Shown here: positions 1-64,000 of the stretch, one piece after another
Position numbering within the stretch: position 1 is the first letter of the stretch
Layout of the letters: each line of letters opens with the position of its first letter
Origin: a virus
Lineage: Duplodnaviria; Caudoviricetes
Length of the DNA: 64,000 nucleotides
IMG/VR virus record: IMGVR_UViG_3300037249_001405
Span: 146,317 to 210,316 of that record
Strand: one strand, 5' to 3'
Made by a program: the position numbers and the translations under genes
Notes under the pieces: generated by a model
Told to the model about the DNA's origin: nothing
Database searches by the model: none
The model's input: the letters and a program-made list of their open reading frames with translations, nothing else

Positions 1-1402
1 TGCTAATTTGCTTGATGGTGTGAAGAAAAATGGAACAGAATTAAATAACCAAATAAAGCAAATTAATAAAGTTCTTGAATTTATTAATGATAAATTAGCT
101 AGTCCAATGTATACTCAGTTACCCAGCATTAGTTATAATCAATTAGTAAATCTTAGAAATGAAGGATTGAAAATTGAACAAGATAATAATGCGTGGGTGG
201 AGTATCAAAAACTAGTACAGCCTCTTCAAGAAAAGGTTAATGTACTAAAGGCTGAATTAAAAAAGCTAAATGCTGAAAAGAAAAAATTCAGACCAGAAGT
301 AGATATTAATAATGAAATTGCTAATTACCAGAATCAAATTAGTAATTTACAAAATCAAATTATTGAGTTAAGCAATTTAAAAACCCAAATTGAGTACAAA
401 GAGGCTGAACTTAATAAATTGAAAAACGAGGGAAACCAAGCATATATCGATGCTAATAATATAACAATGAATAGCAGATGTAAGACTTGTGGTCAACCTA
501 TAACTACCTCTGATACTTTAATGGCTCATAAGAATGAGTTATTGAGAAAAGTAGAAGAAATTAGGCAGATTGTAGTACCTCTCTCTGAAGAAATCAATAA
601 TTTAAAAGCTAGTTGGGCACAATCAGAAAACATTTATAACCAGCTAACGAATAATATTAATGATTTCAATACTAAAATATCTGAATTAAGAGCAGAACTT
701 TTAAATCAAGGTAAGGTTGAAAAATCCCTTGAAAAGAATGATAAAGATTTAAAGAAGTGTCAGCAACAAATTCAGCAAATACCAGTAGTTAAACAGGTAG
801 ATCTTCCTGATGATTTCCGTGCTAAAATGGAAAAAATTAAGGATGATATTATAATCTGGGAAAACTATGAGGGTCTTGTTCAAGATAAAACAAGAAATAC
901 TAATGATATTAACAATATCAAACAAGATCTTGATAAATTATCTGTTATAGCAAACGAATTAGAACGCTATATAAAATTAACAGGTCCTGCTGGTGATATT
1001 TATAGTGCTATTTTGAACAAATTAGCAAATGAATTTTCAGATAATCAGGTCAAGTATGAAGTTAGAAAGTACAACAATAGAGGAGAACATTTAAATCTAG
1101 AATCTATGTACTATAATAACGGAAACTGGGTTGATTATGAGGCATGTAGTAGTGGTCAAAAGACTGTTCTTGATGTTCACTTCCTCCAGAAAATTATACC
1201 ACGAATTGGTGTATTAATTATGGATGAATTCTTTAAACATCTTGATCCAGAAAACCACGATGCTTGTATAGAAGCTTTAAGTAATATGAATATTGGATGT
1301 ACTATGATAAGTTCTCACATGGAATCTATAGCTGCTTTCAATAATAAATCATGTAAATTATCACTTAATGCGAGTGGTTTAACCCAAATAGAGTACAAGT
1401 AA
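1..1402 (+). CDS. SbcC/Rad50 (gp46-like) recombination ATPase, C-terminal part (5' end outside window)
   Basis: Long coiled coils, zinc-hook CKTC, ABC signature CSSGQK, Walker B LIMDE, H-loop ISSH. Confidence 0.85.
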   Translation, partial: ANLLDGVKKNGTELNNQIKQINKVLEFINDKLASPMYTQLPSISYNQLVNLRNEGLKIEQDNNAWVEYQKLVQPLQEKVNVLKAELKKLNAEKKKFRPEVDINNEIANYQNQISNLQNQIIELSNLKTQIEYKEAELNKLKNEGNQAYIDANNITMNSRCKTCGQPITTSDTLMAHKNELLRKVEEIRQIVVPLSEEINNLKASWAQSENIYNQLTNNINDFNTKISELRAELLNQGKVEKSLEKNDKDLKKCQQQIQQIPVVKQVDLPDDFRAKMEKIKDDIIIWENYEGLVQDKTRNTNDINNIKQDLDKLSVIANELERYIKLTGPAGDIYSAILNKLANEFSDNQVKYEVRKYNNRGEHLNLESMYYNNGNWVDYEACSSGQKTVLDVHFLQKIIPRIGVLIMDEFFKHLDPENHDACIEALSNMNIGCTMISSHMESIAAFNNKSCKLSLNASGLTQIEYK

Positions 1403-1409
1403 AAAATAT

Positions 1410-1447
1410 GATAACCAAGTAACTAAAATTACTTGGTTATCTTTTTA
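1410..1447 (+). terminator. Intrinsic terminator
   Basis: GATAACCAAGTAA/TTACTTGGTTATC inverted repeat followed by T-tract. Confidence 0.75.
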
Positions 1448-1485
1448 TACCCATTAAATCCTAATAACTGAAATAAATTAACTAA

Positions 1486-3498
<2,013 letters not shown>

Positions 3499-3518
3499 TC
3501 GCTTGAGACTCTTATATA

Positions 3519-3595
3519 TGAAGAAATATTCAGAGCCAATTTTGGCCGCCCATGAACCGCAGTGATGCGCCGGGCGGCTTTTATTTTTTTTTTTC
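3519..3595 (+). ncRNA. Candidate small RNA (own promoter motif, GC-rich hairpin, U-tract)
   Basis: GACTCTTATATATGAAG promoter-like motif at 3507-3523; stem GCCGCCC/GGGCGGC (3545-3578) with inner CGC-AGTGAT-GCG; T-tract; no ORF. May also simply terminate ligA. Confidence 0.4.
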
Positions 3596-3603
3596 TTTCC
3601 TTC

Positions 3604-3692
3604 AAACCCTTATTTATGAAGAAAGTATAAATGTAATTATATTTTCTTCAATTTATTTTTCAAGATATTAATTAAGTAAAAAACTATTTATT
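3604..3692 (+). promoter_or_regulatory. Promoter-hairpin-U-box leader, copy 1
   Basis: AAACCCTTATTTATGAAG, hairpin 3618-3649, TTTATTTTTCAAGATATTAA. Confidence 0.75.
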
Positions 3693-4295
3693 ATGGCAGA
3701 AAAAATATTAAATGAGGAAGAACTTCCCTTCCCCAAATTCATGAAGAATGCTGTTTTCGGTGAACAGTTTCTCATGAAAGAACCTTACTACGGGGTAGCC
3801 ACATACCTTGAGTCTGTAGTAAGGCACGGGTATTACACATTTAGGTTTGCACCTGTCTATGTAGACCCTTTTAGAGAACGGATTAGTAGAGGATTTATAA
3901 CCGATTTCGTAACGAAATCAGAAAAAGAAATCCTTATTAATCCGGATCACGGACAAGAAATAATTGGAAAATTGAATGGTACGTTCAATTTTCAGAAAAT
4001 GTATGAGCTTCACGCCATTAGTGTCATTCTGAGCAACCATACGGATTGCCTAGACAGGACCGAAACTGACGTGGAAATACATGGCTTCTTTTCTCACATC
4101 CGACCCGAAATTCTCGGAGTTCTTGAGAAAAAGAGCAAACTGGCTAAAGAATTTATAGCCAGACTTTCTGAAAGAGAAAGAAATTGCTGCTTCAGCAGAC
4201 AAGACGCTGAATGGAAAGCCTTTAGCAGTGTAGACTGGAAGAAGGAACTCCAGAACTGTGGCTTAGATCTTTCAGAATATTTAACTATCTTTTAA
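3693..4295 (+). CDS. Hypothetical protein
   Basis: 200-aa ORF directly after the conserved leader. Confidence 0.75.
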   Translation: MAEKILNEEELPFPKFMKNAVFGEQFLMKEPYYGVATYLESVVRHGYYTFRFAPVYVDPFRERISRGFITDFVTKSEKEILINPDHGQEIIGKLNGTFNFQKMYELHAISVILSNHTDCLDRTETDVEIHGFFSHIRPEILGVLEKKSKLAKEFIARLSERERNCCFSRQDAEWKAFSSVDWKKELQNCGLDLSEYLTIF

Positions 4296-4307
4296 ACTGA
4301 CATAAGA

Positions 4308-4700
4308 ATGAAAAGTTTAAAAAAGTACAACCGAAAAAACCCTTGGCTTGAGGTAGGTCAGGGTGAATACACGGTATTCAGAAATTACGTAAAATTTGCG
4401 GAAAATGATGCCGATGATTTTTATGGATATTCAGTAAATCCATTTTACTGTTATATTCTGCCTTTAACAAAATTTAAGACTCCTTACTGGAATACAACAC
4501 ATTTTTGTATTTCTAGTGTAGATGATTGGGGTATTCATGCCACATTCAATTACGCTATGACCAGAGAGGAAGCTACGAAACTTTGTAGGGAGTTCATTAG
4601 AAGTTTCAAAAGAACCTCTAGAAGTTTCGGTGGTCTTACACAAGACCACTTTGAAGAATTCTTCAGAGAAAAAGGAGCTGATGAGATATCCCGAGGGTAG
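4308..4700 (+). CDS. Hypothetical protein, similar to the C-terminal domain of ORF 42696-43574
   Basis: FCISSVDDW..FEEFFREKGA vs FIISGGDDY..FDEFFYSKGA. Confidence 0.75.
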   Translation: MKSLKKYNRKNPWLEVGQGEYTVFRNYVKFAENDADDFYGYSVNPFYCYILPLTKFKTPYWNTTHFCISSVDDWGIHATFNYAMTREEATKLCREFIRSFKRTSRSFGGLTQDHFEEFFREKGADEISRG

Positions 4701-4720
4701 TCTCATCAGTCATTAAGATA

Positions 4721-4936
4721 AAACCTCACGTAATCGGTTGAAAGTCCTATATGGATACCCCGGTTCGAACCCGATGAAAACTTGCACGTAACCCCAGGCG
4801 TGTATTGTAAGTAGTTCCGAGTCCCTGAAAAAAGGAGGGCTGCGTCGTGTGAAAAGGACAGTCAGTGAGAAACTCTCACTGGTGCGGCGTGGCTAGAGAT
4901 AGTTGGTAAATTCGGGCTGATCTATGTGAGTTTTTT
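4721..4936 (+). ncRNA. Structured non-coding RNA (~215 nt), possibly raiA-motif-like
   Basis: Closing stem CTCACGTA-ATCGGTT / GGCTGAT-C-TATGTGAG then T-tract; internal hairpins including a T-loop arm CGG-TTCGAAC-CCG (4761-4773) and CAGTGAG/CTCACTG; GC-rich; no ORF. Confidence 0.65.
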
Positions 4937-4942
4937 AAGAAA

Positions 4943-5002
4943 AAAAAAATAAAGACATTTAATCTAAAATTAATTAGGTTATTTGTCTTTATTTTTTTTT
5001 TT
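4943..5002. terminator. Bidirectional terminator between convergent units
   Basis: AAATAAAGACA/TGTCTTTATTT inverted repeat with A- and T-tracts. Confidence 0.65.
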
Positions 5003-5022
5003 ATTTTTCTGGTCTATTTTTA

Positions 5023-6741
5023 TTAGAGAAAACTTCTGTCTTTAGACCAGAATATATTTATTGATGGGGTGGTGTTAATATCCACCTTATCACAATCCAA
5101 ATTATAAATCCAGAAGTCTCCGTTAACTAAGTTGATTAATGGAGAATTCTCAGATTTATCGAGAACCACCCGAGAAAGCGGAATAGAAAGTTGAGGTTCT
5201 CTATCTACGCTGATTTTTTCAGCGGGGTAGATATAGAAAGCTCCGGTAGGAATGGTAAGATCTTTTACATCATCCTTATGAAGGATGGTCGGTACAATCC
5301 GATCCATCAGAGCTTTTTTCTGCTCTTCGGCTTCTTTATGATTGTAAAAAGCCTCCTCACGGCAATAATCAGCGCTACCAATTCTTTGGGAGACTCTTGA
5401 GATTACATCACTTACAAGAAGGTTATAAACTACCTCGTAAGTGATATAAACTTTATCAGTAAACATTGTTTCCAAGGTTTTTCTGATATTTACGTCAGAA
5501 GATTTCTCAACGTAACTATCCTTCAAAGCAAGGATAGGTTTATCTACATGGAGCTTCTTACCAATAATAGACTTCATGTAGGTAGTGAGATAGTATGGCT
5601 TAAGGTAGCTGTAGCCACCGTCATCACACAACTCATTTAAATCACTGACGGTGATCTTATCTTGTCCGCCAAGTAATTTAATTAATCTTTTAGCTTTTTC
5701 AGGCATGTTGTAGTCTTCAAAAGCTTTCTCAATGATTTCATAGTATTTTTCCAGATAGTTTATTTCAGTACCGTCCGGCATTGTTGTTACCATAGAATCA
5801 TCAATAAACTTAGGTTTATCCTCGTATTCACCAGTGTCCTTGTAAACGGAAGAACTGATAAACCAGAAATAAACTGTAATATTCTTGAGCGTAGTGTTAT
5901 TTTTTACCACGAAATAGTGGTAATCAACATCGCTACTATTCTCATCTTCGTCTTCGTTAATGACACCTGCTCTTATAACAAGCATATTGCCATTAGCAAA
6001 TTTGATATTATACACCTCTCTCGAGAGGTTATCGTACTTTGTTATAAAAGAAGGTATTCCCATCATCTCAGGAGAACCATTCTCGTCTTTGCCAGTTGAA
6101 AGAACTAACTCATCAACGAATTTAACAAGTTCACCAGTTTTCATGTTAATACCTACTTTTATATCATAAGAATCATCCTCGTAACAATGATCATCATAGT
6201 CGCAGAGATAACATTCAGGTTCTTCTATACCGAAGAAATTGTAACGAAGCGTTTTGCTGCTTGTTTCAAAATTATCCTCCGTTACAGATTTTATGATATA
6301 GTAATCATCTGTCTTAAAGTTACAGATAAGCTTAGGACACCCATTTTCAGTGTTGCTAAGGTCTATAACTGTAAGACTGTTATCATCCCTGAGGATATAA
6401 AATTCGTTCCACCTGAATGGATCAAAGTTAATATCCTGTATAGTTCTGAAAAATTCGGTTACCGAATTCTCGCTTACTTTGTAATTTACATCACAAAGAT
6501 AATTTATCGATTCAAATAAGAGATGCTCTTTCAAATATCCCTCATTTGTTTGGGAATCGAATCCTTTTTCGATTCTTTTGATAATACATTTCAAAATTTT
6601 CTGAAACGTATTAACAAAGCTTTTATTGTTCCTCTTTGAAGGAAATTCAACGGAACAATAAAATTCAATGAGATCTGCTTTCTGCAAATCAACATTAAGA
6701 CCCTCCTCAACAGGCTTGGGTCTTTTCAAAAGAAATTCCAT
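5023..6741 (-). CDS. Hypothetical acidic protein
   Basis: 572-aa ORF preceded by the conserved leader. Confidence 0.8.
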   Translation of the reverse strand: MEFLLKRPKPVEEGLNVDLQKADLIEFYCSVEFPSKRNNKSFVNTFQKILKCIIKRIEKGFDSQTNEGYLKEHLLFESINYLCDVNYKVSENSVTEFFRTIQDINFDPFRWNEFYILRDDNSLTVIDLSNTENGCPKLICNFKTDDYYIIKSVTEDNFETSSKTLRYNFFGIEEPECYLCDYDDHCYEDDSYDIKVGINMKTGELVKFVDELVLSTGKDENGSPEMMGIPSFITKYDNLSREVYNIKFANGNMLVIRAGVINEDEDENSSDVDYHYFVVKNNTTLKNITVYFWFISSSVYKDTGEYEDKPKFIDDSMVTTMPDGTEINYLEKYYEIIEKAFEDYNMPEKAKRLIKLLGGQDKITVSDLNELCDDGGYSYLKPYYLTTYMKSIIGKKLHVDKPILALKDSYVEKSSDVNIRKTLETMFTDKVYITYEVVYNLLVSDVISRVSQRIGSADYCREEAFYNHKEAEEQKKALMDRIVPTILHKDDVKDLTIPTGAFYIYPAEKISVDREPQLSIPLSRVVLDKSENSPLINLVNGDFWIYNLDCDKVDINTTPSINIFWSKDRSFL

Positions 6742-6837
6742 AATAAAGTAGTTTTTATGTGTTAATAAATCGTGAAAAATAAAAAGAAGAAAATATAGAC
6801 TCTTTACATCTATATTTTCTTCATATATAAGAGTTTA
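6742..6837 (-). promoter_or_regulatory. Promoter-hairpin-U-box leader, copy 2
   Basis: AAACTCTTATATATGAAG, 14-bp stem 6786-6822, TTTTTATTTTTCACGATTTATTAA. Confidence 0.8.
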
Positions 6838-6851
6838 AAGGAATTAGAATA

Positions 6852-8390
6852 TTAATTGTTTTTCTCCATTCCCTCTTTATCCTTCCAATTAATGGCAGGA
6901 TAATATCTTTCTATTTCATTTACTGTATTACCAAAGATCACATCTTCTATCTCGAGTGTATCTTTGTATGCCATAGGTGACTCATCGATGGTCTTTTTTG
7001 TTACTGATGTAGTCACAATACCCTCCATCTCTTTCTCGAATGAAGACATGGAGAACTTAAGAATTTCATTAATCTCGTCATCTGAGAGATTACCAAAATC
7101 CTTTTCATACTTAGCCAATATGGTTAAGTTCTCATCGGAGAAGTCCAAATCAGATTCGTACTCCTCCTTTAATTTGAGGTATTCTTGGAGTTGTTCTGCC
7201 AACTCCAACCTCCTGTCGGCTTCCTTTCTGGACATGATACGTCCGGCACCATGTGGCGCCGAATTACCCCATTCAGGATTACCTAGACCTTCAGCTATTA
7301 CAACACCATCCTTCATTGAGAACGGGATAATAACTATTTCGCCCTGTCTTGCTCTGATAGAAGACTTCCTCAATGTTCTATCCTCAAGATCAACGAAATT
7401 ATGTGTAGTAAATATAGTATCAACAACGCGGACACTATACTTACTTAAAATATCCGTTATGATCTTTTGAACAGTTATGTGATTGTACCTTGCATAAAGC
7501 TGTGCAAAGCACATATCCTGGAGATAACCTTTCATATTATCTCCCTTCAGATAACCATTCATGAATCCTTCTTCAAGCTTCTCGAACTCTGCCGAGAGAT
7601 ACTTGTTTAATTCATCCTTAAAGAACTTCATGTCCTTTCCTTCGGCCTTATATTTAGCCTTGAAAGAATCAGTAAGTTCCTTTTCTTTCTCTTTCCTTTC
7701 TTTCTTAGAAAGAGGGTTATTTGAAATGTTCTTCCAGTAAGTAGCTACAGCAAGACCAAATCTTCTTGATCCAAAGTGAAGGAAGAAAGCAGCTTTCTTC
7801 TTATCCTTTGTCAAATCATACTCCAGAAAGTGGTTTCCGCCACCTACTGTTCCGAGTGATTTCCAAAAGACACCTGGATCAAAGTTATTAATACGTTTAA
7901 GAAACGCATTAATCCAGTCTTCCGATACACGTACAGGAAGATCACCTAACATTTCAGGCCAAAGTTGCCTGTATTTGTTAAATTCCTTTGTTATGAATTT
8001 ACAAAATTCATCAGTTTTCACCTTTGAATTTTCATGAAGGTGAAATCCCATAGGTACCTGTTGAGATACCTTATGTTCAAACTCGATAAGCTTGTCTTCA
8101 GAGACAGGTTTATCGAGAATCATACCAGATACAGTACAACCTATATCTACTCCGATGTGGAGTGGGTTAATATAGTTGCCAATAGTTGCAGAAAGGCCAC
8201 AAGGACCTGCTGCACCTACGTGAGCATCTGCCATAAGATAAACCGATTGGCCCTCAAAGGCTTTCGAGTTTATGATGTCGTCAACCTGTTCCAGCACACC
8301 TGGGTCATAGGTCCTTATATACGCTTTACAAGTAGCGTATTTTCCCTTTTTTACGAGAGGGAGGGGACCATCGTAATATAAATTTGCCAT
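6852..8390 (-). CDS. rtcB: RtcB-family RNA 3'-phosphate/5'-OH ligase
   Basis: DAHVG, GVDIGC, GTVGGGNHF, HFGSR, THN and SAPHGAGR motifs, DESPMAYK. Confidence 0.93.
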   Translation of the reverse strand: MANLYYDGPLPLVKKGKYATCKAYIRTYDPGVLEQVDDIINSKAFEGQSVYLMADAHVGAAGPCGLSATIGNYINPLHIGVDIGCTVSGMILDKPVSEDKLIEFEHKVSQQVPMGFHLHENSKVKTDEFCKFITKEFNKYRQLWPEMLGDLPVRVSEDWINAFLKRINNFDPGVFWKSLGTVGGGNHFLEYDLTKDKKKAAFFLHFGSRRFGLAVATYWKNISNNPLSKKERKEKEKELTDSFKAKYKAEGKDMKFFKDELNKYLSAEFEKLEEGFMNGYLKGDNMKGYLQDMCFAQLYARYNHITVQKIITDILSKYSVRVVDTIFTTHNFVDLEDRTLRKSSIRARQGEIVIIPFSMKDGVVIAEGLGNPEWGNSAPHGAGRIMSRKEADRRLELAEQLQEYLKLKEEYESDLDFSDENLTILAKYEKDFGNLSDDEINEILKFSMSSFEKEMEGIVTTSVTKKTIDESPMAYKDTLEIEDVIFGNTVNEIERYYPAINWKDKEGMEKNN

Positions 8391-8392
8391 TA

Positions 8393-8836
8393 TTATATGG
8401 ATGAATTAATAAACTCAACAATTTCGTCATAAGAATTGTTTTGCCAAAACTTCCTGACGTTCTCAAACGAAATATTCATCTTATTACCATATTCATCGTA
8501 ATAAGTCATTTCAATTTTGACAACCGAAGGACATGGTTCATAATCAGTCTGATAAGTACGAATTATGAAACCAGCTTCATCAAGGATATCGATAATATCA
8601 TCAATATCTTCGTTTTCGTCCACATGACAGCCGAACTTAGGCTCGTCACCGTTATATGGGGTTGTAATATAAGCTAATACGTAAATTAGCTTATCATTAC
8701 CAAAGAATTCCTCAGGATTGATTTCGAATTCTTTTGTGATATAATCTGCATCACCCTGATCCCAAGTGTTTTTGACCAAGATGACATTTTTGCGTTCCTT
8801 GTTAGCTGAAGGAACCAGTAGAATGTGTTTATCCAT
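8393..8836 (-). CDS. Hypothetical protein (paralog of 10926-11441)
   Basis: Shared FF..DKLIYVLAYI and Y.DE.G.K..ISF motifs. Confidence 0.8.
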   Translation of the reverse strand: MDKHILLVPSANKERKNVILVKNTWDQGDADYITKEFEINPEEFFGNDKLIYVLAYITTPYNGDEPKFGCHVDENEDIDDIIDILDEAGFIIRTYQTDYEPCPSVVKIEMTYYDEYGNKMNISFENVRKFWQNNSYDEIVEFINSSI

Positions 8837-9031
8837 AATAAATATTTTATTTAAAAAATTAATATCTAGAAAAATAAAAAGAGAGTATAAAGCGGGATGC
8901 TTTATACTCTCGAGAAACAGAAAACAAAAATCAACCCAATAAATAAATTATGTCTTGAGTAATAATGGTTTAGAAAAATAAAAGATAATATAAACTTTTT
9001 ATCGTTTATATTATCTTCATGTATTAGGTTT
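8837..9031 (-). promoter_or_regulatory. Two tandem hairpin-U-box leaders (copies 3 and 4) with no gene between them
   Basis: AAAACCTAATACATGAAG plus stem 8982-9017 plus U-box; second stem 8881-8911 plus TTTTTATTTTTCTAGATATTAA. Confidence 0.75.
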
Positions 9032-9858
9032 TAATTGCTTTTCTTCCGTAAATTTTCTTGAATCTTTTTCCACACTTCAGGGCTACATCCGGTATTTAAA
9101 TTCGGAGGATCATAATCAATAAAAGAGTTATAAGTATCCTGTCCGAGTTTTGCCTCATCATGATAATGTTCAAGCATAGATGCTTTCTTACCATTAACTG
9201 TATATTTTTTCTTAGTAAGCTCTTCTGTCGGTATTCCTGATTTTAACCAAGCATTCATAACTTGACTCCTATTACCAGATTTTTCATATTGAAGTAAGTA
9301 ATTAGAATAATCTAAAATCTCATTAGGGTTTCTTAAATTAACAGCATCACCTTGTTTTAATTGATCTTCAAACTTCTTTCCATTAAAGTGCTTTCTAAAA
9401 TCAACTAAATCTTTTTCATTTCGAGCTTCTAGGTGATCATATGCATGACCGGCTTCATGAGCAGCATCTGATCCAGAAACTTTAGGTAAGAGTATACCCT
9501 TAACTTTTCGTTTTGCTCCATCTAGGTATGACAATGTGATAGGAGCTGATACTTTTGGTGATGCAACCGTAGTTATTCCATCCTTACGAAGAGACTTTAT
9601 AACTCCATGCCCAATATCTCTATCTTCTAGTATAGCATCTAAATCACCGTTCTCCTTACCAATTAAATAATCATTATATCTATTAACGGAGCTCAATGAT
9701 CTGTTGTCTTGCTTTCTCCTAAGATCTCTATAAAAATCAGCCTTCTCATTCTTTATAAGTTTTCTGAAAATAAGATTTAATTCCTGATTTTTTTTCAATT
9801 TCCTTACACGATCGGCATGAGAAGCTATTCCATATAAATTTGTTCTATATATAATCAT
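9031..9858 (-). CDS. Putative HExxH zinc-binding (metallopeptidase-like) protein
   Basis: AAHEAGHA motif; start chosen at MIIYR (ATG 9858) rather than GTG 9912. Confidence 0.6.
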   Translation of the reverse strand: MIIYRTNLYGIASHADRVRKLKKNQELNLIFRKLIKNEKADFYRDLRRKQDNRSLSSVNRYNDYLIGKENGDLDAILEDRDIGHGVIKSLRKDGITTVASPKVSAPITLSYLDGAKRKVKGILLPKVSGSDAAHEAGHAYDHLEARNEKDLVDFRKHFNGKKFEDQLKQGDAVNLRNPNEILDYSNYLLQYEKSGNRSQVMNAWLKSGIPTEELTKKKYTVNGKKASMLEHYHDEAKLGQDTYNSFIDYDPPNLNTGCSPEVWKKIQENLRKKSN

Positions 9859-9907
9859 AATAAATAATCTTCTTTTACATATAAGATAAAAGGAGAAAAA
9901 AGAAAGA

Positions 9908-9950
9908 AACACATATATCTAATTTTTTGTATTTTAGATATATGTGTTTT
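9908..9950. terminator. Intrinsic terminator
   Basis: AACACATATATCTAA/TTAGATATATGTGTT inverted repeat. Confidence 0.7.
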
Positions 9951-9959
9951 ATATTTTGA

Positions 9960-10919
9960 CTACTCTTCCTCTTCGTCATCCTCAGAACGAGGATCTACGT
10001 CAAGGGGATTGAAGTAGTATTGGTTACAGTAAGGGCAATAAATGCTCTCTCCGTTTTTCATAAGGTAAGTCTGGCTACCACACTGTGGACACTTACACTT
10101 ATCCTCTGTAGTAAGAGTGGTTAAATCCTCCGGCATAGGGGCCAAAGGTTCATTGTACTCTTCCTCACCAAATCGGTTATTAGGATCAAAAGCCTTGAAC
10201 CGACTGATTGTAATAGCATCTCTACAATCCTCCTTTTTCTCTTCAACGAGGGTTCGAAGTTCTTCATCTTCAGGAAGAAGATCCATCGGGATTGTTATAA
10301 ATGCTTCTTTAATATTTTGATATGCACCCATACCAATAGTGAATGACTTCATAAAGCCCGATTCACGATCGAGGTAAGTTACATTCAAATTTTTCCTTGG
10401 CAAATCATTAGAAGATATCTGATTTGAGATAGTTGCAATAAGGATCAACTTATCCAAATCACCTACTTCAATAATTTTGCCAGTCCTCCAATCCTCTACC
10501 TTAGCCTTAGTAAATACCTTAATAGGTACATCTGCTCCAGTAAGATAAAGAGCTCCTGTGTGAATTTCGTTCCTTTCTTCCTCTTCTTCCGTATCAGGAT
10601 GGAAAATATGAGAAAGATAGGTTACATTATGGAACTTATCTCCATAGACTTGTTTAATCTCTTCGATCAACTCCTCTATTTCTTTAAGTTCATCGGGATT
10701 GGTTTTAGCGTAACCTAAAACCAAAGCATCACCGTCCTTAAAAGCTTCCGGAAGCTCGTCTTTGAGAGTGATGTTTTTCTTCTTAAACTCATCTACTTTG
10801 TTTAAGATTGCGGCGACTTCTTCGTCGTACTCAAGACTCTGATTGAATCTTGGGTCTTTTTCACAAATGAGGTCAATGTACTTAACCCCATCTCGAGTGT
10901 TTACCTCTGTCCTGTACAT
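9960..10919 (-). CDS. Hypothetical protein with C-terminal zinc ribbon
   Basis: CPQC...CPYC near the C-terminus. Confidence 0.8.
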   Translation of the reverse strand: MYRTEVNTRDGVKYIDLICEKDPRFNQSLEYDEEVAAILNKVDEFKKKNITLKDELPEAFKDGDALVLGYAKTNPDELKEIEELIEEIKQVYGDKFHNVTYLSHIFHPDTEEEEERNEIHTGALYLTGADVPIKVFTKAKVEDWRTGKIIEVGDLDKLILIATISNQISSNDLPRKNLNVTYLDRESGFMKSFTIGMGAYQNIKEAFITIPMDLLPEDEELRTLVEEKKEDCRDAITISRFKAFDPNNRFGEEEYNEPLAPMPEDLTTLTTEDKCKCPQCGSQTYLMKNGESIYCPYCNQYYFNPLDVDPRSEDDEEEE

Positions 10920-10925
10920 AAAAAA

Positions 10926-11441
10926 CTAGTTTTTTGTAAATTTATTATATTTTTCCAGAAACTCCGGAAAATTTTCTTCAAATTCAATTTGATTAATGAA
11001 ATCTGTGATTTCATCACGGGTTTTATCTTTCCAAATAATTTCAATTATCTGGTCAAATGAAACCAACCACTTCTTGCCTTTTTCGTCAAAATAAACTATT
11101 TTTAATTCATTGACAGAATGGCAAATGGAGGAACAATTGCCTTTATAGCTGTATGTATGAAGGTTATGGTAACATAGAAAAGGAGTAATATATTTAATAT
11201 CCTCTTTTTCTATAATATCCCTATTGAGATATTTTTGGATATAAGCTAATACGTAAATTAGCTTATCATCCTCAAAGAATGTTCTTGCATCCTTCTTAAT
11301 TGGGTAAGAATTGTAACATTTGGCATAATTATCGAACATGTCATTCCAAATGATTGTAATTTCAACAAGGTTCTTTGGCTTGTCGTCTTGAGGGATTTCT
11401 TTGATAAGAAGACCCCTGTTATATTCATATTTTGTAATCAT
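10926..11441 (-). CDS. Hypothetical protein (paralog of 8393-8836)
   Basis: DKLIYVLAYI shared. Confidence 0.8.
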   Translation of the reverse strand: MITKYEYNRGLLIKEIPQDDKPKNLVEITIIWNDMFDNYAKCYNSYPIKKDARTFFEDDKLIYVLAYIQKYLNRDIIEKEDIKYITPFLCYHNLHTYSYKGNCSSICHSVNELKIVYFDEKGKKWLVSFDQIIEIIWKDKTRDEITDFINQIEFEENFPEFLEKYNKFTKN

Positions 11442-11533
11442 AAATATAATAAGTAGTTTTTATTAATTAATATCTAGAAAAATAAAAAGAAGAAGATATA
11501 AACTAATTTATATCTTCTTCTTCATTAAGAGTT
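11442..11533 (-). promoter_or_regulatory. Promoter-hairpin-U-box leader, copy 5
   Basis: Stem 11489-11520, TTTTTATTTTTCTAGATATTAA. Confidence 0.8.
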
Positions 11534-11543
11534 ACAGGGATTG

Positions 11544-12206
11544 TTACATGTACTCTGATTCAGTTCTACGATACCTTCTTAGACGGTAGTTTGATGCAAC
11601 GAGCTCTTCAAATGAAGATTCCTTGTACTCAATGTACACAGAATTAGGACCATGTTGCTCTTTCCATTCCAAGATTCTAAGTTGTTGTTCATCCCACTTC
11701 TTTTTTCTCTCCAACCATTCTGGAGTGAAATTACCGTCTTCTGGGAATTCAGGCATTTCAAGAAGAGGTTCACCATTAGGTGCATACTCAATCTTCTTTT
11801 CTGGCTCTTCATTTACAGGTTCCGGCTCTACTACCTTCTGTGAACGTTGCTTAGCTTCCTGCTTCTGAATTCTTTTCTCCTGTTCAATTCGTTTCTGATA
11901 AGAGGCCTCTGTTGAATCAACGGTTACCTCATTAGCAATCTGTGGTGCACTCTTATCTCCTCTAAGGAGGAGGTAGACTAGAAGACCACCGAGAGCCACT
12001 ATCAAGAAGATAAGAACCCAAAGTCCTTTCATCTTCTTTGTCTTCCTATGTCCTTCTCCTGTAGCTCCACCAATTGGACCATAGGTATCAGAATAGCTCC
12101 TTTCTTTCGAGACAGATTTGTCACTTACTCTGTGGCTACCTGTGCCGTTGTAATCAATCACCGCCTTCTTATTGGCGGCATTTGCTCTTGATCTTGCTCC
12201 TGCCAT
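11544..12206 (-). CDS. Single-pass membrane protein
   Basis: Hydrophobic segment GLWVLIFLIVALGGLLVYLLL after a basic stretch. Confidence 0.8.
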   Translation of the reverse strand: MAGARSRANAANKKAVIDYNGTGSHRVSDKSVSKERSYSDTYGPIGGATGEGHRKTKKMKGLWVLIFLIVALGGLLVYLLLRGDKSAPQIANEVTVDSTEASYQKRIEQEKRIQKQEAKQRSQKVVEPEPVNEEPEKKIEYAPNGEPLLEMPEFPEDGNFTPEWLERKKKWDEQQLRILEWKEQHGPNSVYIEYKESSFEELVASNYRLRRYRRTESEYM

Positions 12207-12250
12207 TTTTCTTTGTTTTTTTTTAATTAATAGTTATTATGTTTATTTAT

Positions 12251-13087
12251 TTATTCAGCAACGACAACACCAGAATCACTTCCAATGAAATCATCACCAA
12301 TTGGTTTATTTTCTATTGTAAAACCAGCTCTTATATCCAAATCTTTCAAATCAGACTCAGACATACCAAGGAGATTCATAATGAATGAATTTAGAGTTTT
12401 CTTATCTAACTCAATATGATCACGATTATGAATACCACTTTCAAACTTAATAATAAGGGTTATTTCATATTTCCCCTCTTTTCGAGATCCATTATTACCA
12501 CGAAGCAATACACCAATCTCATCTTTTGAATCTAAGATTAGACCGTTGTTATCACTGTTAACGTTAATATCGTACCTCAAAATACTTGACTGTAAAATTT
12601 TTTCTCTTACACAAGTATTCAATAGCGTATTAAAGTATTTCGGGATAATATACTTTAACATAGCCTCCACTTCTCTTTCATCATCAACCCATTTATCTGT
12701 TTCAATAAAATTTGGAGTTGACTCAGAATAGTTGTAGCGTAAAGCTTTAACCTTAATAGCTTCTGTCATTATTTTAATGACATCTGGGTCATTCATATAT
12801 GTATTAGTGAAATAAATTGGATTACTCAACAAATACATAAGAAAATCTATATTCGAAGAATCAGCTAACTCGACATAAGAGGTAATTTGAGGATATATTC
12901 TTCTATAATCTTCCTCATTTTCTCCTTTTGTTGTAGATTTAAATGAGTAAGATTCAACAAATATTGATTGATAATTATCGGAGTTGACTTTACTCAAAAC
13001 AGATTTCATAATAGACTCAGAAACATTTTCTAATTCTATTTCCACGGATCTTGTAATCCGTAATGTAGGAATTGTTCCTTCTTCCAT
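12251..13087 (-). CDS. Hypothetical protein (family with 15085-15912 and the N-terminus of 17109-19742)
   Basis: Shared IKVKALRY..PNF and IPKYFN-type blocks. Confidence 0.75.
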   Translation of the reverse strand: MEEGTIPTLRITRSVEIELENVSESIMKSVLSKVNSDNYQSIFVESYSFKSTTKGENEEDYRRIYPQITSYVELADSSNIDFLMYLLSNPIYFTNTYMNDPDVIKIMTEAIKVKALRYNYSESTPNFIETDKWVDDEREVEAMLKYIIPKYFNTLLNTCVREKILQSSILRYDINVNSDNNGLILDSKDEIGVLLRGNNGSRKEGKYEITLIIKFESGIHNRDHIELDKKTLNSFIMNLLGMSESDLKDLDIRAGFTIENKPIGDDFIGSDSGVVVAE

Positions 13088-13183
13088 TTTTTTTCATATT
13101 TAGTTAATATCGTGAAAAATAAAAAGAGAAAGTGAGTGTATGAATATAGAAACGTACACTCACTTTCTCAGTGATTAGATTTT
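13088..13183 (-). promoter_or_regulatory. Promoter-hairpin-U-box leader, copy 6
   Basis: AAAATCTAATCACTGAG, 15-bp stem 13126-13169, TTTTTATTTTTCACGATATTAA. Confidence 0.8.
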
Positions 13184-13187
13184 GAGA

Positions 13188-15059
13188 CTATTTCAAATTC
13201 TCAGCAAATTCTCTAATTACGCTGGCATCCTCATCAGAGAAGTCAGCATAATCTACTATTTTTTCTTTTATCAATTTTAGAATAATAGTAAGAGATTCAT
13301 CGTCAAACTGAGGCTCATCATAATCTTCCTCATCCTCTGGATCTACATAAGAGAGAACCCATTCAATATGGTCTGTGTCTCTTGTTTCAAACCATACATC
13401 TCTTGCGAGACATTTAGTTTTGGTAAGTTTAATTACCTCACGATACATAAACTTACCATTTCTCAAGTCCTCCGGAGTAACGTTTGGAAGATTTGAAATT
13501 AAATTAAGATCAATCAATACTCCATTAGAAGGCATTTGATAATCAACTTCAATCTTAGAAAGACTAGAATTTAACCAACCTTTCTTATTCTTCAATGAAT
13601 CAAGAACCTTTTCATCACGGAAAATAATCCTCTCTAATTCACTGTAATCAAGATTCATATATTTACCGTACAAAGAATACAAAGAGTCTTCTTTGTAATA
13701 GATAATACGAGAATCAGATTTAGCTGAAAAATCAAAATCTACACCCTTGAATGCTTCTGGGATAGGAGTTAAACTACCACTCCTAACCACTTGCTGAAGA
13801 AGCTGTTGATTTCCTACTACCCCTTCGCAATCTGGTTCAAATAAATCATTTAAGCTCAAATGATTATCGCTTAGAGCGAGTGGAATGCTCTCGAATATAG
13901 AGATATGACCTTCCCAAAGCTCAAGTACAAGATTAATTTCATCAAGACAAGCCTTATATGAATTATACATGTTTAACGCTTTGGATCCAAATTTCATATC
14001 ACCAAGATTATCAATCATAGTATTAACCCAGGTATATTCACCCATCAAGATAGACTTAGCCATAGAAATCTTCTCACCTAAGTCATATTCTTCTATTGAT
14101 CCTGTATTTTGGTCAATACTTTTATAAAGATTCACTTTAATAAATCCATGATCATAGGTAATATAACCTTTCGATTGCGGATTTATTATGATGAAACCAG
14201 AAGCAGGTGTAGTCTTGTCAATCATATAATTATAGCGATTAACTCCACCTTCAATAACATAAGTTGGGAAATAAAGCCATTTACTCCAACCTCTATCATT
14301 GAGAGCTTCTCTATATACCCAGAGAGATTCTAATGCTTTGGTATTAGCTGTAAGACTTTCTCTCCAATCGAGACGATCAATGTCAGGAAATCTCATTACT
14401 GGACAATGATTATCCTCACCAGGATGATTTGTGAACATAAACGAGTCAATTCGACCCCTGTATGGATCAAACATACCAATACCAGGGAGGAATTTACCTG
14501 ATGTTCTCATAGCGATGACCCACTTCTTCAATAGATCAAATATTCGATCATCAGTTGGTGTTTCATCAAATTTGATTTTATCAAAATCAGCTTTAAATGT
14601 TGGATTGTCTCCTTCATAATCAAGCCAACTTTCTTCATCGAAAAATCCCGATTCTACAAAATCATAATTCAACGAAGTTCCACCTATTTCAGATTCACCA
14701 GGACCAACCGCATGAATCTGATTAGGAACATACACGTAGTCCCTACCATTTTTAAACCTAAGAATGATAGGCTGTTTGCTTTCTTTATCCTTAACACAAA
14801 TATTCTTTGAGATCCGCGTTACTGGATATTGAAGGTAGTGATCAACTACCTTAGCCGCATCATATTGGTCAGGAATATTATTCTCTTTACAGAGAATATC
14901 TTTCATCCAACCTTCACCCTTCAACTCTGTTTGAATTGAGGAGTAAAGCTCTTTCTTCTCATTATCTGAAGTAATCATGAAAGAGAGAGCTGTAATCGAG
15001 GGTATTAAATACCCAACATATGCTCTGGACTCTTCTACGTCCACGTGTTTTGTTGCCAT
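13188..15059 (-). CDS. Hypothetical protein
   Basis: 623-aa ORF. Confidence 0.8.
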   Translation of the reverse strand: MATKHVDVEESRAYVGYLIPSITALSFMITSDNEKKELYSSIQTELKGEGWMKDILCKENNIPDQYDAAKVVDHYLQYPVTRISKNICVKDKESKQPIILRFKNGRDYVYVPNQIHAVGPGESEIGGTSLNYDFVESGFFDEESWLDYEGDNPTFKADFDKIKFDETPTDDRIFDLLKKWVIAMRTSGKFLPGIGMFDPYRGRIDSFMFTNHPGEDNHCPVMRFPDIDRLDWRESLTANTKALESLWVYREALNDRGWSKWLYFPTYVIEGGVNRYNYMIDKTTPASGFIIINPQSKGYITYDHGFIKVNLYKSIDQNTGSIEEYDLGEKISMAKSILMGEYTWVNTMIDNLGDMKFGSKALNMYNSYKACLDEINLVLELWEGHISIFESIPLALSDNHLSLNDLFEPDCEGVVGNQQLLQQVVRSGSLTPIPEAFKGVDFDFSAKSDSRIIYYKEDSLYSLYGKYMNLDYSELERIIFRDEKVLDSLKNKKGWLNSSLSKIEVDYQMPSNGVLIDLNLISNLPNVTPEDLRNGKFMYREVIKLTKTKCLARDVWFETRDTDHIEWVLSYVDPEDEEDYDEPQFDDESLTIILKLIKEKIVDYADFSDEDASVIREFAENLK

Positions 15060-15084
15060 AATTATTAATTGTTGTGTTTTTTTT

Positions 15085-15912
15085 TTATTTATTATTTCTA
15101 TAAATTAAAGCTGAAAATCCGGAATAATCTACCATTACAGCAGGATTGTAATCAGTACCTGCTAATTCTTTATCTTGAATTCCAAGATACTCCTCAAATA
15201 TAATTTTATACAAATCATTAATATCGAGGCTGATTTTATCAAGAACTTCAAGTTCAACAAAAAGAGAAGATCGGTTGTTGTTTCCTCTTTTCTTTTCATT
15301 GGACGAGAACATTGCTCTATTCTCACCTAGTATTCCAGAATGGATAACGTGATTCAAATTCTTGAATACTACACTTGAAGTTTGATTATCTTCAACTCTA
15401 GCATAATTTTTTGACATAGAATTGAACCACATAGGAAGTTTCTCGTTTAAGAACTTATGAATAACCTCATCTTTCTCGTATTTTGTATCCAAAACAGGGA
15501 AATTAGGCTCCAAAAGTCTGAACCAGTAAGTCAAAGATTCTATTTTCATAGCTGCTTCAACTTTTTCATCCCACCTACGCCAGTTATTAACTCCTACTCC
15601 AAAATAATATGGAGTATAAAGGAAATGCTGAATAAAATCAGTGCGATCTTTGTAATCAATTGAACCACAAGCATTCAAGAACTCATCCACGTTCAAGTCT
15701 GCGCTCAACCTAACCATCCTTGATTGTCTATTTGAATCAATAGACTCGAATAGGTATGATTCTGTAGTAGACAGTTTAGTTAGTTTACTACAACGAAACA
15801 GATGCTGAATTCCTGCTTCAGCCTGTTCTCGATCGAGTTTGTTTACAAAAACTCGAATCAAATCGCCTTTGTTTACGTTTACGGCGATATTTGTCATTTT
15901 TTCTGATGACAT
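15085..15912 (-). CDS. Hypothetical protein (paralog of 12251-13087)
   Basis: HFLYTPYYF/YLLSNPIYF, MKIESLTY..PNF, LPMWFN. Confidence 0.75.
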   Translation of the reverse strand: MSSEKMTNIAVNVNKGDLIRVFVNKLDREQAEAGIQHLFRCSKLTKLSTTESYLFESIDSNRQSRMVRLSADLNVDEFLNACGSIDYKDRTDFIQHFLYTPYYFGVGVNNWRRWDEKVEAAMKIESLTYWFRLLEPNFPVLDTKYEKDEVIHKFLNEKLPMWFNSMSKNYARVEDNQTSSVVFKNLNHVIHSGILGENRAMFSSNEKKRGNNNRSSLFVELEVLDKISLDINDLYKIIFEEYLGIQDKELAGTDYNPAVMVDYSGFSALIYRNNK

Positions 15913-15987
15913 AATTGATAAGTGTTTAGTTAATAATGATAATTTATTTTTTTTGTTCTTTTATTAGATTTTGAAGGGACAAAAAAA

Positions 15988-16025
15988 GTAACTGATAATT
16001 AGATTTTTTTCTAATTATCAGTTAA
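15988..16025. terminator. Intrinsic terminator
   Basis: TAACTGATAATTAGA/TCTAATTATCAGTTA inverted repeat next to an A-tract. Confidence 0.7.
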
Positions 16026-16029
16026 TCTA

Positions 16030-16212
16030 CTACTCTTTTGTTGGGGTAGTAGTTTTCTTAGCTCGGCTGTAGAGATCATTTACGTGAGCTTGCGCACGCT
16101 CTCTGATAGCTTTGCTAATTTCTTCCTCACTTGGTGAAGAAGGATGTCCAATTGCACTTACTTTAGGTTTAGGTGTAATTGGAGTAGTTCTTTTCATTAA
16201 ATATTTTTCCAT
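16030..16212 (-). CDS. Small hypothetical protein
   Basis: 60-aa ORF with own promoter motif AAAAACCTAATAAATGAA (16251-16268) and a terminator. Confidence 0.6.
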   Translation of the reverse strand: MEKYLMKRTTPITPKPKVSAIGHPSSPSEEEISKAIRERAQAHVNDLYSRAKKTTTPTKE

Positions 16213-16281
16213 TTTAATAATTTTTTATTTATTATTAATAAAGATTTTAATTCATTTATTAGGTTTTTAAGGGAGCAAAAA

Positions 16282-16394
16282 AAATATTACCAATAACCAC
16301 TTAAGCTACCGACGCTTTTCAGGGCATCAGGTCCGAGTTGAACGGACTACTCTCGTTTTTCACGCGAGCGCTTCACCGATTATTGGTAATATTT
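16282..16394 (-). ncRNA. Circularly permuted tRNA-Phe(GAA)-like RNA inside a 17-bp closing stem
   Basis: Minus strand: GGTG-AAGC-G-CTCGC-GTGAAAA-ACGAG-AGTA-GTCCG-TTCAACT-CGGAC-CTGATGC-[CCTGAAAA]-GCGTCGG-TA-GCTT-AAGT; all four tRNA stems pair. Confidence 0.8.
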
Positions 16395-16600
16395 CTCTCA
16401 CGGAGGCATCGATACCTCATCAAATACGTAGCATAAGCTAGTTATGATCTCTTGCGTGAAATTTTCTCATTTTTGTTTCGGATATTATTTGATTTATCCA
16501 GGCAGTATCAGAGAACAATCACTCTGCCTTTAATTTTTTTTTTTGATTTTTGCAAACCCGCGGTTCATCACCGCGGGTTAATCAAAATGATACCCACTCA

Positions 16601-16945
16601 CTACTCCAGGCGCATCTTTACCCAGAGGCATTCTGCCTCCTTGGGCAGCTCTGTAGTGCCATTAGGCAATCTAACGGGAGTCGGAGGAACGAACTGGTAT
16701 ACCCAGAACTCGTCCCCCCTTTGGGGTCGGAACTGACGGCGTGCCGTATCACACGGCACGCCTGCTCTTGCTGCGGTGTCGGGGTGGCCGACATAACTGT
16801 CGACCTCATCGTCCTCACCAAAAGGACGGTGATCTCCAGGCTTAACCTCAAGAGGTTTAAAAACTGGAATCTGATCAGCCCCTACCAGCTCCTTCAAAGG
16901 GAGCATATTGAGGCTGATCGAATTTACTATTACGATCTTTGACAT
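16601..16945 (-). CDS. acrIII-1: AcrIII-1-like (DUF1874 / STIV B116 / YddF family) cyclic-oligoadenylate ring nuclease
   Basis: NSISLNML, SYVGHPDTA (catalytic His motif), GDEFWVYQ, RLPNGTTELP; 114 aa. Confidence 0.75.
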   Translation of the reverse strand: MSKIVIVNSISLNMLPLKELVGADQIPVFKPLEVKPGDHRPFGEDDEVDSYVGHPDTAARAGVPCDTARRQFRPQRGDEFWVYQFVPPTPVRLPNGTTELPKEAECLWVKMRLE

Positions 16946-17002
16946 AGTGTAGTTTTTTTAAAGTTAATAAAAAAATTATTTGTATTCAATAATAAGGCTT
17001 TT
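16946..17002 (-). promoter_or_regulatory. Phage promoter (hairpin-less subtype)
   Basis: AAAAGCCTTATTATTGAATACAAA; nearly the same as the promoter at 41001-41024. Confidence 0.65.
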
Positions 17003-17042
17003 AAGAATTCTTATGCGGAATTTCCATTATCGCAAAAAAAAA

Positions 17043-17072
17043 GAAAAGACGATATTTAAATATCGTCTTTTC
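17043..17072. terminator. Intrinsic terminator
   Basis: GAAAAGACGATATTT/AAATATCGTCTTTTC palindrome next to an A-tract. Confidence 0.7.
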
Positions 17073-17108
17073 CAATTAACTACATGTTTGAGGGCATATT
17101 GTAATTAA

Positions 17109-19742
17109 CTAATTATTCATTGATTTTATAGCTTCATCGGCTACTTTGTTAATGGCCTCGACTGCAGCAACAGCTTTCTCATCAATTGCATAATCATCTA
17201 CCTGAATATTATTATTCCTCTTATAAAAATCCTCCATACAAGCTGGAGGAACAAACATAAAACTATTCATTAAAACATAATCTTTAATTGAATTTTTATT
17301 GTTTGTATCCTTGTCATTTCTATCACATATTTGATACTGAAGTGCTGCTTTTGTAAAATCAAACCCACTTGCATAAAAATCAGGAACAACGGGCTTAACT
17401 CCGGCCTCTTCAAAGAGGTGAGTTGAACATTTCCATTGTTCAAAAACTGATGGAGTAATTTCAAATTCAGTATAATTATCTATGTCCAGGATTCTGTAAA
17501 TATTATTAATTACTTCACCTAGGTTAATGTAAAGATATGCTTCATTATTACTCAACTTACTAACCTGTTCCTCTCGATAAATATAATATTTAGTAACACC
17601 ATTCTTGATATCATCGAGTGTTACCTTATATTTACCATATGTTTTAATAGCATCATAAACCCTTTGCCAATTATTATAATAAAGCGTATTAATCAAATCA
17701 GTGTCAAAGTTTAACCTTGATTTATGAACCTTATTATAAAATTCTGTTACGCCCCAGCTCGGTGAAGGAACATAAGCATATTTAATGAGATAATTAGCTA
17801 TAACACATTCACATGTTCCTCTAGGATCATCAAGAGCTCGTTTAACTAAGTTATGAAGTTCTTCTGCCCATGTAACTGAGTTAACCTGATCTATATCGTT
17901 CAAAGTGAATTTAACCCCGAATAATCGATACCTTCTATACTCATTTATGTATTCAGCGGACTCTGCATCAATATCGAAAAGATCTTTTAATAGTTTATTA
18001 TATACCTCTACAGTATTACAAACATAAACCTCTTCCGTGCTTAAACGTCCTCCTTTTACATAATTATAAACATTAAAGTAATATTTATCGGATACTATAT
18101 CTCGGACTTTCATCCAATTTTCTTTATAGTTTTCCGTAAAATACTCCTTTATCTTGTCTAAGAATTTATCACAGAAATTCCAGATACAATCATCTCCATA
18201 CTTTTCATAAAAATCCTTCATAGATTTTCCGATAATTTTGGATCTTTTTGTATTAGTATCGGATAGAGTTACTTGATCATACGCCCCTTTAATAATAGTA
18301 TCAATATTACCTGAGAGTGTCCAGTTTGATTCTTCCTTCTGATCACACATAGCTGATTTTAAATAATCATCTATATTAAGAGGTGGTGCAAACATGAGGG
18401 TATGTATTAAGTCTGTAGTCTTAATATCACTACCATCCATTGGAATAGGCGTAGGATCATTACCAGCCTCTAACCACTCTCGCTCTATCTTACCCCAAAT
18501 TTCAAAATCTGTAGGAGTAATGGTTCTCTTTGAGAAATGCTCATCAAAATAGTCAAAATAATAGCTATAACCTTTTGATGGCTTTTCCAATGCACAATTA
18601 GCAAAAGCTAAATCAGATGGTGTAATGACATAACTATGAGTCTTCATCTTCATAGCTGTTTCCACAACTTCCCACTTTTTCTTAAAAAGATCAGAAGCTT
18701 TGATCATTCTTAATTTAGTCTTGGTAAATTCAAGATCATCTTTGGAAGGTGTTTTTTCTTTCTCTCTCTTTTCATACTCTTCCATACTCATTCCAGTCTT
18801 TCCAAGATAGTTCAAGAAATCATCAAGCTCATTTCTGTGTGGATTTAAAGGTTCTGGTTCTGGAGTATCTTCTACCTTAGTAATTGTTTTAGTGAGAGAA
18901 TCATTAGAATAAATCCTGGATTTAATATCCATTGGATTTTCAAACTCCTTAATATAATTAACCCTAGCTGTATTAACGTCATTAAACCACGTAATAGTTT
19001 TGCTATAGTTAGCTATATCATCATCTGTTAATTTAAATCCGATATTAGTAATAGCCGTAAATATCTTCTCTAAATAAACTGGTTTAAATTTTTCTAAATC
19101 ATCAGTAACATCAATATCAAACTCAAATACAGCATTAACGTCCTTATCATCCTCCTTAATAAAATACCAATCACATGTAATATCAGAATCCAAAGAATAG
19201 AAATGGAGCTTACGTGTATTTGTATATTTTAATACTGTAGAATATTCATTCATAAAATGAATATAGCTTGAAATTTTTCTAGTAGACGACCACAGACCAG
19301 AGGGCATACTTAGCTTTCTAGTATGATCATCAAACCAGTTAGGTACTGTTTCTGGATTAAATATACAAGTAACCGGTAAGAATTGCTGAGATTGATCCCT
19401 TAAGTACTCGTATTCAATCTGCTTAATTTCTATACCACCATCTTTTTGCAGAGTTGATGCACTATCCTCATGAAGCGAAAAAATAGATTTATAGTCTATT
19501 TTATTATTCACAAAGAACCTAATCACATCCTTAACCTTTTGTTCGTCTGTGCTACCCTCTTTAAGTTTGTCAGAAAATGTAGTAGTAACATTCAGAGTAA
19601 CTAAACTACCATTCTCCTTGTAATCAAAAGTTTCCTTTAATGTAATAGGAAACTCATTCACTTTCGTAAAGCTAGTAAAAAATACATTAACTAATGTATC
19701 AAGCTCCACCTTAGGAATAGTTAATCTTGCTTTTCTAATCAT
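17109..19742 (-). CDS. Large hypothetical protein
   Basis: 877-aa ORF; N-terminal region resembles the 12251/15085 family (IEIKQIEY, VPNWFD). Confidence 0.8.
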   Translation of the reverse strand: MIRKARLTIPKVELDTLVNVFFTSFTKVNEFPITLKETFDYKENGSLVTLNVTTTFSDKLKEGSTDEQKVKDVIRFFVNNKIDYKSIFSLHEDSASTLQKDGGIEIKQIEYEYLRDQSQQFLPVTCIFNPETVPNWFDDHTRKLSMPSGLWSSTRKISSYIHFMNEYSTVLKYTNTRKLHFYSLDSDITCDWYFIKEDDKDVNAVFEFDIDVTDDLEKFKPVYLEKIFTAITNIGFKLTDDDIANYSKTITWFNDVNTARVNYIKEFENPMDIKSRIYSNDSLTKTITKVEDTPEPEPLNPHRNELDDFLNYLGKTGMSMEEYEKREKEKTPSKDDLEFTKTKLRMIKASDLFKKKWEVVETAMKMKTHSYVITPSDLAFANCALEKPSKGYSYYFDYFDEHFSKRTITPTDFEIWGKIEREWLEAGNDPTPIPMDGSDIKTTDLIHTLMFAPPLNIDDYLKSAMCDQKEESNWTLSGNIDTIIKGAYDQVTLSDTNTKRSKIIGKSMKDFYEKYGDDCIWNFCDKFLDKIKEYFTENYKENWMKVRDIVSDKYYFNVYNYVKGGRLSTEEVYVCNTVEVYNKLLKDLFDIDAESAEYINEYRRYRLFGVKFTLNDIDQVNSVTWAEELHNLVKRALDDPRGTCECVIANYLIKYAYVPSPSWGVTEFYNKVHKSRLNFDTDLINTLYYNNWQRVYDAIKTYGKYKVTLDDIKNGVTKYYIYREEQVSKLSNNEAYLYINLGEVINNIYRILDIDNYTEFEITPSVFEQWKCSTHLFEEAGVKPVVPDFYASGFDFTKAALQYQICDRNDKDTNNKNSIKDYVLMNSFMFVPPACMEDFYKRNNNIQVDDYAIDEKAVAAVEAINKVADEAIKSMNN

Positions 19743-19840
19743 ATTAAATCATGTTTTTTATTATACTTTCAATAATAATAGTTTTAGACCACTAATAGCG
19801 TGAAAGTCTTAGTTACGAACACTAAAAATAAAACACTAAT

Positions 19841-20575
19841 ATGGATAGACTTCTTATGTTTTGCGGTGATGTACATGGTTATATCACTGCATTAGTCAAT
19901 CGACTATGTTGTGAAATGCAACTAAATCACGTTGATTGTATAGTCTGTGGAGATTTTGGTATCGGCTTTGACAAAAGCTGGGAGAATCTCTACAACAAAA
20001 TTGAACCTAAGCTTAAAAAAGCGGATGTTCATATTTGGGTTGTAAGGGGCAACCACGATAATCCTGAATATTTTGAAGATGAAACAAGATATTCAAAAGA
20101 TTATGTAACTTTTATGGAGGATTATAAACTCTATAAAATTGCAGAAAAAGAAATACTTCCCGTCGGAGGAGCTACTTCTGTTGACAAAAAGTTGAGGGAA
20201 GAAGGCAAAAACTGGTGGCCTGGTGAAAAAATTAAGAGGGTAGATATAAAGACATTACCTACAAAGGTTGATGTAATTGTATCACATCAATGCCCATTGA
20301 TTTTTGACCCAATTACAGTTAAATTGGATGACGATGATGATATTTATGAGGAAGTTACAGAGGAACGTAACTATCTTAACGAAATCGCATTCAATGTAAA
20401 AGCTGAATACTGGTATTATGGTCATCACCATACACATTATTCTGGAGAATATAAAGACATGAAATGGATATGTCTTGGTATTTCTAATCGTAGGGATCTT
20501 CGACCTGAACTTGACTATTATAAAGAAAGAGAAGATTTCGAGCCGAATCCTCAAGGGGAAGACTCAAAACCTTAA
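19841..20575 (+). CDS. Calcineurin-like metallophosphoesterase
   Basis: GDVHG, GDFG, GNHD, SH and GHHH motifs. Confidence 0.92.
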   Translation: MDRLLMFCGDVHGYITALVNRLCCEMQLNHVDCIVCGDFGIGFDKSWENLYNKIEPKLKKADVHIWVVRGNHDNPEYFEDETRYSKDYVTFMEDYKLYKIAEKEILPVGGATSVDKKLREEGKNWWPGEKIKRVDIKTLPTKVDVIVSHQCPLIFDPITVKLDDDDDIYEEVTEERNYLNEIAFNVKAEYWYYGHHHTHYSGEYKDMKWICLGISNRRDLRPELDYYKEREDFEPNPQGEDSKP

Positions 20576-20672
20576 TAATGAAATAATGAAGATATAAATA
20601 TAAATGTATCTTCATTATTTCTTTTTCTTTTACTATCTAAACATATTATTAACAAAAAAAAACTATTCAATT
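20566..20672 (+). promoter_or_regulatory. Promoter-hairpin-U-box leader, copy 7 (divergent box)
   Basis: AAAACCTTAATAATGAA, stem 20580-20621, T-tract. Confidence 0.7.
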
Positions 20673-20993
20673 ATGAAATATTTGAGACATATTTTGAATA
20701 TTTTCCTGCTGTTTATTACATTACCGTGTAGAGCAGCAGGATTAATACTGGCAGTTCGCATGCCAGTAGGATATAACAAACTCACACAAGAGTTTGTTTA
20801 CCTTCATAGATGGTTTGACTTTACAGGTCTCATTTATGAAGCTTTAGATCTTCTTCCTGAAGACGAGGATGGAGTATCCGCTCCTGTAACCCTCGTAGTT
20901 ATCGATCTCAAAAAAATTGATAAGGAGAAGGTTAAAATCTACAAATCATTCGACGAATTTGTAGATGAAAATTGTAAACTTGAGTTGAAATAA
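20673..20993 (+). CDS. Hypothetical membrane-associated protein
   Basis: Start moved to ATG 20673, downstream of the leader; hydrophobic N-terminus. Confidence 0.65.
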   Translation: MKYLRHILNIFLLFITLPCRAAGLILAVRMPVGYNKLTQEFVYLHRWFDFTGLIYEALDLLPEDEDGVSAPVTLVVIDLKKIDKEKVKIYKSFDEFVDENCKLELK

Positions 20994-20996
20994 GCT

Positions 20997-30861: not shown

Positions 30862-30977
30862 AATATTTTTGTGTTTATTAATTATACTCAATGATTAGAT
30901 TAATAGAAGATTAAACGTGAGATTTTAATAATTTAAAACTCTAATAAATAAAGTTTAACTAGATAAAAACATTAATT

Positions 30978-31319
30978 ATGCTTACAAAAGATGAATTTAC
31001 TCAAGCGGTAATTGACAAGTCCTACGATTACTACTACGTAGACCACCCATACTCAAGGTGGGGACAGGCTATTTTCAACTCCATGGAAGAGTTATTCGGA
31101 TCAAAGATTTCCAGAACATCACAATTTGTTTATCGAGTTGATTGTTATTACCACGATGACAAAGTAGAAGACTTTCTCGACAAGTGCTACGATCTGTATG
31201 TAATTGACCAGAAAAAGCCAATTGATTACCAGAAAGTACTTAATTGGCGGAATACATCGCACGGAGAGAACAGAGAGAATTCACGTTTGGAACTTATTAA
31301 ATCAATAGAATGTGAATAA
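30978..31319 (+). CDS. Hypothetical protein
   Basis: 113-aa ORF with promoter motif AAAACTCTAATAAATAAA upstream. Confidence 0.7.
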   Translation: MLTKDEFTQAVIDKSYDYYYVDHPYSRWGQAIFNSMEELFGSKISRTSQFVYRVDCYYHDDKVEDFLDKCYDLYVIDQKKPIDYQKVLNWRNTSHGENRENSRLELIKSIECE

Positions 31320-33258
31320 GACAATACTGGATGTACCAGCTGGTGTCAGGTACATCTCTGATTGGGTAGATTTCGATCTACCCAATTTTCCAGTAATTAT
31401 AAATAAACAATTGCCTGGTTGTGGATTTACAGATTTTTGTATAAAGAATAAAAAGAACGTAATTCTTTGTAGTCCAAGGAAATTCCTATTGGAAAACAAG
31501 GCAGAACAGCATCCTAATCATGTTCTCTATATTAATCCTTCTTTAATTGGGTTAGAGAATCAGGAAGTTGATATGCTAGAAAGAATTCCTCCAGAATATC
31601 CTACAATGATTCAACTTGGTAATCTACAGACACTAATTTATAATTACTTGGTAAAATGTAGAAAAAATCATAAATTTGCTAAAATACTCGTTACATACGA
31701 TTCATTTAAATACGTAAAACAGGTCTTAGCAAGTTTAAAAGAGAATCCAGATAATTATTATATTGTTGTTGATGAGTTTCAATCAGTATTTACTGACTCA
31801 TCCTTCAAACCTGATACAGAATTGGAATTTATAAATGAGTTAAGGGGAATTAATAATGTCTGTTTTGTATCCGCTACTCCAATGATGGAGGAGTATTTGG
31901 ATAAAGTTGATATGTTTAGTGGCTTACCTTATTATGCTCTTGATTGGGAAAAGTTACAACCAATGAGAGTTAATAGACCGTGTATCGCTACACACCCTGT
32001 TAGTTCTGTTATATCAGCAGGAGTTCATATCATAAATAAATTAAAATCAGGACAATTTGAAGAGGTTTATACAGGAGACGATCAAAATCCAACTCTTGTC
32101 AAAGCCAAAGAGGTTGTTATATATGTTAATTCTGTCGCTAATATTATTAAATTAATAAAGAAAACAGGATTAAAACCGGATGAAGTTAATATTCTCTGCG
32201 CAAGAACGAAACGTAATGAGGATATTCTTCAAAAGAATCTATCTGGCTGGTATAAAATTGGTCATATACCTTTGAAAGGTGAATCAAGAAAAATGTTTAC
32301 ATTCTGTACAAGAACTACTTATTTTGGTGCAGATTTTTATTCAGATTGTGCTAAAACAGTTATTCTATCTGACGCTAACGTCGGTTGTACAGCTGTAGAT
32401 ATAGCTCTTGATATACCCCAGATTATGGGTAGACAAAGAATGAAAGAGAATCCTTGGAGAAATTTAGCGGATCTCTATTATGTTAAATCCCATAAAAAGT
32501 ATACAGAAAAACAAATCAATGAAAAGGTTGATGAGAAAATAAAACAATCAAACCTCATTATTGATTCTTATAACAGTATTCATAATCCGAATGCTGATAT
32601 TGAGAATTATTTAAAAGATTTGATTAAAATTTCTGTATCCGCTAATGCGTATAAAAAAGATTATGTCGGATTGCAAGAGAATGAAGATGGCTCGGTTGAT
32701 GTTATTTTCAATAATCTCGCTATGTATGCCGAACTTAGATCTTATAGTGTCGTTTTATCAGATTACACTAGCCCATTACAATTTTCAGAGGCTAATTTAA
32801 CAGCTCATATTTCTAAAGTACCAGAGTTAATGACTAAATTAAGTCAAACTTCATACTTCGAAGATAAGTTAAAATTAGTTTGTGAATATAAATCTCAATT
32901 AACTGATCTTGAATGGAATGATGTGCTTGCGCACATTCCTGCTAGAATAACTAGTATAATAAAACAAGTCGGTGTAGATTTATGCACACAATGTGGTTAT
33001 CGTGTAACTAGAATAAAAGAAGTAGCTGTCTTGAAAGACAGCAGAGATGTAATTGTAGATAAAATCAGAAATATGGTAAAACCAGGTGATGATTTTACTA
33101 CATCTCAAGTAAAAGATATGCTTAAGAAAATTTATGATGAATTAAGTATCGTAAAAGATCCTAAAGCAGGCGATTTTGTTGAGTATTTAAACGGAAAAGT
33201 TAGGGTTTATCGTAAACAAAATAATGGTAATCGGGAGATACGTTATAAAATACTTTAA
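31312..33258 (+). CDS. SF2 (DExD/H) helicase-like protein with atypical Walker A; possible replication initiator
   Basis: LPGCGFT (motif I, K replaced by F), LCSPR, VTYDS, VVDEFQ, VSAT, QIMGRQR. Confidence 0.75.
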   Translation: MNKTILDVPAGVRYISDWVDFDLPNFPVIINKQLPGCGFTDFCIKNKKNVILCSPRKFLLENKAEQHPNHVLYINPSLIGLENQEVDMLERIPPEYPTMIQLGNLQTLIYNYLVKCRKNHKFAKILVTYDSFKYVKQVLASLKENPDNYYIVVDEFQSVFTDSSFKPDTELEFINELRGINNVCFVSATPMMEEYLDKVDMFSGLPYYALDWEKLQPMRVNRPCIATHPVSSVISAGVHIINKLKSGQFEEVYTGDDQNPTLVKAKEVVIYVNSVANIIKLIKKTGLKPDEVNILCARTKRNEDILQKNLSGWYKIGHIPLKGESRKMFTFCTRTTYFGADFYSDCAKTVILSDANVGCTAVDIALDIPQIMGRQRMKENPWRNLADLYYVKSHKKYTEKQINEKVDEKIKQSNLIIDSYNSIHNPNADIENYLKDLIKISVSANAYKKDYVGLQENEDGSVDVIFNNLAMYAELRSYSVVLSDYTSPLQFSEANLTAHISKVPELMTKLSQTSYFEDKLKLVCEYKSQLTDLEWNDVLAHIPARITSIIKQVGVDLCTQCGYRVTRIKEVAVLKDSRDVIVDKIRNMVKPGDDFTTSQVKDMLKKIYDELSIVKDPKAGDFVEYLNGKVRVYRKQNNGNREIRYKIL

Positions 33259-33267
33259 GTAAATTGG

Positions 33268-33314
33268 AATAATCTATTGAGTCTTAACGACTTAGTAGAT
33301 TATTTCTTTTTCTT
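33268..33314 (+). terminator. Intrinsic terminator
   Basis: AATAATCTATTGAGTC/GACTTAGTAGATTATT plus T-tract. Confidence 0.7.
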
Positions 33315-33765
33315 TCGAAAAGTTTCATTCGGGTCCGTACGTAAATGGTGGTAACTCTATATATTATATATTTATTATAAACGAAAAATTTTTATATTTT
33401 ATATAAGGGAAGAAAAAAATCTTGAAAATCTCAGCCAAAAAAAAAGCCATTTCTGCCCTACAGGCTATTGTAGAGGGGGTAGTAAAAATTCTCTTTCGCA
33501 AATTTTGCTTAATTTTTTAAAATTTTAGCCAAAAAAATGTCCACTTTTTCTTTCCACCTACCCCAACCAACCAAATAAGTGTATTCGGTCTTTCATCCCT
33601 CATACACTTATCCGCCTTCGGCGGAAAGAGTTATAAATCAGTATAATATTATTTCAAGTTAGAGAGTTTTTTATAGAATTATCCTTACGCCCGGAGCCAA
33701 ATGAAACTTCTCAGATTCTTAGTTATGAATTATGTAACTCATTAATTTATAATAAATTAACAAAA

Positions 33766-34890
33766 ATGACATCAAATAAGAGAATTATGAACAGGGAACC
33801 AAGGGAGTTCATAGCTCCTACATTGGATTCTTATGATTGTGGTGATTATCCGATTGTGTACCAATCTGAGTTTTGTACAGGTATTGGTATAACAATAAAT
33901 GATGAATCACCAACCCCACCTAATAGATTCAATAAGGATGGATTTGTTGATCTATCAAAATATACAGCGGAATATGCGTTTTTTAAGAAACGTTGTAGTA
34001 AATGTAAAAGGAAACTAGTTGAATTAGCTGATCCAAAGACGAATTCTTCTGGAACTCCTGAAAAGACTGTAGAAAAATATAAACCTTTTTACGATACCAC
34101 AAGAGAAGGTAGATATGTTTCTGCTTGTACAAAAAGAGGTATTGCTACTATTCCCCCAGTAGAAATAACATGTCCTGATTGTATCGCTACTAATGAATTA
34201 ATGCCAGATGAATTGATTTTAGTAGAGAAAGATTTATTAAAATGTAATGAAAATCTGCCATCTGGTTTTAATAGTAGTAGAGAATATTTCTTAGCATTTA
34301 AAAGAAACTATAATTTCTTCTTTAATCTAATTCCATTAAATGATCTTGAATTAATTTCTGATGTTAAGAAGGATTATTTAAGTAAGTTTGAGAAATATTC
34401 TTTTAAATTTTCTCAGGTTCGTTTAAAATCTAGTGATGACAATGTTAGTCCTACTAATAGAATTACAATCACTAAATTAGATGATAGGGAACTACCACCA
34501 TTATTAGCTGATATCAATGATGTGGATTGTTCTGTTTTACATGAAGCTTGGGTAGATCAGATGCCTCTTCAAGTGTTCATGAAAAGTATTTTAGACTATC
34601 TTTTTAATTCTGGCTTATCAACCGGAACTTATTCTTATAGTATTGATGATAAAATACTCCTAAATGTAAAAATCAATTATATACCAAATGCATTTGGAGA
34701 TGATTATGAGAGCTATAGAATGAAATCAATAGTAATATCTCCTAATGCTAATAACTATTCTTATACTAAATCATCAACTGGAGGAGCGCCTGAATTTGAA
34801 GTAACATGTCCCCCAGAAGAGGATGCATCAGAGAAAGTTTCTGTGGATAGTTATAGATATGATGTTGAATGTATTCAACTTTGTGAGTAG
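33766..34890 (+). CDS. Hypothetical protein with CxxC pairs
   Basis: CSKC and CPDC; 374 aa. Confidence 0.75.
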   Translation: MTSNKRIMNREPREFIAPTLDSYDCGDYPIVYQSEFCTGIGITINDESPTPPNRFNKDGFVDLSKYTAEYAFFKKRCSKCKRKLVELADPKTNSSGTPEKTVEKYKPFYDTTREGRYVSACTKRGIATIPPVEITCPDCIATNELMPDELILVEKDLLKCNENLPSGFNSSREYFLAFKRNYNFFFNLIPLNDLELISDVKKDYLSKFEKYSFKFSQVRLKSSDDNVSPTNRITITKLDDRELPPLLADINDVDCSVLHEAWVDQMPLQVFMKSILDYLFNSGLSTGTYSYSIDDKILLNVKINYIPNAFGDDYESYRMKSIVISPNANNYSYTKSSTGGAPEFEVTCPPEEDASEKVSVDSYRYDVECIQLCE

Positions 34891-35754
34891 ATGAGATATT
34901 TTATAATAAAAAGAAGTAACTTCAATAAGATATTTTACTTTGAAAAAGAGTGGTATCCTATTGAAGTTATTGAAGTAGAATTAGATGCTACCTTCACTCC
35001 ATTAGCACATAGTAGTTATGTTAGATTATTAGATGATGAAGGTAATGTCTATACAAGATATTCATTTGAATTGTTTGATAGTAGGGAAGAAGCAGAGAAT
35101 TTTACTGGAATTTATCAAGCTGTCGGTACTGATAGTTATCCTAATATCAAGGAAGAAAATAGTATAACTTCAAGTGAAATCCATATATCCGAAATTCAAA
35201 TGAATGAGTTAGTTGGAATACCTAGTGGTTACTGTCCATTCGAAGAAAATACTATGTGCTGGAAATTAATGGGTATTCATAGATTGATATTCATTAAAAA
35301 AGGAATGTTAAAAGAATTTCTTATCTGGTCTCTTCATGATAGTCCGGACCGCATCAAGGATAAATACTCTACTTGGTTTATTAAAGGAATGGGAGATCTA
35401 GAAGTAATTGAAGATTTCTTAAAGAATTTTATCAATCTTAAGTGTTTTCCTGTTCTGTTCTTTGAAGATAATTATGAGATTCGTGGAATGGATAAATTCG
35501 CCAAAATGAATTTTAAAGATTTACCAGTTTTTGCTATTGAACCCAAAATATTTGTTGGTGATAAGATCAATACAATGAGATTCAGTAATTATCATTGGGT
35601 AATAAAAGATTTTTCTAAAGAAGTAAATCTCTTTTATTGTGTGAATATTGAATGTGGAGGTTTTCATCAATTTCATGGAAGAGATCTTTTCCTAAATGAA
35701 GATGATGCTGCGGAAGCTATCCTAAATAGAACTGAATTCACATACAATAAATAA
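34891..35754 (+). CDS. Hypothetical protein
   Basis: 287-aa ORF abutting the upstream gene. Confidence 0.75.
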   Translation: MRYFIIKRSNFNKIFYFEKEWYPIEVIEVELDATFTPLAHSSYVRLLDDEGNVYTRYSFELFDSREEAENFTGIYQAVGTDSYPNIKEENSITSSEIHISEIQMNELVGIPSGYCPFEENTMCWKLMGIHRLIFIKKGMLKEFLIWSLHDSPDRIKDKYSTWFIKGMGDLEVIEDFLKNFINLKCFPVLFFEDNYEIRGMDKFAKMNFKDLPVFAIEPKIFVGDKINTMRFSNYHWVIKDFSKEVNLFYCVNIECGGFHQFHGRDLFLNEDDAAEAILNRTEFTYNK

Positions 35755-35760
35755 TAAAAA

Positions 35761-35798
35761 AAAGAACATATAGCATTAAAACTATATGTTCTTTTTTT
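35761..35798. terminator. Bidirectional terminator
   Basis: AAAGAACATATAG/CTATATGTTCTTT between convergent genes. Confidence 0.8.
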
Positions 35799-35800
35799 AT

Positions 35801-36646
35801 TTAGAATACCCATTCTTTTGGATATTTAACTCTTTTTAATGATCCGTCACTTAATACAGTATAAGTAACGGATGATACAATTGGTTGATCTTTCTTTTCT
35901 TCAACCAATTGTTTAACTTCTTCAAATACTAGTAGATTTGGTGATTTTAAATTCGTCCAATCTTTTGTTATAAATACTGGTATTTGACCGGGAGTGTTGT
36001 TATAGTAGAATGAATCGGTGTCAACTTCTCTTATTTTGGTTCCACCTATTTCGATTCTGTACTTTTCAGCACTCGACAAATCACCACCTACAAAAACACT
36101 GTTGTAGATGTTTCTCATGCAAATCTCAAAATTAATATCCATAGATGGGAAGAGTTTTATTCTTCCCCTAGTTTGGAATTTTTTGAATTCTACGTTTGGT
36201 TCGTTACCTTTCTTAATAGTAACGTGTGGATTAATAAGATTGAAAATACCAGCCCTATCATTCCACAAAAGATCAGACGTTATTTCTATACTCATGATCA
36301 AATCACTTCCTATATCTTTTGTAAGATCAGAAATGATTAGAGTAATAGCTGTTCTGTCTAATCTAACCATTAAATAATAATCGCTTTTCTTTCCGGGTGT
36401 ATACCCAAAAACAAGTATATTATTTACATTACATAACTTCCACTTTTTACCAGCTAATGTAATTAGCTCATCAGTAGAAGTCATGTCAAATGGACTTCCT
36501 TGAAAAGTCTTTAATATTTCTGACTTCTCTTTGCCTTGCTTGAGACTCCAATTGTGAAATCTCTCATTCAAGTCAGAGAGAAACCTATTAATCCAACTTT
36601 TCAGATATTCATAATCTGAAGCTGGTAATTTTTCGAATTTTATCAT
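35801..36646 (-). CDS. Hypothetical protein
   Basis: 281-aa ORF. Confidence 0.75.
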   Translation of the reverse strand: MIKFEKLPASDYEYLKSWINRFLSDLNERFHNWSLKQGKEKSEILKTFQGSPFDMTSTDELITLAGKKWKLCNVNNILVFGYTPGKKSDYYLMVRLDRTAITLIISDLTKDIGSDLIMSIEITSDLLWNDRAGIFNLINPHVTIKKGNEPNVEFKKFQTRGRIKLFPSMDINFEICMRNIYNSVFVGGDLSSAEKYRIEIGGTKIREVDTDSFYYNNTPGQIPVFITKDWTNLKSPNLLVFEEVKQLVEEKKDQPIVSSVTYTVLSDGSLKRVKYPKEWVF

Positions 36647-36648
36647 TT

Positions 36649-37533
36649 TTACTTAAATTCAAACAATTTAGTAAATACGATATTTCCTCTGAGGTGATTT
36701 TGATTTTCACCATTAAGGAACGGCATAAGATTTTCTCCTATTGCATTTATTTGATCTTGTGTAGGAGAATCAAAATTCAATTTTTTGCATATATCACTTA
36801 TGCAGAAAATTATACTATTAGGAGGACAGTTATAAATATCCTCCACCATAACCACAGAGTCTGGATTTACCCCAAGTCGTAATCCGGTTTTATCTGGATT
36901 ATCATACAATAATTGAGTAAGTCCAAATCTTTCTAGGGGTTCTCTATCCAAGTAAATCATGGATACGATCCAGTTACCAACTCTAACAAACTGAAGTGTG
37001 GTAACTTTTGGTTCTTTAGGCTGTTGATCTTCTCTTTCTTCTTTGTAAGATGGATCAACAACAGGCGGATTATTTACGTCTCTACCAAATGCATGTTCAT
37101 TACTAAATTTGTGATAAAAAACGTGCATTTTAGTAACTCGATCGTAACTAAAACCAGCTCCTAAGAAATCAATTTCTTTATTGAGAAAATCGACGGTAAT
37201 TTGATCAAATTTTTCTTCAATAAATTTTACTAAATGATCTTCTTCTTGTGAATTTGCCAATGGAAATTCACAAAAAGAGATACCTTTTCGAAGATCTCCA
37301 ACCTTTTCGTTTCCTTTACCGTAAGGTTGAAGAACGACGAGATCTTGAAGATCTACCATCATTGGTAGAGCACACGTTAACCAACCTAACGGTCCAGTTA
37401 ACGAGTGATCATTTGCATGACCTTTATCTACTCCAATTGCGATGAGGTAAAGGTTATTTTCGTCCCTACCGATGTAGGTTCCAAATCCGAGCTTTTCAAG
37501 CTCTTCGCATTGGTTTTTTATATTGTAGTTCAT
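36649..37533 (-). CDS. Hypothetical protein
   Basis: 294-aa ORF after the conserved leader. Confidence 0.75.
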   Translation of the reverse strand: MNYNIKNQCEELEKLGFGTYIGRDENNLYLIAIGVDKGHANDHSLTGPLGWLTCALPMMVDLQDLVVLQPYGKGNEKVGDLRKGISFCEFPLANSQEEDHLVKFIEEKFDQITVDFLNKEIDFLGAGFSYDRVTKMHVFYHKFSNEHAFGRDVNNPPVVDPSYKEEREDQQPKEPKVTTLQFVRVGNWIVSMIYLDREPLERFGLTQLLYDNPDKTGLRLGVNPDSVVMVEDIYNCPPNSIIFCISDICKKLNFDSPTQDQINAIGENLMPFLNGENQNHLRGNIVFTKLFEFK

Positions 37534-37625
37534 AATCTTATATAATTTTATTTAGTTAATAATCTAGAAAAAATAAAAGAAGATATAAACAATATTGTTT
37601 ATATCTTCTCCTAATTAAGAGTTTT
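37534..37625 (-). promoter_or_regulatory. Promoter-hairpin-U-box leader, copy 10
   Basis: AAAACTCTTAATTAGGAG, palindrome 37578-37609, TTTTATTTTTTCTAGATTATTAAC. Confidence 0.8.
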
Positions 37626-38007
37626 ACCGTTTTTTACTCTTTCTCAATCTTTCTAGACGTTTATATAGATTTAGCCACGGAACACTATTCTTTAGCTTAG
37701 CTTTTGAGAATACTGATTTCTTGTTTTCCCATAAGAAATCAGTTATTTCTTCCATTGGCAGGGAAAGGATATTCTCTACACACTTATCATTAACATACCA
37801 TTCTTTCCTGTATTTTCCGAATCCTTTTAGATGTAGATAATCATGTATGCATCTCTCATCCACTCTACTACCTTTGGTAACCCTCACTAACTTACAACTC
37901 GGATTGTGTGCTAAGTATTGGGTTAATCTGGACTCTACATCATCTGCATAACCAATCTTATACAATTTATTTCCCTCTGAATCTAAACTTGTCAAGCAAT
38001 ATAACAT
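37624..38007 (-). CDS. GIY-YIG (T5orf172-like) nuclease domain protein
   Basis: LY..LYKIGY...SRL, E..IH and EWY motifs. Confidence 0.75.
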   Translation of the reverse strand: MLYCLTSLDSEGNKLYKIGYADDVESRLTQYLAHNPSCKLVRVTKGSRVDERCIHDYLHLKGFGKYRKEWYVNDKCVENILSLPMEEITDFLWENKKSVFSKAKLKNSVPWLNLYKRLERLRKSKKR

Positions 38008-38107
38008 GATAATTTTATATTTATATTAAACATAATGAGTTTTTATTAATACGTATATTAGAATGGTAGTATATTGTTAGTGGAGTTTTCTTTATTTCAA
38101 TCACTTT

Positions 38108-38203
38108 AAACCCTTAATAATGAGGAAGATATAGACAGTTAAGTTTATATCTTTCTTTTTTATTTTTCACGATTATATTAACATTTAAAAAAACTACAAT
38201 ATT
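38108..38203 (+). promoter_or_regulatory. Promoter-hairpin-U-box leader, copy 11
   Basis: AAACCCTTAATAATGAG, hairpin, TTTTTTATTTTTCACGATTATATTAAC. Confidence 0.8.
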
Positions 38204-38668
38204 ATGGAAGTTATATTCCTGGTAGGCTTGCCTGGATCAGGTAAGTCCACAGTTGCAAGTATTGACCCCACTTACAAGGTGGTGTCAATGGACCGTATTC
38301 GTCAGGATATGGGCATCATCGGCTCTGATGGCAAAAAAGGCATCGGAAACAATGAGCAAGAAGCCGTTGTAAAGGCTAAAGAAAATGAAACCATTGCCGA
38401 TTGGGCTAAAGCCGGTTATGATTTCATAATTGATGATACTAATTTAAAATCCGGTAAAAGGATGATGCAAATTGATATCATTAAAAAAGCTAACCAAAAT
38501 TACAAGATTAAGTATATTTTGGTTAAGACTCCGGTGGAGATTTGTATATCTCGCCGTCCTGAAATTCCCCAGGATATTATGCATTCATTTAATGATGCAA
38601 GTAACTGGGTAATTTACAAAGAGGAGCTTCAACAGATTGATGCTCTTGAGGTAATAAGCAATAACTAA
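38204..38668 (+). CDS. P-loop polynucleotide kinase-like protein (AAA_33)
   Basis: VGLPGSGKST, SMDRIR, IIDDTN, CISR. Confidence 0.85.
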   Translation: MEVIFLVGLPGSGKSTVASIDPTYKVVSMDRIRQDMGIIGSDGKKGIGNNEQEAVVKAKENETIADWAKAGYDFIIDDTNLKSGKRMMQIDIIKKANQNYKIKYILVKTPVEICISRRPEIPQDIMHSFNDASNWVIYKEELQQIDALEVISNN

Positions 38669-38673
38669 TTATT

Positions 38674-39093
38674 ATGATTAAAATTCTCGAAGAAGATTTG
38701 AGAGAATTTATCTGTGGGAAAATAGGTAAATTCTCTGACGATATTGAATTTCATCTTTCTAACTTTCCGAAAATACTCTTTAAATCGGATAAAGACAAGG
38801 AAGGTGAGATTGTGATTTCCTACGGTGATCTGAAATTCACCCTTGAAGGAGGTTACGTAAACGCCGATACTGGCGATAATGTAATCTTTCTTATAGTCAC
38901 TCTAACTTATTTTGATAAAGAAAGTGAGCGACGTGGTAGAATTATATTCAGGTGCAAGTATCTGTTATATGATACTGATGGTATCGTATATTGGGACAGT
39001 GACGGTCTCGATATCAAAACCGCGATAATCTCAATATTATCTGCACTTCAGATGAGTGATATGCAGATAATTGAATGTCCTATTGAAATTTAA
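38674..39093 (+). CDS. Hypothetical protein (tandem paralog)
   Basis: MIKILEEDLREF..FHLSNFPKI..YGDLKF..IISILSA. Confidence 0.75.
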   Translation: MIKILEEDLREFICGKIGKFSDDIEFHLSNFPKILFKSDKDKEGEIVISYGDLKFTLEGGYVNADTGDNVIFLIVTLTYFDKESERRGRIIFRCKYLLYDTDGIVYWDSDGLDIKTAIISILSALQMSDMQIIECPIEI

Positions 39094-39107
39094 TTATTAA
39101 CTGTATT

Positions 39108-39527
39108 ATGATTAAAGCATTAGAAAGGAACCTTAAAGAGTTCCTTGTGAATAACAGGACAGAATTTTTGCCTGAGGATATTAGGTTTAATTTAAGCCAA
39201 TTCCCGGAAATTTCCTGGAGTAATCCTACAGAAAGAAATATTCATGTCGATTATGGTGACATGAAATTTCATCTTTCCTACGAGAGGATGAACGATACAG
39301 AAAATATCTATATCGTTTTGACCTTAATTCATCAAGAAAAAGGTAATGAATTCTGTATAGTAACCGATTGTAGGTGTCCTTACAAAGATGCTCACGGTTC
39401 TATAGGATATAATAATAACGGTACGCTCCGTTTACAAAACGGATTTAAACTCGAAGCCGTTATTATTTCAATATTATCTGCAATCAATACTAACGAATTG
39501 GAGATAACGAGAACTACTATAGTATAA
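39108..39527 (+). CDS. Hypothetical protein (tandem paralog)
   Basis: MIKALERNLKEF..FNLSQFPEI..YGDMKF..IISILSA. Confidence 0.75.
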   Translation: MIKALERNLKEFLVNNRTEFLPEDIRFNLSQFPEISWSNPTERNIHVDYGDMKFHLSYERMNDTENIYIVLTLIHQEKGNEFCIVTDCRCPYKDAHGSIGYNNNGTLRLQNGFKLEAVIISILSAINTNELEITRTTIV

Positions 39528-39543
39528 GAAAGTTTACATAAGA

Positions 39544-40137
39544 ATGAATAATAATAATAGATTTAATTTTGGGGAGTGGTCTCTCACCGAGACCCGGAGT
39601 GTTATTGGTAAACTTATTATCAATAACAAGAATTATCCGGACGGTTTATTTGATACTGGATCACTCTACATTTTACTACCTGGTAAAACCCGCCGTCCTA
39701 TTAGGGACATCTGGCATATTATCAGATATGTCTCCTGGGGTGTTATTCATATTTTCAGTCTCATTCGTGAGCTCAAAAAACTAAATAACACATTCAGAAA
39801 AAATATAAATTCGCTCACTCTAGGCGATTTGTTATTGTACAAGGTATTCGAAAAATTTTGTTTCCTTGTGCATCTCGTTAGAGGAGCGAATAGAACAGGT
39901 ATTATGTTGGGTTGGTCTGACTCATTGAAAAATGAGTATGATACACTCAACAATGATACTCATTTCGATGTTACTGTGAGGTGTTTTAATTCACCAAACA
40001 GTGATAACATTCAACATCTCATCTCTTCCGGACTTCTCAATGAAGCTGAGGATGATGAGGAGGTTACTCACATTGAGGTAACTATTCAGAATTCAATTGG
40101 CGATTCTTTCGTCCTTGGAATTCTGAAAAAGAATTAA
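39544..40137 (+). CDS. Hypothetical protein
   Basis: 197-aa ORF. Confidence 0.7.
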   Translation: MNNNNRFNFGEWSLTETRSVIGKLIINNKNYPDGLFDTGSLYILLPGKTRRPIRDIWHIIRYVSWGVIHIFSLIRELKKLNNTFRKNINSLTLGDLLLYKVFEKFCFLVHLVRGANRTGIMLGWSDSLKNEYDTLNNDTHFDVTVRCFNSPNSDNIQHLISSGLLNEAEDDEEVTHIEVTIQNSIGDSFVLGILKKN

Positions 40138-40140
40138 AAA

Positions 40141-40188
40141 AAAAACACATAGATTTATTTTTTTAGTATTTCTATGTGTTTTTTTTTT
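40141..40188. terminator. Bidirectional terminator
   Basis: AAAACACATAGA/TCTATGTGTTTT with flanking A- and T-tracts. Confidence 0.75.
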
Positions 40189-40190
40189 AT

Positions 40191-40259
40191 TAGTGGCTCA
40201 TTGAGGATTCGAACCTCTTTCGGTATTATTTCCCGACGCTGCGCCTCGCCTTAGAGCCA
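40191..40259 (-). ncRNA. Degenerate tRNA-like element (pseudo-tRNA) at the 3' end of an ORF-less transcript
   Basis: TGGCTC/GAGCCA acceptor-like stem, GAGG-TTCGAAT-CCTC T-arm, TCGG/CCGA anticodon-like stem lacking U33, minimal D-arm. Confidence 0.6.
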
Positions 40260-40494
40260 TGTATATAAACCCCCGCCAGATAATAAAATCTTTGAAAGGG
40301 ATTATAATTAAATAAACCCACCAACAACACTTATATTGGTGTTATTAGTGGGTGTGCTTCAGTTATTTATTTTTTTTTTTAATTGTTCATAAATAAGGGT
40401 TTTAAGGAATAAGAGGAAATAAAAAAAAACAAACTTAACTAGCTTTTTTGTTCTAATTAAGTTTGTTTTTCTCAATGCGTTAGTGTGGGTTCAG

Positions 40495-40968
40495 TTATCT
40501 CCATTCCCAGTCGGTCAACGACTGGTATACTCGACCCCCATCAAGTGTGGAGGGTCTGCGACTCTGTCTGTCGATCGGTACTGCTACCGACCGAACTACG
40601 GTGGCAGTTGCGCCACCGTAGCCTCCTGTGCGACCTGTGCGACGAACGGTCTCACCAAAGATCCCAGGCGTTACCGTCTCCTTGGAACCGTCGGAATAAT
40701 ACCGAACTACCGTATCCCCGTAAATACCCGGAGTCCGGGTCTCGGAGATCATGTGGATGGAGAGCGGCGATGTTGCAACAATCTGAGTACCGCCGAGGTA
40801 CTTCTCAGCGTACTCCTTTGCTGCACCAGGATTGCTGAAACCAATGTTAGTGCCGCGAGGCACAAAAACGGTCTGCGGGCTATCCGATACAACTGCAGCG
40901 GTTGTTACTCCAACCGCAAGAGCTCCCAGGAATACGTCTCCCCAGGAGAAATCATTTTTCTTGCTCAT
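40495..40968 (-). CDS. Hypothetical GC-rich, Gly/Thr-rich protein with hydrophobic N-terminal segment
   Basis: Promoter AAAGCCTTATTATTGAA upstream; internal TPGIYG/TPGIFG repeat. Confidence 0.65.
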   Translation of the reverse strand: MSKKNDFSWGDVFLGALAVGVTTAAVVSDSPQTVFVPRGTNIGFSNPGAAKEYAEKYLGGTQIVATSPLSIHMISETRTPGIYGDTVVRYYSDGSKETVTPGIFGETVRRTGRTGGYGGATATVVRSVAVPIDRQSRRPSTLDGGRVYQSLTDWEWR

Positions 40969-41053
40969 GATCTAGTAGTTTTTTTAATTAATAAATTTTT
41001 GTTTGTGTTCAATAATAAGGCTTTGAAGAAGTCTTATACGTAAATTCTCAAAT

Positions 41054-41410
41054 CTATCTTTTCCTGTATTTATCGATAAATTCGAGAGCTTTTTTGAAAT
41101 TATCTTCCGTTAATTCTATTGAATTCTGGTATAATAATTTCTCTGTTCCATCCACTTTTACTGTCTTAACGGAGAAAGAGAATGTTTCTGAATGAATTGT
41201 TATACTAACAACTTCATCTACTGACTCAAACACTACTCCTCCGTAATAACCGAAGACAGCGTATTTTTTATTATTAAATTCTTGTGGATACCTGTTTACG
41301 ATATCTTTTGCATTATTGTAAACTTCTTGAGTAATTTTAGTAACTGTACCATCCTCTGATGATATATCTACTAATTCCTTCAAGTCATTAAGGTCTTCTA
41401 TTAAACTCAT
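41054..41410 (-). CDS. Hypothetical protein
   Basis: 118-aa ORF. Confidence 0.7.
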   Translation of the reverse strand: MSLIEDLNDLKELVDISSEDGTVTKITQEVYNNAKDIVNRYPQEFNNKKYAVFGYYGGVVFESVDEVVSITIHSETFSFSVKTVKVDGTEKLLYQNSIELTEDNFKKALEFIDKYRKR

Positions 41411-41412
41411 AA

Positions 41413-42306
41413 TTATTTAGTTATAAATCTAATATTATTTGAATTTAAGCCTAAAACATTAGGCCTAATTAATTCAATTTCATCCTCTTCGTATACAGAA
41501 AGGTCGTAGATTTTTCCATAACAACGAGGATTTTCTGGATGATTTCCATACCACAGACCTCTGAATCCGTATAGTCCTGGGCATGAAGCATTCATACCTT
41601 TCTTAAGGTGTTTTTCTTTCACCTTAAGAACTACAACTCTATCTTTCCTGTTTTCTTCTTTATTATAGAGTTGGAGAATCATTCCAGGGCGTATATCTTC
41701 TTTCTTAATACGTCTTTGCTCTTTCACCCAATCTATCCTTGCCTTTATCTTAGGCAATTCTCTAATGCAATCGGGTTCTACAAGTTCCTGATTCTCCATT
41801 AATACTTTATACAGAAATTCACAAGCTTCCAACCAGTCTTCTGTTATGTCAACTGGAATAGTTGTGATATTACTGTATCCATCAGCTAAATGAAATATAC
41901 CCCTTCTTGGTTTTGTTCCATTTATGCTGAGTTGATCTGCTCTTTTCAGTGTATAATCAAGAGTATGATCATTGACACGATTTTCGATATCTTTGATTAT
42001 ACTTACTTGCTCATCATACCATTCATTGTAGTTTGGTAATAATGTTATTTTTTTACCTTTAGCAAGATCTTTGAGAATTTTCTCATGCTCAAGATCTTCT
42101 AGTCTTTCTTTTTCTACCCTCTCAAGAGCTTCCTCTATTGTGGGTACTCTGTTGGTTTTGTAATTTGGAGCCTCAATAAGTTCTCCAAATTCCCAACTAA
42201 AACCACCGCCTATTGTGAGTAGACACTGGTCTAACACGTCGATAACATTCTGTTGTATCGCCGGATAAAGGAGGATAGACCTCCTTATTGTATTTTTTAC
42301 ATTCAT
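41413..42306 (-). CDS. Hypothetical protein
   Basis: 297-aa ORF after the conserved leader. Confidence 0.75.
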   Translation of the reverse strand: MNVKNTIRRSILLYPAIQQNVIDVLDQCLLTIGGGFSWEFGELIEAPNYKTNRVPTIEEALERVEKERLEDLEHEKILKDLAKGKKITLLPNYNEWYDEQVSIIKDIENRVNDHTLDYTLKRADQLSINGTKPRRGIFHLADGYSNITTIPVDITEDWLEACEFLYKVLMENQELVEPDCIRELPKIKARIDWVKEQRRIKKEDIRPGMILQLYNKEENRKDRVVVLKVKEKHLKKGMNASCPGLYGFRGLWYGNHPENPRCYGKIYDLSVYEEDEIELIRPNVLGLNSNNIRFITK

Positions 42307-42397
42307 ATTTGATATAGTTTTTTGTTAATAATCATGAAAAATAAAGAAGGGAATATAAACTTTAATCGTTCATATTCCCTTCTTATATAAAGGTTTT
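42307..42397 (-). promoter_or_regulatory. Promoter-hairpin-U-box leader, copy 12
   Basis: AAAACCTTTATATAAG, stem 42344-42384, TTTATTTTTCATGATTATTAAC. Confidence 0.8.
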
Positions 42398-42472
42398 AGC
42401 TGGTTAGATATGCATAATCTAGAGAACCCTTAAATCTTTAGTATTGAATATAAATTATAATTAACAAAAAAA

Positions 42473-42703
42473 ATGACAAATAACAGTGACGCTGTAGAAT
42501 GTTCCTTCACATGGAACAAAAACAGTGATGCAAATAAGCCACCTATTAATCATTCTGTTCTTCTCATTACGAAAAATGGTGCAGCAGAAGGTGAATGGAA
42601 AGGTGAAAATTGGATCCAATACAGATGGAGTTGTACTGTGCAGGACAATGATGTATTGTATTGGACTGAATTATCTAATTTAATGATTAAAAACAATGAA
42701 TAA
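42473..42703 (+). CDS. Small phage protein (DUF551-like)
   Basis: W....KP....VLL..., VLYWTEL pattern. Confidence 0.6.
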   Translation: MTNNSDAVECSFTWNKNSDANKPPINHSVLLITKNGAAEGEWKGENWIQYRWSCTVQDNDVLYWTELSNLMIKNNE

Positions 42704-43574
42704 TAGAATATTAATACGTTCTACACAAAAATTAGAACAATATGAATCCCCAGTATTTTTTACCGGTAGAGAAATCATAACTAAACTTGCGTCTAGAATT
42801 TATAAACTGGATATAAATCTTGACCAGGCTACTAAATTAGAAAAGAAGCGTTCTCAGCTTAATCGAGAGAATTTAACTGATGAACGTTGCAGAGAAATCG
42901 CAGTAGAGCGTGAAGGAAGAGGTAACTATTTCTTGATAAAATTGAATGTAGATTTATTTGAGAAATTAAAGGGTTATCACTCCAGACTATTCTTTTTGAA
43001 AAATGTTTGTGATTCTAAAATCATTGACATACAGAGTAGCGCTTATTGGAGAGACTGCGTAAATCAGTATCTTAAAGATGTTGATTACACACATAAGAAT
43101 GCTATTCTCACTTATAATAATAAAAATTATTATAATTGCAAGAAAAGTTGTAATATGATCGTCTATCTTACGTCATATACTTGTTACAATCTATTCTTAT
43201 CGTCTAAGGGTGATTATATTAGGCCGATTTCTGAAAAGGAATTCTTTAAGATTCCCCATGTAAAGTGGGACAAAGAATCAGATGATTGGGATATGTTAGA
43301 TTGTGATGACGAAGGCCCTAAGTTTCATATTTATTCTCGTAAATATTTACCAGGGGATTCTGTATATGGTTTCATCAGTAAAACATCATTTATAATTTCC
43401 GGCGGTGATGATTACAACCCTTCTGTTGATCTTCCTTACATGGAAGAGGAGAAAGCTATAGCTATTGGTAAAGAGTTTTTGGATAATATGCCAAAAGACG
43501 GTATCAATAGGGATTATTTCGATGAGTTCTTTTATTCGAAAGGAGCTCTCGATGAAGACTTTGATTACAATTAA
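42696..43574 (+). CDS. Hypothetical protein, member 1 of tandem paralog array (extra C-terminal domain)
   Basis: EIITKLASRIYKL. Confidence 0.75.
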   Translation: MNNRILIRSTQKLEQYESPVFFTGREIITKLASRIYKLDINLDQATKLEKKRSQLNRENLTDERCREIAVEREGRGNYFLIKLNVDLFEKLKGYHSRLFFLKNVCDSKIIDIQSSAYWRDCVNQYLKDVDYTHKNAILTYNNKNYYNCKKSCNMIVYLTSYTCYNLFLSSKGDYIRPISEKEFFKIPHVKWDKESDDWDMLDCDDEGPKFHIYSRKYLPGDSVYGFISKTSFIISGGDDYNPSVDLPYMEEEKAIAIGKEFLDNMPKDGINRDYFDEFFYSKGALDEDFDYN

Positions 43575-43605
43575 TATTAATAAATTAAAATAAAAAACTA
43601 TAAAA

Positions 43606-44043
43606 ATGGCAAAGAAATTAGTAAAGGTTGAAGTAAAGGAAAATAAACTCCAACCCAATGCAATCTTACTCGAAGAGGATGAGATTTTGTCAGCAACATG
43701 TGACATTTACAAGTTTAATCTTTCAAAGAAGAATAAACTTGGTCAGTTAGCTGCAAGAGATTTAGGTAGTTGCGAAGACTATGAAGAGGATGACTTTGAT
43801 TTCTGCTTACTGAGAGTAAAAGACTCTCTATTAGAGAAATTAGAGAAAAGAGAAATTACACTACTATACAAATATGATATGTATGATGAAACGGATGATG
43901 GTATTGCTGAAATAACATCACTTGATAGCTTATTAGAGTATATAGACGATTATATAACTAATAATGATGGAGAATTCCTTTTTGAGAGATTTAACAGAAA
44001 GGACCAAGTTTATTTCATCCCTTACCTAAATAGCATAATTTAA
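43606..44043 (+). CDS. Hypothetical protein, paralog array member 2
   Basis: EILSATCDIYKF. Confidence 0.75.
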   Translation: MAKKLVKVEVKENKLQPNAILLEEDEILSATCDIYKFNLSKKNKLGQLAARDLGSCEDYEEDDFDFCLLRVKDSLLEKLEKREITLLYKYDMYDETDDGIAEITSLDSLLEYIDDYITNNDGEFLFERFNRKDQVYFIPYLNSII

Positions 44044-44053
44044 GTACAAGATT

Positions 44054-44473
44054 ATGGAAAAGATTGAAATAAAAAATACCGATCTCACGTCAAATGCGAT
44101 TGTGCTTGAAGACTCAGAAATCATCACAAAAACTTGTGATATTTATAAATTCAAGCTTTCAGATGAAAAGAAATGTGATCGACTTTTATCTGCTCGTATC
44201 TTTTTTGATCCTGATGAAGACGACATTGATGATTTTGACTTCTTTTTACTCAGAATAAAAGATGATATTATCTCTATTCTAGAGGAAAGAAAAACAGAGA
44301 TCATTTACAAAGAAACGGACGATGATGGTGCTGAAGATGGTTATTACCCTATAAGATCTTTTTACAAATTAGTAGAAGATATCAACTATTATCTTGAAAA
44401 TAACTGTGGAAAACTAATAATGAGTAGAGTAGGTAATAGAGATATTATCTGCATTATTAACGGTTTTGTCTAA
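44054..44473 (+). CDS. Hypothetical protein, paralog array member 3
   Basis: EIITKTCDIYKF. Confidence 0.75.
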   Translation: MEKIEIKNTDLTSNAIVLEDSEIITKTCDIYKFKLSDEKKCDRLLSARIFFDPDEDDIDDFDFFLLRIKDDIISILEERKTEIIYKETDDDGAEDGYYPIRSFYKLVEDINYYLENNCGKLIMSRVGNRDIICIINGFV

Positions 44474-44495
44474 TATTATACGAAACAGATTCAAA

Positions 44496-44954
44496 ATGAG
44501 AAAACAAATTCAATTTAGTGATGTAGAAGAGAGAAGTTTCTATTTCTACAACTCTGATATTCTCAGTAAACTTAGCAAGGTTTATAAGCTGGAGTTGAGT
44601 GAAGATCAGGTGAAATCTCTATGTCGTGGAATAAATTACACTTCTACTTTGGTAGAGAATCATGAGGGTAATTTTTACCTTGTTCAATTCTCTGATGAAT
44701 ATCTTAAGAAGAACGGAATAGGTACGAGGAGCACAGATTGTTGTTACTATCAAACAGACGATGAAAGTAGCACTAATTATATTGATCCGAAATCAGAATG
44801 GAGTGATTATGTTAAGGAGTATCTTAAATACGAAGATTTCGGATATAATGAATTGATCTCAAAAAGTATATCTGAACATAATCAAATCTGGTTTATTAGC
44901 TCTAATACTATGAGAAAATTAAAGTTCAATAAAGAATTTAAATTAGACGAGTAA
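44496..44954 (+). CDS. Hypothetical protein, paralog array member 4
   Basis: DILSKLSKVYKL; start moved to ATG 44496. Confidence 0.7.
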   Translation: MRKQIQFSDVEERSFYFYNSDILSKLSKVYKLELSEDQVKSLCRGINYTSTLVENHEGNFYLVQFSDEYLKKNGIGTRSTDCCYYQTDDESSTNYIDPKSEWSDYVKEYLKYEDFGYNELISKSISEHNQIWFISSNTMRKLKFNKEFKLDE

Positions 44955-44955
44955 A

Positions 44956-45438
44956 ATGGCAAGAGAAAAATTAAACTTTGAATCGTACGGTGATACGATT
45001 CTTCTTGAACATGAGGAGTTAATTACTTCAAATGTTTCTGAAGTATACAAACTTTCTCTCCCAGAGGAGAAAAAACGAAAAATAGTTGAAAAATACATAG
45101 AAAGTTTGCACATACTTTGTGAATATCATTCAGGGATTGTTGAATCTTATATGAATTTTTCAGACTTATACTTAATAAAGTATAATGAAAAATTCATTGA
45201 AAAGGAGAAAGAAAAGTCCAGGTGGTATATGTACCCAGCCTATCTCATTGGTGATGACTGTCTCGAGGATAGTATTCGCAGCATGAGTTTCGTTAAAAAT
45301 TGGAGTGATTGCCTCGAAGAATTACTCGAACGTGAGGGAATTTGCGATGATAGGGGAAGTTTGATTTCTAAGTCTAATAACCTAAAAAATCAGATTTGGT
45401 TACTTCCACGAGAGATGATGATTTTTGAAGAGGAATAA
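44956..45438 (+). CDS. Hypothetical protein, paralog array member 5
   Basis: ELITSNVSEVYKL. Confidence 0.75.
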   Translation: MAREKLNFESYGDTILLEHEELITSNVSEVYKLSLPEEKKRKIVEKYIESLHILCEYHSGIVESYMNFSDLYLIKYNEKFIEKEKEKSRWYMYPAYLIGDDCLEDSIRSMSFVKNWSDCLEELLEREGICDDRGSLISKSNNLKNQIWLLPREMMIFEEE

Positions 45439-45446
45439 ACGATAAA

Positions 45447-45935
45447 ATGAAAAAGATAATTTTCGAAATTGATGATGAGCCTTCTGTTTTAATTTTTAAA
45501 GGCAGTGAAATTATTACAAAGGCTTGTGATGTTTACATCCCCTCTTTAACAGAGGAGCAAAAAGCTAAACATTATCTTCGTTGGCTTAACAGCGAGGGTG
45601 CTATTTATAATCCAAAGACTATAGAAGAGTTGGATGAGGATGATAGAGAATTCTATGAAGAATCTAATTTCTACGTTTTTAGAATAAAACCCCAAGTTAG
45701 GAAAATCATTAACGAGCTGAAGGATGAGGATAATTCACGTTATATCTATTGGCTTGAGGATAATGATGAGCTAGTGCCAATAAATAATTACTCTGATATA
45801 TTAGATTCAGTAGAACATTGCTTAACAACGCTTGTAGGATTTGACGGTGCGGCTTATCAAGTTTCTGAGAATGAAACAACTCAAGTAATTATTATGACCT
45901 TAGACTGGAATTATGAAGACGAGTATGAAAAATGA
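45447..45935 (+). CDS. Hypothetical protein, paralog array member 6
   Basis: EIITKACDVYIP. Confidence 0.75.
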   Translation: MKKIIFEIDDEPSVLIFKGSEIITKACDVYIPSLTEEQKAKHYLRWLNSEGAIYNPKTIEELDEDDREFYEESNFYVFRIKPQVRKIINELKDEDNSRYIYWLEDNDELVPINNYSDILDSVEHCLTTLVGFDGAAYQVSENETTQVIIMTLDWNYEDEYEK

Positions 45936-46110
45936 AGACGATTTCCCTGAGTTGTCTATTAGTATGCCAGAGGAACCTAATGATAAGATTGATAAAGAAG
46001 CTTGGGTAAACTACTACTTAGAACTTCGATCAGTATTCTATCAAGTAAAAGACTATAAAGAAAGAATGTTAGCCTTTTATGAGAGGAAAAGAGAATCGGC
46101 TTCTGAGTAA
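45925..46110 (+). CDS. Small hypothetical protein
   Basis: Short ORF overlapping the upstream stop. Confidence 0.55.
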   Translation: MKNEDDFPELSISMPEEPNDKIDKEAWVNYYLELRSVFYQVKDYKERMLAFYERKRESASE

Positions 46111-46127
46111 TAGAAAATAATATCTAT

Positions 46128-46164
46128 AAAAATAACAGGAATTTAAATTCCTGTTATTTTTTTT
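46128..46164. terminator. Intrinsic terminator
   Basis: AAAATAACAGGAATTT/AAATTCCTGTTATTTT palindrome plus T-tract. Confidence 0.75.
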
Positions 46165-46279
46165 ATTCCCTTTATTGGACTAATTTATCTCTCAAAATAA
46201 CAAAAAAGCATATAAAATCCTCTTTATAATCTTAGAGATGTAATAATAAAAGAAATATTAACATAAAATTCATTTAAAA

Positions 46280-46546
46280 ATGAAACCAATTAAGGATAAA
46301 ATTCTTGTGAGGGAGCTTGATCCGACTAGCTACAAACAAAAAGTCGGTAATATTATGATTGATGTAGATCCGGGTTGTAAAGATTATGTTACAGCGGAAG
46401 TTGTAGCATTTGGTGATGAGGTAAAAGAGTTGAAGGTAGGTGATAAATTGTTTATTTATCCAAACTCTGGTAAGCTTATTCGTGATCCGGAAACTAATCA
46501 AGAAATGAGAGTTATTACTACACTAGAAGTAATAACAGTATTGTAA
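46280..46546 (+). CDS. groES: Co-chaperonin GroES
   Basis: MKPIKDKILV, EVVAFG, LKVGDK; directly upstream of groEL. Confidence 0.88.
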   Translation: MKPIKDKILVRELDPTSYKQKVGNIMIDVDPGCKDYVTAEVVAFGDEVKELKVGDKLFIYPNSGKLIRDPETNQEMRVITTLEVITVL

Positions 46547-46585
46547 TAATAAAAATAAAAATAAAAAAAAACATAAATTATAGAT

Positions 46586-48229
46586 ATGGCAAAGATTGTT
46601 ATAAAAGGTGAAGACGCTAGAAAGAAAATTATAGAAGGCGTTATTGAAGCATCAGATGCAATTATCACAACTCTAGGACCTGCTGGTAAATTCGTAGCTA
46701 TAGAGAATAACATGATCGGTCCGGAAATTTCTCGTGACGGTGCAACTGTGGCTAAGTCTATTTCATTCAAGGATGGGGCTAAAAATTCAGGTGCTTTCTT
46801 GGTTCGTAAAGCAGCTTCTTTGACTGAGGATCAAGTTGGTGATGGAACTTCAACTTCTGCGTGTCTCATTAAGGAATTCTGTTCAAAGGGTGAGAGAGAA
46901 ATTAGCAAGGGTCATAACGTATCAGAGGTTAAGTCTGGTATGATCAAGGCTAGTGAATGGGTTAAGAATTTCATTAAAGAGAATTCTATTGAAGTTGGTG
47001 ATGATCTTGAAAAGATTCGTCGTGTAGCTACTATTTCTGCTAATAATGACCCTGAAGTTGGTGATCTCATTGTAGAATCTATGAAGAAAGTCGGTATTGA
47101 CGGTGTAATTACAGCAGAACTCTGTTCAGGTCTTGAAACTGAGGTAGAAATTACTGAAGGTATGAAGATTGAAAGAGGTTGGGCTTCACCTGAGTATGCA
47201 ACCGAGAAGGGTGATGGTAAATGTATTATGGAGGATTGTTTCATTTTCATTGTTGGAACAAGACTTTCTAATGTAAATCAGCTCATTCCTTTCCTTGAAC
47301 TCATTCAGAAAGAGGGTGGTAATAAGCCGTTCCTATTGATCTGTGATGGTATTGATGATGTAGTTAATTCTACGTTGCTCATTAACACAATGAGAGGTGC
47401 ACTCCGTTGCTGCGTAGTAAAGGATATCGATTTTGGTGATGGAAGAAAGAACCAGATGCAAGATATTGCTACAAAGGTAGGAGCTACATATTTCTGTCCA
47501 GAAAATGGAAAGGATATTTCAAATGTAGAGTATGAAGATCTAGGTCATGCTAATAAAGTTGTAATCTCTCGTGATACAACTATTATCTATGAAGGTGCAG
47601 GTGATCCAGAGGAAATCAAAGCTCGTGCTGAAATTCTCAGAAAGAATCTAGAAGATCCTAATAGAACTCAATACGATAAGACTAAGTTTTCTAAGAGACT
47701 TGCTAACTTGACTAATGGTATCGCGGTTATTAGAGCCGGTGGTGCTACAGAAGTTGAAAAGTGTAATAGAAAAGCTACAATAGAGGATGCTATTTTGGCA
47801 TCTAAATCCGCTATTTCTGAAGGTTGTGTACCTGGTGGTGGTTATATTTACTATAAAGCTGCACAGGCAATCATGAAGGATAAGAAGTGGTGGAAAGATT
47901 TGGAAGGCGATGAAGTTACAGGAGCTGAGATCGTTGTAGAGTCCCTTCCTTCAATTTTAAGAACCGTTGCTGAAAATGCTGGTATGCCAGGTGATGTGAT
48001 CGTTGAATGGTCTGAAATTAAGCCTAAGGTATTTATGAATAACATGGGCTTTAATGCTAAGACTCGTAAGTGGTCTGATTTGCTTGAAGATGGTGTACTT
48101 GACAGTGCAAAGGTTGCGCGTGTTGCTCTTGAGAACTCAATCTCTACAGCTTCTATGATTCTTGCCACAGATTGTATAATCTTGGAAGATGAGGATGACA
48201 AGAAAGCTGCTAATCCGTTGGGTGTATAG
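46586..48229 (+). CDS. groEL: Chaperonin GroEL
   Basis: TLGPAG, DGATVAK, VGDGTST, VATISANND, GGATEVE, EDA, VPGGG. Confidence 0.96.
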   Translation: MAKIVIKGEDARKKIIEGVIEASDAIITTLGPAGKFVAIENNMIGPEISRDGATVAKSISFKDGAKNSGAFLVRKAASLTEDQVGDGTSTSACLIKEFCSKGEREISKGHNVSEVKSGMIKASEWVKNFIKENSIEVGDDLEKIRRVATISANNDPEVGDLIVESMKKVGIDGVITAELCSGLETEVEITEGMKIERGWASPEYATEKGDGKCIMEDCFIFIVGTRLSNVNQLIPFLELIQKEGGNKPFLLICDGIDDVVNSTLLINTMRGALRCCVVKDIDFGDGRKNQMQDIATKVGATYFCPENGKDISNVEYEDLGHANKVVISRDTTIIYEGAGDPEEIKARAEILRKNLEDPNRTQYDKTKFSKRLANLTNGIAVIRAGGATEVEKCNRKATIEDAILASKSAISEGCVPGGGYIYYKAAQAIMKDKKWWKDLEGDEVTGAEIVVESLPSILRTVAENAGMPGDVIVEWSEIKPKVFMNNMGFNAKTRKWSDLLEDGVLDSAKVARVALENSISTASMILATDCIILEDEDDKKAANPLGV

Positions 48230-48314
48230 TTTATAATTAATTAATGTGAGTGAATAGTAGTAAATTAAAGGAGAGCTCTAGTGATAGGACTCTCCTTTTT
48301 TAATTTAAGTTAAC

Positions 48315-49040
48315 ATGGCTAATAAAAACAATAACCTTAAAGACGAAGTCAAAGATAGAAATACGCCCCGTAACGGACAACGTAGGTATCATAATCATAG
48401 TCACAGAAAGGATGAACAAAGTAAAATTGATGCAGCTTTAGATTATATTGGTGCATCCGATGGTGTTACTTTCTTGGCTAATGGATCTCCTGATGGTTCA
48501 GATAAAGTGTCCGAGGAGGATTTTGAAAACATCCTTAAAAAGATGCTAGCTGCAGAGTCTAATAAACAAAAACAAAAGAATAATAATCCTCCTAAAAATA
48601 CTACAAGTGGGCTAATTGAAAGTTTCCCATTTGGTTGTAATCCTTTTAATAGTAGTTTTACGTCAGCTAACTTTAATCCATTTGACAACATTTGTGATGA
48701 TGAAGAGGATGATCTTAATGATGAGTTGACAGACGTGCTAGGAGAGATTTTAGGTGATGATTATGAAGATTCTTGTCCTGTTGAATCAGTTTATAAAGCG
48801 ATGATGCAGACAAGACCACTTGGAATTGATTGGGAAAAAGATAAAGTTATCGATTTCCTCAAGAAGAATGGCTATGAAATTCACCAGAGAATTAGTAAGA
48901 TAGATGGAAGTGAATTTACTGTAGCATATAAAGAAGGAGTAACTGATCCTATTGATAAACTAAGCATGACTAACCTAAGTAAAGAATTTTCCAGAACTAT
49001 ACAGGATATTATACTTGGTTGGTTAATGAAGATAAAATAG
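48315..49040 (+). CDS. Hypothetical protein
   Basis: 241-aa ORF. Confidence 0.75.
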   Translation: MANKNNNLKDEVKDRNTPRNGQRRYHNHSHRKDEQSKIDAALDYIGASDGVTFLANGSPDGSDKVSEEDFENILKKMLAAESNKQKQKNNNPPKNTTSGLIESFPFGCNPFNSSFTSANFNPFDNICDDEEDDLNDELTDVLGEILGDDYEDSCPVESVYKAMMQTRPLGIDWEKDKVIDFLKKNGYEIHQRISKIDGSEFTVAYKEGVTDPIDKLSMTNLSKEFSRTIQDIILGWLMKIK

Positions 49041-49047
49041 CATAACT

Positions 49048-49434
49048 ATGGAGAGTCATTTGGTTAAAACAAAAAACGATACTGACTACCCTGATTATGT
49101 TATGTCTGTTTGCAGCACATTGAGAGATGCATACGGTTTTTCTGCTAGAATTACTGATTTATGGAGTATGTTATTGACCGTATTATCTCTTGATGAATTT
49201 GAATTAATGGACTATAGGTTGAATCAGAATGGTAAATTCTATTCATATTTATTGGATAGTTGTATTCAATGGAGAGAAGGAAAGCCAGTTGATTTTCGAG
49301 ATATATATGATGCCATTCTAATAAACGGTGATTTCTCAAAAAGTGAAAAATCATTGTTTGAAGGTTGCGATATTTTAGATATATTATGGGCGATTTTTAT
49401 TGTTGTAAATAACCCAGGAATTAATTTTAATTAA
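49048..49434 (+). CDS. Hypothetical protein
   Basis: 128-aa ORF in operon. Confidence 0.7.
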   Translation: MESHLVKTKNDTDYPDYVMSVCSTLRDAYGFSARITDLWSMLLTVLSLDEFELMDYRLNQNGKFYSYLLDSCIQWREGKPVDFRDIYDAILINGDFSKSEKSLFEGCDILDILWAIFIVVNNPGINFN

Positions 49435-49436
49435 AA

Positions 49437-50054
49437 ATGATAGAAGTAAGTTTATATGCAATTGAGCCGGATGATCATTATGCAAAGACCGGTAGATGTG
49501 TTGCCCGTAATAGATTCGATAAAGAAGCAATGGGCACTAGTGTAGAGGAATTTGTTAGAGGATTCCTTAAAGATAATTTTGAAAGATTTAGTAGTGATGG
49601 TAGGAATATCAATTCTATTCTAGAAGAGAATAAATTCTTGAGTCGTATGGACTTGGCTTGTATTAATAATCTTCTTATTGGAATTGGTTATACTTTCATT
49701 ATTACAACAGTAGCGGATGATGAGGAAAATCCAACTGGCGTACCAACTGGTGATATAGTTGAATGGAATATTATTAATACGAATAACCTTCAGAACGATT
49801 ACCCTGTAGCTACCAAGATTATTCCAAGTCTTCCTCAAGATTTCATCGAAATCTTTGATCAGATAATTGGTAATTGTGGTTTCTATAATGAGGATAAGTT
49901 CTCTGGTGTGAAGAATCCTTTCTCATCACAGATGAATGTACTTAAGAGCACAAAGGAGAAGACTGGTGCTACAAGTGAGTCTGCTATTTCTAAAATTTAT
50001 AGACTACTCGAAGAGCATGGTATTCGAATTTTCGTAGCAACTTCAGAAGATTAA
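49437..50054 (+). CDS. Hypothetical protein
   Basis: 205-aa ORF in operon. Confidence 0.75.
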   Translation: MIEVSLYAIEPDDHYAKTGRCVARNRFDKEAMGTSVEEFVRGFLKDNFERFSSDGRNINSILEENKFLSRMDLACINNLLIGIGYTFIITTVADDEENPTGVPTGDIVEWNIINTNNLQNDYPVATKIIPSLPQDFIEIFDQIIGNCGFYNEDKFSGVKNPFSSQMNVLKSTKEKTGATSESAISKIYRLLEEHGIRIFVATSED

Positions 50055-50067
50055 AAACACATTTGAT

Positions 50068-50511
50068 ATGACAAAATTACAAGAAGATATTCTCAATATT
50101 TATAATACTCTTGTTATATTTAACAAAGATACTATAGTAAATCCATTTCCTATTCCAATTAGAGTAAGATTTGACAAAGAAAGTAGTTTCTTGGTTTATG
50201 AACAAAGAGGAAATATTGCGAATCTCTTTCAACCAATCTATTACTGTCATGATTTAAATAAAATTAAACCAACATTATTACTACCAAATGATTATGATTT
50301 GTTAATGTATAATCTTAAAGCCGCTATTGATTCAGGTAAATTGTTAGAGGATAGAACTACTTTAACACCAACTGAATTTGGTTTTGATATATACTCAACG
50401 GATCAGAAAGAACTATATAAAGGACCAAAATTGATCTCTTCATGTAAGTTTATTTCTAGTAATAATTGGTTGTTTAGGCTTATTTCAAGAATGCGAGGAT
50501 TGGATAAATAA
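50068..50511 (+). CDS. Hypothetical protein
   Basis: 147-aa ORF in operon. Confidence 0.7.
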   Translation: MTKLQEDILNIYNTLVIFNKDTIVNPFPIPIRVRFDKESSFLVYEQRGNIANLFQPIYYCHDLNKIKPTLLLPNDYDLLMYNLKAAIDSGKLLEDRTTLTPTEFGFDIYSTDQKELYKGPKLISSCKFISSNNWLFRLISRMRGLDK

Positions 50512-50533
50512 AAAAAAATACAAAAATTAAATT

Positions 50534-51025
50534 ATGGTTGACAAGAATGATTATTTCGTATTGAGTGATGGTTCTAATGTCAATTCCGTTATTGTAAAAG
50601 TGATTAATAAGTCCAATAACCCTCTGCCTCAGTATAAAACAACTGGGGCAGCAGGTATGGACATAATGGCTTATATACCTGACGGAGATTACGTTATAAT
50701 CAAACCTCAAGAAACAAAATTGATCCTTACAGGTCTCTTCATTGCACTTCCCTCTGGTTGGGAAGCACAAGTTAGATCTAGAAGCGGATTAGCTGCAATG
50801 GATAACGTATTTGTTCTCAATTCACCTGGAACTATTGATTCAGATTATAGAGGAGAAATAAAAGTTATTCTAACTAATCTTGGTACAGAGGATTTTATTA
50901 TCCATTCTGGTGATAGAATAGCTCAACTTGTATTGAACAAGGTTACCAAAATTATGTTTAAAGAAGTTACTAACCTAGATAACACGGAACGCGGTGATGG
51001 AGGTTTTGGATCAACAGGCGTATAA
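50534..51025 (+). CDS. dut: Trimeric dUTPase
   Basis: AAGMD, RSGLA, NSPGTIDSDYRGE, GDRIAQL, RGDGGFGSTG. Confidence 0.97.
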   Translation: MVDKNDYFVLSDGSNVNSVIVKVINKSNNPLPQYKTTGAAGMDIMAYIPDGDYVIIKPQETKLILTGLFIALPSGWEAQVRSRSGLAAMDNVFVLNSPGTIDSDYRGEIKVILTNLGTEDFIIHSGDRIAQLVLNKVTKIMFKEVTNLDNTERGDGGFGSTGV

Positions 51026-51410
51026 AAAAATTCCAACAAATGACCCTATAATAAAAGCTATTACGGAGTCAACTGCTGGTTTTAAAAATGTATCACTAAA
51101 GTTTCTAGAATCAAAGAAGAAAAGTAGTCGTTATGGAGATTGGATTGAGTATAATCTTGTACTTGATTGCTTTTTATCATCTGACACAAGTGTTTGTATT
51201 TTAAATCGTTTTTTAGAAATTGTAGAATTTTTAAAGAAGTTATCTGATTTAAAATTAAGTAGTGTTGGAATTCAGGAAACAAAATGTGATGAACCCAATC
51301 ATCTTTACTTCGGGATATATGTAATAAAAGATGTTGGGAATTTGAGAAATATCCCGGAATATGATATGACAAAAGAAATTATTAATCTTATAGAAAACGA
51401 CGAATTATAA
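50994..51410 (+). CDS. Hypothetical protein (start uncertain)
   Basis: ORF fills the gap between dut and the actin-like gene. Confidence 0.55.
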   Translation: MMEVLDQQAYKKIPTNDPIIKAITESTAGFKNVSLKFLESKKKSSRYGDWIEYNLVLDCFLSSDTSVCILNRFLEIVEFLKKLSDLKLSSVGIQETKCDEPNHLYFGIYVIKDVGNLRNIPEYDMTKEIINLIENDEL

Positions 51411-52429
51411 TGAAATTACTGGCAATCGATTTAGGGTATTCTTCTGTAAAGGTAGCTTATCATAATGAAACTGGAGCACTACAATTTGAAAAGTATATTA
51501 GTGCCTTAGCTAAAATTCAGGACCCTATGGAAGCTGATGATGACGTATTGTTCAGATTAGGAGCAGATTTTTATATTCTTGGAACCCCAGCATTGAAGGT
51601 TCCCCGTTCTTGCCTCCTTCGTCTGGATGATTTTGAATCAATGAAAGTTGCATATCCTGTTTGGATATCTTATCTACTAACTAAATATAGTAGGGAAGGT
51701 TTGACATTCGATAAAGTAGTAATTGGATTGTCAATGGCTTTTAAAGACAGAACAGATGAATTGTTGACTTACTTATGTGAAACTTTAGGTAAGCAAAAAG
51801 AAGATGGATTCTTCATATGTCTACCTCAGGGTCTTTCTTGTAAGTTGGCGTATTCAGAATGTGGTTTGGATATTAGAGAATCTTCAAAGCACAATGATTA
51901 CAAGATGAAGAACTACCTCATTCTCGATGGTGGATTCTTAACTTGTGATATTTGTAACGTAGCTAATGGAACAGCATCAGCTGGTGCTGCAGTGGGCATC
52001 CCGAATACCGGTCTCATTGTAGTATCTCTTAACGTTATTGATTATCTCCGTAAAGAGTATAATATGGAGGTGTCAGTCAAGGAAGCTCAGACTATCGTAG
52101 ATAATGCCGGTCGTTTTACTAGAAGAGGTAAAGAGTACAATATCGGTTCTAAGTTAGATGAGTTTATAAAGAAATATCTTCTCGATGTACTAAATCTTCT
52201 TGAAGCGAAATTCGGAGAAGCTATTGATGCTGTTGATGGTATACTTGTTTGTGGTGGATTAAGCTATTTCTTTAAGAAATATCTCGCAGATCCTAAATTC
52301 ACAAAACTAGTAGAGGATCAACACTTCCCAACTTCATTCTTACACTTCCCTTCAACAGACTCAGAATACTTTAACGCTTTTTCTTATCTTAGAATCGCAC
52401 AAAACATTCTAGGAAATAATAAGAAATGA
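51410..52429 (+). CDS. ParM/StbA-like actin-family ATPase
   Basis: Phosphate-1 AIDLGYSSVK, PQG, phosphate-2 ILDGGFLT, adenosine motif LVCGG, terminal FNA. Confidence 0.85.
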   Translation: MKLLAIDLGYSSVKVAYHNETGALQFEKYISALAKIQDPMEADDDVLFRLGADFYILGTPALKVPRSCLLRLDDFESMKVAYPVWISYLLTKYSREGLTFDKVVIGLSMAFKDRTDELLTYLCETLGKQKEDGFFICLPQGLSCKLAYSECGLDIRESSKHNDYKMKNYLILDGGFLTCDICNVANGTASAGAAVGIPNTGLIVVSLNVIDYLRKEYNMEVSVKEAQTIVDNAGRFTRRGKEYNIGSKLDEFIKKYLLDVLNLLEAKFGEAIDAVDGILVCGGLSYFFKKYLADPKFTKLVEDQHFPTSFLHFPSTDSEYFNAFSYLRIAQNILGNNKK

Positions 52430-53025
52430 GCGAACTAGTTATAAAAGGACAAGCATGGATTTGTAACGATCAATTATTGCAGGATCAGATTACATTTACT
52501 GATTCTGAATCATCGAATAATGGTGCCTCCAAAACAGTTGTCTTAATTGAGAATATTTGGGATGACTTGTTTGCGGGTAATGGAGAGTATAAGTGGAATG
52601 GTAAAAATTATTTCTATTGGGAGTATGAAATGACTGATACAATGTCAGATACAGGTGATGTTGTATTAGTTAAGCATGAATGCCCAGCTCTTACTTATGA
52701 AAAAGCAAAAGAAAAACTAGTCCCTGGTGAAACACCAGAGGCTAGAGATGAGAAAGAGAAAGAATTAGTTTCTAAGTATAATGGATTACCTTTCCCTGAC
52801 CCAAGAAAAGCATCATTAGGTCATGGTGATTATGTAGATTATTATATCACAAAGTTTTGGGTAGCTTTGGAAAATTCTTATAAGAATGGAAATATTCAAA
52901 GAACAGAAGTAACATTCCCAGGTTCTTCTCACGTTGGTCTCGACGGAGAAATTGTTACCGTTGACGAAGTTACAGTTACTAACCACGATTTCAGTGATAT
53001 TGCTAATCTATTGAGTTTATATTAA
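52426..53025 (+). CDS. Hypothetical protein coupled to the actin-like gene
   Basis: ATGA overlap with the upstream stop. Confidence 0.75.
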   Translation: MSELVIKGQAWICNDQLLQDQITFTDSESSNNGASKTVVLIENIWDDLFAGNGEYKWNGKNYFYWEYEMTDTMSDTGDVVLVKHECPALTYEKAKEKLVPGETPEARDEKEKELVSKYNGLPFPDPRKASLGHGDYVDYYITKFWVALENSYKNGNIQRTEVTFPGSSHVGLDGEIVTVDEVTVTNHDFSDIANLLSLY

Positions 53026-53033
53026 AAAAAAAT

Positions 53034-53086
53034 AATATCAGATATTAGGTTGATTTATAATTACATACCTAATATCTGATATTTTT
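53034..53086. terminator. Bidirectional terminator
   Basis: 17-bp AATATCAGATATTAGGT/ACCTAATATCTGATATT. Confidence 0.8.
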
Positions 53087-53111
53087 ACTCCTCTAAAAAG
53101 AGAGTGTAAAT

Positions 53112-53660
53112 TTAGTTATCCTTAGTCTCAAGAACTTGAATAACATCTTTATGAAGAATAACAATGGAATCACAACTCCATGATTCCAAGTACTCTTCCT
53201 GCTTCTGGTGAGGTGCTTTGCCTTCCATATAAAGATTATATTGCTCAGCATCCTTCACTCTGCACTCTAAGACTGCATTATATGTCACCTCAACGGCGTC
53301 ATAATCTTTTGCAATCTTTTCCCAATCGAAGTGATTGGACTCGAGATCTGTGACGTCTTTGTAGGAAGTCATAAATCTTTTATAATCCTCGTAAGAATCA
53401 ATTTTCCTGATCCTTGCCGAAGGTTTTAATACAAACCTGGTCCATTTTTGCATATAACAAGGAACTCCCTCGCTTTTACAAAAATTGAGCCATCCGTATT
53501 GTGCGTCTATGGGTGATGCCCATAAACCACAGTAACACGGTTTGTTCCGAATTGCGTCGGATTTACAGTTCTTAACCTCATTAAAATCTTCTGGGTTAAA
53601 AGCCAAACCATAAGAGATATACTGTCTCTTTACGGTAATCTTAAAATTATTATTAGCCAT
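53112..53660 (-). CDS. Hypothetical phage protein (GLWASP motif)
   Basis: 182-aa ORF after the conserved leader. Confidence 0.75.
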   Translation of the reverse strand: MANNNFKITVKRQYISYGLAFNPEDFNEVKNCKSDAIRNKPCYCGLWASPIDAQYGWLNFCKSEGVPCYMQKWTRFVLKPSARIRKIDSYEDYKRFMTSYKDVTDLESNHFDWEKIAKDYDAVEVTYNAVLECRVKDAEQYNLYMEGKAPHQKQEEYLESWSCDSIVILHKDVIQVLETKDN

Positions 53661-53750
53661 AATAAATAAAATTTAAATAAAAGTTAAAATCTTGAAAAAT
53701 AAAAGAGGATATAAACTTAACTGTCTATATCTTCTCATTAATAAGGGTTT
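53661..53750 (-). promoter_or_regulatory. Promoter-hairpin-U-box leader, copy 13
   Basis: AAACCCTTATTAATGAG, hairpin nearly identical to copy 11, TTTTATTTTTCAAGAT. Confidence 0.8.
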
Positions 53751-53760
53751 GAAGTGAAAG

Positions 53761-53882
53761 AAAAAAAGGAAATCAACACGAGCTTCACAGTCGTGTTGAT
53801 TTAATGGGGGGCACTAGGTGAGAATGTTTGCTACTCGTACCCCCCGGAGGGTTTCATTAATTTAATTTTTTTATATTATGCT
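53761..53882 (-). ncRNA. Candidate small RNA or micro-ORF transcript
   Basis: Promoter-like ATAGCCTTATATATAG, GGGGGGTAC/GTGCCCCCC stem, terminator AAATCAACACGA-CTGTGAAGC-TCGTGTTGATTT. Confidence 0.45.
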
Positions 53883-54004
53883 ATATATAAGGCTATCAAG
53901 CATTTAGATACGTAAAATGAAATACAGTAAATTAGTGGAATTATACCGTTAATTTCTTATAATCGATAATAATGGTTAAATATTAATAAAAAACACATAA
54001 AATA

Positions 54005-54619
54005 ATGGATATTAATATCGAATTCTTTTACGGACTCAGTGGAACTTTAAAAACCACTACAATTAATTCCAGATTATCTGACTGTGATAGTTGGTTAGTA
54101 ATGTTGTCAGGAATTAAGCAGTGGAAAGAACTAGAGGATGGAATATTCTCTGGCAAAGTAGAAGTCAATGATTTAAATTATGCCATTAATCATCTCTCCA
54201 GATTAAGTGATTTTGTAGGAGAGTGTTGGGTATGGCAGAGAGAAAATTTATTCGTTGAAAGAGGAGTAACTGACATGCTGTTTTATAAATCTCAGAAAAC
54301 CGCATTGGAAGATGGGTTTATAAAAGATGTAGTTAGTTATGAAGATGGTTTAACTATTTATAACTCTGATTACGACATGAGTGGTGGTGTGATTAGCGTT
54401 AAAAAGACGTTATTAGTAATGGAAGATAAAGATTTTATTATTAAGTCTATAAATTCCCATCCTTCACGTCAACTGTTTAATGGAGTAGAAGATTATTTAG
54501 TTAAACAAAAAGAATATGTTGATTTTACGAAGAAGTATAACAACATTGATGAAACTATAACTATAACATCTGCAAAGGATTATTTAACAGGTATAGGAAT
54601 CGATTATAGATCTAATTAA
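54005..54619 (+). CDS. Putative P-loop nucleoside/nucleotide kinase
   Basis: GLSGTLKTT and FVERG motifs; upstream of nrdD. Confidence 0.6.
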   Translation: MDINIEFFYGLSGTLKTTTINSRLSDCDSWLVMLSGIKQWKELEDGIFSGKVEVNDLNYAINHLSRLSDFVGECWVWQRENLFVERGVTDMLFYKSQKTALEDGFIKDVVSYEDGLTIYNSDYDMSGGVISVKKTLLVMEDKDFIIKSINSHPSRQLFNGVEDYLVKQKEYVDFTKKYNNIDETITITSAKDYLTGIGIDYRSN

Positions 54620-54641
54620 TAAATTTTAAACATTTATCAAC

Positions 54642-56837
54642 ATGGAAGAAGTAACTCCAAAGGTTATTAAAAGGGATGGTAGAGAGGTTGTGTTTAATGA
54701 AGAGAAAATTAAACAAGCCATCGAAGCTGCAATGAAGAAAACAGAGGCAGGGGTTGATACTGATCTCATTAACAGGATTGTAACTAATCTCAAAAATTCA
54801 AAGATATTTAAGTCAGAGAAGATTGAGGTAGAGCAGATTCAGGATTTTATTGAGAATGAGTTAATGAAGTCCTCTAGGAAGGAAGTAGCGAAGGAGTATA
54901 TTTTGTATAGAGAGGAAAGAAGCAAAATTAGAAGGTATAAAGGCAAATTAATGAAAGCCGTTGCTTCCAAACTCAATGCAAAAGCAGTTGTAAATCAAAA
55001 TGCTAATGTAGATGAGAATTCATTTGGAGGTAGAATGGGCGAAGCTATGTCAGTAGTAATGAAAGACATAGCACTGAATGAATTATTCTCAAAAAAGAGT
55101 AGAGAAAATCATCTCAATAATGAGATATATATTCATGATCTAGACCATGCTATCTTAGGGGATCATAATTGTCTAAGTTGCCCTATTGATGATCTTCTAG
55201 CTAAAGGATTTACGACAAGACAGACTGATATTAGACCTGCAGGGTCTATAAATACTGCATTTCAATTGGTGGCTGTAATATTTCAAATACAATCATTACA
55301 ACAATTTGGTGGTGTTTCAGCAACTCACATAGATCACTCAATGGTTCCTTATGTCAGAAAATCTTTTTATAAACATTATAAAGATGGCATGACTTTCATA
55401 GAAGAAAAGGAAATTTCAAGTGATCTAAATGATACGCTAAGTATCGAAGATGGAAAATACAAAGAAAACAGTAAAGTCTATAAGTATGCTCTTAGTATGA
55501 CTGAAAAAGAATTAAAACAAGCTACTGAGGGACTTTACCATAACCTTAACTCATTGCAAAGCAGGTCTGGAAACCAATTGCCCTTTTCGTCCTTGAACTA
55601 CGGCACATGTACGTTGCCAGAAGGAAGAATGGTAATTAAAGCTTTGTTAGAGGGAAGTATAGCTGGTGTTGGTAAATTTCATAGAACCAGCGTATTTCCG
55701 TGTGGTATTTTCCAATATATGAAAGGTGTTAATGATAAACCAGGTACTCCAAATTACGACATGTATAGGTTAGCATTGAAGTCAACCTCTCAGCGTTTAT
55801 TCCCCAATTATGCTAATGTGGATTGGAGTGGTAATGCGGGATATGACAGAAATGATCCAAAAACCTATTTTTCAACAATGGGGTGTCGTACTGCTAATGG
55901 TTTTGATATTAATGCCGAACCAGGTCAGAATCCGCAATTAAAGGATGGTAGAGGTAATATATGTCCTGTTACAATTATATTACCTACTTTAGCTATGGAG
56001 GCTGATAGGGATGTAGAGAAGTTTATGTCTCTTCTTGATACAAAGATATCTGAAGCAAAAGACATGTTAATAGAAAGGTTTAATTGGATTTGTTCTCAAT
56101 CTCCAAAAGCAGCCTCTTTTATGTATGATAATGGAACTATGTTTGGGTATCATCCAGAAGAGGGCATTAAATCAGCCCTTAAACATGGTACCTTGGCAAT
56201 AGGATTTTTGTCCATAGCTGAAACTTTGCAGCTATTAATAGGAACAGATCATACTACTGAAAAAGGAATGGAGTTGGCTAAAAGAATAATGAATTTGTTT
56301 AAGACCAGAGCGGCAGAATTTAAGCAGAAATATAAACTAAATTTTGGAGTGTATTGTACTCCTGCAGAAAATTTGTGTCACACTGCATTAAACAAATTTA
56401 AAGAGAAGTATGGTGTAATTCCGAATGTATCTGATAAGGAGTTCTTTACAAACAGCATTCACGTACCTGTTTGGAAAGAAATGGATCCTTTCAAGAAAAT
56501 TGACATTGAATCTCAGTTGACTGGATATAGTTCAGCTGGCTGTATTACTTATGTAGAATGTCCCTCGACATCTAAGCATAATATAGATGCATTAGAGGAG
56601 TTGGTAAATTATGCTATGGATCATGATATTCCATACTTTGCCATCAATGTACCTAATGACACCTGTAATAATTGTGGTTATACAGATGAGATGCCTGATG
56701 TATGTCCTGAATGCGGTAGTTCAGACATCAAGAGGCTCAGAAGAGTAACAGGATATTTAAGTAACGACTATAAAACCTCATTTAACAAAGGAAAGAGGGA
56801 TGAAGTAGAGCACAGAGTTCAACATTTTACACATTAG
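54642..56837 (+). CDS. nrdD: Anaerobic (class III) ribonucleotide reductase with ATP-cone
   Basis: VIKRDG ATP-cone, IYIHDLD, HNC, MGCRT, TPAE, CxxC..CxxC, RRVTGYL glycyl-radical motif. Confidence 0.97.
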   Translation: MEEVTPKVIKRDGREVVFNEEKIKQAIEAAMKKTEAGVDTDLINRIVTNLKNSKIFKSEKIEVEQIQDFIENELMKSSRKEVAKEYILYREERSKIRRYKGKLMKAVASKLNAKAVVNQNANVDENSFGGRMGEAMSVVMKDIALNELFSKKSRENHLNNEIYIHDLDHAILGDHNCLSCPIDDLLAKGFTTRQTDIRPAGSINTAFQLVAVIFQIQSLQQFGGVSATHIDHSMVPYVRKSFYKHYKDGMTFIEEKEISSDLNDTLSIEDGKYKENSKVYKYALSMTEKELKQATEGLYHNLNSLQSRSGNQLPFSSLNYGTCTLPEGRMVIKALLEGSIAGVGKFHRTSVFPCGIFQYMKGVNDKPGTPNYDMYRLALKSTSQRLFPNYANVDWSGNAGYDRNDPKTYFSTMGCRTANGFDINAEPGQNPQLKDGRGNICPVTIILPTLAMEADRDVEKFMSLLDTKISEAKDMLIERFNWICSQSPKAASFMYDNGTMFGYHPEEGIKSALKHGTLAIGFLSIAETLQLLIGTDHTTEKGMELAKRIMNLFKTRAAEFKQKYKLNFGVYCTPAENLCHTALNKFKEKYGVIPNVSDKEFFTNSIHVPVWKEMDPFKKIDIESQLTGYSSAGCITYVECPSTSKHNIDALEELVNYAMDHDIPYFAINVPNDTCNNCGYTDEMPDVCPECGSSDIKRLRRVTGYLSNDYKTSFNKGKRDEVEHRVQHFTH

Positions 56838-56841
56838 AATA

Positions 56842-57369
56842 ATGAATTATATGGCTATAACACAGCCGGATATTAATAATGGTTTAGGTTGCCGGGTTAC
56901 CTTGTGGGTATCCGGCTGCCCTAATCATTGTCCTGGCTGTCACAATCCAGAAACATGGGATAAATTAGCGGGAAAGAAATTTGATGAAGAGGCTAAGAAT
57001 AAGTTGATGGAGTATCTTAGCAAGCCCTACATCAAAGGACTGACCTTGAGTGGTGGAGAACCATTGGATTTTAGAGACTCTGATAAATGTGAAGTTTTAT
57101 TAGATATTGTAAAGACTGTAAAAACATCTATGCCGGATAAAGATATTTGGGTTTTTTCAGGGTTTACTTTGAGGGAGTTATTATCTCACCCATCTACAAC
57201 TTCTATACTAGATTATGTAGATAATTTAGTAGATGGTAAGTTTGAACAAGATAAGGCTGATAAATCTCTAGCATTCAGAGGATCAAAAAATCAAAAGATC
57301 TACACCAATTATACCTATGAATCCGTTACAGGACCTGATAATTGGGTAGATCAGACAGAGAAATTCTAA
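56842..57369 (+). CDS. nrdG: Anaerobic RNR activating enzyme
   Basis: NGLGCR, CPNHCPGC radical-SAM motif, SGGEP, FRGSKNQ. Confidence 0.96.
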   Translation: MNYMAITQPDINNGLGCRVTLWVSGCPNHCPGCHNPETWDKLAGKKFDEEAKNKLMEYLSKPYIKGLTLSGGEPLDFRDSDKCEVLLDIVKTVKTSMPDKDIWVFSGFTLRELLSHPSTTSILDYVDNLVDGKFEQDKADKSLAFRGSKNQKIYTNYTYESVTGPDNWVDQTEKF

Positions 57370-57386
57370 CAAAAATTAAATATATT

Positions 57387-58193
57387 ATGATCGGCAAAGA
57401 TTCAATTTCAATTCTTAGAGAAAGAAGAACTAAATCCTTTTCCATAATATTTATGAATACGGAGTATCCACTTACAGAGAAACAGCAAAATGGGTTAGAT
57501 AAATTAGCTAAAATATCTGACACATTTCTTGTATTTGATGATAAGTGGGGTAAAGGTTCTGAAACTGTTGATAAGATGAAATTCACTTGTCTCCATGATT
57601 GCTATGGTTGGGTAGATGTAGGTAACTCATTAGGGGAAACTATACTAAAGGTACTAGAGTATACTTTAATTATACCTGAAAGTTCTGGTCATTTGTTCTA
57701 TTCTTTTGTTAAATGTGATAGGTTAGGAGAATTGACTACAGAAATAACAAATACTTGGGTAGATTATAAAAAGAGTAATACGTTAGTTGACCCTATATTT
57801 AAATTAGATAGACTTAGCCCTGATGAACTTGCTAATATTTATAGAAAGCTTGAGCCTACAACTTCAATAAAACCAATTAGTAAGGTAGATTTAATTAAGA
57901 AGTGGATAATTAAGTTAAAGTATGAACCTATAAAGAAATCCTCTATAGATTATACCAATGCTTATACTACCCACCGTACTAAATCATGGTTTGTCCCTAT
58001 GAAAGTAGGTACTGTAAGTAGATTAGTGGATTTTTATAAAGAAAGTAAAAACCTATCTTATATCAGAACGTTTGAGTTTGTAGATCCGTTTTATTTCATT
58101 GCTTCATTAATAGTTAAGTTAGGTATAACAATTAGTAACTTTGATTTTACTGAAGTAGAAATAAAGGAAAATAATATTATTAAGAAAGAATGA
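57387..58193 (+). CDS. Hypothetical protein
   Basis: ORF with probable start ATG 57387. Confidence 0.7.
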   Translation: MIGKDSISILRERRTKSFSIIFMNTEYPLTEKQQNGLDKLAKISDTFLVFDDKWGKGSETVDKMKFTCLHDCYGWVDVGNSLGETILKVLEYTLIIPESSGHLFYSFVKCDRLGELTTEITNTWVDYKKSNTLVDPIFKLDRLSPDELANIYRKLEPTTSIKPISKVDLIKKWIIKLKYEPIKKSSIDYTNAYTTHRTKSWFVPMKVGTVSRLVDFYKESKNLSYIRTFEFVDPFYFIASLIVKLGITISNFDFTEVEIKENNIIKKE

Positions 58194-58528
58194 CAGAGTT
58201 TTATGAACAGTCGGGATTTAACCCATACTACCCATCTGAGATTGAGACCTGGAAGTGGAATACAAAGGAATCTCCTCCAGACTGGGTAATAGATTATTGT
58301 AGGGTTAGAAATATAGACCTAGATAGTAAAACAGTTCTCGAATATAAAAAGACTACGACAGGAGGTATAGAACTTGTTAGGTCTGGTTTTGATTCCTATA
58401 CTCCAATTTTGATAGTTAACCCTGAAACAGATCCACTATGTTTCGACCATGTTACTAAAAAATTATTCGTATTAACAGGTCGTGCTTTGAATTTAATGTA
58501 TAAAAAGGTAGAGGGAAGAAAAAAATAA
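58190..58528 (+). CDS. Hypothetical protein
   Basis: 112-aa coupled ORF. Confidence 0.7.
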   Translation: MTEFYEQSGFNPYYPSEIETWKWNTKESPPDWVIDYCRVRNIDLDSKTVLEYKKTTTGGIELVRSGFDSYTPILIVNPETDPLCFDHVTKKLFVLTGRALNLMYKKVEGRKK

Positions 58529-58552
58529 ATAATAGGAACTTAATCCTATTAT

Positions 58553-58692
58553 TAAAATAAAAACCCCCAGAGATGACACAAAAAAAAAATTAATCATCAA
58601 AAAACAAAAAATCAAACAAACGGTAGCAAAGCAATAAATAAAACTCTGGGGGTGAAACAAATCGAATTCAAATAACTATATCTATAACGCTA
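58553..58692 (-). ncRNA. Candidate small RNA with a 10-bp GC stem closing a ~70-nt U-rich loop
   Basis: Promoter-like GAACCTTACAAATAG (58690-58704), ACCCCCAGAG/CTCTGGGGGT (58563-58653), U-tract. Confidence 0.5.
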
Positions 58693-58730
58693 TTTGTAAG
58701 GTTCTTAGGAATTTATAAAAGGAAGTATTT

Positions 58731-59468
58731 ATGATAAATGAATCAACAAATCCTTTTGATGATCCACTATTCAAAAAAGCAATATTGGATAAGGAATTAG
58801 GTAAGGATAAAGATTATGAGTTGATGATAAACCCTGAATCTGAATTTACAGATGCAGAGATTGTATCACCACAAGATAATAATGAACAGTCCTTCTCTGA
58901 TATTCTAAATTCCGTCCCTAAAATACCTAAAGCAGCAAAGAATGTAATAGTGGATGCTAGTGCTATAGCAAAGAATCAAAAGGAAGAAAAAGAACAGGAA
59001 ATGGTGGAGGCTTTAAGCAATGTCTTCACTAAGTATAATAAAGAATATGGAACATCACTTCAAATAGATTTTAGTAACTTATCTAAAACATTAGTGAATG
59101 TAGCAGATCCTGAGAAAAGACACACATTAGAGTTGTATGTTTCTGAGGTATTTAAGAGTATAAAACCTATACTTTTATTACACCTCATTTCTAGGTTGTC
59201 TTTAGCTATGGATTATGTACTGAAGCCGGAGAGAATGTTCGACCAGAGTCAATTATCTATACCTGATTTATTCTTAGTAATTGAGAAATTACAAGAATAT
59301 ATAATGAATCTTAATGAAATAATTAAGACTTCTACAATAGAAGATTCCGACCAAATCTTAAAGAAATTGGCTGAAAACAAGGAGAATTCAGTAATGGATA
59401 ATCCAGAATCAAAGCAGACAATTCAAGATTTCATGTCTTTATTCAAAAACGAAGCTTTAGGAAGTTAA
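58731..59468 (+). CDS. Hypothetical protein
   Basis: 245-aa ORF. Confidence 0.75.
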   Translation: MINESTNPFDDPLFKKAILDKELGKDKDYELMINPESEFTDAEIVSPQDNNEQSFSDILNSVPKIPKAAKNVIVDASAIAKNQKEEKEQEMVEALSNVFTKYNKEYGTSLQIDFSNLSKTLVNVADPEKRHTLELYVSEVFKSIKPILLLHLISRLSLAMDYVLKPERMFDQSQLSIPDLFLVIEKLQEYIMNLNEIIKTSTIEDSDQILKKLAENKENSVMDNPESKQTIQDFMSLFKNEALGS

Positions 59469-59472
59469 AAAT

Positions 59473-59512
59473 AAATAGACTGATACCATAAAAAGTATCA
59501 GTCTATTTTTTA
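59473..59512. terminator. Bidirectional terminator
   Basis: AAATAGACTGATAC/GTATCAGTCTATTT between convergent genes. Confidence 0.8.
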
Positions 59513-59519
59513 TTTTTCT

Positions 59520-61088
59520 TTACTCTAGTAATTCTTGATCTACATAGCCATAAGTGTTTTCTCCATTAAAGAAGTTACAATACATTAACCAGTGCATTTT
59601 GGAGTATTGTTCTCTAAGCTCCTCTGGGACTCTTTTCAAGTAAGAGATTCCACACCTTATTTTGTATAATTTATCTATGAGCTCGTCGTACCTATTGTCT
59701 TTGATAACTGCAATTCCTAGGTTGTCTACTTCTACTTGTTCCTTAGATAAAATTCTCTCAAACAAAAGCCTCTGTTCTGTTGCAGATAAATCAGCCTCTA
59801 CTTTACTCTTTGAAGTTTCAAGTTGATTTATGATAGAATCAAAATCAGGAAATGAAGTTAAGATCTTTTCAGTCGGGACGTATTTATAGAATTTCCCTTC
59901 TAATCTTACAACTATTCTGCATGAATGATCGATAAAGTATTCAAACCTATCAGCACTAACTAATTCTTTTGTAAGAATTCCCCCTAGACTATTATAATTT
60001 ACAAACTCCATCTTTTTGCTAACTTTATTAGCTAATTTTATTATATCATTGGAGCCTATAAACGTAATGTTCACTTCTGTATAGGGAATTTTTTTCATCT
60101 TTTTCTCAAGCTTAGTTTTTCTTGATCTAAAGTCACTTAGACTTTCCTTTATTCTGTCAAGCTCTTTATCTATTTCTTGAGTGATCAATTCCTTTACCTC
60201 AGTGTGTTCTAGCTTATCGAGTTTTAGAAGTAAGTTTATATCTGACCTATATTCATATCCAGGTGAGTCTAGCCTATAGAAATTAGCGGATGCGTATTTT
60301 TCCCTCATTATAGGTTTCTCCCTTTGAAAGTATTGATTTATAAAGTTCTTGAAATCATTACCTAACCTTGGGAATAAATCTAGCCATTCAGTTCCAATAT
60401 ACCTATTTATATTTTCTATAAATTTATCTGGATTTGATTTATACGTACTCAGTATATCCTCATCCGTACCCATTCCGACTTCATTAATATTGAATATTGT
60501 AGGTTCGTAGTAATCGTCCTCACAATTATCCTCGAGTAATCTGTTCTGTTTGTTGATGAAAATCTTTAGGACTTTTTCTAGATCACCATACTTTATTCCT
60601 TTAAGGAGGTTTTCTATTTCTTCGTATTCTCTAATGTCTATATCCTTTTCTCTAATATACATTAGAGAGACATTTCTATCACCGTGAATATTATTTCTGG
60701 TCTTATCGTTTAGCTCTTCATTAGCCTTGAGTCCAATGTAATTAACTCCGATATTATCACTGCAAGTTATTCCATTTAAGTGCAGTGTTTTTACTACTGT
60801 TTCTTCTATACCTGTTTGTGAAGTCCCTATTAAATTATCAGAAGTAAGGTTACATCTCAAATCTGTTTTTGGATTAATTGATAGATCAGATGGTATTATG
60901 TTGTATATCTGCTCATTCCTTAGATTAGTTGATATCGCTATAAAATCAGTTTCATAGCCTAATTCATCCTTTAAATTAACTAATGGTTTGAGGAGAAGAT
61001 CAAGTGGTACTGCTAAATATTCCCTTTGAACTCTAGTAAATCTGCTAGGAGAACGATCCGTTTGGTATACCATTCCACCCTCAATCAT
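59520..61088 (-). CDS. Hypothetical coiled-coil protein (true N-terminus may be the 61081-61161 mini-ORF)
   Basis: 522-aa ORF. Confidence 0.75.
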   Translation of the reverse strand: MIEGGMVYQTDRSPSRFTRVQREYLAVPLDLLLKPLVNLKDELGYETDFIAISTNLRNEQIYNIIPSDLSINPKTDLRCNLTSDNLIGTSQTGIEETVVKTLHLNGITCSDNIGVNYIGLKANEELNDKTRNNIHGDRNVSLMYIREKDIDIREYEEIENLLKGIKYGDLEKVLKIFINKQNRLLEDNCEDDYYEPTIFNINEVGMGTDEDILSTYKSNPDKFIENINRYIGTEWLDLFPRLGNDFKNFINQYFQREKPIMREKYASANFYRLDSPGYEYRSDINLLLKLDKLEHTEVKELITQEIDKELDRIKESLSDFRSRKTKLEKKMKKIPYTEVNITFIGSNDIIKLANKVSKKMEFVNYNSLGGILTKELVSADRFEYFIDHSCRIVVRLEGKFYKYVPTEKILTSFPDFDSIINQLETSKSKVEADLSATEQRLLFERILSKEQVEVDNLGIAVIKDNRYDELIDKLYKIRCGISYLKRVPEELREQYSKMHWLMYCNFFNGENTYGYVDQELLE

Positions 61089-61305
61089 CCTTTACACTCA
61101 AGTCTGTTCCTAATGGAAAAACTTGGTTATCTATGTAGATTTGTTGTTTTTCGGTTTTCATATTTATTATAATTTTTTTTATTCGATAATTCTATTCTCT
61201 TTTTAAGAGATTTAGCTTTATTGAAATTCCTGTTTTGCTCTCCAACTAGCTTTAAGTCTTTACTTTTGATGAGTATTAATTAATAAATAATATAAAAATA
61301 AAATT

Positions 61306-62286
61306 ATGAAAATTATTAGTTCAAAAGTAGAGTTGGTAAAACCCTCTGGAAATTTTCTAAAGGATATTGAAAGAGTAGGTAGAGTAACTTACAAATCAGA
61401 GGATAAAATCAAGGACGGTTCAGAGATTGATTTTGTTAAGAGAATGATAAAGTTAGGTCATTGGGCTGTACTTGAATTCGGTACCCTTTATTTTAAAATC
61501 CCAGTAGGAGAGTGTTCCAATGTTATATCTGTATTAACTGATCCTGATAGATATGAGGCTAGAGGATCAAGGGTAATATTGAAAGATAAGTACTACTATG
61601 TTACTACTAATTTTAGGGTACGTGAACAGTTGTGGTATGAGGCTAAAAGTAAAGGGGATAGTGACTATAAAAAAGATGTACTTGCATTAGGCAAGTATAT
61701 GACAGAACCTGACATATCTGTTCATAAGTTGAGAGCTAACACACACTGGATAGCTTCTATTGCAGTATCAAACCAGGCATTTAGAGGTAGAGTATTTTCA
61801 CAGATGCAGGAATCACAGAGATACTGTAATTATTCTAAGGATAAGTTTGGTAATGAATTGACCTTTATATTGCCTTATTGGGCATATGAAAAAGAGGCTA
61901 AATCCCTCGGCATTCAAGATGCGAAAGAGAAAGATGCTGGTACTCTTTGGAATGAGTTGATAAAGGTTAGTAGAAAGTGCAATAGGAGAAATGAATATTG
62001 GAAGACTGTGGAGTATGAATATCTAGAAGAGATTAAAGATGGAATGTTGCCTGAAGAAGCAAGAGATGTTCTTGATAAGCAAATAAAGACTGAATTCTAT
62101 CTTTGTGGTTTCTTGGATGATTGGTTCTATGAGCCTCCAAAGGGTTCTCCTGAAAAGGCTGGATTCTTCTCTCTGAGAACAGCTCAAGCAGCACAGGGAG
62201 ATATTAGAGATTTAGCCTGTGAATTAGAGAAAATGATGTGGGTTGAATATACTGGACCTAATTTTAAATATCAAATAACTAAGTGA
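61306..62286 (+). CDS. thyX: FAD-dependent thymidylate synthase
   Basis: IERVGRVTYKS, GHWAVLEF, RGRVFSQMQESQRYCNY, PEEAR, FFSLR..AQGDIR. Confidence 0.88.
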   Translation: MKIISSKVELVKPSGNFLKDIERVGRVTYKSEDKIKDGSEIDFVKRMIKLGHWAVLEFGTLYFKIPVGECSNVISVLTDPDRYEARGSRVILKDKYYYVTTNFRVREQLWYEAKSKGDSDYKKDVLALGKYMTEPDISVHKLRANTHWIASIAVSNQAFRGRVFSQMQESQRYCNYSKDKFGNELTFILPYWAYEKEAKSLGIQDAKEKDAGTLWNELIKVSRKCNRRNEYWKTVEYEYLEEIKDGMLPEEARDVLDKQIKTEFYLCGFLDDWFYEPPKGSPEKAGFFSLRTAQAAQGDIRDLACELEKMMWVEYTGPNFKYQITK

Positions 62287-63275
62287 TGAAATTAGAGAAT
62301 GATTCAAAAGAGCTAGAGGATAGAATTAGAAATACTAGCTTTATCAGTTACGAAGAATATATTGAATCTGAACTTTTATCGACTGGGATAGATGAATGTA
62401 CATGTTATAGGTGTAAGGAGAAAAGACCTCCACTTACCTATGCTAATAGAACATTCTTCACCCAACCTTGCTGGGGTTGTATAGATGAGGCAGATAAAAG
62501 AGGAGCTAAATCAGCTAGTGCTCAAGTTTTGGATGCTATAAAGGACTATTACTTTGACACTATTCTTGGAGATCATTACCTTCAACTGTTTATTGTGGAT
62601 GATATTTATTTTAAAAATACAATTCCACATGATTTCTCTGTATTTAAGAAAATATTAACCTCATTGGATCCCCCTGATAGAAATGATATATGGTTTTTGG
62701 ACTGGGTTACTGGTTATCCAAAGATCATAAGTCTAGATAATATGGCAGGTATGAGGTTGGTTAATCTATCTAATCTCTACAAAATAGAAAATCTAGATGA
62801 GGAAGGGAAGATTAAAATAGGAGAATTCGAAGTATCCCTGCCAGTTCAAATGACAGGTGAAAATAAACATTATTCAAGGTATAGTATCCTAAATACAAGT
62901 AATGAAGGTAATAGGGCAAGAAGGATAAAGATATCAAAGGATAAGTGTTATAAACTGTATAACACTGAGAATGATAATATTAAGTCTATTCTCAATCTTA
63001 CAAAAAATGGGGAGAAAGTTGCCATAGGAGACCTAACTTATCAGGATTATGTCATTATAAAGTTGGCTATTATGAGAAATAAAAAATTTCTTAGGACAAT
63101 ATTTGAAATAATCCTAGAAATATGTAAAAATGTTAGGGAGTTAAAGGACTCAGTCTTTTTGAAGAATAGTGTGATTTTGACTACAACACCCTCCGTAGAT
63201 ACCTCATTATGCCTACTTTGGAACCCACTATCTCCTTATCGAGATTCTAGGTATATAAATTTATCAATCTTTTAA
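62283..63275 (+). CDS. Hypothetical protein with N-terminal CxxC pairs
   Basis: CYRC...CWGC. Confidence 0.75.
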   Translation: MMKLENDSKELEDRIRNTSFISYEEYIESELLSTGIDECTCYRCKEKRPPLTYANRTFFTQPCWGCIDEADKRGAKSASAQVLDAIKDYYFDTILGDHYLQLFIVDDIYFKNTIPHDFSVFKKILTSLDPPDRNDIWFLDWVTGYPKIISLDNMAGMRLVNLSNLYKIENLDEEGKIKIGEFEVSLPVQMTGENKHYSRYSILNTSNEGNRARRIKISKDKCYKLYNTENDNIKSILNLTKNGEKVAIGDLTYQDYVIIKLAIMRNKKFLRTIFEIILEICKNVRELKDSVFLKNSVILTTTPSVDTSLCLLWNPLSPYRDSRYINLSIF

Positions 63276-63278
63276 ATA

Positions 63279-64000
63279 ATGGAAAAGGATAATAAAGAAG
63301 AAAAAAGTTTATTCCAATTGAGAGCAGTTGGTTTGGACACAAGCAATCTCAATTATCCATCCACATTAAGTTCGGGTGAGTATGAATTTATTCACCTGAA
63401 CTTTTCTTCTAACAATGATGAATTTACCTCTGATTTGTTGAAGAATTCAGTAGTTCTTATGACTATTGATTTCTTGGATGGTGCTAAAGATGCTGTAGCT
63501 AATTATGTTAGTCATAATGGTTTATTCAGATTGAGTTGTCTCTTGGTTGATTCTAAGTGTGATTTTGAAAAATATTCAGATCAGATTAAAGAACTAATTG
63601 ATAACAAAGTTATTGAAGAGTCCGGTGTAGGAATTTCATTACCTGAATCCGTTGAGAGATTAGAGGAGATTGAGAAGGTAATCAATTTTGATTATATTTC
63701 CCTTAATATTTGCCCTCTATCTTTTAATGCTGAAGTAATTAAATGGGCTAGGGAACACAATAAGAAGATAATTGGGTTTAACCCATTTGGTGGTTCTTTG
63801 TCTAGTATGAATATTATAAATTCATTCACTGTTCCCTATCTACTCGGGTTTGTCGCTACGTATGCAGATTATGTTTTCCTCAGCTCTAGAGATTTGATTT
63901 ATTCAGCTAATGAAAAGAATTACTTAGAGAGCTTAGTTGGTTGTACCTCAGAAAAGTTATACCTATTCACAAAGAGCTTGAATAAATTGGCAGAACCAAT
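63279..64000 (+). CDS. Aldo-keto reductase-like TIM-barrel protein (3' end outside window; absent from ORF track)
   Basis: Open frame from ATG 63279 to window end; GVGIS, DYISLNICPL, EVIKWAREHNKKIIGFNPFGG. Confidence 0.6.
   Translation, partial: MEKDNKEEKSLFQLRAVGLDTSNLNYPSTLSSGEYEFIHLNFSSNNDEFTSDLLKNSVVLMTIDFLDGAKDAVANYVSHNGLFRLSCLLVDSKCDFEKYSDQIKELIDNKVIEESGVGISLPESVERLEEIEKVINFDYISLNICPLSFNAEVIKWAREHNKKIIGFNPFGGSLSSMNIINSFTVPYLLGFVATYADYVFLSSRDLIYSANEKNYLESLVGCTSEKLYLFTKSLNKLAEP

What the first reader, a model, noticed from the sequence alone, without database searches (positions are those of the whole stretch)
3507..58704. Integrated hypothesis: an RNA-based counter-defence layer of tRNA mimics and clamp RNAs
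Seen: I found no canonical tRNA in the window, but four non-coding elements carry tRNA T-loop arms (4761, 16331, 29883, 40203). Several ORF-less units display cargo within terminator-like clamps, and the same window encodes RtcB, a PNK-like kinase, an AcrIII-1-like nuclease and a Rho-like ATPase. Inference: the phage expresses non-chargeable tRNA-shaped RNAs to titrate tRNA-targeting defences or to modulate translation, with its own enzymes processing or repairing them. Linking these parts into one system is speculative.
Basis: inference. Interest (0 to 1): 0.75.

Follow-up and report, generated by a model that had tools for sequence, protein, structure and literature searches.

The report
Separate tRNA-mimic RNAs in jumbo phage
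This rumen jumbo-phage segment really does carry several tRNA-shaped non-coding RNAs (the clearest is a sealed, inside-out phenylalanine-tRNA look-alike) together with RNA-repair and anti-CRISPR genes, but related phages keep, lose or swap these parts one by one, so they do not look like a single system.

Summary
The window (last 64 kb of a 210-kb IMG/VR jumbo-phage record) has no canonical tRNA and no Rfam family. E2 (16277-16394, minus) is a complete cloverleaf in permuted order: ARAGORN calls it tRNA-Phe(GAA) once re-ordered in silico, and a genome-wide control finds only one other such element. Its acceptor end is sealed by an 8-nt loop and its D-loop is replaced by a roughly 20-bp clamp that ends in a U-run. 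E1 (4724-4936, plus) is a real 215-nt folded RNA (14 compensatory pairs in three sequences) with canonical T-loop and D-loop sequences. E3 and E4 carry T-arms but I could fetch no relatives for them. RtcB, a PNK/PSTK-type kinase and an AcrIII-1 (DUF1874) protein are confirmed; the Rho-like ATPase is weak. In a 94% relative E1 and E2 are kept but the AcrIII-1 gene and three other small genes are absent. In a 67% clade E1 is a clean 233-nt presence/absence cassette beside RtcB. The parts are therefore independently distributed. Best reading: separate tRNA-mimic RNAs of the Y-RNA kind plus an ordinary jumbo-phage toolkit. This scan noted similar permuted tRNA look-alikes on other phage DNA before; E2 lacks their handle motif.

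The parts
16277..16394 (-). E2: sealed, circularly permuted tRNA-Phe(GAA) look-alike. Order 5'->3' on the minus strand: clamp arm 16394-16377; D-stem 3' strand 16373-16370; anticodon-like arm 16368-16352; T arm 16347-16331; acceptor 3' strand 16330-16324; 8-nt sealing loop 16323-16316; acceptor 5' strand 16315-16309; U8-A9 and D-stem 5' strand 16308-16303; clamp arm 16299-16282; then a U-run.
   Evidence: The MFE fold is the cloverleaf plus clamp. ARAGORN calls tRNA-Phe(gaa) in 24 of 25 in-silico re-ordered versions. In the genome-wide clamp scan only this element and one other span the junction, against 1 weak hit in the reversed genome. The ortholog in L011/L012 keeps 98.8% of pairs.
4724..4936 (+). 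E1: ~215-nt structured RNA cassette. Closing helix 4724-4738 with 4914-4930, then a U-run; hairpin 4744-4756; T-loop hairpin 4761-4773; hairpin 4781-4807; long hairpin 4838-4894; D-loop-like strand 4894-4913.
   Evidence: RNAalifold on the window, L012 and L013 gives 63 pairs, 95.8% paired, 14 with changes on both sides, against 0-2 in slid controls and 0 of 500 shuffles. Many G-U pairs fit only the plus strand. The cassette is absent from L014/L015 as a clean 233-nt indel.
29806..29925 (-). E3: tRNA-like module inside a large ORF-less region. Clamp 29925-29912 with 29820-29806; T arm 29900-29883; closed acceptor-like hairpin 29882-29867; GG-containing D-like segment 29866-29853.
   Evidence: Read from the sequence and the MFE fold. 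No relatives could be fetched, so there is no covariation test. The z-score of the module alone is -1.1.
29360..30282 (-). ~0.9-kb ORF-less, relatively GC-rich region that contains E3 and ends in a hairpin plus U-run (29404-29360). Presumed large non-coding RNA.
   Evidence: No ORF of 60 aa or more fills the region. GC is 0.40-0.42, against about 0.33 for the genome. A terminator is seen. There is no Rfam match and no paralog in the genome.
40194..40259 (-). E4: degenerate cloverleaf. 6-bp acceptor-like helix 40259-40254 with 40199-40194; 3-bp D-like hairpin; 4-bp stem with a 9-nt loop 40236-40220; T arm 40217-40203. It is followed by a strong two-way terminator at 40188-40136.
   Evidence: The cloverleaf-like fold is -20.1 against an MFE of -20.7 kcal/mol, z -1.7. 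ARAGORN reports it only at the 85% threshold. It is not close to any of the phage's own tRNAs. Its 3' end matches no host tRNA in 185,579 species genomes; the single hit lies inside a dnaK coding sequence.
6852..8390 (-). RtcB RNA ligase
   Evidence: Pfam PF01139, 3e-44. Homologs of 95%, 87% and 66% identity and lower, and 80 metagenome loci.
16601..16945 (-). AcrIII-1 / DUF1874-family protein (114 aa), directly upstream of E2 on the same strand. It is an accessory insertion.
   Evidence: A profile of its family (A5) hits SIRV1 ORF114, AFV3-109, 6scf and STIV B116 at 5e-11 to 2e-8. Eight of 13 family members hit PF08960. N8, S11, N13, H54, T57 and R92 are in place. The gene is absent from L012.
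38204..38668 (+). P-loop kinase of the PNK/KTI12/PSTK group (154 aa, kinase domain only)
   Evidence: Pfam AAA_33 at 1e-14 and KTI12 at 5e-6. Best PDB match is L-seryl-tRNA(Sec) kinase at 8e-9.
19841..20575 (+). Calcineurin-type metallophosphoesterase (possible RNA end-healing phosphatase)
   Evidence: Pfam Metallophos at 7e-13. No PDB match at 1e-3.
22725..23741 (-). RecA-fold P-loop ATPase, weakly Rho-like
   Evidence: Pfam ATP-synt_ab at 2e-5 and NACHT at 1e-5, both below their cut-offs. Best PDB match is the Rho ATPase domain at E 0.003, 20 bits, over residues 157-281 only.

Best explanation
The stretch is not one system. It is a mosaic accessory region of a rumen jumbo phage that holds several separately inherited items. 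(1) E2 is a stand-alone small RNA. It is a complete tRNA-Phe-type cloverleaf written in permuted order. Its aminoacyl end is closed by a loop that reads like a Phe anticodon loop. It also has a second GAA loop in the anticodon position. Its D-loop is replaced by a long closing helix that doubles as the intrinsic terminator. As transcribed it cannot be charged, so it most likely acts as a tRNA mimic, either a protein-binding decoy or a scaffold in the manner of the tRNA-like Y RNAs (YrlA). (2) E1 is a 215-nt folded RNA cassette with T-loop and D-loop sequences in the YrlA order (variable-like hairpin, T, closed stem, D, closing helix). It sits at the 3' end of the rtcB region and is gained or lost as a unit. 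(3) E3 is a T-arm plus closed-acceptor module built into a ~0.9-kb non-coding RNA. (4) E4 is a degenerate cloverleaf with its own terminator. RtcB, the kinase and the phosphoesterase are the usual jumbo-phage RNA-repair set, and the DUF1874 protein is an anti-type-III-CRISPR ring nuclease. Shown: the structures of E1 and E2, the protein family assignments, and the independent distribution. Inferred: expression, and the mimic or decoy role.
For: E2: cloverleaf MFE. ARAGORN calls tRNA-Phe after re-ordering. Specificity: two loci in the genome against one weak hit in the reversed genome. The ortholog's substitutions keep pairing: 4 one-sided pair-keeping changes, and C31 to U creates a U31-A39 pair in the 5-bp anticodon-stem reading. 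E1: 14 compensatory pairs, 0 of 500 shuffles. At 76% identity to L013 it is more conserved than its flanks at 67-70%. Independent distribution. Proteins. Literature: tRNA-like Y RNAs with V, T, closed acceptor-like and D elements occur in bacteria and phages (PMC4201824). RtcB, kinases, phosphoesterases and TROVE proteins with tRNA-like partners are described as jumbo-phage RNA-repair gear (PMC7824862).
Against: There are no expression data. No TROVE/Ro60 protein was found in the record, although the record is only about 56% complete. The Rfam YrlA model does not match E1-E4. E2's closing helix sits at the D-loop, not at the anticodon stem as in YrlA. E2's only orthologs are about 95% identical and the whole intergenic region is equally conserved, so selection on E2 itself is only weakly shown. 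E3 and E4 have no comparative support. The T hairpin and the helix next to the D-like strand of E1 never vary, so the tRNA-like reading of E1 rests on sequence motifs alone.
Confidence: 0.5

Rival explanations
1. One integrated counter-defence layer. The tRNA-shaped RNAs soak up host tRNA-cleaving defence nucleases, and RtcB, the kinase and the phosphoesterase repair or process them.
For: tRNA mimics, RtcB, an end-healing-type kinase and phosphoesterase, and an anti-CRISPR gene lie within 40 kb. E1 abuts rtcB in three genomes. The phage carries two tRNA-Phe(GAA) genes with different anticodon stem-loops plus the Phe mimic, which would fit a conflict over tRNA-Phe.
Against: The parts are gained and lost independently. 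No permuted tRNA lies near RtcB in 822 kb of other RtcB loci. Proximity in an accessory-gene region of a jumbo phage is weak evidence. No tRNase target is known.
Confidence: 0.15
2. E2 is a true permuted tRNA gene. RNase P and 3' trimming open the sealing loop and CCA is added. The two pieces either stay clamped as a split tRNA-Phe, or are cut at the clamp and joined by RtcB into a normal tRNA.
For: All cloverleaf elements, U8-A9, a 7-bp acceptor and a 7-nt anticodon loop with U33 and GAA are present. M. smegmatis YrlA is cut by RNase P and receives CCA at the equivalent site (PMC4201824). RtcB is encoded 8 kb away.
Against: No bulge-helix-bulge motif is seen at the clamp; it is a continuous helix. 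No splicing endonuclease family and no CCA-adding enzyme were found in the record. The D-loop is replaced by a rod of about 25 bp, which should break the D/T-loop elbow. Two normal tRNA-Phe(GAA) genes already exist. The discriminator is C.
Confidence: 0.1
3. The tRNA-like modules and clamps act only in cis. They serve as processing signals for RNase P/Z, as 3'-end stabilisers and as terminators of the upstream mRNAs, with no trans-acting role.
For: E1 and E2 start a few to a few hundred nucleotides after upstream ORFs on the same strand, and their closing helices are followed by U-runs. Strong hairpins are present in nearly every intergenic gap. Loss of E1 in L014/L015 leaves the shared terminator intact.
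Against: A plain hairpin terminates as well. The 215-nt E1 fold is kept by 14 compensatory changes, and the complete cloverleaf of E2 is far more than termination needs.
Confidence: 0.15
4. E4, and possibly E3's module, are decaying tRNA relics or chance look-alikes with no function.
For: E4 scores below the ARAGORN default among noise hits, its z-score is -1.7, and its stems are short. E3's module has a z-score of -1.1. There is no comparative support.
Against: An 11-nt canonical T-loop core followed by a 6-bp closing helix and a dedicated terminator is unlikely by chance in a 33% GC genome (inference). E3's T arm is directly followed by a closed hairpin, as in E2 and in the tRNA-array element.
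Confidence: 0.1

Closest known systems
YrlA-type bacterial and phage Y RNAs (Rfam RF02553; Chen et al. 2014, PMC4201824)
   Same: Small non-coding RNA with a tRNA-like domain in permuted order: T arm stacked on a closed acceptor-like stem, then a D element, all held by a closing helix. Often encoded beside rtcB. Not chargeable as transcribed.
   Different: No Ro60/TROVE gene was found, there is no 5' Ro-binding motif, and there is no RF02553 match. E2 is opened at the D-loop and keeps a full anticodon-like arm, whereas YrlA is closed at the anticodon-stem position. E1 is twice as long, with extra hairpins between the T element and the closed stem.
Circularly permuted tRNA genes of Cyanidioschyzon merolae and some archaea (from my own knowledge; only touched on in PMC3400036 and PMC4238349, listed and not read)
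   Same: The 3' half lies upstream of the 5' half with a short linker between the acceptor strands. Junctions in the D-loop are known there. An RtcB-type ligase is the joining enzyme in such pathways.
   Different: No bulge-helix-bulge motif and no splicing endonuclease. The setting is bacterial/phage. Normal tRNA-Phe genes are already present.
Handle-clamped permuted tRNA look-alikes noted earlier in this scan on other phage and giant-virus DNA (e1-5905358, e1-5665601, e1-5870603; AI notes)
   Same: Sealed inside-out tRNA copies held by a terminal helix in large phages.
   Different: Their 7-nt handle motif is not at any clamp here (13 matches in the window against 16 expected, none at E1-E4). 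No Ro60-shaped partner was identified.
Phage-encoded tRNAs that counter tRNA-cleaving defences (from my own knowledge: T5 tRNAs against PARIS and retron/PtuAB; mycobacteriophage tRNAs with altered anticodon loops)
   Same: RNA-based answer to anticodon nucleases. Duplicated isoacceptors with altered anticodon stem-loops.
   Different: Those are functional, chargeable tRNAs that replace cleaved host tRNAs. E2 is sealed and would have to work as a decoy, which has not been shown for any phage RNA that I could find.

Membership tests
Canonical tRNA | Detected by ARAGORN or the Rfam tRNA model in genomic order | tested here: not met
   0 genes in the window. No Rfam tRNA hit at E<=5. E4 appears only at the 85% threshold, among noise hits.
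Circularly permuted tRNA gene (C. merolae type) | 3' half upstream of 5' half; re-ordered sequence is a full cloverleaf | tested here: met
   E2: ARAGORN calls tRNA-Phe(gaa) in 24 of 25 re-ordered versions. Only 2 such loci in the genome, against 1 weak hit in the reversed genome.
Circularly permuted tRNA gene (C. merolae type) | Bulge-helix-bulge at the joined termini, and a splicing endonuclease to cut it | tested here: not met
   The clamp is a continuous helix with a small symmetric internal loop. PF01974 is absent from the record, which is about 56% complete.
YrlA Y RNA (RF02553) | Score at or above the Rfam gathering threshold | tested here: not met
   Best hits in the genome are 23 bits or less (threshold 69), and they lie on tRNA pairs in the tRNA array, not on E1-E4.
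YrlA Y RNA (RF02553) | Encoded with a Ro60/TROVE protein | tested here: not met
   PF05731 finds nothing in the 210-kb record at E<=10. The record is incomplete, so absence from the phage is not proven. The 572-aa neighbour of E1 is an ORFan.
YrlA Y RNA (RF02553) | T-like and D-like elements flanking a closed acceptor-like stem, inside a closing helix | tested here: inconclusive
   E2 meets this for T plus closed acceptor, but it is closed at the D-loop. E1 has the right order, but with 75 extra nucleotides and invariant T and D elements. E3 has the right order but no comparative data.
AcrIII-1 / DUF1874 ring nuclease | Family-level sequence similarity to solved members | tested here: met
   Profile A5, which includes the window protein, hits 2x4i, 2j6b, 6scf and 2j85 at 5e-11 to 2e-8. 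Eight of 13 family members hit PF08960. The window protein alone does not.
AcrIII-1 / DUF1874 ring nuclease | Absolutely conserved catalytic His and the cA4-contacting residues | tested here: met
   H54 is invariant in A5. N8, S11, N13, T57, Q84 and R92 are present. They correspond to N8, S11, N13, H47, T50, Q81 and R85 of SIRV1 gp29 (10.1101/778746). Activity was not tested.
RtcB RNA ligase | PF01139 over the cut-off, with conserved metal and GMP-binding histidines | tested here: met
   152 bits against a cut-off of 27. Invariant D55/H57/C64, H187/H205 and H304/H330/H380 columns in A1.
Rho transcription terminator | N-terminal RNA-binding OB domain plus RecA-type ATPase | tested here: not met
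   Only residues 157-281 align weakly with the Rho ATPase domain (20 bits). No Rho_N or Rho_RNA_bind Pfam hit.

The most novel reading that the evidence does not exclude
E2 is a new topological class of phage tRNA mimic. It is a sealed tRNA-Phe whose acceptor end is capped by a second Phe-type anticodon loop and whose D-loop is a rigid rod. It would be made to bait a host nuclease or sensor that reads the tRNA-Phe anticodon loop, while the phage's two divergent tRNA-Phe genes keep translation going. E1, E3 and E4 would be further members of a wider repertoire of tRNA-elbow decoys in this phage lineage.
Probability: 0.15. Interest if true: 0.8.

Novelty: new variant of a known kind. Interest (0 to 1): 0.5.

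Why it matters
tRNA is a main battleground between phages and bacteria, but the known phage answers are working replacement tRNAs and repair enzymes. A sealed, non-chargeable tRNA copy would be a different tactic: a decoy or scaffold. E2 is a clean, testable example with a topology (opened at the D-loop, two GAA loops) that I did not find described. The negative result also matters. The attractive 'one RNA-based layer' picture is not borne out by gene distribution, so each RNA should be studied on its own. E1 additionally shows that a folded RNA can behave as a discrete insertion/deletion cassette in phage genomes.

Tried and rejected
- raiA, tmRNA, RNase P, group I/II intron and other Rfam identities for E1 and E3: no hits, even at E<=5.
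- E4 as an att-site copy of a host tRNA 3' end: no tRNA match in 185,579 species genomes, and the one exact hit is inside a dnaK coding sequence. No match in viral contigs.
- E2 as a recent copy of the phage's own tRNA-Phe: only generic similarity.
- The 572-aa ORF between E1 and rtcB as a hidden Ro60: nothing in Pfam, PHROGs, PDB or the Atlas, and the ORF is missing from the 67% clade.
- Handle motif of the earlier-noted permuted tRNA family: not enriched and not at the clamps.
- Relatives in IMG/VR via three neighbouring proteins and two DNA patterns: none close. INPHARED phages: none.
- AlphaFold on the single 114-aa sequence: pLDDT 40, unusable.
- The genome search cannot reach metagenome records, so E3 and E4 orthologs in the 119.6-kb relative contig could not be read.


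Full report
Setting. The window is positions 146,317-210,316 of a 210,316-bp linear IMG/VR virus record that CheckV rates about 56% complete. GC is about 33%. It is a jumbo phage. Its closest relatives come from rumen metagenomes.

Observation. ARAGORN finds no tRNA in the window, although the genome has 19 tRNAs at 87-97 kb and 120.8 kb. Rfam gives nothing at gathering thresholds, and nothing tRNA-related at E<=5. The four T-loop sites exist. The bare T-loop 9-mer is not enriched in the window as a whole (10 matches, 6.7 expected). However, the four sites account for half of the matches while lying in the roughly 8% of the window that has no ORF.

E2 (16277-16394, minus strand). The minimum-energy fold is a cloverleaf whose ends are held by a long helix. 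Reading 5' to 3', the order is:
- clamp arm
- 3' strand of the D stem
- a hairpin in the anticodon position, whose 7-nt loop has U33 and GAA
- a 4-nt variable region
- a perfect 5-bp T arm with a canonical loop
- a 7-nt acceptor 3' strand
- an 8-nt sealing loop, whose last seven bases equal the anticodon loop of the phage's second tRNA-Phe
- the acceptor 5' strand
- U8-A9
- the D-stem 5' strand
- clamp arm
- a run of eight U

When I cut out the clamp and re-ordered the halves, ARAGORN called tRNA-Phe(gaa) in 24 of 25 trimming variants. I then ran a genome-wide scan that takes every helix of 7 bp or more enclosing 55-125 nt, re-orders the interior and asks ARAGORN. It found junction-spanning tRNAs at only two places: E2, and an element in the tRNA array at genome 95,167-95,270. 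The same scan on the reversed genome gave one weak single-variant hit. On 822 kb of RtcB-containing loci from other genomes it found only the E2 orthologs.

The orthologs, in L011 and L012 (RtcB 94% identical), are 94.7% identical across the whole intergenic region. Conservation alone is therefore not informative. The substitutions do respect the fold. Of 42 pairs, 98.8% remain paired, with four one-sided changes that keep pairing. The one apparent break is an alignment artefact of a G-to-C change that an inserted G compensates. C31 becomes U, which creates a U31-A39 pair in the 5-bp anticodon-stem reading. The D-loop is not a loop. The clamp continues to within a 3x3 internal loop of the D stem, giving a rod of about 25 bp. 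E2 is not a recent copy of the phage's tRNA-Phe genes.

E1 (4724-4936, plus strand). It starts just after the stop codon of a 130-aa ORF and ends in a closing helix followed by a U-run. A second, two-way terminator shared with the convergent rtcB operon follows. Orthologs exist in L012 (96% identity) and L013 (76%). With only three sequences, RNAalifold gives 63 pairs, 95.8% of cells paired, and 14 pairs changed on both sides. Slid controls give 0-2 such pairs, and none of 500 column shuffles reaches the observed value. Many G-U pairs fit only the plus strand.

The fold is a closing helix around four hairpins and a long bipartite hairpin. The T-loop hairpin has only a 3-bp stem, but its loop varies exactly at the tRNA-variable positions 57, 59 and 60. 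The strand after the long hairpin reads U8-A9, a 3-bp stem and a textbook D-loop sequence. The order (variable-like hairpin, T, closed stem, D, closing helix) is that of YrlA (PMC4201824), but with about 75 extra nucleotides. The T hairpin and the helix next to the D-like strand never vary, so this reading rests on motifs only.

Contigs L013, L014 and L015 are 94-95% identical in both flanks. E1 (233 nt) is present in L013, and 19 nt stand in its place in L014 and L015. A direct repeat of roughly 11-13 nt flanks E1 and occurs once in the empty sites. A similar repeat flanks E1 in the window. E1 therefore behaves as a discrete cassette. It is more conserved (76%) than the flanking DNA (67-70%). 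No further copy was found by nhmmer in the genome or the loci.

E3 (29806-29925, minus strand). It lies inside a roughly 0.9-kb ORF-less, GC-richer region that ends in a hairpin plus U-run. A T arm (5 bp with one bulged A, canonical loop) is directly followed by a closed 6-bp hairpin and a GG-containing segment, all inside a clamp of about 14 bp. The arrangement resembles E2 and the tRNA-array element. I have no relatives for it, and its folding z-score is unremarkable.

E4 (40194-40259, minus strand). This is a cloverleaf-like element with a 6-bp acceptor-like helix, a 3-bp D-like hairpin, a 4-bp stem with a 9-nt loop, and a 4-bp T arm with a canonical loop. A strong terminator follows. The cloverleaf is within 0.6 kcal/mol of the MFE. 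ARAGORN sees it only at 85% thresholds, among noise hits. Its 3' end is not a copy of any host tRNA in the species-genome collection.

Proteins.
- RtcB is solid.
- The 154-aa kinase belongs to the PNK/KTI12/PSTK group.
- A calcineurin-type phosphoesterase is present.
- The 338-aa ATPase is only weakly Rho-like and lacks the RNA-binding domain.
Single-sequence searches miss it. An exhaustive phmmer search found a small family. Eight of the 13 aligned members hit PF08960, and the family profile hits the four solved DUF1874 proteins at 5e-11 to 2e-8. The catalytic His and the N8/S11/N13, T, Q and R contacts reported for SIRV1 gp29 are in place.
- No TROVE domain, splicing endonuclease or CCA-adding enzyme was found in the record, and only a faint Rnl-type ligase hit.

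Are the parts linked? A block-by-block comparison of window 1-18,400 with L012 shows that E1, E2, RtcB and the large genes are kept at 90-94% identity. Four small genes are missing from L012: 3709-4301, 8412-8828, 15102-15909, and the AcrIII-1-like gene at 16552-16952. The region of the 572-aa ORF is rearranged. E1 is optional in the 67% clade. RtcB loci of more distant phages and bacteria carry no permuted tRNA within 10 kb. E2, E3 and E4 could not be followed beyond the 94% relative.

Mechanism. I rank the readings as follows.
- Independent tRNA-mimic RNAs of the Y-RNA kind, with E2 a sealed decoy or scaffold: 0.5.
- Purely cis-acting processing and terminator elements: 0.15.
- The integrated counter-defence layer: 0.15.
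- A genuine permuted tRNA gene matured with RtcB: 0.1.
- Relics, especially E4: 0.1.
The presence of two divergent tRNA-Phe genes plus a Phe mimic with two GAA loops hints at a conflict over tRNA-Phe. This is inference only.

Novelty. tRNA-like Y RNAs in bacteria and phages, and the jumbo-phage RNA-repair toolkit, are known (PMC4201824; PMC7824862). Full-text searches found no report of a permuted tRNA in a phage. This scan has, however, noted sealed permuted tRNA look-alikes with a conserved handle on other phage DNA. E2 differs in that it has no handle, is opened at the D-loop, and retains an anticodon-like arm. I class the finding as a new variant of a known kind.

Limits. One last pattern search was not run because of the typed-sequence limit.

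Noticed in passing
window 4715-4947; L013:1966-2202; L014:5720-5738: E1 is a clean 233-nt presence/absence cassette between strains that are 94-95% identical in both flanks. It is bounded by an A-rich direct repeat of roughly 11-13 nt that occurs once in the empty site. This looks either like a target-site duplication or like deletion between repeats.
   Followed up: partly
genome 95,165-95,280 (+), about 51.1 kb before the window start: A second sealed permuted tRNA-like RNA sits in the tRNA array: long variable arm, canonical T arm, 7-bp acceptor closed by a tetraloop, D arm, and ends paired where the anticodon stem would be (YrlA topology). It was found independently by my permutation scan.
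   Followed up: partly
window 3590-3680 (-), 53685-53770 (+), 40383-40429 (+), and many other genome sites: A repeated leader cassette (short conserved box, hairpin, conserved G-rich box, A-run) recurs in front of genes and also in front of GC-rich clamp hairpins.
   Followed up: no
window 58563-58653 (+): A 9-bp GC-rich helix encloses about 72 nt of A-rich, G-poor, apparently unstructured sequence between two plus-strand genes, with no U-run after it. Function unknown.
   Followed up: no
window 1-18400 versus L012: The 94% relative lacks four small genes of the window and has about 3 kb of different DNA next to rtcB. This is a mosaic of small accessory-gene insertions around conserved large genes.
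   Followed up: partly
genome 94,672-94,745 (+): ARAGORN reports a tRNA with an unassignable four-base anticodon in the tRNA array.
   Followed up: no
window 4815-4835, 16316-16323, 29833-29844 (hairpin loops of E1, E2, E3): Three of the elements carry a hairpin loop containing the same 6-nt word, which is also the core of a tRNA-Phe anticodon loop. About 0.15 occurrences are expected by my rough estimate for some 450 nt.
   Followed up: no
window 46280-46546 and 46586-48229 (+): The phage encodes its own GroES-like (weak hit) and GroEL chaperonin pair.
   Followed up: no

Follow-up and report, generated by a model that had tools for sequence, protein, structure and literature searches.

The window analysed here, a stretch of 64,000 nucleotides (positions 146,317 to 210,316 of IMGVR_UViG_3300037249_001405), belongs to the 210-kb record of an uncultured giant rumen jumbo phage in which about 26 genes, mostly unknown, are headed by a control module of ~90 bases. 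This cassette consists, in order, of the motif M1, a hairpin, a U-box, a normal leader and the ATG. According to the covariance model R1, the record holds 24 firm copies and 2–3 weaker ones, and further cassettes are present in two related rumen phage lineages. All 13 copies listed for the window by the initial annotation, which placed minus-strand copies at the base adjoining the downstream ATG, are real and were recovered by R1; the element also extends beyond the window, with about 13 extra copies elsewhere in the record. When one mismatch is allowed, the window has 18 matches to the 12-nt U-box, versus 4.1 ± 2.0 in shuffles. For every copy an ORF starts 7–37 nt past the R1-modelled part, and the sole larger gap (117 nt) belongs to the upstream half of a tandem. 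The cassettes form a repeat family that is sited strictly ahead of start codons.

On the plus strand, the cassette at 3593..3680 (R1 score 56.1 bits, fold of −13.5 kcal/mol) precedes ORF 3693-4295; an independent GC-rich terminator is located at 3545-3595, immediately upstream of it. The best R1 match (85.8 bits), at 38097..38187, occupies a divergent intergenic region before ORF 38204-38668, which is polynucleotide-kinase-like (AAA_33 and phrog_505 matches), and no co-directional upstream gene or terminator was found for this copy. A weaker cassette with a variant U-box at 20555..20645 (30 bits, E 0.08; M1 score 20.8; −19.3 kcal/mol) abuts the stop of ORF 19841-20575 and precedes ORF 20673-20993. 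On the minus strand, 6756..6847 (82.7 bits) lies between the RtcB stop (6852) and ORF 5023-6741. The copies at 11458..11545 (71.7 bits), 13095..13194 (44.7 bits; the most divergent stem, 15 bp) and 37550..37635 (69 bits) abut the stops of ORF 11544-12206, a 623-aa ORF and ORF 37624-38007, and precede ORFs 10926-11441, 12251-13087 and 36649-37533, respectively. Independent terminators lie ahead of 28087..28169 (71.1 bits) and 53678..53761 (69.4 bits), which are found before ORFs 27156-28070 and 53112-53660. The strongest hairpin (−23.5 kcal/mol) is that of 42319..42407 (81.3 bits), in a divergent intergenic region before ORF 41413-42306. In an atypical cassette at 23758..23864 (32.7 bits), before ORF 22725-23741, a spacer of 9 nt separates the hairpin from M1 and the U-tract is interrupted. 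The tandem comprises a cassette with a degenerate leader at 8954..9043 (minus strand, 46.2 bits), 118 nt upstream of ATG 8836, and, as its second half, 8850..8911 (minus strand), the only window copy without M1, in which hairpin, U-box and leader precede ORF 8393-8836 (partial R1 match of 37.3 bits, model positions 26-90); the latter was picked up by the terminator scan as well.

M1 (CCTT-N-AAA-NN-CTTA-NNNN-TGA) is a phage-wide, promoter-like motif of ~22 nt and forms a contiguous block, in which conservation stops exactly at TGA; no −35 or −33 partner was found for it. The motif also occurs alone: about 22 more intergenic sites lie 18–55 nt before ORFs or ahead of tRNAs and non-coding RNAs, usually directly after an ordinary terminator. 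The hairpin-less site at 15945..15965 on the minus strand (PWM match at genome position 162274-, score 13.6) follows this standard terminator-then-promoter order, with an ordinary terminator before it and ATG 15912 located 46 nt downstream. M1 is probably a promoter. The hairpin stem starts at the last G of M1 in 24 of 26 copies, and the same anchoring was found in the distant lineage. The initial annotation described a promoter running directly into the hairpin; this stands for most of the window, with the motif in 12 of 13 copies and the stem at its last G in 11 of these 12, but not for 23758-23864 with its spacer.

The U-tract of the cassette, TTTTTATTTTTC, is of the same type as the tails ending ordinary transcription units in the genome, and at 59470..59518 (plus strand), where genes converge, the tail of an ordinary terminator differs little from the cassette U-box. 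After the U-box, the leader continues with GAT(A/T)TTAAC, an A-rich run and the ATG; it has no Shine-Dalgarno sequence, and translation initiation regions are A/U-rich and free of Shine-Dalgarno sequences genome-wide. The GAT(A/T)TTAAC and A-rich elements are found in the leaders of hairpin-less M1 promoters, too. The earlier idea that the near-invariant box serves for specific recognition has lost weight, because its U-half is like a normal terminator tail and its second half is common to hairpin-less leaders. The U-half is nonetheless identical in a relative with only 47% protein identity.

The stems measure 12–18 bp, with variable loops of 4–10 nt and folds of −10 to −23.5 kcal/mol. In an alignment fitted to the R1 model, which biases it toward pairing, 94.4% of the stem cells were paired, versus 83.7% in shuffles, and none of 500 shuffles reached the observed values; both-side changes were detected at 11 of 13 stem pairs, and slid controls were only 41–63% paired. 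These compensatory changes bear out the claim that pairing is kept by covariation. Stem sequences do differ among copies, as had been stated, but they are paralogous variants of one theme and not free sequence. The sense fold was more stable than the antisense fold in 20 of 25 copies (p = 0.005), and the stems contain 18 G-U pairs versus 3 A-C mismatches. Pairing is under selection, more strongly on the sense strand, and the structure is therefore read as RNA.

Cassette hairpins and 66 other intergenic terminator-like hairpins are alike in free energy, stem length, G-C pairs and tail T content, and the tails of the latter often show the succession T-run, A, T-run, as in the cassettes. In 15 of 27 cases the cassette directly adjoins the stop codon of an ORF running in the same direction and is the only terminator-like structure there. 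We infer that the cassette hairpin terminates transcription. RNA genes apparently driven by M1 end at hairpins of the cassette-like kind, which indicates that the polymerase using M1 does terminate at such structures. An independent terminator is already present upstream of nine copies, and three more are in divergent regions; a terminator for upstream transcripts would thus be redundant at these sites, though their stems have been preserved. Transcripts from M1 must cross a full hairpin in the tandem (8954-9043/8850-8911) and in 23758-23864, so that it cannot be an absolute stop, unless read-through is assisted.

In the relatives L042-L045 (47% protein identity), the junction orthologous to 13095..13194 also holds a cassette, in which the U-box is identical but the stem unrelated; the cassette is conserved in a distant lineage. 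Comparison with L040, a relative with 92% identity, revealed whole genes inserted, deleted or replaced, with junctions in the motifs; M1 was the site of two events, the U-box of one, and leaders or start codons of three. At the site of 6756..6847, one of the two M1 events, two cassette copies in L040 flank ~3 kb of extra DNA, and the two genes upstream of 23758..23864 (23865-25453) are missing from L040, with a junction inside M1. ORF 3693-4295 has been replaced, with the junction at the U-box of cassette 3593..3680; gene 8393-8836 is missing, the junctions being two start codons, and so is gene 10926-11441, with a junction in the A-rich leader motif. Breakpoints lay within 50 nt of a start codon in 12 of 22 cases versus 11% expected (p = 7e-7) and inside cassettes in 4 of 22 versus 4.6% expected (p = 0.016). 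Recombination probably made use of these motifs. Gene gain and loss at leader boundaries, which had been proposed as the feature to look for in relatives, is evident from the junctions in L040, and they support the earlier option of a recombinogenic cassette similar to the promoter-early stem-loop (PeSL) elements. Gene-sized indels also occur at hairpin-less promoters, leaders and other places, so that the shuffling belongs to all conserved regulatory motifs of the hyperplastic region and not to the hairpin cassette alone; the variability of the first genes behind cassettes is not clearly above that of their neighbours (4 of 8 vs. about 7 of 24). The cassette does mark a gene class, as had been claimed: no Pfam family over the curated cut-off was assigned to 20 of the 22 tested cassette-headed genes.

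PeSL cassettes are known in the T4-like phages RB49/phi1, PST and nt-1 (Arbiol et al., 2010, PMC2839356; Comeau et al., 2014, PMC4122927). Like the element described here, they occur as dozens of short, conserved units in intergenic DNA, each joining a promoter and a terminator-type stem-loop to the translation start of the following gene; they are concentrated in hyperplastic regions immediately upstream of ORFans, and contain the junctions of indels and replacements between close relatives. In one PeSL subclass, the stem-loop comes after the −10 box and before the start site. However, the stem-loop of a PeSL can be in any of five positions, either ahead of a sigma-70-type promoter or inside it, whereas here the order is fixed from promoter to hairpin, with the stem anchored at the last promoter base, and M1 is not sigma-70-like but a contiguous phage-specific 22-nt motif. 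The jumbo-phage cassette further differs in its conserved U-tail and its Bacteroidota-type leader without Shine-Dalgarno; host phylum and phage lineage are unrelated. With intrinsic (Rho-independent) terminators it shares a stem-loop followed at once by 8–10 U-rich bases, the only such structure at 15 co-directional junctions, but its place is after a promoter motif, invariably 25–45 nt ahead of a start codon, and twelve copies are found where no upstream transcript needs stopping.

Based on these results, we consider the element to be, with fair probability, a portable composite promoter-terminator-leader cassette, similar to PeSL, that punctuates and shuffles accessory ORFan genes. The hairpin and U-tract would act as an intrinsic terminator halting transcription that comes from the upstream gene, and M1 would launch a new transcript covering the next 1–2 genes. 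A start 5–7 nt within the stem, as with a sigma-type −10/−7 element, would allow M1 transcripts to escape the terminator, and we give this version somewhat less than half of the weight of the core reading. A start at the terminal G or A, for which the chances seem even or slightly better, would make the cassette also a promoter-proximal attenuator requiring read-through.

A promoter-proximal attenuation or antitermination regulon is possible, and we put it forward only tentatively. It has the same terminator as the composite cassette and differs only in which transcripts stop; it requires transcription to start at or before the first stem base. M1 transcripts would carry the whole hairpin and stop in the U-box as ~40–60 nt RNAs, and the accessory genes would form a delayed class, expressed on read-through by a phage factor or a modified polymerase. 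A contiguous motif with conservation ending at TGA fits this scheme, being typical of phage-specific polymerase promoters with a start at the motif end, and so do the M1-driven RNA genes, which end at like hairpins no stronger or weaker than those of the cassettes. The stems covary over their full length, basal pairs included, and have been kept intact in divergent regions, and in two copies the full hairpin is unavoidably within the path of the M1 transcript. In the jumbo phage 201phi2-1, mapped starts have terminators directly after them, in 5′ UTRs (PMC11512511). A promoter with an intrinsic terminator within tens of nt after it, ahead of the genes, is likewise part of lambda pR′-tR′/Q with 6S RNA, of P23-45 gp39 factor-type antitermination (PMC3351154), and of the 5′-UTR premature-termination sRNAs of 201phi2-1 and phiKZ (PMC11512511). 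These systems, however, have one or a few sites, compared to at least 26 paralogous cassettes per genome here, and no genes for an antiterminator (Q, NusG-like), sigma factor or RNA polymerase were found in the 56%-complete record. Nor is there an evident dedicated recognition site, as the downstream half of the box also occurs outside the cassettes. Furthermore, M1 is similar in its 3′ half to the −7 box of Bacteroidota (TAnnTTTG), which would put the start 4–7 nt inside the stem, and nothing in this model calls for a stem anchored rigidly at M1.

The ompA leader and the phage T7 gene 10 leader likewise have a hairpin whose first base coincides with, or adjoins, the presumed transcription start, with an A/U-rich translation leader after it; in T7 gene 10, the comparable +1 hairpin is followed by an enhancer. 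It is unlikely that the cassette is such a 5′-terminal stabilising hairpin with a translational enhancer, guarding mRNA from 5′-end-dependent nucleases, with the U-rich box and TTAAC loading ribosomes in a host initiating translation without Shine-Dalgarno pairing and with termination being incidental. The anchoring at the last conserved promoter base, in the distant lineage as well, is exactly what a protective hairpin needs, and selection on the sense strand, constant coupling to a start codon and the A/U-rich initiation regions of the genome agree with it. Nevertheless, protection does not call for a U-tract joined directly to the stem and of the same form as the terminator tails of the phage, and such a tract would abort transcripts; the stabiliser or translational operator offered in the initial annotation leaves it unexplained. 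The ompA and T7 gene 10 hairpins are not known to be followed by a terminator-type U-tract. In addition, the TTAAC and A-rich elements on hairpin-less M1 leaders would function without a hairpin, and the tandem has its second hairpin away from a 5′ end.

A DNA-level element (an N4 virion-polymerase-type hairpin or cruciform promoter, an oriented protein site like the mycobacteriophage “stoperator,” or a selfish MITE-like repeat without a regulatory role) might account for dispersed copies whose orientation follows transcription and for a U-box identical across lineages beyond the needs of a plain U-tract, but it is highly improbable, as the G-U pairs and higher sense-strand stability indicate RNA and not duplex or template-strand DNA, the stems and loops are unlike those of N4 promoter hairpins (5–7-bp stems, 3-nt loops), terminal inverted repeats and target duplications are absent from the cassettes, and every copy has the same register ahead of the start codon.

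As parts of a portable composite cassette, the conserved pieces may serve as short-homology joints for the insertion, deletion and exchange of accessory genes among related phages.

On balance, our analysis favors a reading in which the cassette would serve as a terminator for upstream transcripts, as a promoter and leader for the gene that follows and as a joint for recombination. The initial annotation had claimed 13 copies in the window, and all of them were recovered at their places as covariance-model matches. The model, built from 14 cassette copies, gave 24 matches at E < 0.015 in 210 kb, in addition to two weaker copies in the window (23758-23864 and 20555-20645), and ~13 further copies are located in the record outside the window. 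The U-box was matched 18 times in the window, against 4.1 ± 2.0 matches in shuffles. Four parts follow one another in constant order in all copies. The first is M1, a promoter-like motif of ~22 nt (CCTT-N-AAA-NN-CTTA-NNNN-TGA); the second is a hairpin of 12–18 bp (−10 to −23.5 kcal/mol) with variable loops of 4–10 nt, in which pairing begins with the G of the M1 TGA (±2 nt) in 24 of 26 copies; the third is the U-box, TTTTTATTTTTC; and the fourth is a leader composed of GAT(A/T)TTAAC, then an A-rich run and then ATG. In all copies except the upstream half of a tandem, the start of an ORF with 40 or more codons lies 7–37 nt past the modelled part, and no Pfam family scored above its curated cut-off in 20 of the 22 cassette-headed genes that were tested.

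The source record is linear, 210 kb long and ~56% complete (CheckV estimate), with a G+C content of ~33%, and the window constitutes its last 64 kb (146317-210316). It encodes an NAD-dependent ligase, RtcB, NrdD and a chaperonin; almost none of its large proteins were recognized in the PHROGs search, an 877-aa protein had no relative among GenBank phages, and no Rfam family reached its gathering score anywhere in window 1-64000. The genomic context was described with crude ORF calls. Among 233 such ORFs from the whole record, start codons are not preceded by a Shine-Dalgarno sequence, A occupies position −3 in 74%, and positions −11 to −16 are A-rich. We take this start-codon context to be the Bacteroidota pattern, and the A-rich initiation region lacking a Shine-Dalgarno sequence points to a Bacteroidota host. 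The phage is an uncultured jumbo phage and probably infects rumen Bacteroidota. Its NrdD (54642-56837, + strand) has 65% identity to the NrdD of Thomasclavelia (Firmicutes) phages, every other phage in the collection being far more distant; given the Bacteroidota-like translation signals of the genome, this gene may have been acquired horizontally.

A position weight matrix for M1, made from the cassette copies, detected 75 sites scoring at least 10, in comparison to 29 in the reversed sequence, and the high-scoring intergenic sites consisted of 26 cassettes and ~22 stand-alone sites. The stand-alone sites are found 18–55 nt upstream of ORF starts or ahead of genes for tRNAs and long non-coding RNAs, and almost all of them are directly 3' of an ordinary hairpin-plus-T-run terminator. 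Three cassettes are located in divergent intergenic regions, which need a promoter and in which M1 is the sole conserved motif. We read M1 as the putative early or middle promoter of the phage, which may be served either by the host polymerase with a phage factor or by a phage polymerase. It forms a single contiguous block whose conservation stops at the TGA; no conserved −33 or −35 partner accompanies it, and sigma-70-type sites were not enriched (39 vs. 36.1 expected). The 3' half of M1, TA-NN-WW-TG, is similar to the −7 box of Bacteroidota, TAnnTTTG (PMC9330008; also Segatella copri dRNA-seq), and departs from it at the T-rich positions. The Pfam families RNA_pol, RNA_pol_Rpb2_6 and Sigma70_r2 had no match in the 56%-complete record; for the T7-type polymerase family the control matched no genome, so the negative result carries no weight. 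A weak M1-like motif was also noted right after the ligase stop codon (3500-3595, + strand), followed ~25 nt on by a GC-rich hairpin and a long T-run. Together they may form a mini unit of ~70 nt, running from promoter to terminator, immediately ahead of the cassette at 3593-3680.

As in intrinsic terminators, a U-rich tract directly adjoins the 3' side of the cassette stem-loop on the transcribed strand, and several cassettes were also picked up by a simple terminator scan. The tails of ordinary gene-end terminators in this genome commonly take the form T-run, A, T-run, as in the U-box (for example, at 59470-59518). The cassette hairpins, with a median stem of 14 bp, were indistinguishable from 66 other intergenic terminator-like hairpins in their median folding energy (−16.1 vs. 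−13.4 kcal/mol), in their G-C pairs (3 vs. 3) and in the tail, where T makes up 8 of the first 10 bases in both sets. Among 27 copies, 15 adjoin a co-directional ORF at its stop codon and are the sole terminator-like structures there; a further nine are closely preceded by an independent terminator, and three are in divergent regions. The sequence GAT(A/T)TTAAC also occurs 3' of the terminal G in several hairpin-less M1 sites, and genome-wide TTAAC peaks 20–27 nt upstream of start codons. Taken together, the cassette would be an ordinary M1 promoter and leader split by an interposed terminator module, an arrangement that would invert the usual terminator-then-promoter order.

Homologues were found for the 623-aa ORF that lies beside a cassette. 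The JGI metagenomes yielded nine loci, and the rumen loci among them included two at 96% protein identity (L039 and L040) and six at 47% (L042-L047). No relatives were returned by the IMG/VR alignment query or by locus searches that used the 572-aa ORF or the ligase as a single-protein query; the exact U-box-plus-box pattern gave 22 single matches in IMG/VR, none with the cassette anatomy, and these were taken as chance. The covariance model detected cassettes in all longer relative loci. In the lineage with 47% identity, a cassette directly follows the orthologous stop codon, with a recognizable M1, an unrelated stem, an identical U-box and a TTAAC leader. The retention of the cassette in this lineage means that the architecture is old, and the comparison indicates a constraint on pairing in the stem and on sequence in the U-box.

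The covariation of the stem proposed in the initial annotation was borne out on the aligned copies: 94.4% of the cells formed standard pairs, in comparison to 83.7% in shuffles, with both-side changes in 11 of 13 pairs and values reached by none of 500 shuffles. These figures represent an upper bound, since the aligned copies are paralogous and had been fitted to the structure. When the partner columns were slid, 41–63% were paired. Independent checks were in line with these figures. Of the stem positions in the L040 cassette after RtcB, four differ from the window copy and all four are compensated, and in the orthologous cassette of the lineage with 47% identity the stem is wholly different, with the pairing kept. 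For 20 of 25 cassettes the sense strand folds more stably than the antisense strand (p = 0.005), and the stems contain 18 G-U pairs against three A-C mismatches. The covariation, the compensated stems and the stability of the sense strand argue that the structure acts as sense-strand RNA.

Gene gain or loss at leader boundaries, which the initial annotation had suggested looking for in related phages, was found relative to L040, with junctions in M1, the U-box and the leaders. This comparison covered one 22-kb locus of the close relative and short contigs of the distant lineage. The alignment of L040 to window positions 3380-28856 has ~92% nucleotide identity and is broken by gene-sized gaps into 13 blocks; 11 ORFs are present in the window only and three in L040 only, and nearly all of these are ORFans. 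Relative to L040, the region 3300-28900 is hyperplastic. The genes at 23865-25453 are absent from L040, the crossover lying inside M1, between a hairpin-less copy of the motif and that of the cassette at 23758-23864. A segment of ~3 kb with two ORFs lies between two cassette copies in L040; in the window, one hybrid cassette (6756-6847) stands in its place, and the crossover is again in M1. Behind the cassette at 3593-3680 the gene has been replaced; the identity stops at the U-box and briefly returns in the A-rich leader. The genes at 10926-11441 and 8393-8836 each lie between a cassette and the gene headed by the same cassette in L040, with junctions in the leader or start codon, and the gene at 15085-15912 is inserted likewise behind a hairpin-less M1 leader. 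Other events took place away from these motifs, at 9031-9858, 5006-6111 and 26362-27111, the last being a window-only ORF with a RibD_C (dihydrofolate-reductase-like) domain.

By part, the junctions fell in M1 in two events, in the U-box in one and in cassette leaders in two, and hairpin-less promoters and leaders were used too. Breakpoints were concentrated within 50 nt of a start codon (12 of 22 vs. 11% expected; p = 7e-7) and in cassettes (4 of 22 vs. 4.6% expected; p = 0.016), and cassette pairs have exact matches in common of up to 27 nt (median 12 nt). Polymorphism of the same kind was revealed in the lineage with 47% identity, including the junction upstream of the 623-aa gene. An extra gene is present just upstream of this gene in some members of both lineages (15059-15912 in the window; L042 and L045 in comparison to L043, near L043:1617-1632), and the junction looks like a recurrent insertion spot. 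The cassette-headed 572-aa ORF (5023-6741, − strand) has a 37%-identical paralogue in L040 (17836-19620), where a separate 216-aa ORF (19715-20365) is 64% identical to its N-terminal part; this gene family appears to have been duplicated and split and to be diverging at cassette boundaries.

Within the favored reading of terminator, promoter with leader and recombination joint, the balance is about even on whether the hairpin also acts on the transcripts of the cassette itself. If M1 is a sigma-type extended −10/−7 element, transcription would start 4–7 nt inside the 5' arm, and this would explain the fixed anchor of the stem at M1. The RNAs of the cassette itself would then keep only ~8 A-U pairs, apart from the U-tract, and would be read through, whereas RNAs arriving from upstream would fold the whole hairpin and stop. 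Alternatively, transcription may start at the terminal G or A of M1, so that the RNAs carry a full-strength terminator and expression needs read-through; this corresponds to the antitermination option of the initial annotation, and we consider it to have about the same chance of being right as of being wrong. A start at this position is suggested by the abrupt end of M1 conservation, by the intact stems in divergent regions and by the covariation of the basal pairs; in addition, the full hairpin is unavoidably in the path at the tandem 8850-9043, which heads RtcB in L040, and at the spaced copy 23758-23864. In the jumbo phage 201phi2-1, mapping has revealed transcripts that terminate prematurely, right behind their starts (PMC11512511), and factor-type antiterminators acting at plain intrinsic terminators are known (PMC3351154). 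However, the Pfam families Phage_antitermQ and NusG had no match in the 210-kb, ~56%-complete record, such proteins being diverse. The attenuation option taken to its full extent, a genome-wide promoter-proximal terminator switch in which at least 26 strong promoters would each fire into a full-strength terminator, 40–60-nt hairpin RNAs would be produced and the expression of ORFans would await a terminator-resistance factor from the phage, seems to us rather doubtful.

A constitutively leaky attenuator was rejected, as the cassette hairpins are no weaker than ordinary terminators. M1-driven RNA genes end at hairpins of the same kind, and therefore the polymerase that uses M1 would terminate there; this argues against a polymerase blind to these terminators. 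A role in duplex DNA or on the template strand is unlikely. The hairpin promoters of phage N4 are DNA hairpins on the template strand, with a 5–7-bp stem, a 3-nt loop and conserved bases, whereas the cassettes have stems of 12–18 bp and variable loops of 4–10 nt and favor the sense strand. The U-box as a second promoter was rejected, having no similarity to M1 or to the host consensus boxes, and so was a mini-ORF from an ATG inside M1, being present in some copies only and with its frame not kept.

The closest known counterpart in behavior is the PeSL of T4-like phages. A genome carries ~50 of these cassettes, in which a translation start is combined with an early promoter and a terminator stem-loop (PMC2839356; PMC4122927). 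PeSLs are found mostly ahead of ORFans in hyperplastic regions and drive insertions, deletions and replacements; termination at their stem-loops and the strength of their promoters have both been demonstrated (PMC2839356; PMC4122927). The cassette resembles them as a many-copy intergenic element, placed right upstream of ORFans in a hyperplastic region, with junctions of indels and replacements between close relatives falling inside it. In contrast, M1 does not match the host sigma-70 early consensus (−35/−10 with an AT-rich upstream region) that characterizes PeSL promoters, and the cassette differs in sequence, in its non-sigma-70-like promoter, in the order and anchoring of its parts, in host phylum and in phage lineage. 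As the initial annotation had suggested among its options, the cassette appears to work like a PeSL, yet by sequence it is not a member of that family.

Our analysis poses a question that is testable, namely, whether the promoter starts inside or before its own terminator. If the terminator switch proves true, the complete genome would contain perhaps ~45 such promoters, the accessory genes could possibly be counter-defence genes, and the short RNAs might act themselves, e.g., as decoys. The cassette and M1 together allow transcription units and the accessory genes, which are probably early ones, to be marked in this phage group from sequence alone, and the cassette is a compact candidate promoter/terminator/leader part for hosts without Shine-Dalgarno pairing. 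Overall, the PeSL idea, in which cassettes insulate accessory genes and serve as joints for swapping them, is extended to an unrelated uncultured jumbo phage, and this suggests that regulatory cassettes used as recombination joints may be a general answer to the turnover of accessory genes in phages.

What the first reader, a model, noticed from the sequence alone, without database searches (positions are those of the whole stretch)
4721..4936. ~215-nt structured RNA with a T-loop arm, resembling the raiA motif at its 5' end
Seen: a long end-to-end closing helix with G-U pairs, plus the hairpins TCC/GGA, CGG-TTCGAAC-CCG, TGCACGT/GCGTGTA, GCTGCGTCGTG/TGCGGCGTGGC, CAGTGAG/CTCACTG and CTA-GAGA-TAG, in a GC-rich island with no ORF. 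From memory, the segments GGTTGAAAGTC, CACGTAA and AGTGAGA and the overall size recall raiA-motif RNA, which is known mainly from Bacillota and Actinomycetota. This resemblance is unverified. A phage-borne variant or a new family would both be notable.
Basis: partly seen in the sequence, partly recalled or inferred. Interest (0 to 1): 0.7.

Follow-up and report, generated by a model that had tools for sequence, protein, structure and literature searches.

The report
New tRNA-mimicking RNA in rumen phage

Summary
Observation confirmed. Window 4721-4936 (+) is a conserved structured RNA.

- **Relatives:** four further distinct copies, in two clades, lie directly behind the homologue of the upstream 130-aa gene in rumen metagenome contigs.
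- **Fold:** 99% of base-pair cells are kept. 18 pairs change on both sides (0/500 shuffles; 0-1 when partners are slid). Paired columns are 62% identical between clades, unpaired columns 89%.
- **Corrections to the minimum-energy fold:** two of its helices are wrong. Covariation supports a new hairpin P5 and a pseudoknot instead.
- **Not raiA:** no Rfam 15 family matches, even at E<=10 (raiA, RNase P, tmRNA, tRNA, YrlA). An RNase P-like P4 pairing is refuted by covariation.
- **Layout:** closing stem, junction motif GUUGAAAG, small "variable" hairpin, T-loop hairpin (UUCRAAY), closed 7-bp "acceptor" hairpin, ~80-nt pseudoknot insert, D-loop-like AGYU(U)GG hairpin. This is the order of YrlA tRNA mimics.
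- **Against YrlA membership:** no Ro60/TROVE or DUF2828 gene in the 210-kb phage fragment.
- **Dispensable:** sister phages about 94% identical in both flanks lack the RNA.
- **Second RNA:** another tRNA-mimic RNA 11.6 kb away shares the junction motif AAUCGGU(U)GAA(A)G.

Function is inferred only. My best guess is a tRNA-shaped protein-binding scaffold or decoy in the tRNA-damage and repair conflict.

The scan has noted YrlA-like phage RNAs on other DNA, but not this family.

The parts
3693..4295 (+). ORF200, first gene of the transcription unit; no known family
   Evidence: No Pfam or PHROG hit. Only two close relatives among 1.84 G representative proteins.
4308..4700 (+). ORF130, the conserved gene directly upstream of the RNA; no known family
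   Evidence: Its homologues brought in all related loci. The AlphaFold model is poor, pLDDT 59.
4678..4709 (+). Hairpin across the ORF130 stop codon (CUGAUGAGA / UCUCAUCAG). It is kept as AGCAGAG / CUCUGCU in clade 2 and also in loci that lack the RNA
   Evidence: Read.
4721..4936 (+). The structured RNA (whole match)
   Evidence: Covariance-model matches, E 1e-41 to 1e-70, in L118, L119, L120, L121, L124. 99% of cells paired and 18 covarying pairs.
4725..4738 (+). P1, 5' strand of the closing stem; pairs with 4916-4930
   Evidence: 14 pairs, 4 changed on both sides, 100% paired.
4732..4744 (+). Junction motif AAUCGGUUGAAAG, invariant. It resembles YrlA's GNCGAAN0-1G with U in place of C
   Evidence: The same motif stands at the same place in the second tRNA-mimic RNA of this genome; these are the only two matches in 210 kb.
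4744..4756 (+). P2, the 'variable-arm' hairpin GUCC-UAUAU-GGAU
   Evidence: U-A changes to A-U between clades. The loop begins CUAU, which fits YUAY.
4761..4773 (+). P3, T-loop hairpin CGG-UUCGAAC-CCG
   Evidence: The loop is UUCGAAC, UUCAAAU or UUCGAAU in the relatives. The stem is 3 bp and invariant.
4780..4808 (+). P4, closed 'acceptor-like' hairpin: 7 bp plus a 2-bp extension, loop AACCCCAG
   Evidence: 4 pairs changed on both sides.
4815..4837 (+). P5 hairpin (UUCC / GGAG) with a 15-nt A-rich loop. It replaces helices 5 and 6 of the minimum-energy fold
   Evidence: UUCC/GGAG becomes UAC/GUG: one compensatory change plus loss of a whole pair.
4821..4824 (+). Pseudoknot strand GUCC; pairs with GGAC at 4856-4859
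   Evidence: GUCC/GGAC becomes GCCC/GGGC in clade 2.
4838..4894 (+). Long arm: P6 (4838-4849 with 4883-4894), the conserved 12-nt bulge UGAAAAGGRCAG (4850-4861) and P7 (4862-4870 with 4874-4882)
   Evidence: P6 has 4 and P7 has 3 pairs changed on both sides.
4896..4913 (+). D-arm-like hairpin GAG / UUC with loop AUAG-Y-U(U)-GG plus 4 variable bases
   Evidence: The stem is invariant, so it is untested by covariation. Length and sequence vary only where tRNA D-loops vary.
4916..4930 (+). P1, 3' strand
4931..4936 (+). U tract directly after P1; likely 3' end
   Evidence: Kept in both clades.
4940..5001 (.). Two-way terminator hairpin (28-nt arms) shared with the convergent genes. It is present with or without the RNA
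5023..6741 (-). ORF572, convergent neighbour in clade 1; no known family
   Evidence: 37% identical homologue in L119. The model is unusable, pLDDT 44.
6852..8390 (-). RtcB RNA ligase; in clade 2 it is the direct convergent neighbour of the RNA

Best explanation
Window 4721-4936 (+) encodes a stable non-coding RNA of a family absent from Rfam 15.

Shown:
- It folds into a 14-bp closing stem around three small hairpins, a pseudoknotted ~80-nt arm and a last small hairpin.
- It is under stronger constraint than the neighbouring protein gene.
- It can be lost without loss of its flanks.

Inferred:
- It is made as the tail of the ORF200-ORF130 transcript. I found no promoter consensus between the ORF and the RNA.
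- It ends at the U tract behind the closing stem.
- The V-like, T-loop, closed acceptor-like and D-loop-like elements assemble into a tRNA 'elbow', as in YrlA-type Y RNAs.
- The junction motif AAUCGGUUGAAAG is a protein-docking handle shared with a second tRNA-mimic RNA of the same phage.
- The RNA works as a tRNA-shaped scaffold or decoy for a tRNA-recognising or Ro60-like host or phage protein during the contest over tRNA cleavage and repair. The pseudoknot insert would be the family-specific working part.
For: - **Homologues and fold:**. 99.0% of cells paired; 18 pairs with changes on both sides, 0/500 shuffles, 0-1 in slid controls.
- **Selection, between clades:** unpaired columns 89% identical against 62% for paired columns. 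RNA 76% identical against 68% for ORF130 DNA.
- **Selection, within clades:** RNA 96-98% identical against about 92% for ORF130 DNA.
- **Strand:** many G-U pairs; z -1.77 on the plus strand, +0.86 on the minus strand.
- **Layout:** the order V, T, acceptor-like, D inside a closing stem is the YrlA order described in PMC4201824.
- **tRNA-like loops:** the T-loop keeps U54-U55-C56-R57-A58. The D-like loop keeps A-G-Y-U-G-G, and indels fall only in the tRNA-variable pockets.
- **tRNA-like positions:** a U follows the acceptor-like stem and a C precedes the T stem, where tRNA has U8 and C48. This is read from the sequence.
- **Shared handle:** the motif occurs twice in 210 kb, both times at the 5' junction of a tRNA-mimic RNA.
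- **Context:** RtcB is a convergent neighbour in both clades. Jumbo phages are known to carry RtcB, and some carry TROVE with a tRNA-like partner (PMC7824862).
Against: - Rfam YrlA (RF02553) does not match the RNA at E<=10, either in the region scan or in the whole record. The tRNA model and ARAGORN also find nothing.
- No TROVE or DUF2828 gene in the 210-kb fragment. The fragment is only 56% complete.
- The T stem has only 3 Watson-Crick pairs.
- 9 nt separate the T stem from the acceptor-like stem, where tRNA has none.
- About 90 nt are inserted before the D-like element.
- The D-like stem and the T stem never vary, so covariation does not test them.
- Only two clades are known, so each covarying pair is essentially one evolutionary event.
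- There are no expression, binding or processing data.
- The RNA is dispensable in sister phages.
Confidence: 0.45

Rival explanations
1. A structured 3'-end module of the operon mRNA. A compact, exonuclease-resistant fold with its own stem and U tract protects or terminates the ORF200-ORF130 transcript. The T-loop is only a common RNA building block and there is no tRNA mimicry.
For: - Position between the stop codon and the terminator, with no promoter consensus in between.
- The U tract behind P1 is conserved.
- T-loops occur in many unrelated RNAs (general knowledge).
- The CM tests for tRNA and YrlA fail.
Against: - Loci without the RNA keep the same stop-codon hairpin and strong terminator, so the operon does not need it.
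- 89% identity of 94 unpaired columns is far more constraint than a passive roadblock requires.
- The junction motif is shared with a second RNA that stands behind a different gene.
Confidence: 0.25
2. raiA-motif RNA, or a phage variant of it.
For: Similar size. Resemblance of short segments, recalled from memory only.
Against: - No Rfam match at gathering scores or at E<=10.
- Two of the three recalled segments lie in helices that differ between clades.
- Different genomic setting.
Confidence: 0.02
3. A small mobile or inserted cassette, present or absent between strains and flanked by the short direct repeat TTAAGA(T)AAAA at 4713-4723 and 4935-4945.
For: - Clean presence or absence between phages 94% identical in both flanks.
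- A-rich direct repeats at both ends.
Against: - The RNA is found at one site only and is single-copy in the genome.
- It is present in both clades, so loss is the simpler history.
- The empty alleles keep a 9-14-nt relic, GCCCCTGAAAGAAA, matching the P5 loop. This points to deletion.
- The repeats are A-rich sequence in A-rich spacers.
- No recombinase or endonuclease gene is linked.
Confidence: 0.06
4. A strongly reduced RNase P-like RNA, with GAAAGUCC (4740-4747) pairing with GGGCU (4914-4918) as a P4 helix. I raised this idea myself.
For: Sequence likeness to RNase P conserved regions I and V, recalled from memory.
Against: - GUCC pairs locally with GGAU and covaries: GACC/GGUU in clade 2, while GGGCU stays fixed.
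- No RNase P model matches.
Confidence: 0.01
5. A permuted tmRNA-like or split-tRNA precursor that is cut in the acceptor-like loop and used in translation.
For: - T arm followed by a closed acceptor-like stem whose loop contains CCA-like letters, AACCCCAG.
- M. smegmatis YrlA is cut by RNase P and receives CCA (PMC4201824).
Against: - ARAGORN finds no tmRNA or tRNA.
- There is no anticodon arm.
- The short frames that can be read in P6-P7 differ between clades in the pattern of helix covariation, not of a conserved peptide (read).
- No G3-U70 pair in the acceptor-like stem.
Confidence: 0.03

Closest known systems
YrlA-type bacterial and phage Y RNAs (Rfam RF02553; Chen et al. 2014, PMC4201824)
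   Same: - Ends pair into a closing stem.
- Inside it, in the same order: a short purine-rich motif, a small V hairpin whose loop starts YUAY, a T arm with a tRNA-type loop, a closed acceptor-like hairpin, then a D-like element.
- It is encoded near RtcB, as in the Salmonella rsr-yrlBA-rtcBA operon.
   Different: - No match to the Rfam model.
- No Ro60/TROVE gene in the 210-kb record.
- The motif has U where YrlA has C (GUUGAAAG against GNCGAAN0-1G).
- 3-bp T stem and a 9-nt T-to-acceptor linker.
- About 90 nt of pseudoknotted insert before the D-like element.
- About 210 nt long against about 115 nt.
The second tRNA-mimic RNA of the same phage
   Same: - Closing stem plus U tract.
- Identical junction motif AAUCGGU(U)GAA(A)G.
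- V, T, acceptor-like and D-like order.
- CCUGAAAA-type A-rich loop.
   Different: - About half the size, with no pseudoknot arm and a 5-bp T stem.
- It stands behind a different gene.
- No overall sequence match: model R2 does not find it.
raiA-motif RNA
   Same: About 200 nt, ornate, function unknown.
   Different: - No covariance-model match.
- Different host range and gene context.
- No shared helices shown.
tmRNA tRNA-like domain and viral tRNA-like structures
   Same: Use of a T-loop and D-loop elbow outside a true tRNA.
   Different: The acceptor end is closed, there is no tag reading frame, and the element is not at a genome or RNA 3' end that could be aminoacylated.

Membership tests
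raiA motif RNA | Match to the Rfam covariance model at or above its gathering score | tested here: not met
   No family reached its gathering score in the window. raiA is not among the matches at E<=10 in 4600-5050.
raiA motif RNA | Occurrence in Bacillota or Actinomycetota, typically upstream of raiA and other genes | tested here: not met
   Virus record. The RNA lies downstream of ORF130 and before a terminator.
YrlA (RF02553) | Match to the Rfam YrlA model (gathering score 69 bits) | tested here: not met
   Not listed at E<=10 in the region scan. In the whole record the only weak matches, 23 bits or less, lie about 55 kb away in the tRNA region.
YrlA (RF02553) | Encoded within about 4 kb of a Ro60/TROVE gene and on the same strand | tested here: not met
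   No TROVE match in the 210-kb record at E<=1 and no DUF2828. The record is 56% complete, so absence from the phage is not proven.
YrlA (RF02553) | Module order: closing stem, V, T, closed acceptor-like stem, D | tested here: met
   Order read from the covariation-supported structure against the description in PMC4201824. An ~80-nt extra arm lies before D.
YrlA (RF02553) | 5' motif GNCGAAN0-1G | tested here: not met
   The sequence is GUUGAAAG, with U for C, and is invariant in all five copies. A near match only.
YrlA (RF02553) | tRNA-type T arm and D arm able to form the elbow contacts (G18-U55, G19-C56, U54-A58, 15-48) | tested here: inconclusive
   The required bases are present and invariant. 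The stems are short, never vary, and no 3D test was possible.
YrlA (RF02553) | Binding to Rsr/Ro60; pseudouridine 55 made by TruB | not testable with these tools
   Needs experiments.
tRNA / tmRNA | Recognised by ARAGORN or the Rfam tRNA or tmRNA models | tested here: not met
RNase P RNA | P4 helix between the GAAAGUCC region and the 3' region; match to an Rfam RNase P model | tested here: not met
   GUCC covaries with the local GGAU instead. No model match.

The most novel reading that the evidence does not exclude
This RNA and the smaller tRNA mimic 11.6 kb away are two members of a Ro60-independent class of phage Y-like RNAs. Both dock on one as yet unknown protein through the shared handle AAUCGGU(U)GAA(A)G and present a tRNA elbow. 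Here the RNA also carries a pseudoknot 'effector' arm. They would form particles that divert or recruit tRNA-directed nucleases, or repair enzymes such as the neighbouring RtcB.
Probability: 0.22. Interest if true: 0.75.

Novelty: new variant of a known kind. Interest (0 to 1): 0.55.

Why it matters
- It adds a covariation-supported RNA family, with a defined pseudoknot and a tRNA-like elbow, to the growing set of ornate RNAs in huge gut and rumen phages.
- If the YrlA-like reading holds, tRNA-mimic 'Y-like' RNAs exist without a nearby Ro60 gene and can carry added domains.
- Natural strains with and without the RNA, 94% identical in both flanks, offer a ready-made comparison for its role in the tRNA cleavage and repair contest between phage and host.

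Tried and rejected
**Searches for further relatives that found none**
- blastn against 50,697 phage records: no match.
- Four exact-pattern scans of IMG/VR and one of GTDB genomes: only tRNAs, a tmRNA T arm and chance coding hits.
- Homologues of ORF572 in IMG/VR: none. It is an orphan in the 5.8 G protein set.
- RtcB synteny: 76 RtcB loci (74, plus 2) and 31 whole jumbo-phage records searched with model R1. No RNA found.

**Access limits**
The ENA/Logan contigs with RtcB 66-95% identical (P0002-P0004) and ORF130 66% identical (P0123) could not be fetched.
- The metagenome records behind L119-L125 are not held for whole-record searches.

**Ro60 partner hunt**
- Negative in the phage itself.
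- One related jumbo phage (G002) has TROVE but no similar RNA beside it.
- Two cultured phages with TROVE gave only tRNAs at Rfam gathering scores. I therefore could not print a YrlA consensus for a base-by-base comparison.

**Neighbouring proteins**
- AlphaFold models of ORF130 (pLDDT 59) and ORF572 (pLDDT 44) were too poor for fold searches.
- The protein atlas gave nothing usable.

**Rejected ideas**
- A 24-nt complementarity between ORF200 coding sequence (3887-3910) and the RNA 5' part has no conserved counterpart. I treat it as chance.
- Helices 5 and 6 of the minimum-energy fold are rejected: 79% of cells paired, no covariation.
- RNase P-like and tmRNA-like readings are rejected; see the rival explanations.

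Full report
**Setting.** The window is bases 146317-210316 of a 210-kb IMG/VR virus record, estimated 56% complete: a jumbo phage fragment. The gene order around the finding is as follows:
- NAD-dependent DNA ligase, 1501-3498 (+)
- a G+C-rich terminator
- ORF200, 3693-4295 (+)
- ORF130, 4308-4700 (+)
- the candidate RNA, 4721-4936 (+)
- a 28-nt-arm two-way terminator, 4940-5001
- convergent ORF572, 5023-6741 (-)
- RtcB, 6852-8390 (-)

**Is it there?** The region is a G+C island: 0.48 against 0.26-0.40 around it. It holds no ORF. The plus strand folds to -65.4 kcal/mol, z -1.77, with 9 of 200 shuffles as good. The minus strand gives z +0.86. Energy alone would be weak evidence.

**Known families.** No Rfam 15 family reaches its gathering score anywhere in the window. 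At E<=10 in 4600-5050 there are only four chance hits. None of them is raiA, RNase P, tmRNA, tRNA or YrlA. ARAGORN finds no tRNA or tmRNA. The raiA reading is therefore not supported.

**Finding relatives.** DNA searches and pattern scans of phage, IMG/VR and GTDB collections gave nothing. The upstream ORF130 has two homologue clusters, at 93% and 66% identity. A scan of JGI metagenomes with their alignment returned eight rumen loci.

A covariance model built from the window sequence alone then matched full length, directly behind the ORF, in five of them: L118 (identical to the window), L119, L120, L121 and L124, with E 1e-41 to 1e-70.

The other three loci (L122, L123, L125) have the same ORF, the same stop-codon hairpin and the same terminator, but no RNA. 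L121 (with RNA) and L123 (without) are 93.7% identical in ORF130 and 93.9% in RtcB. The RNA is thus a dispensable cassette.

It occurs in both clades, and the empty alleles keep a short relic matching the P5 loop (GCCCCTGAAAGAAA against GCCCCUGAAAAAAG). Loss by deletion is therefore more likely than insertion.

**Structure.**
- On the five distinct sequences the minimum-energy-derived structure had 96.8% of cells paired and 16 pairs changed on both sides. Its helices 5 and 6 were not supported.
- Inspection of the variable 'unpaired' columns gave two better elements. One is hairpin P5: UUCC/GGAG in clade 1, UAC/GUG in clade 2. The other is a pseudoknot between the P5 loop and the 12-nt bulge of the long arm: GUCC/GGAC becomes GCCC/GGGC.
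- The revised structure has 62 pairs, 99.0% of cells paired and 18 pairs changed on both sides. 0 of 500 shuffles reach this, and slid controls give 0-1.
- Paired columns are 62% identical between clades and unpaired columns 89%.
- The RNA is more conserved than the adjacent coding DNA at every depth.

Caveat: with two clades, each covarying pair is essentially one event.

My own idea of an RNase P-like P4 pairing is refuted. GUCC covaries with the local GGAU.

**What it looks like.** From 5' to 3', inside the closing stem, the elements are:
- the invariant junction GGUUGAAAG
- a 4-bp hairpin whose loop begins CUAU
- a T-loop hairpin, G-UUCRAAY-C
- a closed 7-bp hairpin
- the pseudoknotted arm
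- a small hairpin whose loop reads A-G-Y-U(U)-G-G followed by four variable bases

Chen et al. (PMC4201824) describe YrlA as a 5' GNCGAAN0-1G motif, a V arm whose loop starts YUAY, a T arm, a closed acceptor-like stem and a D arm. That is the same order. The bases needed for the tRNA elbow are present and invariant (U54, U55, C56, A58, G18, G19, plus U8-like and C48-like positions). The only length change in the D-like loop falls where tRNA D-loops vary.

**What speaks against membership.** The Rfam YrlA model does not match. The motif has U for C. The T stem is 3 bp. A 9-nt linker and a ~90-nt insert have no YrlA counterpart. No TROVE or DUF2828 gene is in the record.

I therefore say it is laid out like a YrlA, and may work like one. 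I do not file it as a member.

**A second RNA with the same handle.** Reading it shows the same closing stem plus U tract, and the same junction letters AAUCGGUGAAG. AATCGGT(T)GAA occurs only twice in the 210-kb genome, at these two junctions. About 0.6 matches per genome are expected anywhere. By my own estimate, the chance that a given ~115-nt RNA holds the motif is of the order of 1e-3 or less. This suggests a shared partner or origin.

**Context.** RtcB is a convergent neighbour in both clades. It is directly adjacent in clade 2, and lies behind ORF572 here. ORF572 has a 37%-identical homologue behind the RNA in L119. TROVE proteins exist in one related rumen jumbo phage and in crAss-like Bacteroides phages. 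A review notes RtcB in jumbo phages and, in some, TROVE with a tRNA-like partner (PMC7824862). None of this shows a functional link.

**Mechanism.** What is shown and what is inferred are set out under the best explanation. The main rival is a passive 3'-end stabiliser. It is weakened by the strong conservation of unpaired bases, and by the fact that operons without the RNA keep their own hairpin and terminator.

**Earlier scan notes.** The scan has reported YrlA-like tRNA-mimic RNAs in other phage genomes. Some have a conserved 'handle' and some have non-Ro60 partner proteins. Look-ups by sequence and by place found this family only on this genome.

Noticed in passing
window 16290-16400 (-): A second, smaller tRNA-mimic RNA with a closing stem and U tract. 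It carries the same junction motif AAUCGGUGAAG as the RNA studied here. These are the only two matches to AATCGGT(T)GAA in the 210-kb record.
   Followed up: partly
window 4678-4709: A 9-bp hairpin spans the ORF130 stop codon. It is kept with different letters in clade 2 (AGCAGAG/CUCUGCU) and also in loci that lack the RNA. It may be a processing or stabilising site for the upstream mRNA.
   Followed up: partly
L122 1489-1560, L123 4394-4470, L125 4394-4470: Sister phages about 94% identical in both flanks lack the RNA. They keep a 9-14-nt relic resembling its P5 loop, which suggests loss by deletion.
   Followed up: partly
window 3401-3415, 3512-3526, 3610-3624 (+), 6816-6830 (-): The 15-nt motif TTATWTATGRAGAAA has 5 matches in the window, allowing one mismatch, against 0.2 expected. 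Copies lie upstream of ORF200 and of ORF572. It may be a phage promoter or leader element.
   Followed up: partly
window 5023-6741 (-) and L119 5445-7229 (-): ORF572 has no family and no relatives in the large protein set. A 37%-identical 594-aa homologue lies behind the RNA in the 93%-related phage. It is a conserved but unknown neighbour in clade 1.
   Followed up: partly
L139 5620-5763 and about 5870-6010 (Bacteroides phage PhiCrAssBcn13): Downstream of the crAss-like phage TROVE (Ro60-like) gene lies an 880-nt gene-free gap. It holds a tRNA with an 82-nt insert in the anticodon region. It also holds a second tRNA-like element whose 7-bp acceptor stem encloses a long insert in place of the D arm. 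These are possible Y-RNA-like partners.
   Followed up: no
L138 7411-8859 (G002, a 376-kb rumen jumbo phage): This related RtcB-bearing jumbo phage encodes a TROVE-domain protein 60% identical to those of crAss-like Bacteroides phages. No YrlA or similar RNA was detected beside it.
   Followed up: partly
window 3887-3910 and 4728-4751: 24-nt, 79% complementarity between ORF200 coding sequence and the 5' part of the RNA. There is no conserved counterpart in relatives, so it is probably chance.
   Followed up: partly
window 4831-4837: A perfect Shine-Dalgarno-like AAGGAGG lies inside the RNA. It reads AAGUGGG in clade 2 and forms part of helix P5, so it is not a conserved ribosome-binding site.
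   Followed up: yes

Follow-up and report, generated by a model that had tools for sequence, protein, structure and literature searches.

The window analysed in this work, comprising the final 64 kb of a linear 210-kb virus record that is approximately 56% complete, carries on its minus strand a locus for a non-coding RNA of approximately 251 nt (16278..16528) organized in three domains, as supported by a six-allele alignment, a fold z-score of -7.6 and contigs from RNA libraries. Directly upstream lies an accessory gene (16601..16945, minus strand) whose product, by predicted structure, is an AcrIII-1 (DUF1874)-like ring nuclease (structure match to DUF1874 with TM-scores of 0.60/0.69; Foldseek top match 6SCF AcrIII-1, probability 0.96, E-value 5e-3); a family search of this product at the sequence level gave no match. 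An upstream 877-aa protein yielded a low-confidence model (pLDDT 51) and no family match. On the downstream side, a 60-aa ORF (16030..16212, minus strand) follows the RNA slot in every relative examined (27 homologues, with synteny), and an RtcB RNA ligase gene (6852..8390, minus strand; Pfam PF01139, E-value 3e-44) is located approximately 8 kb downstream, being placed immediately after the 60-aa gene in the relative L170. The window also encodes a PNK-like kinase (AAA_33; 38204-38668, plus strand) and a P-loop protein weakly similar to ATP-synthase/Rho-like proteins (22725-23741, minus strand).

Source phage and its tRNA genes

The record corresponds to a rumen jumbo phage, whose DNA was found in gut metagenome runs from cattle, sheep and goat. 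Its host likely belongs to Bacteroidota, as suggested by the presence of an SD-like motif in just 7 of the 137 long ORFs, by the A found at position -3 in 101 of them, and by its GroEL, whose best matches are those of Bacteroides phages (39%).

Between 19 and 21 normal tRNA genes were found in the record, including two canonical tRNA-Phe(GAA) genes (L217:11504-11737; G000 95503-95736), the first of which has G37 instead of A37, and the large ORFs contain 1230 UUU and 743 UUC phenylalanine codons. Profiles for EndA (PF01974, which matched archaea only among the controls), TROVE, DUF2828 and the CCA-adding enzyme found nothing in the 56%-complete record. Various other structured elements were observed, namely a tRNA-Leu(UAA) gene whose interrupting group I intron (RF00028, 62.5 bits) contains an HNH endonuclease ORF (L217:3193-4033; G000 87192-88032); a tRNA-like RNA with expanded anticodon arm and variable region (L217:4405-4546; G000 88404-88545); a tRNA-like pseudogene or mimic (window 40195-40288, minus strand), which ARAGORN calls only when its threshold is lowered; a tract of approximately 1 kb without ORFs, with higher GC and strong folding (window 29308-30303); and a structured non-coding RNA (window 4720-4934, plus strand) in which a T-loop-like hairpin occurs together with the motifs CUGAAAA and GUGAAAA.

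Structure of the RNA

The original prediction described a circularly permuted tRNA-Phe-like RNA opened in the D-loop, an element that constitutes only the 3' domain of the RNA, whose 5' end lies at 16528. The 5' head (16480..16528, minus strand, as are all elements that follow) is formed by hairpin P1 (16528-16501), a single base and hairpin P2 (16499-16480), and the P1 and P2 loops may establish a UGAUU/AAUCA kissing interaction. An A-rich linker and a middle three-way junction come next (16396..16479), with a closing helix (16461-16455 with 16402-16396) and inner hairpins; across alleles, helices 3-6 of this domain display 100% pairing, the closing helix shows one-sided changes, and an inner loop differs in length (4, 7 or 17 nt). 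The 3' domain is delimited by a 17-bp clamp helix, whose 5' strand (16378..16394) pairs with 16298-16282 and whose 3' strand continues into a tract of eight U (16277..16298, with the U-tract at 16284-16277), an end resembling that of intrinsic terminators, at which transcription would terminate.

Enclosed by the clamp, the tRNA-like body begins with the 3' side of the D-loop (G18 G19 U20 G21) and the 3' strand of the D-stem (16370..16377), both invariant in the six alleles, and continues with the anticodon arm, displaying a G32-U33-G34A35A36 loop (16352..16368), and the T arm (16331..16347), in which the 5-bp stem is invariant and loop positions 55, 57, 59 and 60 vary. An acceptor-like helix (16309..16330; 16330-16324 with 16315-16309) is closed by a C-CUGAAAA cap (16323-16316), and the body ends with U8, A9, the 5' strand of the D-stem and the 5' side of the D-loop, AAGT (16299..16308). 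Every element named in the original prediction was found at its claimed minus-strand position, including the clamp, the D, anticodon and T arms and the 8-nt linker, and the predicted 7/7 acceptor pairing with two G-U pairs (G3.U70 and G6.U67) was borne out for the window, with the qualification that this acceptor is strain-specific.

The tRNA-like region folds with a z-score of -7.5, and none of 200 shuffles was equally stable. As had been anticipated, standard scanners miss the element in its native order, since neither ARAGORN nor Rfam calls it as encoded; once re-permuted into a 72-mer joined at the D-loop, it is called by ARAGORN as tRNA-Phe(GAA) at the default threshold, a call that none of 5000 dinucleotide-shuffled versions of the core received (2 at -ps90). 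The capped T-arm structure was unique in the record according to a descriptor search, and a covariance-model search of the phage record found no second copy. Regarding the anticodon arm, ViennaRNA favours for the window allele a shifted register with a GAAAA pentaloop, and computed energies prefer a non-tRNA register in 5 of the 6 alleles; the shifted register is broken in the L177 lineage and has less support from covariation than the tRNA register. Energy models of the cap mostly return an 8-nt loop.

Several additional interactions were considered and discarded: base-pairing between the anticodon loop and the UUUCACG located upstream (L182 alters UUUCACG to suit its nested partner), anticodon/T-loop kissing (broken in L177), a tmRNA-like stop-codon hairpin (lost in L182), a hammerhead core in the middle domain (GAAA is absent after stem II), and a T-box trigger (a free NCCA is absent).

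Variation and conservation among alleles

Six distinct alleles of the 251-nt unit (window, L023, L025, L172, L177 and L182), all from close relatives, were reached in related gut phages via the neighbouring proteins. The head is 98-100% identical among them; with respect to the window allele, identity is 96-100% for head plus middle domain and 88-96% for the tRNA-like domain, while the downstream 60-aa gene reaches 78-89% and the end of the upstream gene 86-89%. Thus, with 88-100% identity against 78-89%, conservation is higher in the RNA than in the adjoining genes.

In the tRNA-type structure, 97.8% of the alignment cells pair and four pairs have changed on both sides in the six alleles; the same level of covariation was attained by 3-4 of 500 shuffles, and the kinship of the sequences inflates such counts. 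The 17 bp of the clamp are 100% paired in all six alleles, with one compensatory and three one-sided changes, and the L177 lineage shows double compensation at two pairs of the anticodon stem; the compensations stem from one lineage in an alignment of six close alleles. The original prediction had proposed a search for covarying homologues in related phages, and at this scale they were found, with the clamp kept and anticodon-stem pairs compensated.

Invariant features in the six alleles are G18G19, the D stem, the T stem, G32-U33-G34A35A36 and the YUGAAAA cap, the latter unchanged although its stem varies. Other positions characteristic of tRNA drift: position 37 is U and position 55 is C in L177; U8 is replaced by C in L172; the 5' side of the D-loop reads AAGU, AGAU, AAAU, AGCA or A, being reduced to a single base in L182; and the distal acceptor stem is altered in 4 of the 6 alleles, by a bulge in L023, L025 and L177 and by a G1.A72 mismatch in L182. 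G32, C73 and A15-A48 are further non-canonical tRNA features. When the alleles were re-joined, ARAGORN called those of the window, L023 and L182, and failed to call those of L025, L172 and L177 (3/6).

A second, minimal copy was found in L172 (L172:2360-2432), following a 177-aa ORF. It has the same clamp and a GAA anticodon-like arm, whose stem is wholly different yet paired around the GUGAA loop, and is devoid of T arm and acceptor. The fixed loop and stems, as opposed to the drifting tRNA bases, indicate that selection keeps the shape and the GAA loop rather than the features required for charging.

Genomic slot, distant relatives and expression

The content of the slot varies among relatives. 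The AcrIII-1-like gene is absent from L023, L025 and L177, and its L172 homologue, 45% identical, occupies the equivalent position. In L023, L025 and L177, the head is directly preceded by a conserved promoter-like motif, and an additional gene sits between this motif and the head in the window and L172. Four distant relatives (L170, L171, L173 and L174) retain the same head and the same 60-aa gene family and carry another domain in the terminator clamp, their RNAs being composed of the two-hairpin head, the A-rich linker and an alternative conserved domain (L170:7721-7865, L171:7865-8000, L173:2199-2330, L174:559-695). This alternative domain had no match in Rfam or IMG/VR; by eye, it is faintly similar to SRP helix 8. 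In L176, a minihelix consisting of acceptor stem and T arm, without D and anticodon arms, is found upstream of the 60-aa homologue (L176:2112-2165). Taken together, we infer that the RNA slot is an accessory hotspot, probably devoted to anti-defence.

The neighbourhood of the four distant relatives also includes a 122-132-aa 'NLTPH' ORF (phrog_21731/30542), immediately followed by a conserved structured RNA (L170:7587-7650, L171:7646-7850, L173:1980-2180, L174:340-540) in which a stem around a GUGAAAA motif covaries, and preceded by a pseudoknot-like conserved leader (L170:7085-7200, L171:7136-7240, L173:1470-1570).

Searches for more distant homologues gave the following results. With the tRNA-like domain as query, blastn against 50,697 phages retrieved only a tandem tRNA pair; pattern searches of IMG/VR and metagenomes retrieved ordinary tRNA-Phe genes, YrlA-type RNAs, lambdoid sequences and the same close alleles; and a covariance model found only tRNA arrays in 151 genomes of the order of a Bacteroidaceae MAG and 12 other records. 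The head pattern had approximately 28 matches in GTDB, close to a rough chance estimate, with the second hairpin recognisable in none, and a search of IMG/VR with the neighbouring proteins found no close relatives.

Three studies provided RNA-library contigs that cover 16314-16551 and leave the flanking ORFs uncovered. One of them reads through the cap to 16314, and two others stop 1 and 4 bases beyond 16328, beside the cap; these ends hint only weakly at cleavage, if at all, the acceptor sequence of those strains diverging at this point. No D-loop joints were seen among these contigs, which, being of low depth, derived from related strains and possibly affected by DNA carry-over, constitute weak evidence of transcription. 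The RNA is probably expressed in the phage.

Discussion

The RNA described here recalls several known permuted or tRNA-like RNAs. It shares with the permuted tRNA genes of algae and Thermofilum (type I junction 20/21; Soma 2014, PMC3978253) the 3'-half-first order, the junction in the D-loop and a short intervening sequence that closes the acceptor. However, those genes have a BHB, are processed by a splicing endonuclease and yield a canonical product, whereas the phage RNA has no BHB, the 56%-complete record shows no endonuclease, and the tRNA bases drift; its junction, 17/18 and in a bacterial virus, is a continuous, 100% paired 17-bp helix. Regarding the YrlA Y RNA (RF02553; PMC4201824), which is generally not aminoacylated and is carried by phages, common traits include the permuted tRNA-like module, the T arm, the loop-capped acceptor and D-arm elements. 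In contrast, YrlA is opened at the anticodon arm, leading to the Ro-binding stem, while the ends of the phage RNA enter at the D-loop instead of replacing the anticodon arm, the GAA arm is intact, and two additional 5' domains are present; further, Ro60/Rsr (PF05731) was absent from the incomplete record and from the neighbours in the relatives, although distant Ro-like folds could escape this search. YrlA-type RNAs with GAAA-capped acceptors were also observed in unrelated, pattern-selected IMG/VR phages (L012:6930-7070, L016:2430-2570, L017:300-450, L020:9650-9800).

Two-piece tmRNA likewise has a permuted tRNA-like domain within a bigger RNA, and the G3.U70 of the window and a 10-codon ORF in the 5' part would fit it; it differs in that the phage RNA has a D stem and an anticodon arm, shows G3.U70 in the window allele only, and has C73 and no CCA. 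The changes in this short ORF among alleles are exclusively non-synonymous, and ARAGORN made no tmRNA call. The phage RNA is not a permuted tmRNA, nor does it qualify as an algal or archaeal permuted tRNA or as a YrlA RNA, given that it lacks features defining each of them. In the searchable and incomplete literature, no phage RNA with the layout of a sealed tRNA mimic opened in the D-loop was found, nor any phage permuted tRNA or tRNA-mimic decoy. Phage tRNA-derived RNAs have been proposed to offset tRNA-targeting immunity, as for PARIS and the T5 tRNA-Lys (PMC11464382; van den Berg 2023, PMC10264068), and non-standard anticodon-loop bases are shared with them; those tRNAs replace the lost tRNA in translation, whereas an unchargeable phage RNA could act by competition only.

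Of the two options in the original prediction, the precursor that is cut, ligated and reopened is not supported. A true permuted tRNA gene, in which the D-loop ends would be cut and ligated by RtcB, and RNase P and a 3' nuclease would remove the cap to release tRNA-Phe, is very unlikely. The window allele does have a 7-bp acceptor and, re-joined, an ARAGORN call, RtcB is encoded, two RNA contigs end beside the cap, D-loop junctions occur in type I genes of C. merolae (PMC3978253), and a one-step variant can be conceived, with an RNase P cut and CCA addition yielding a two-piece tRNA, following the M. smegmatis YrlA, whose 7-bp capped acceptor is cut by RNase P (PMC4201824). The missing CCA is not diagnostic, because the normal tRNA genes of the phage do not encode it either. 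Nevertheless, the 56%-complete record contains no EndA and the junction no BHB, half of the alleles fail in ARAGORN, acceptor bulges, G1.A72, C8, C55, U37, G32, C73, A15-A48 and D-loop shortening have accumulated, two normal tRNA-Phe genes are already present, and the RNA contigs show no joint, one of them spanning the cap. A functionless, decaying remnant of two tandem tRNA genes within a terminator hairpin is highly improbable. Tandem tRNA genes separated by a short spacer are nonetheless a plausible source of the element, given that a tRNA-Phe followed by an 8-nt spacer and the next tRNA exists in the huge phage LR756501 (L168:555-700) and scores against our model, and D-loop-like sequence flanks the break on both sides; absence of function is largely refuted by conservation above that of the adjacent coding genes, by the compensatory changes and by the compensated arm of the minimal copy.

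The remaining alternatives grant the RNA a function. The main rival reading is a Y-RNA-like scaffold, in which the head would bind a protein of phage or host origin while the tRNA-like domain served as a swappable docking or stability module, in the manner of YrlA-Ro60-PNPase; it is possible, albeit rather unlikely. As in YrlA (PMC4201824), a loop caps the acceptor between the T and D arms; conservation is highest in the head, for which a scaffold accounts better than a decoy and which distant relatives retain with another 3' domain; and a tRNA-Ser/Leu-like RNA of YrlA topology, below the RF02553 cut-off, exists in the tRNA cluster of the phage (L217:11164-11286; G000 95163-95285). Conversely, TROVE/Ro60 and DUF2828 genes are absent from the partially complete record, the GNCGAAN0-1G motif is absent from the alignment, RF02553 is unmatched at the locus, and a scaffold leaves the GAA arm of the minimal L172 copy unexplained. 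It is quite unlikely that the RNA is a sponge for enzymes handling tRNA-Phe (MiaA/MiaB, PheRS) or for ribosomes, which would tune host translation with no nuclease being blocked. Most alleles have A36-A37-A38, the MiaA motif, in each of the two loops, recognition by PheRS depends mainly on GAA as identity element, and the sealed acceptor would make the RNA a dead-end ligand; L177 has U37 in its first loop, however, and a block of PheRS would harm the translation of the phage itself, considering its phenylalanine codon load.

We consider the RNA very likely to be an unprocessed, sealed and unchargeable tRNA-Phe mimic. This part of the second option of the original prediction is supported by the drifting tRNA bases and the sealed acceptor; the decoy role that it also put forward can be inferred as the likeliest single function, namely counter-defence, with a probability falling slightly short of one half. 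According to this proposal, the transcript of approximately 251 nt would present a tRNA body entered via the D-loop, kept folded by the 17-bp clamp, which would also serve as terminator hairpin through its U-tract. As the acceptor end is sealed by a loop, neither aminoacylation nor CCA-tailing would be possible without cleavage, and the exposed parts would be the tRNA elbow (G18G19 with the T loop) and the GAA anticodon loop, to which the cap may add another. The decoy would then occupy a host factor able to recognise the anticodon arm of tRNA-Phe, for instance a tRNA-targeting toxin or an anticodon nuclease, sparing the host tRNA-Phe as well as the two real tRNA-Phe of the phage; speculatively, G32 might turn the RNA into a poorer substrate and a better inhibitor.

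A decoy is favoured by the constancy of the GUGAA loop, whose stem has undergone compensation or, in the minimal L172 copy, replacement; by the accessory slot next to an AcrIII-1-like anti-CRISPR gene, which in relatives contains other structured RNAs or a tRNA minihelix; and by the RtcB, PNK-like kinase and two normal tRNA-Phe genes that the phage encodes. To our knowledge, no Phe-specific defence nuclease has been described for the likely host, which counts against it. Among studied nucleases, a HEPN RNase is competitively inhibited by anticodon stem-loops, whereas for LbuCas13a the ASL-Phe(GAA) is uncut and a poor competitor, which also argues against a decoy (10.64898/2025.12.03.690598), and tRNA-Phe(GAA) is among the minor cleavage targets of an antiphage Schlafen (PMC13056530). 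Moreover, the head and middle domain being the most conserved parts suggests a protein partner, for which a simple decoy would be insufficient.

The claim of two anticodon-like loops was sustained in part. The cap is invariant despite changes in its stem and may be a second anticodon mimic, this hairpin resembling a tRNA-Phe anticodon arm in L172 and L182; equally, by analogy with YrlA-type phage RNAs, it may be a GAAA tetraloop closed by a U-A pair, and the minimal L172 copy retains the first arm only. In addition, CUGAAAA and GUGAAAA may represent a protein-binding or GNRA-like motif, since further structured RNAs from this group of phages contain them too.

Tentatively, these RNAs could represent a class of phage anti-defence RNAs, consisting of sealed, D-loop-opened mimics with a terminator clamp, a shared head and swappable cargo, which would act as competitive inhibitors of tRNA-cleaving nucleases. 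With similar reserve, members of this class might display one or two anticodon loops, and their cargo might be swapped between related phages like anti-CRISPR genes. The RNA is small and has natural variants (full, minimal and with alternative cargo), and even as a scaffold it would represent a tRNA-mimic topology that escapes both Rfam and ARAGORN. Antiphage defence repeatedly makes use of tRNA cleavage, and the RNA-based phage response that we found in the literature consists of replacement tRNAs; if the decoy reading is true, a non-chargeable RNA would constitute a different kind of counter-defence.
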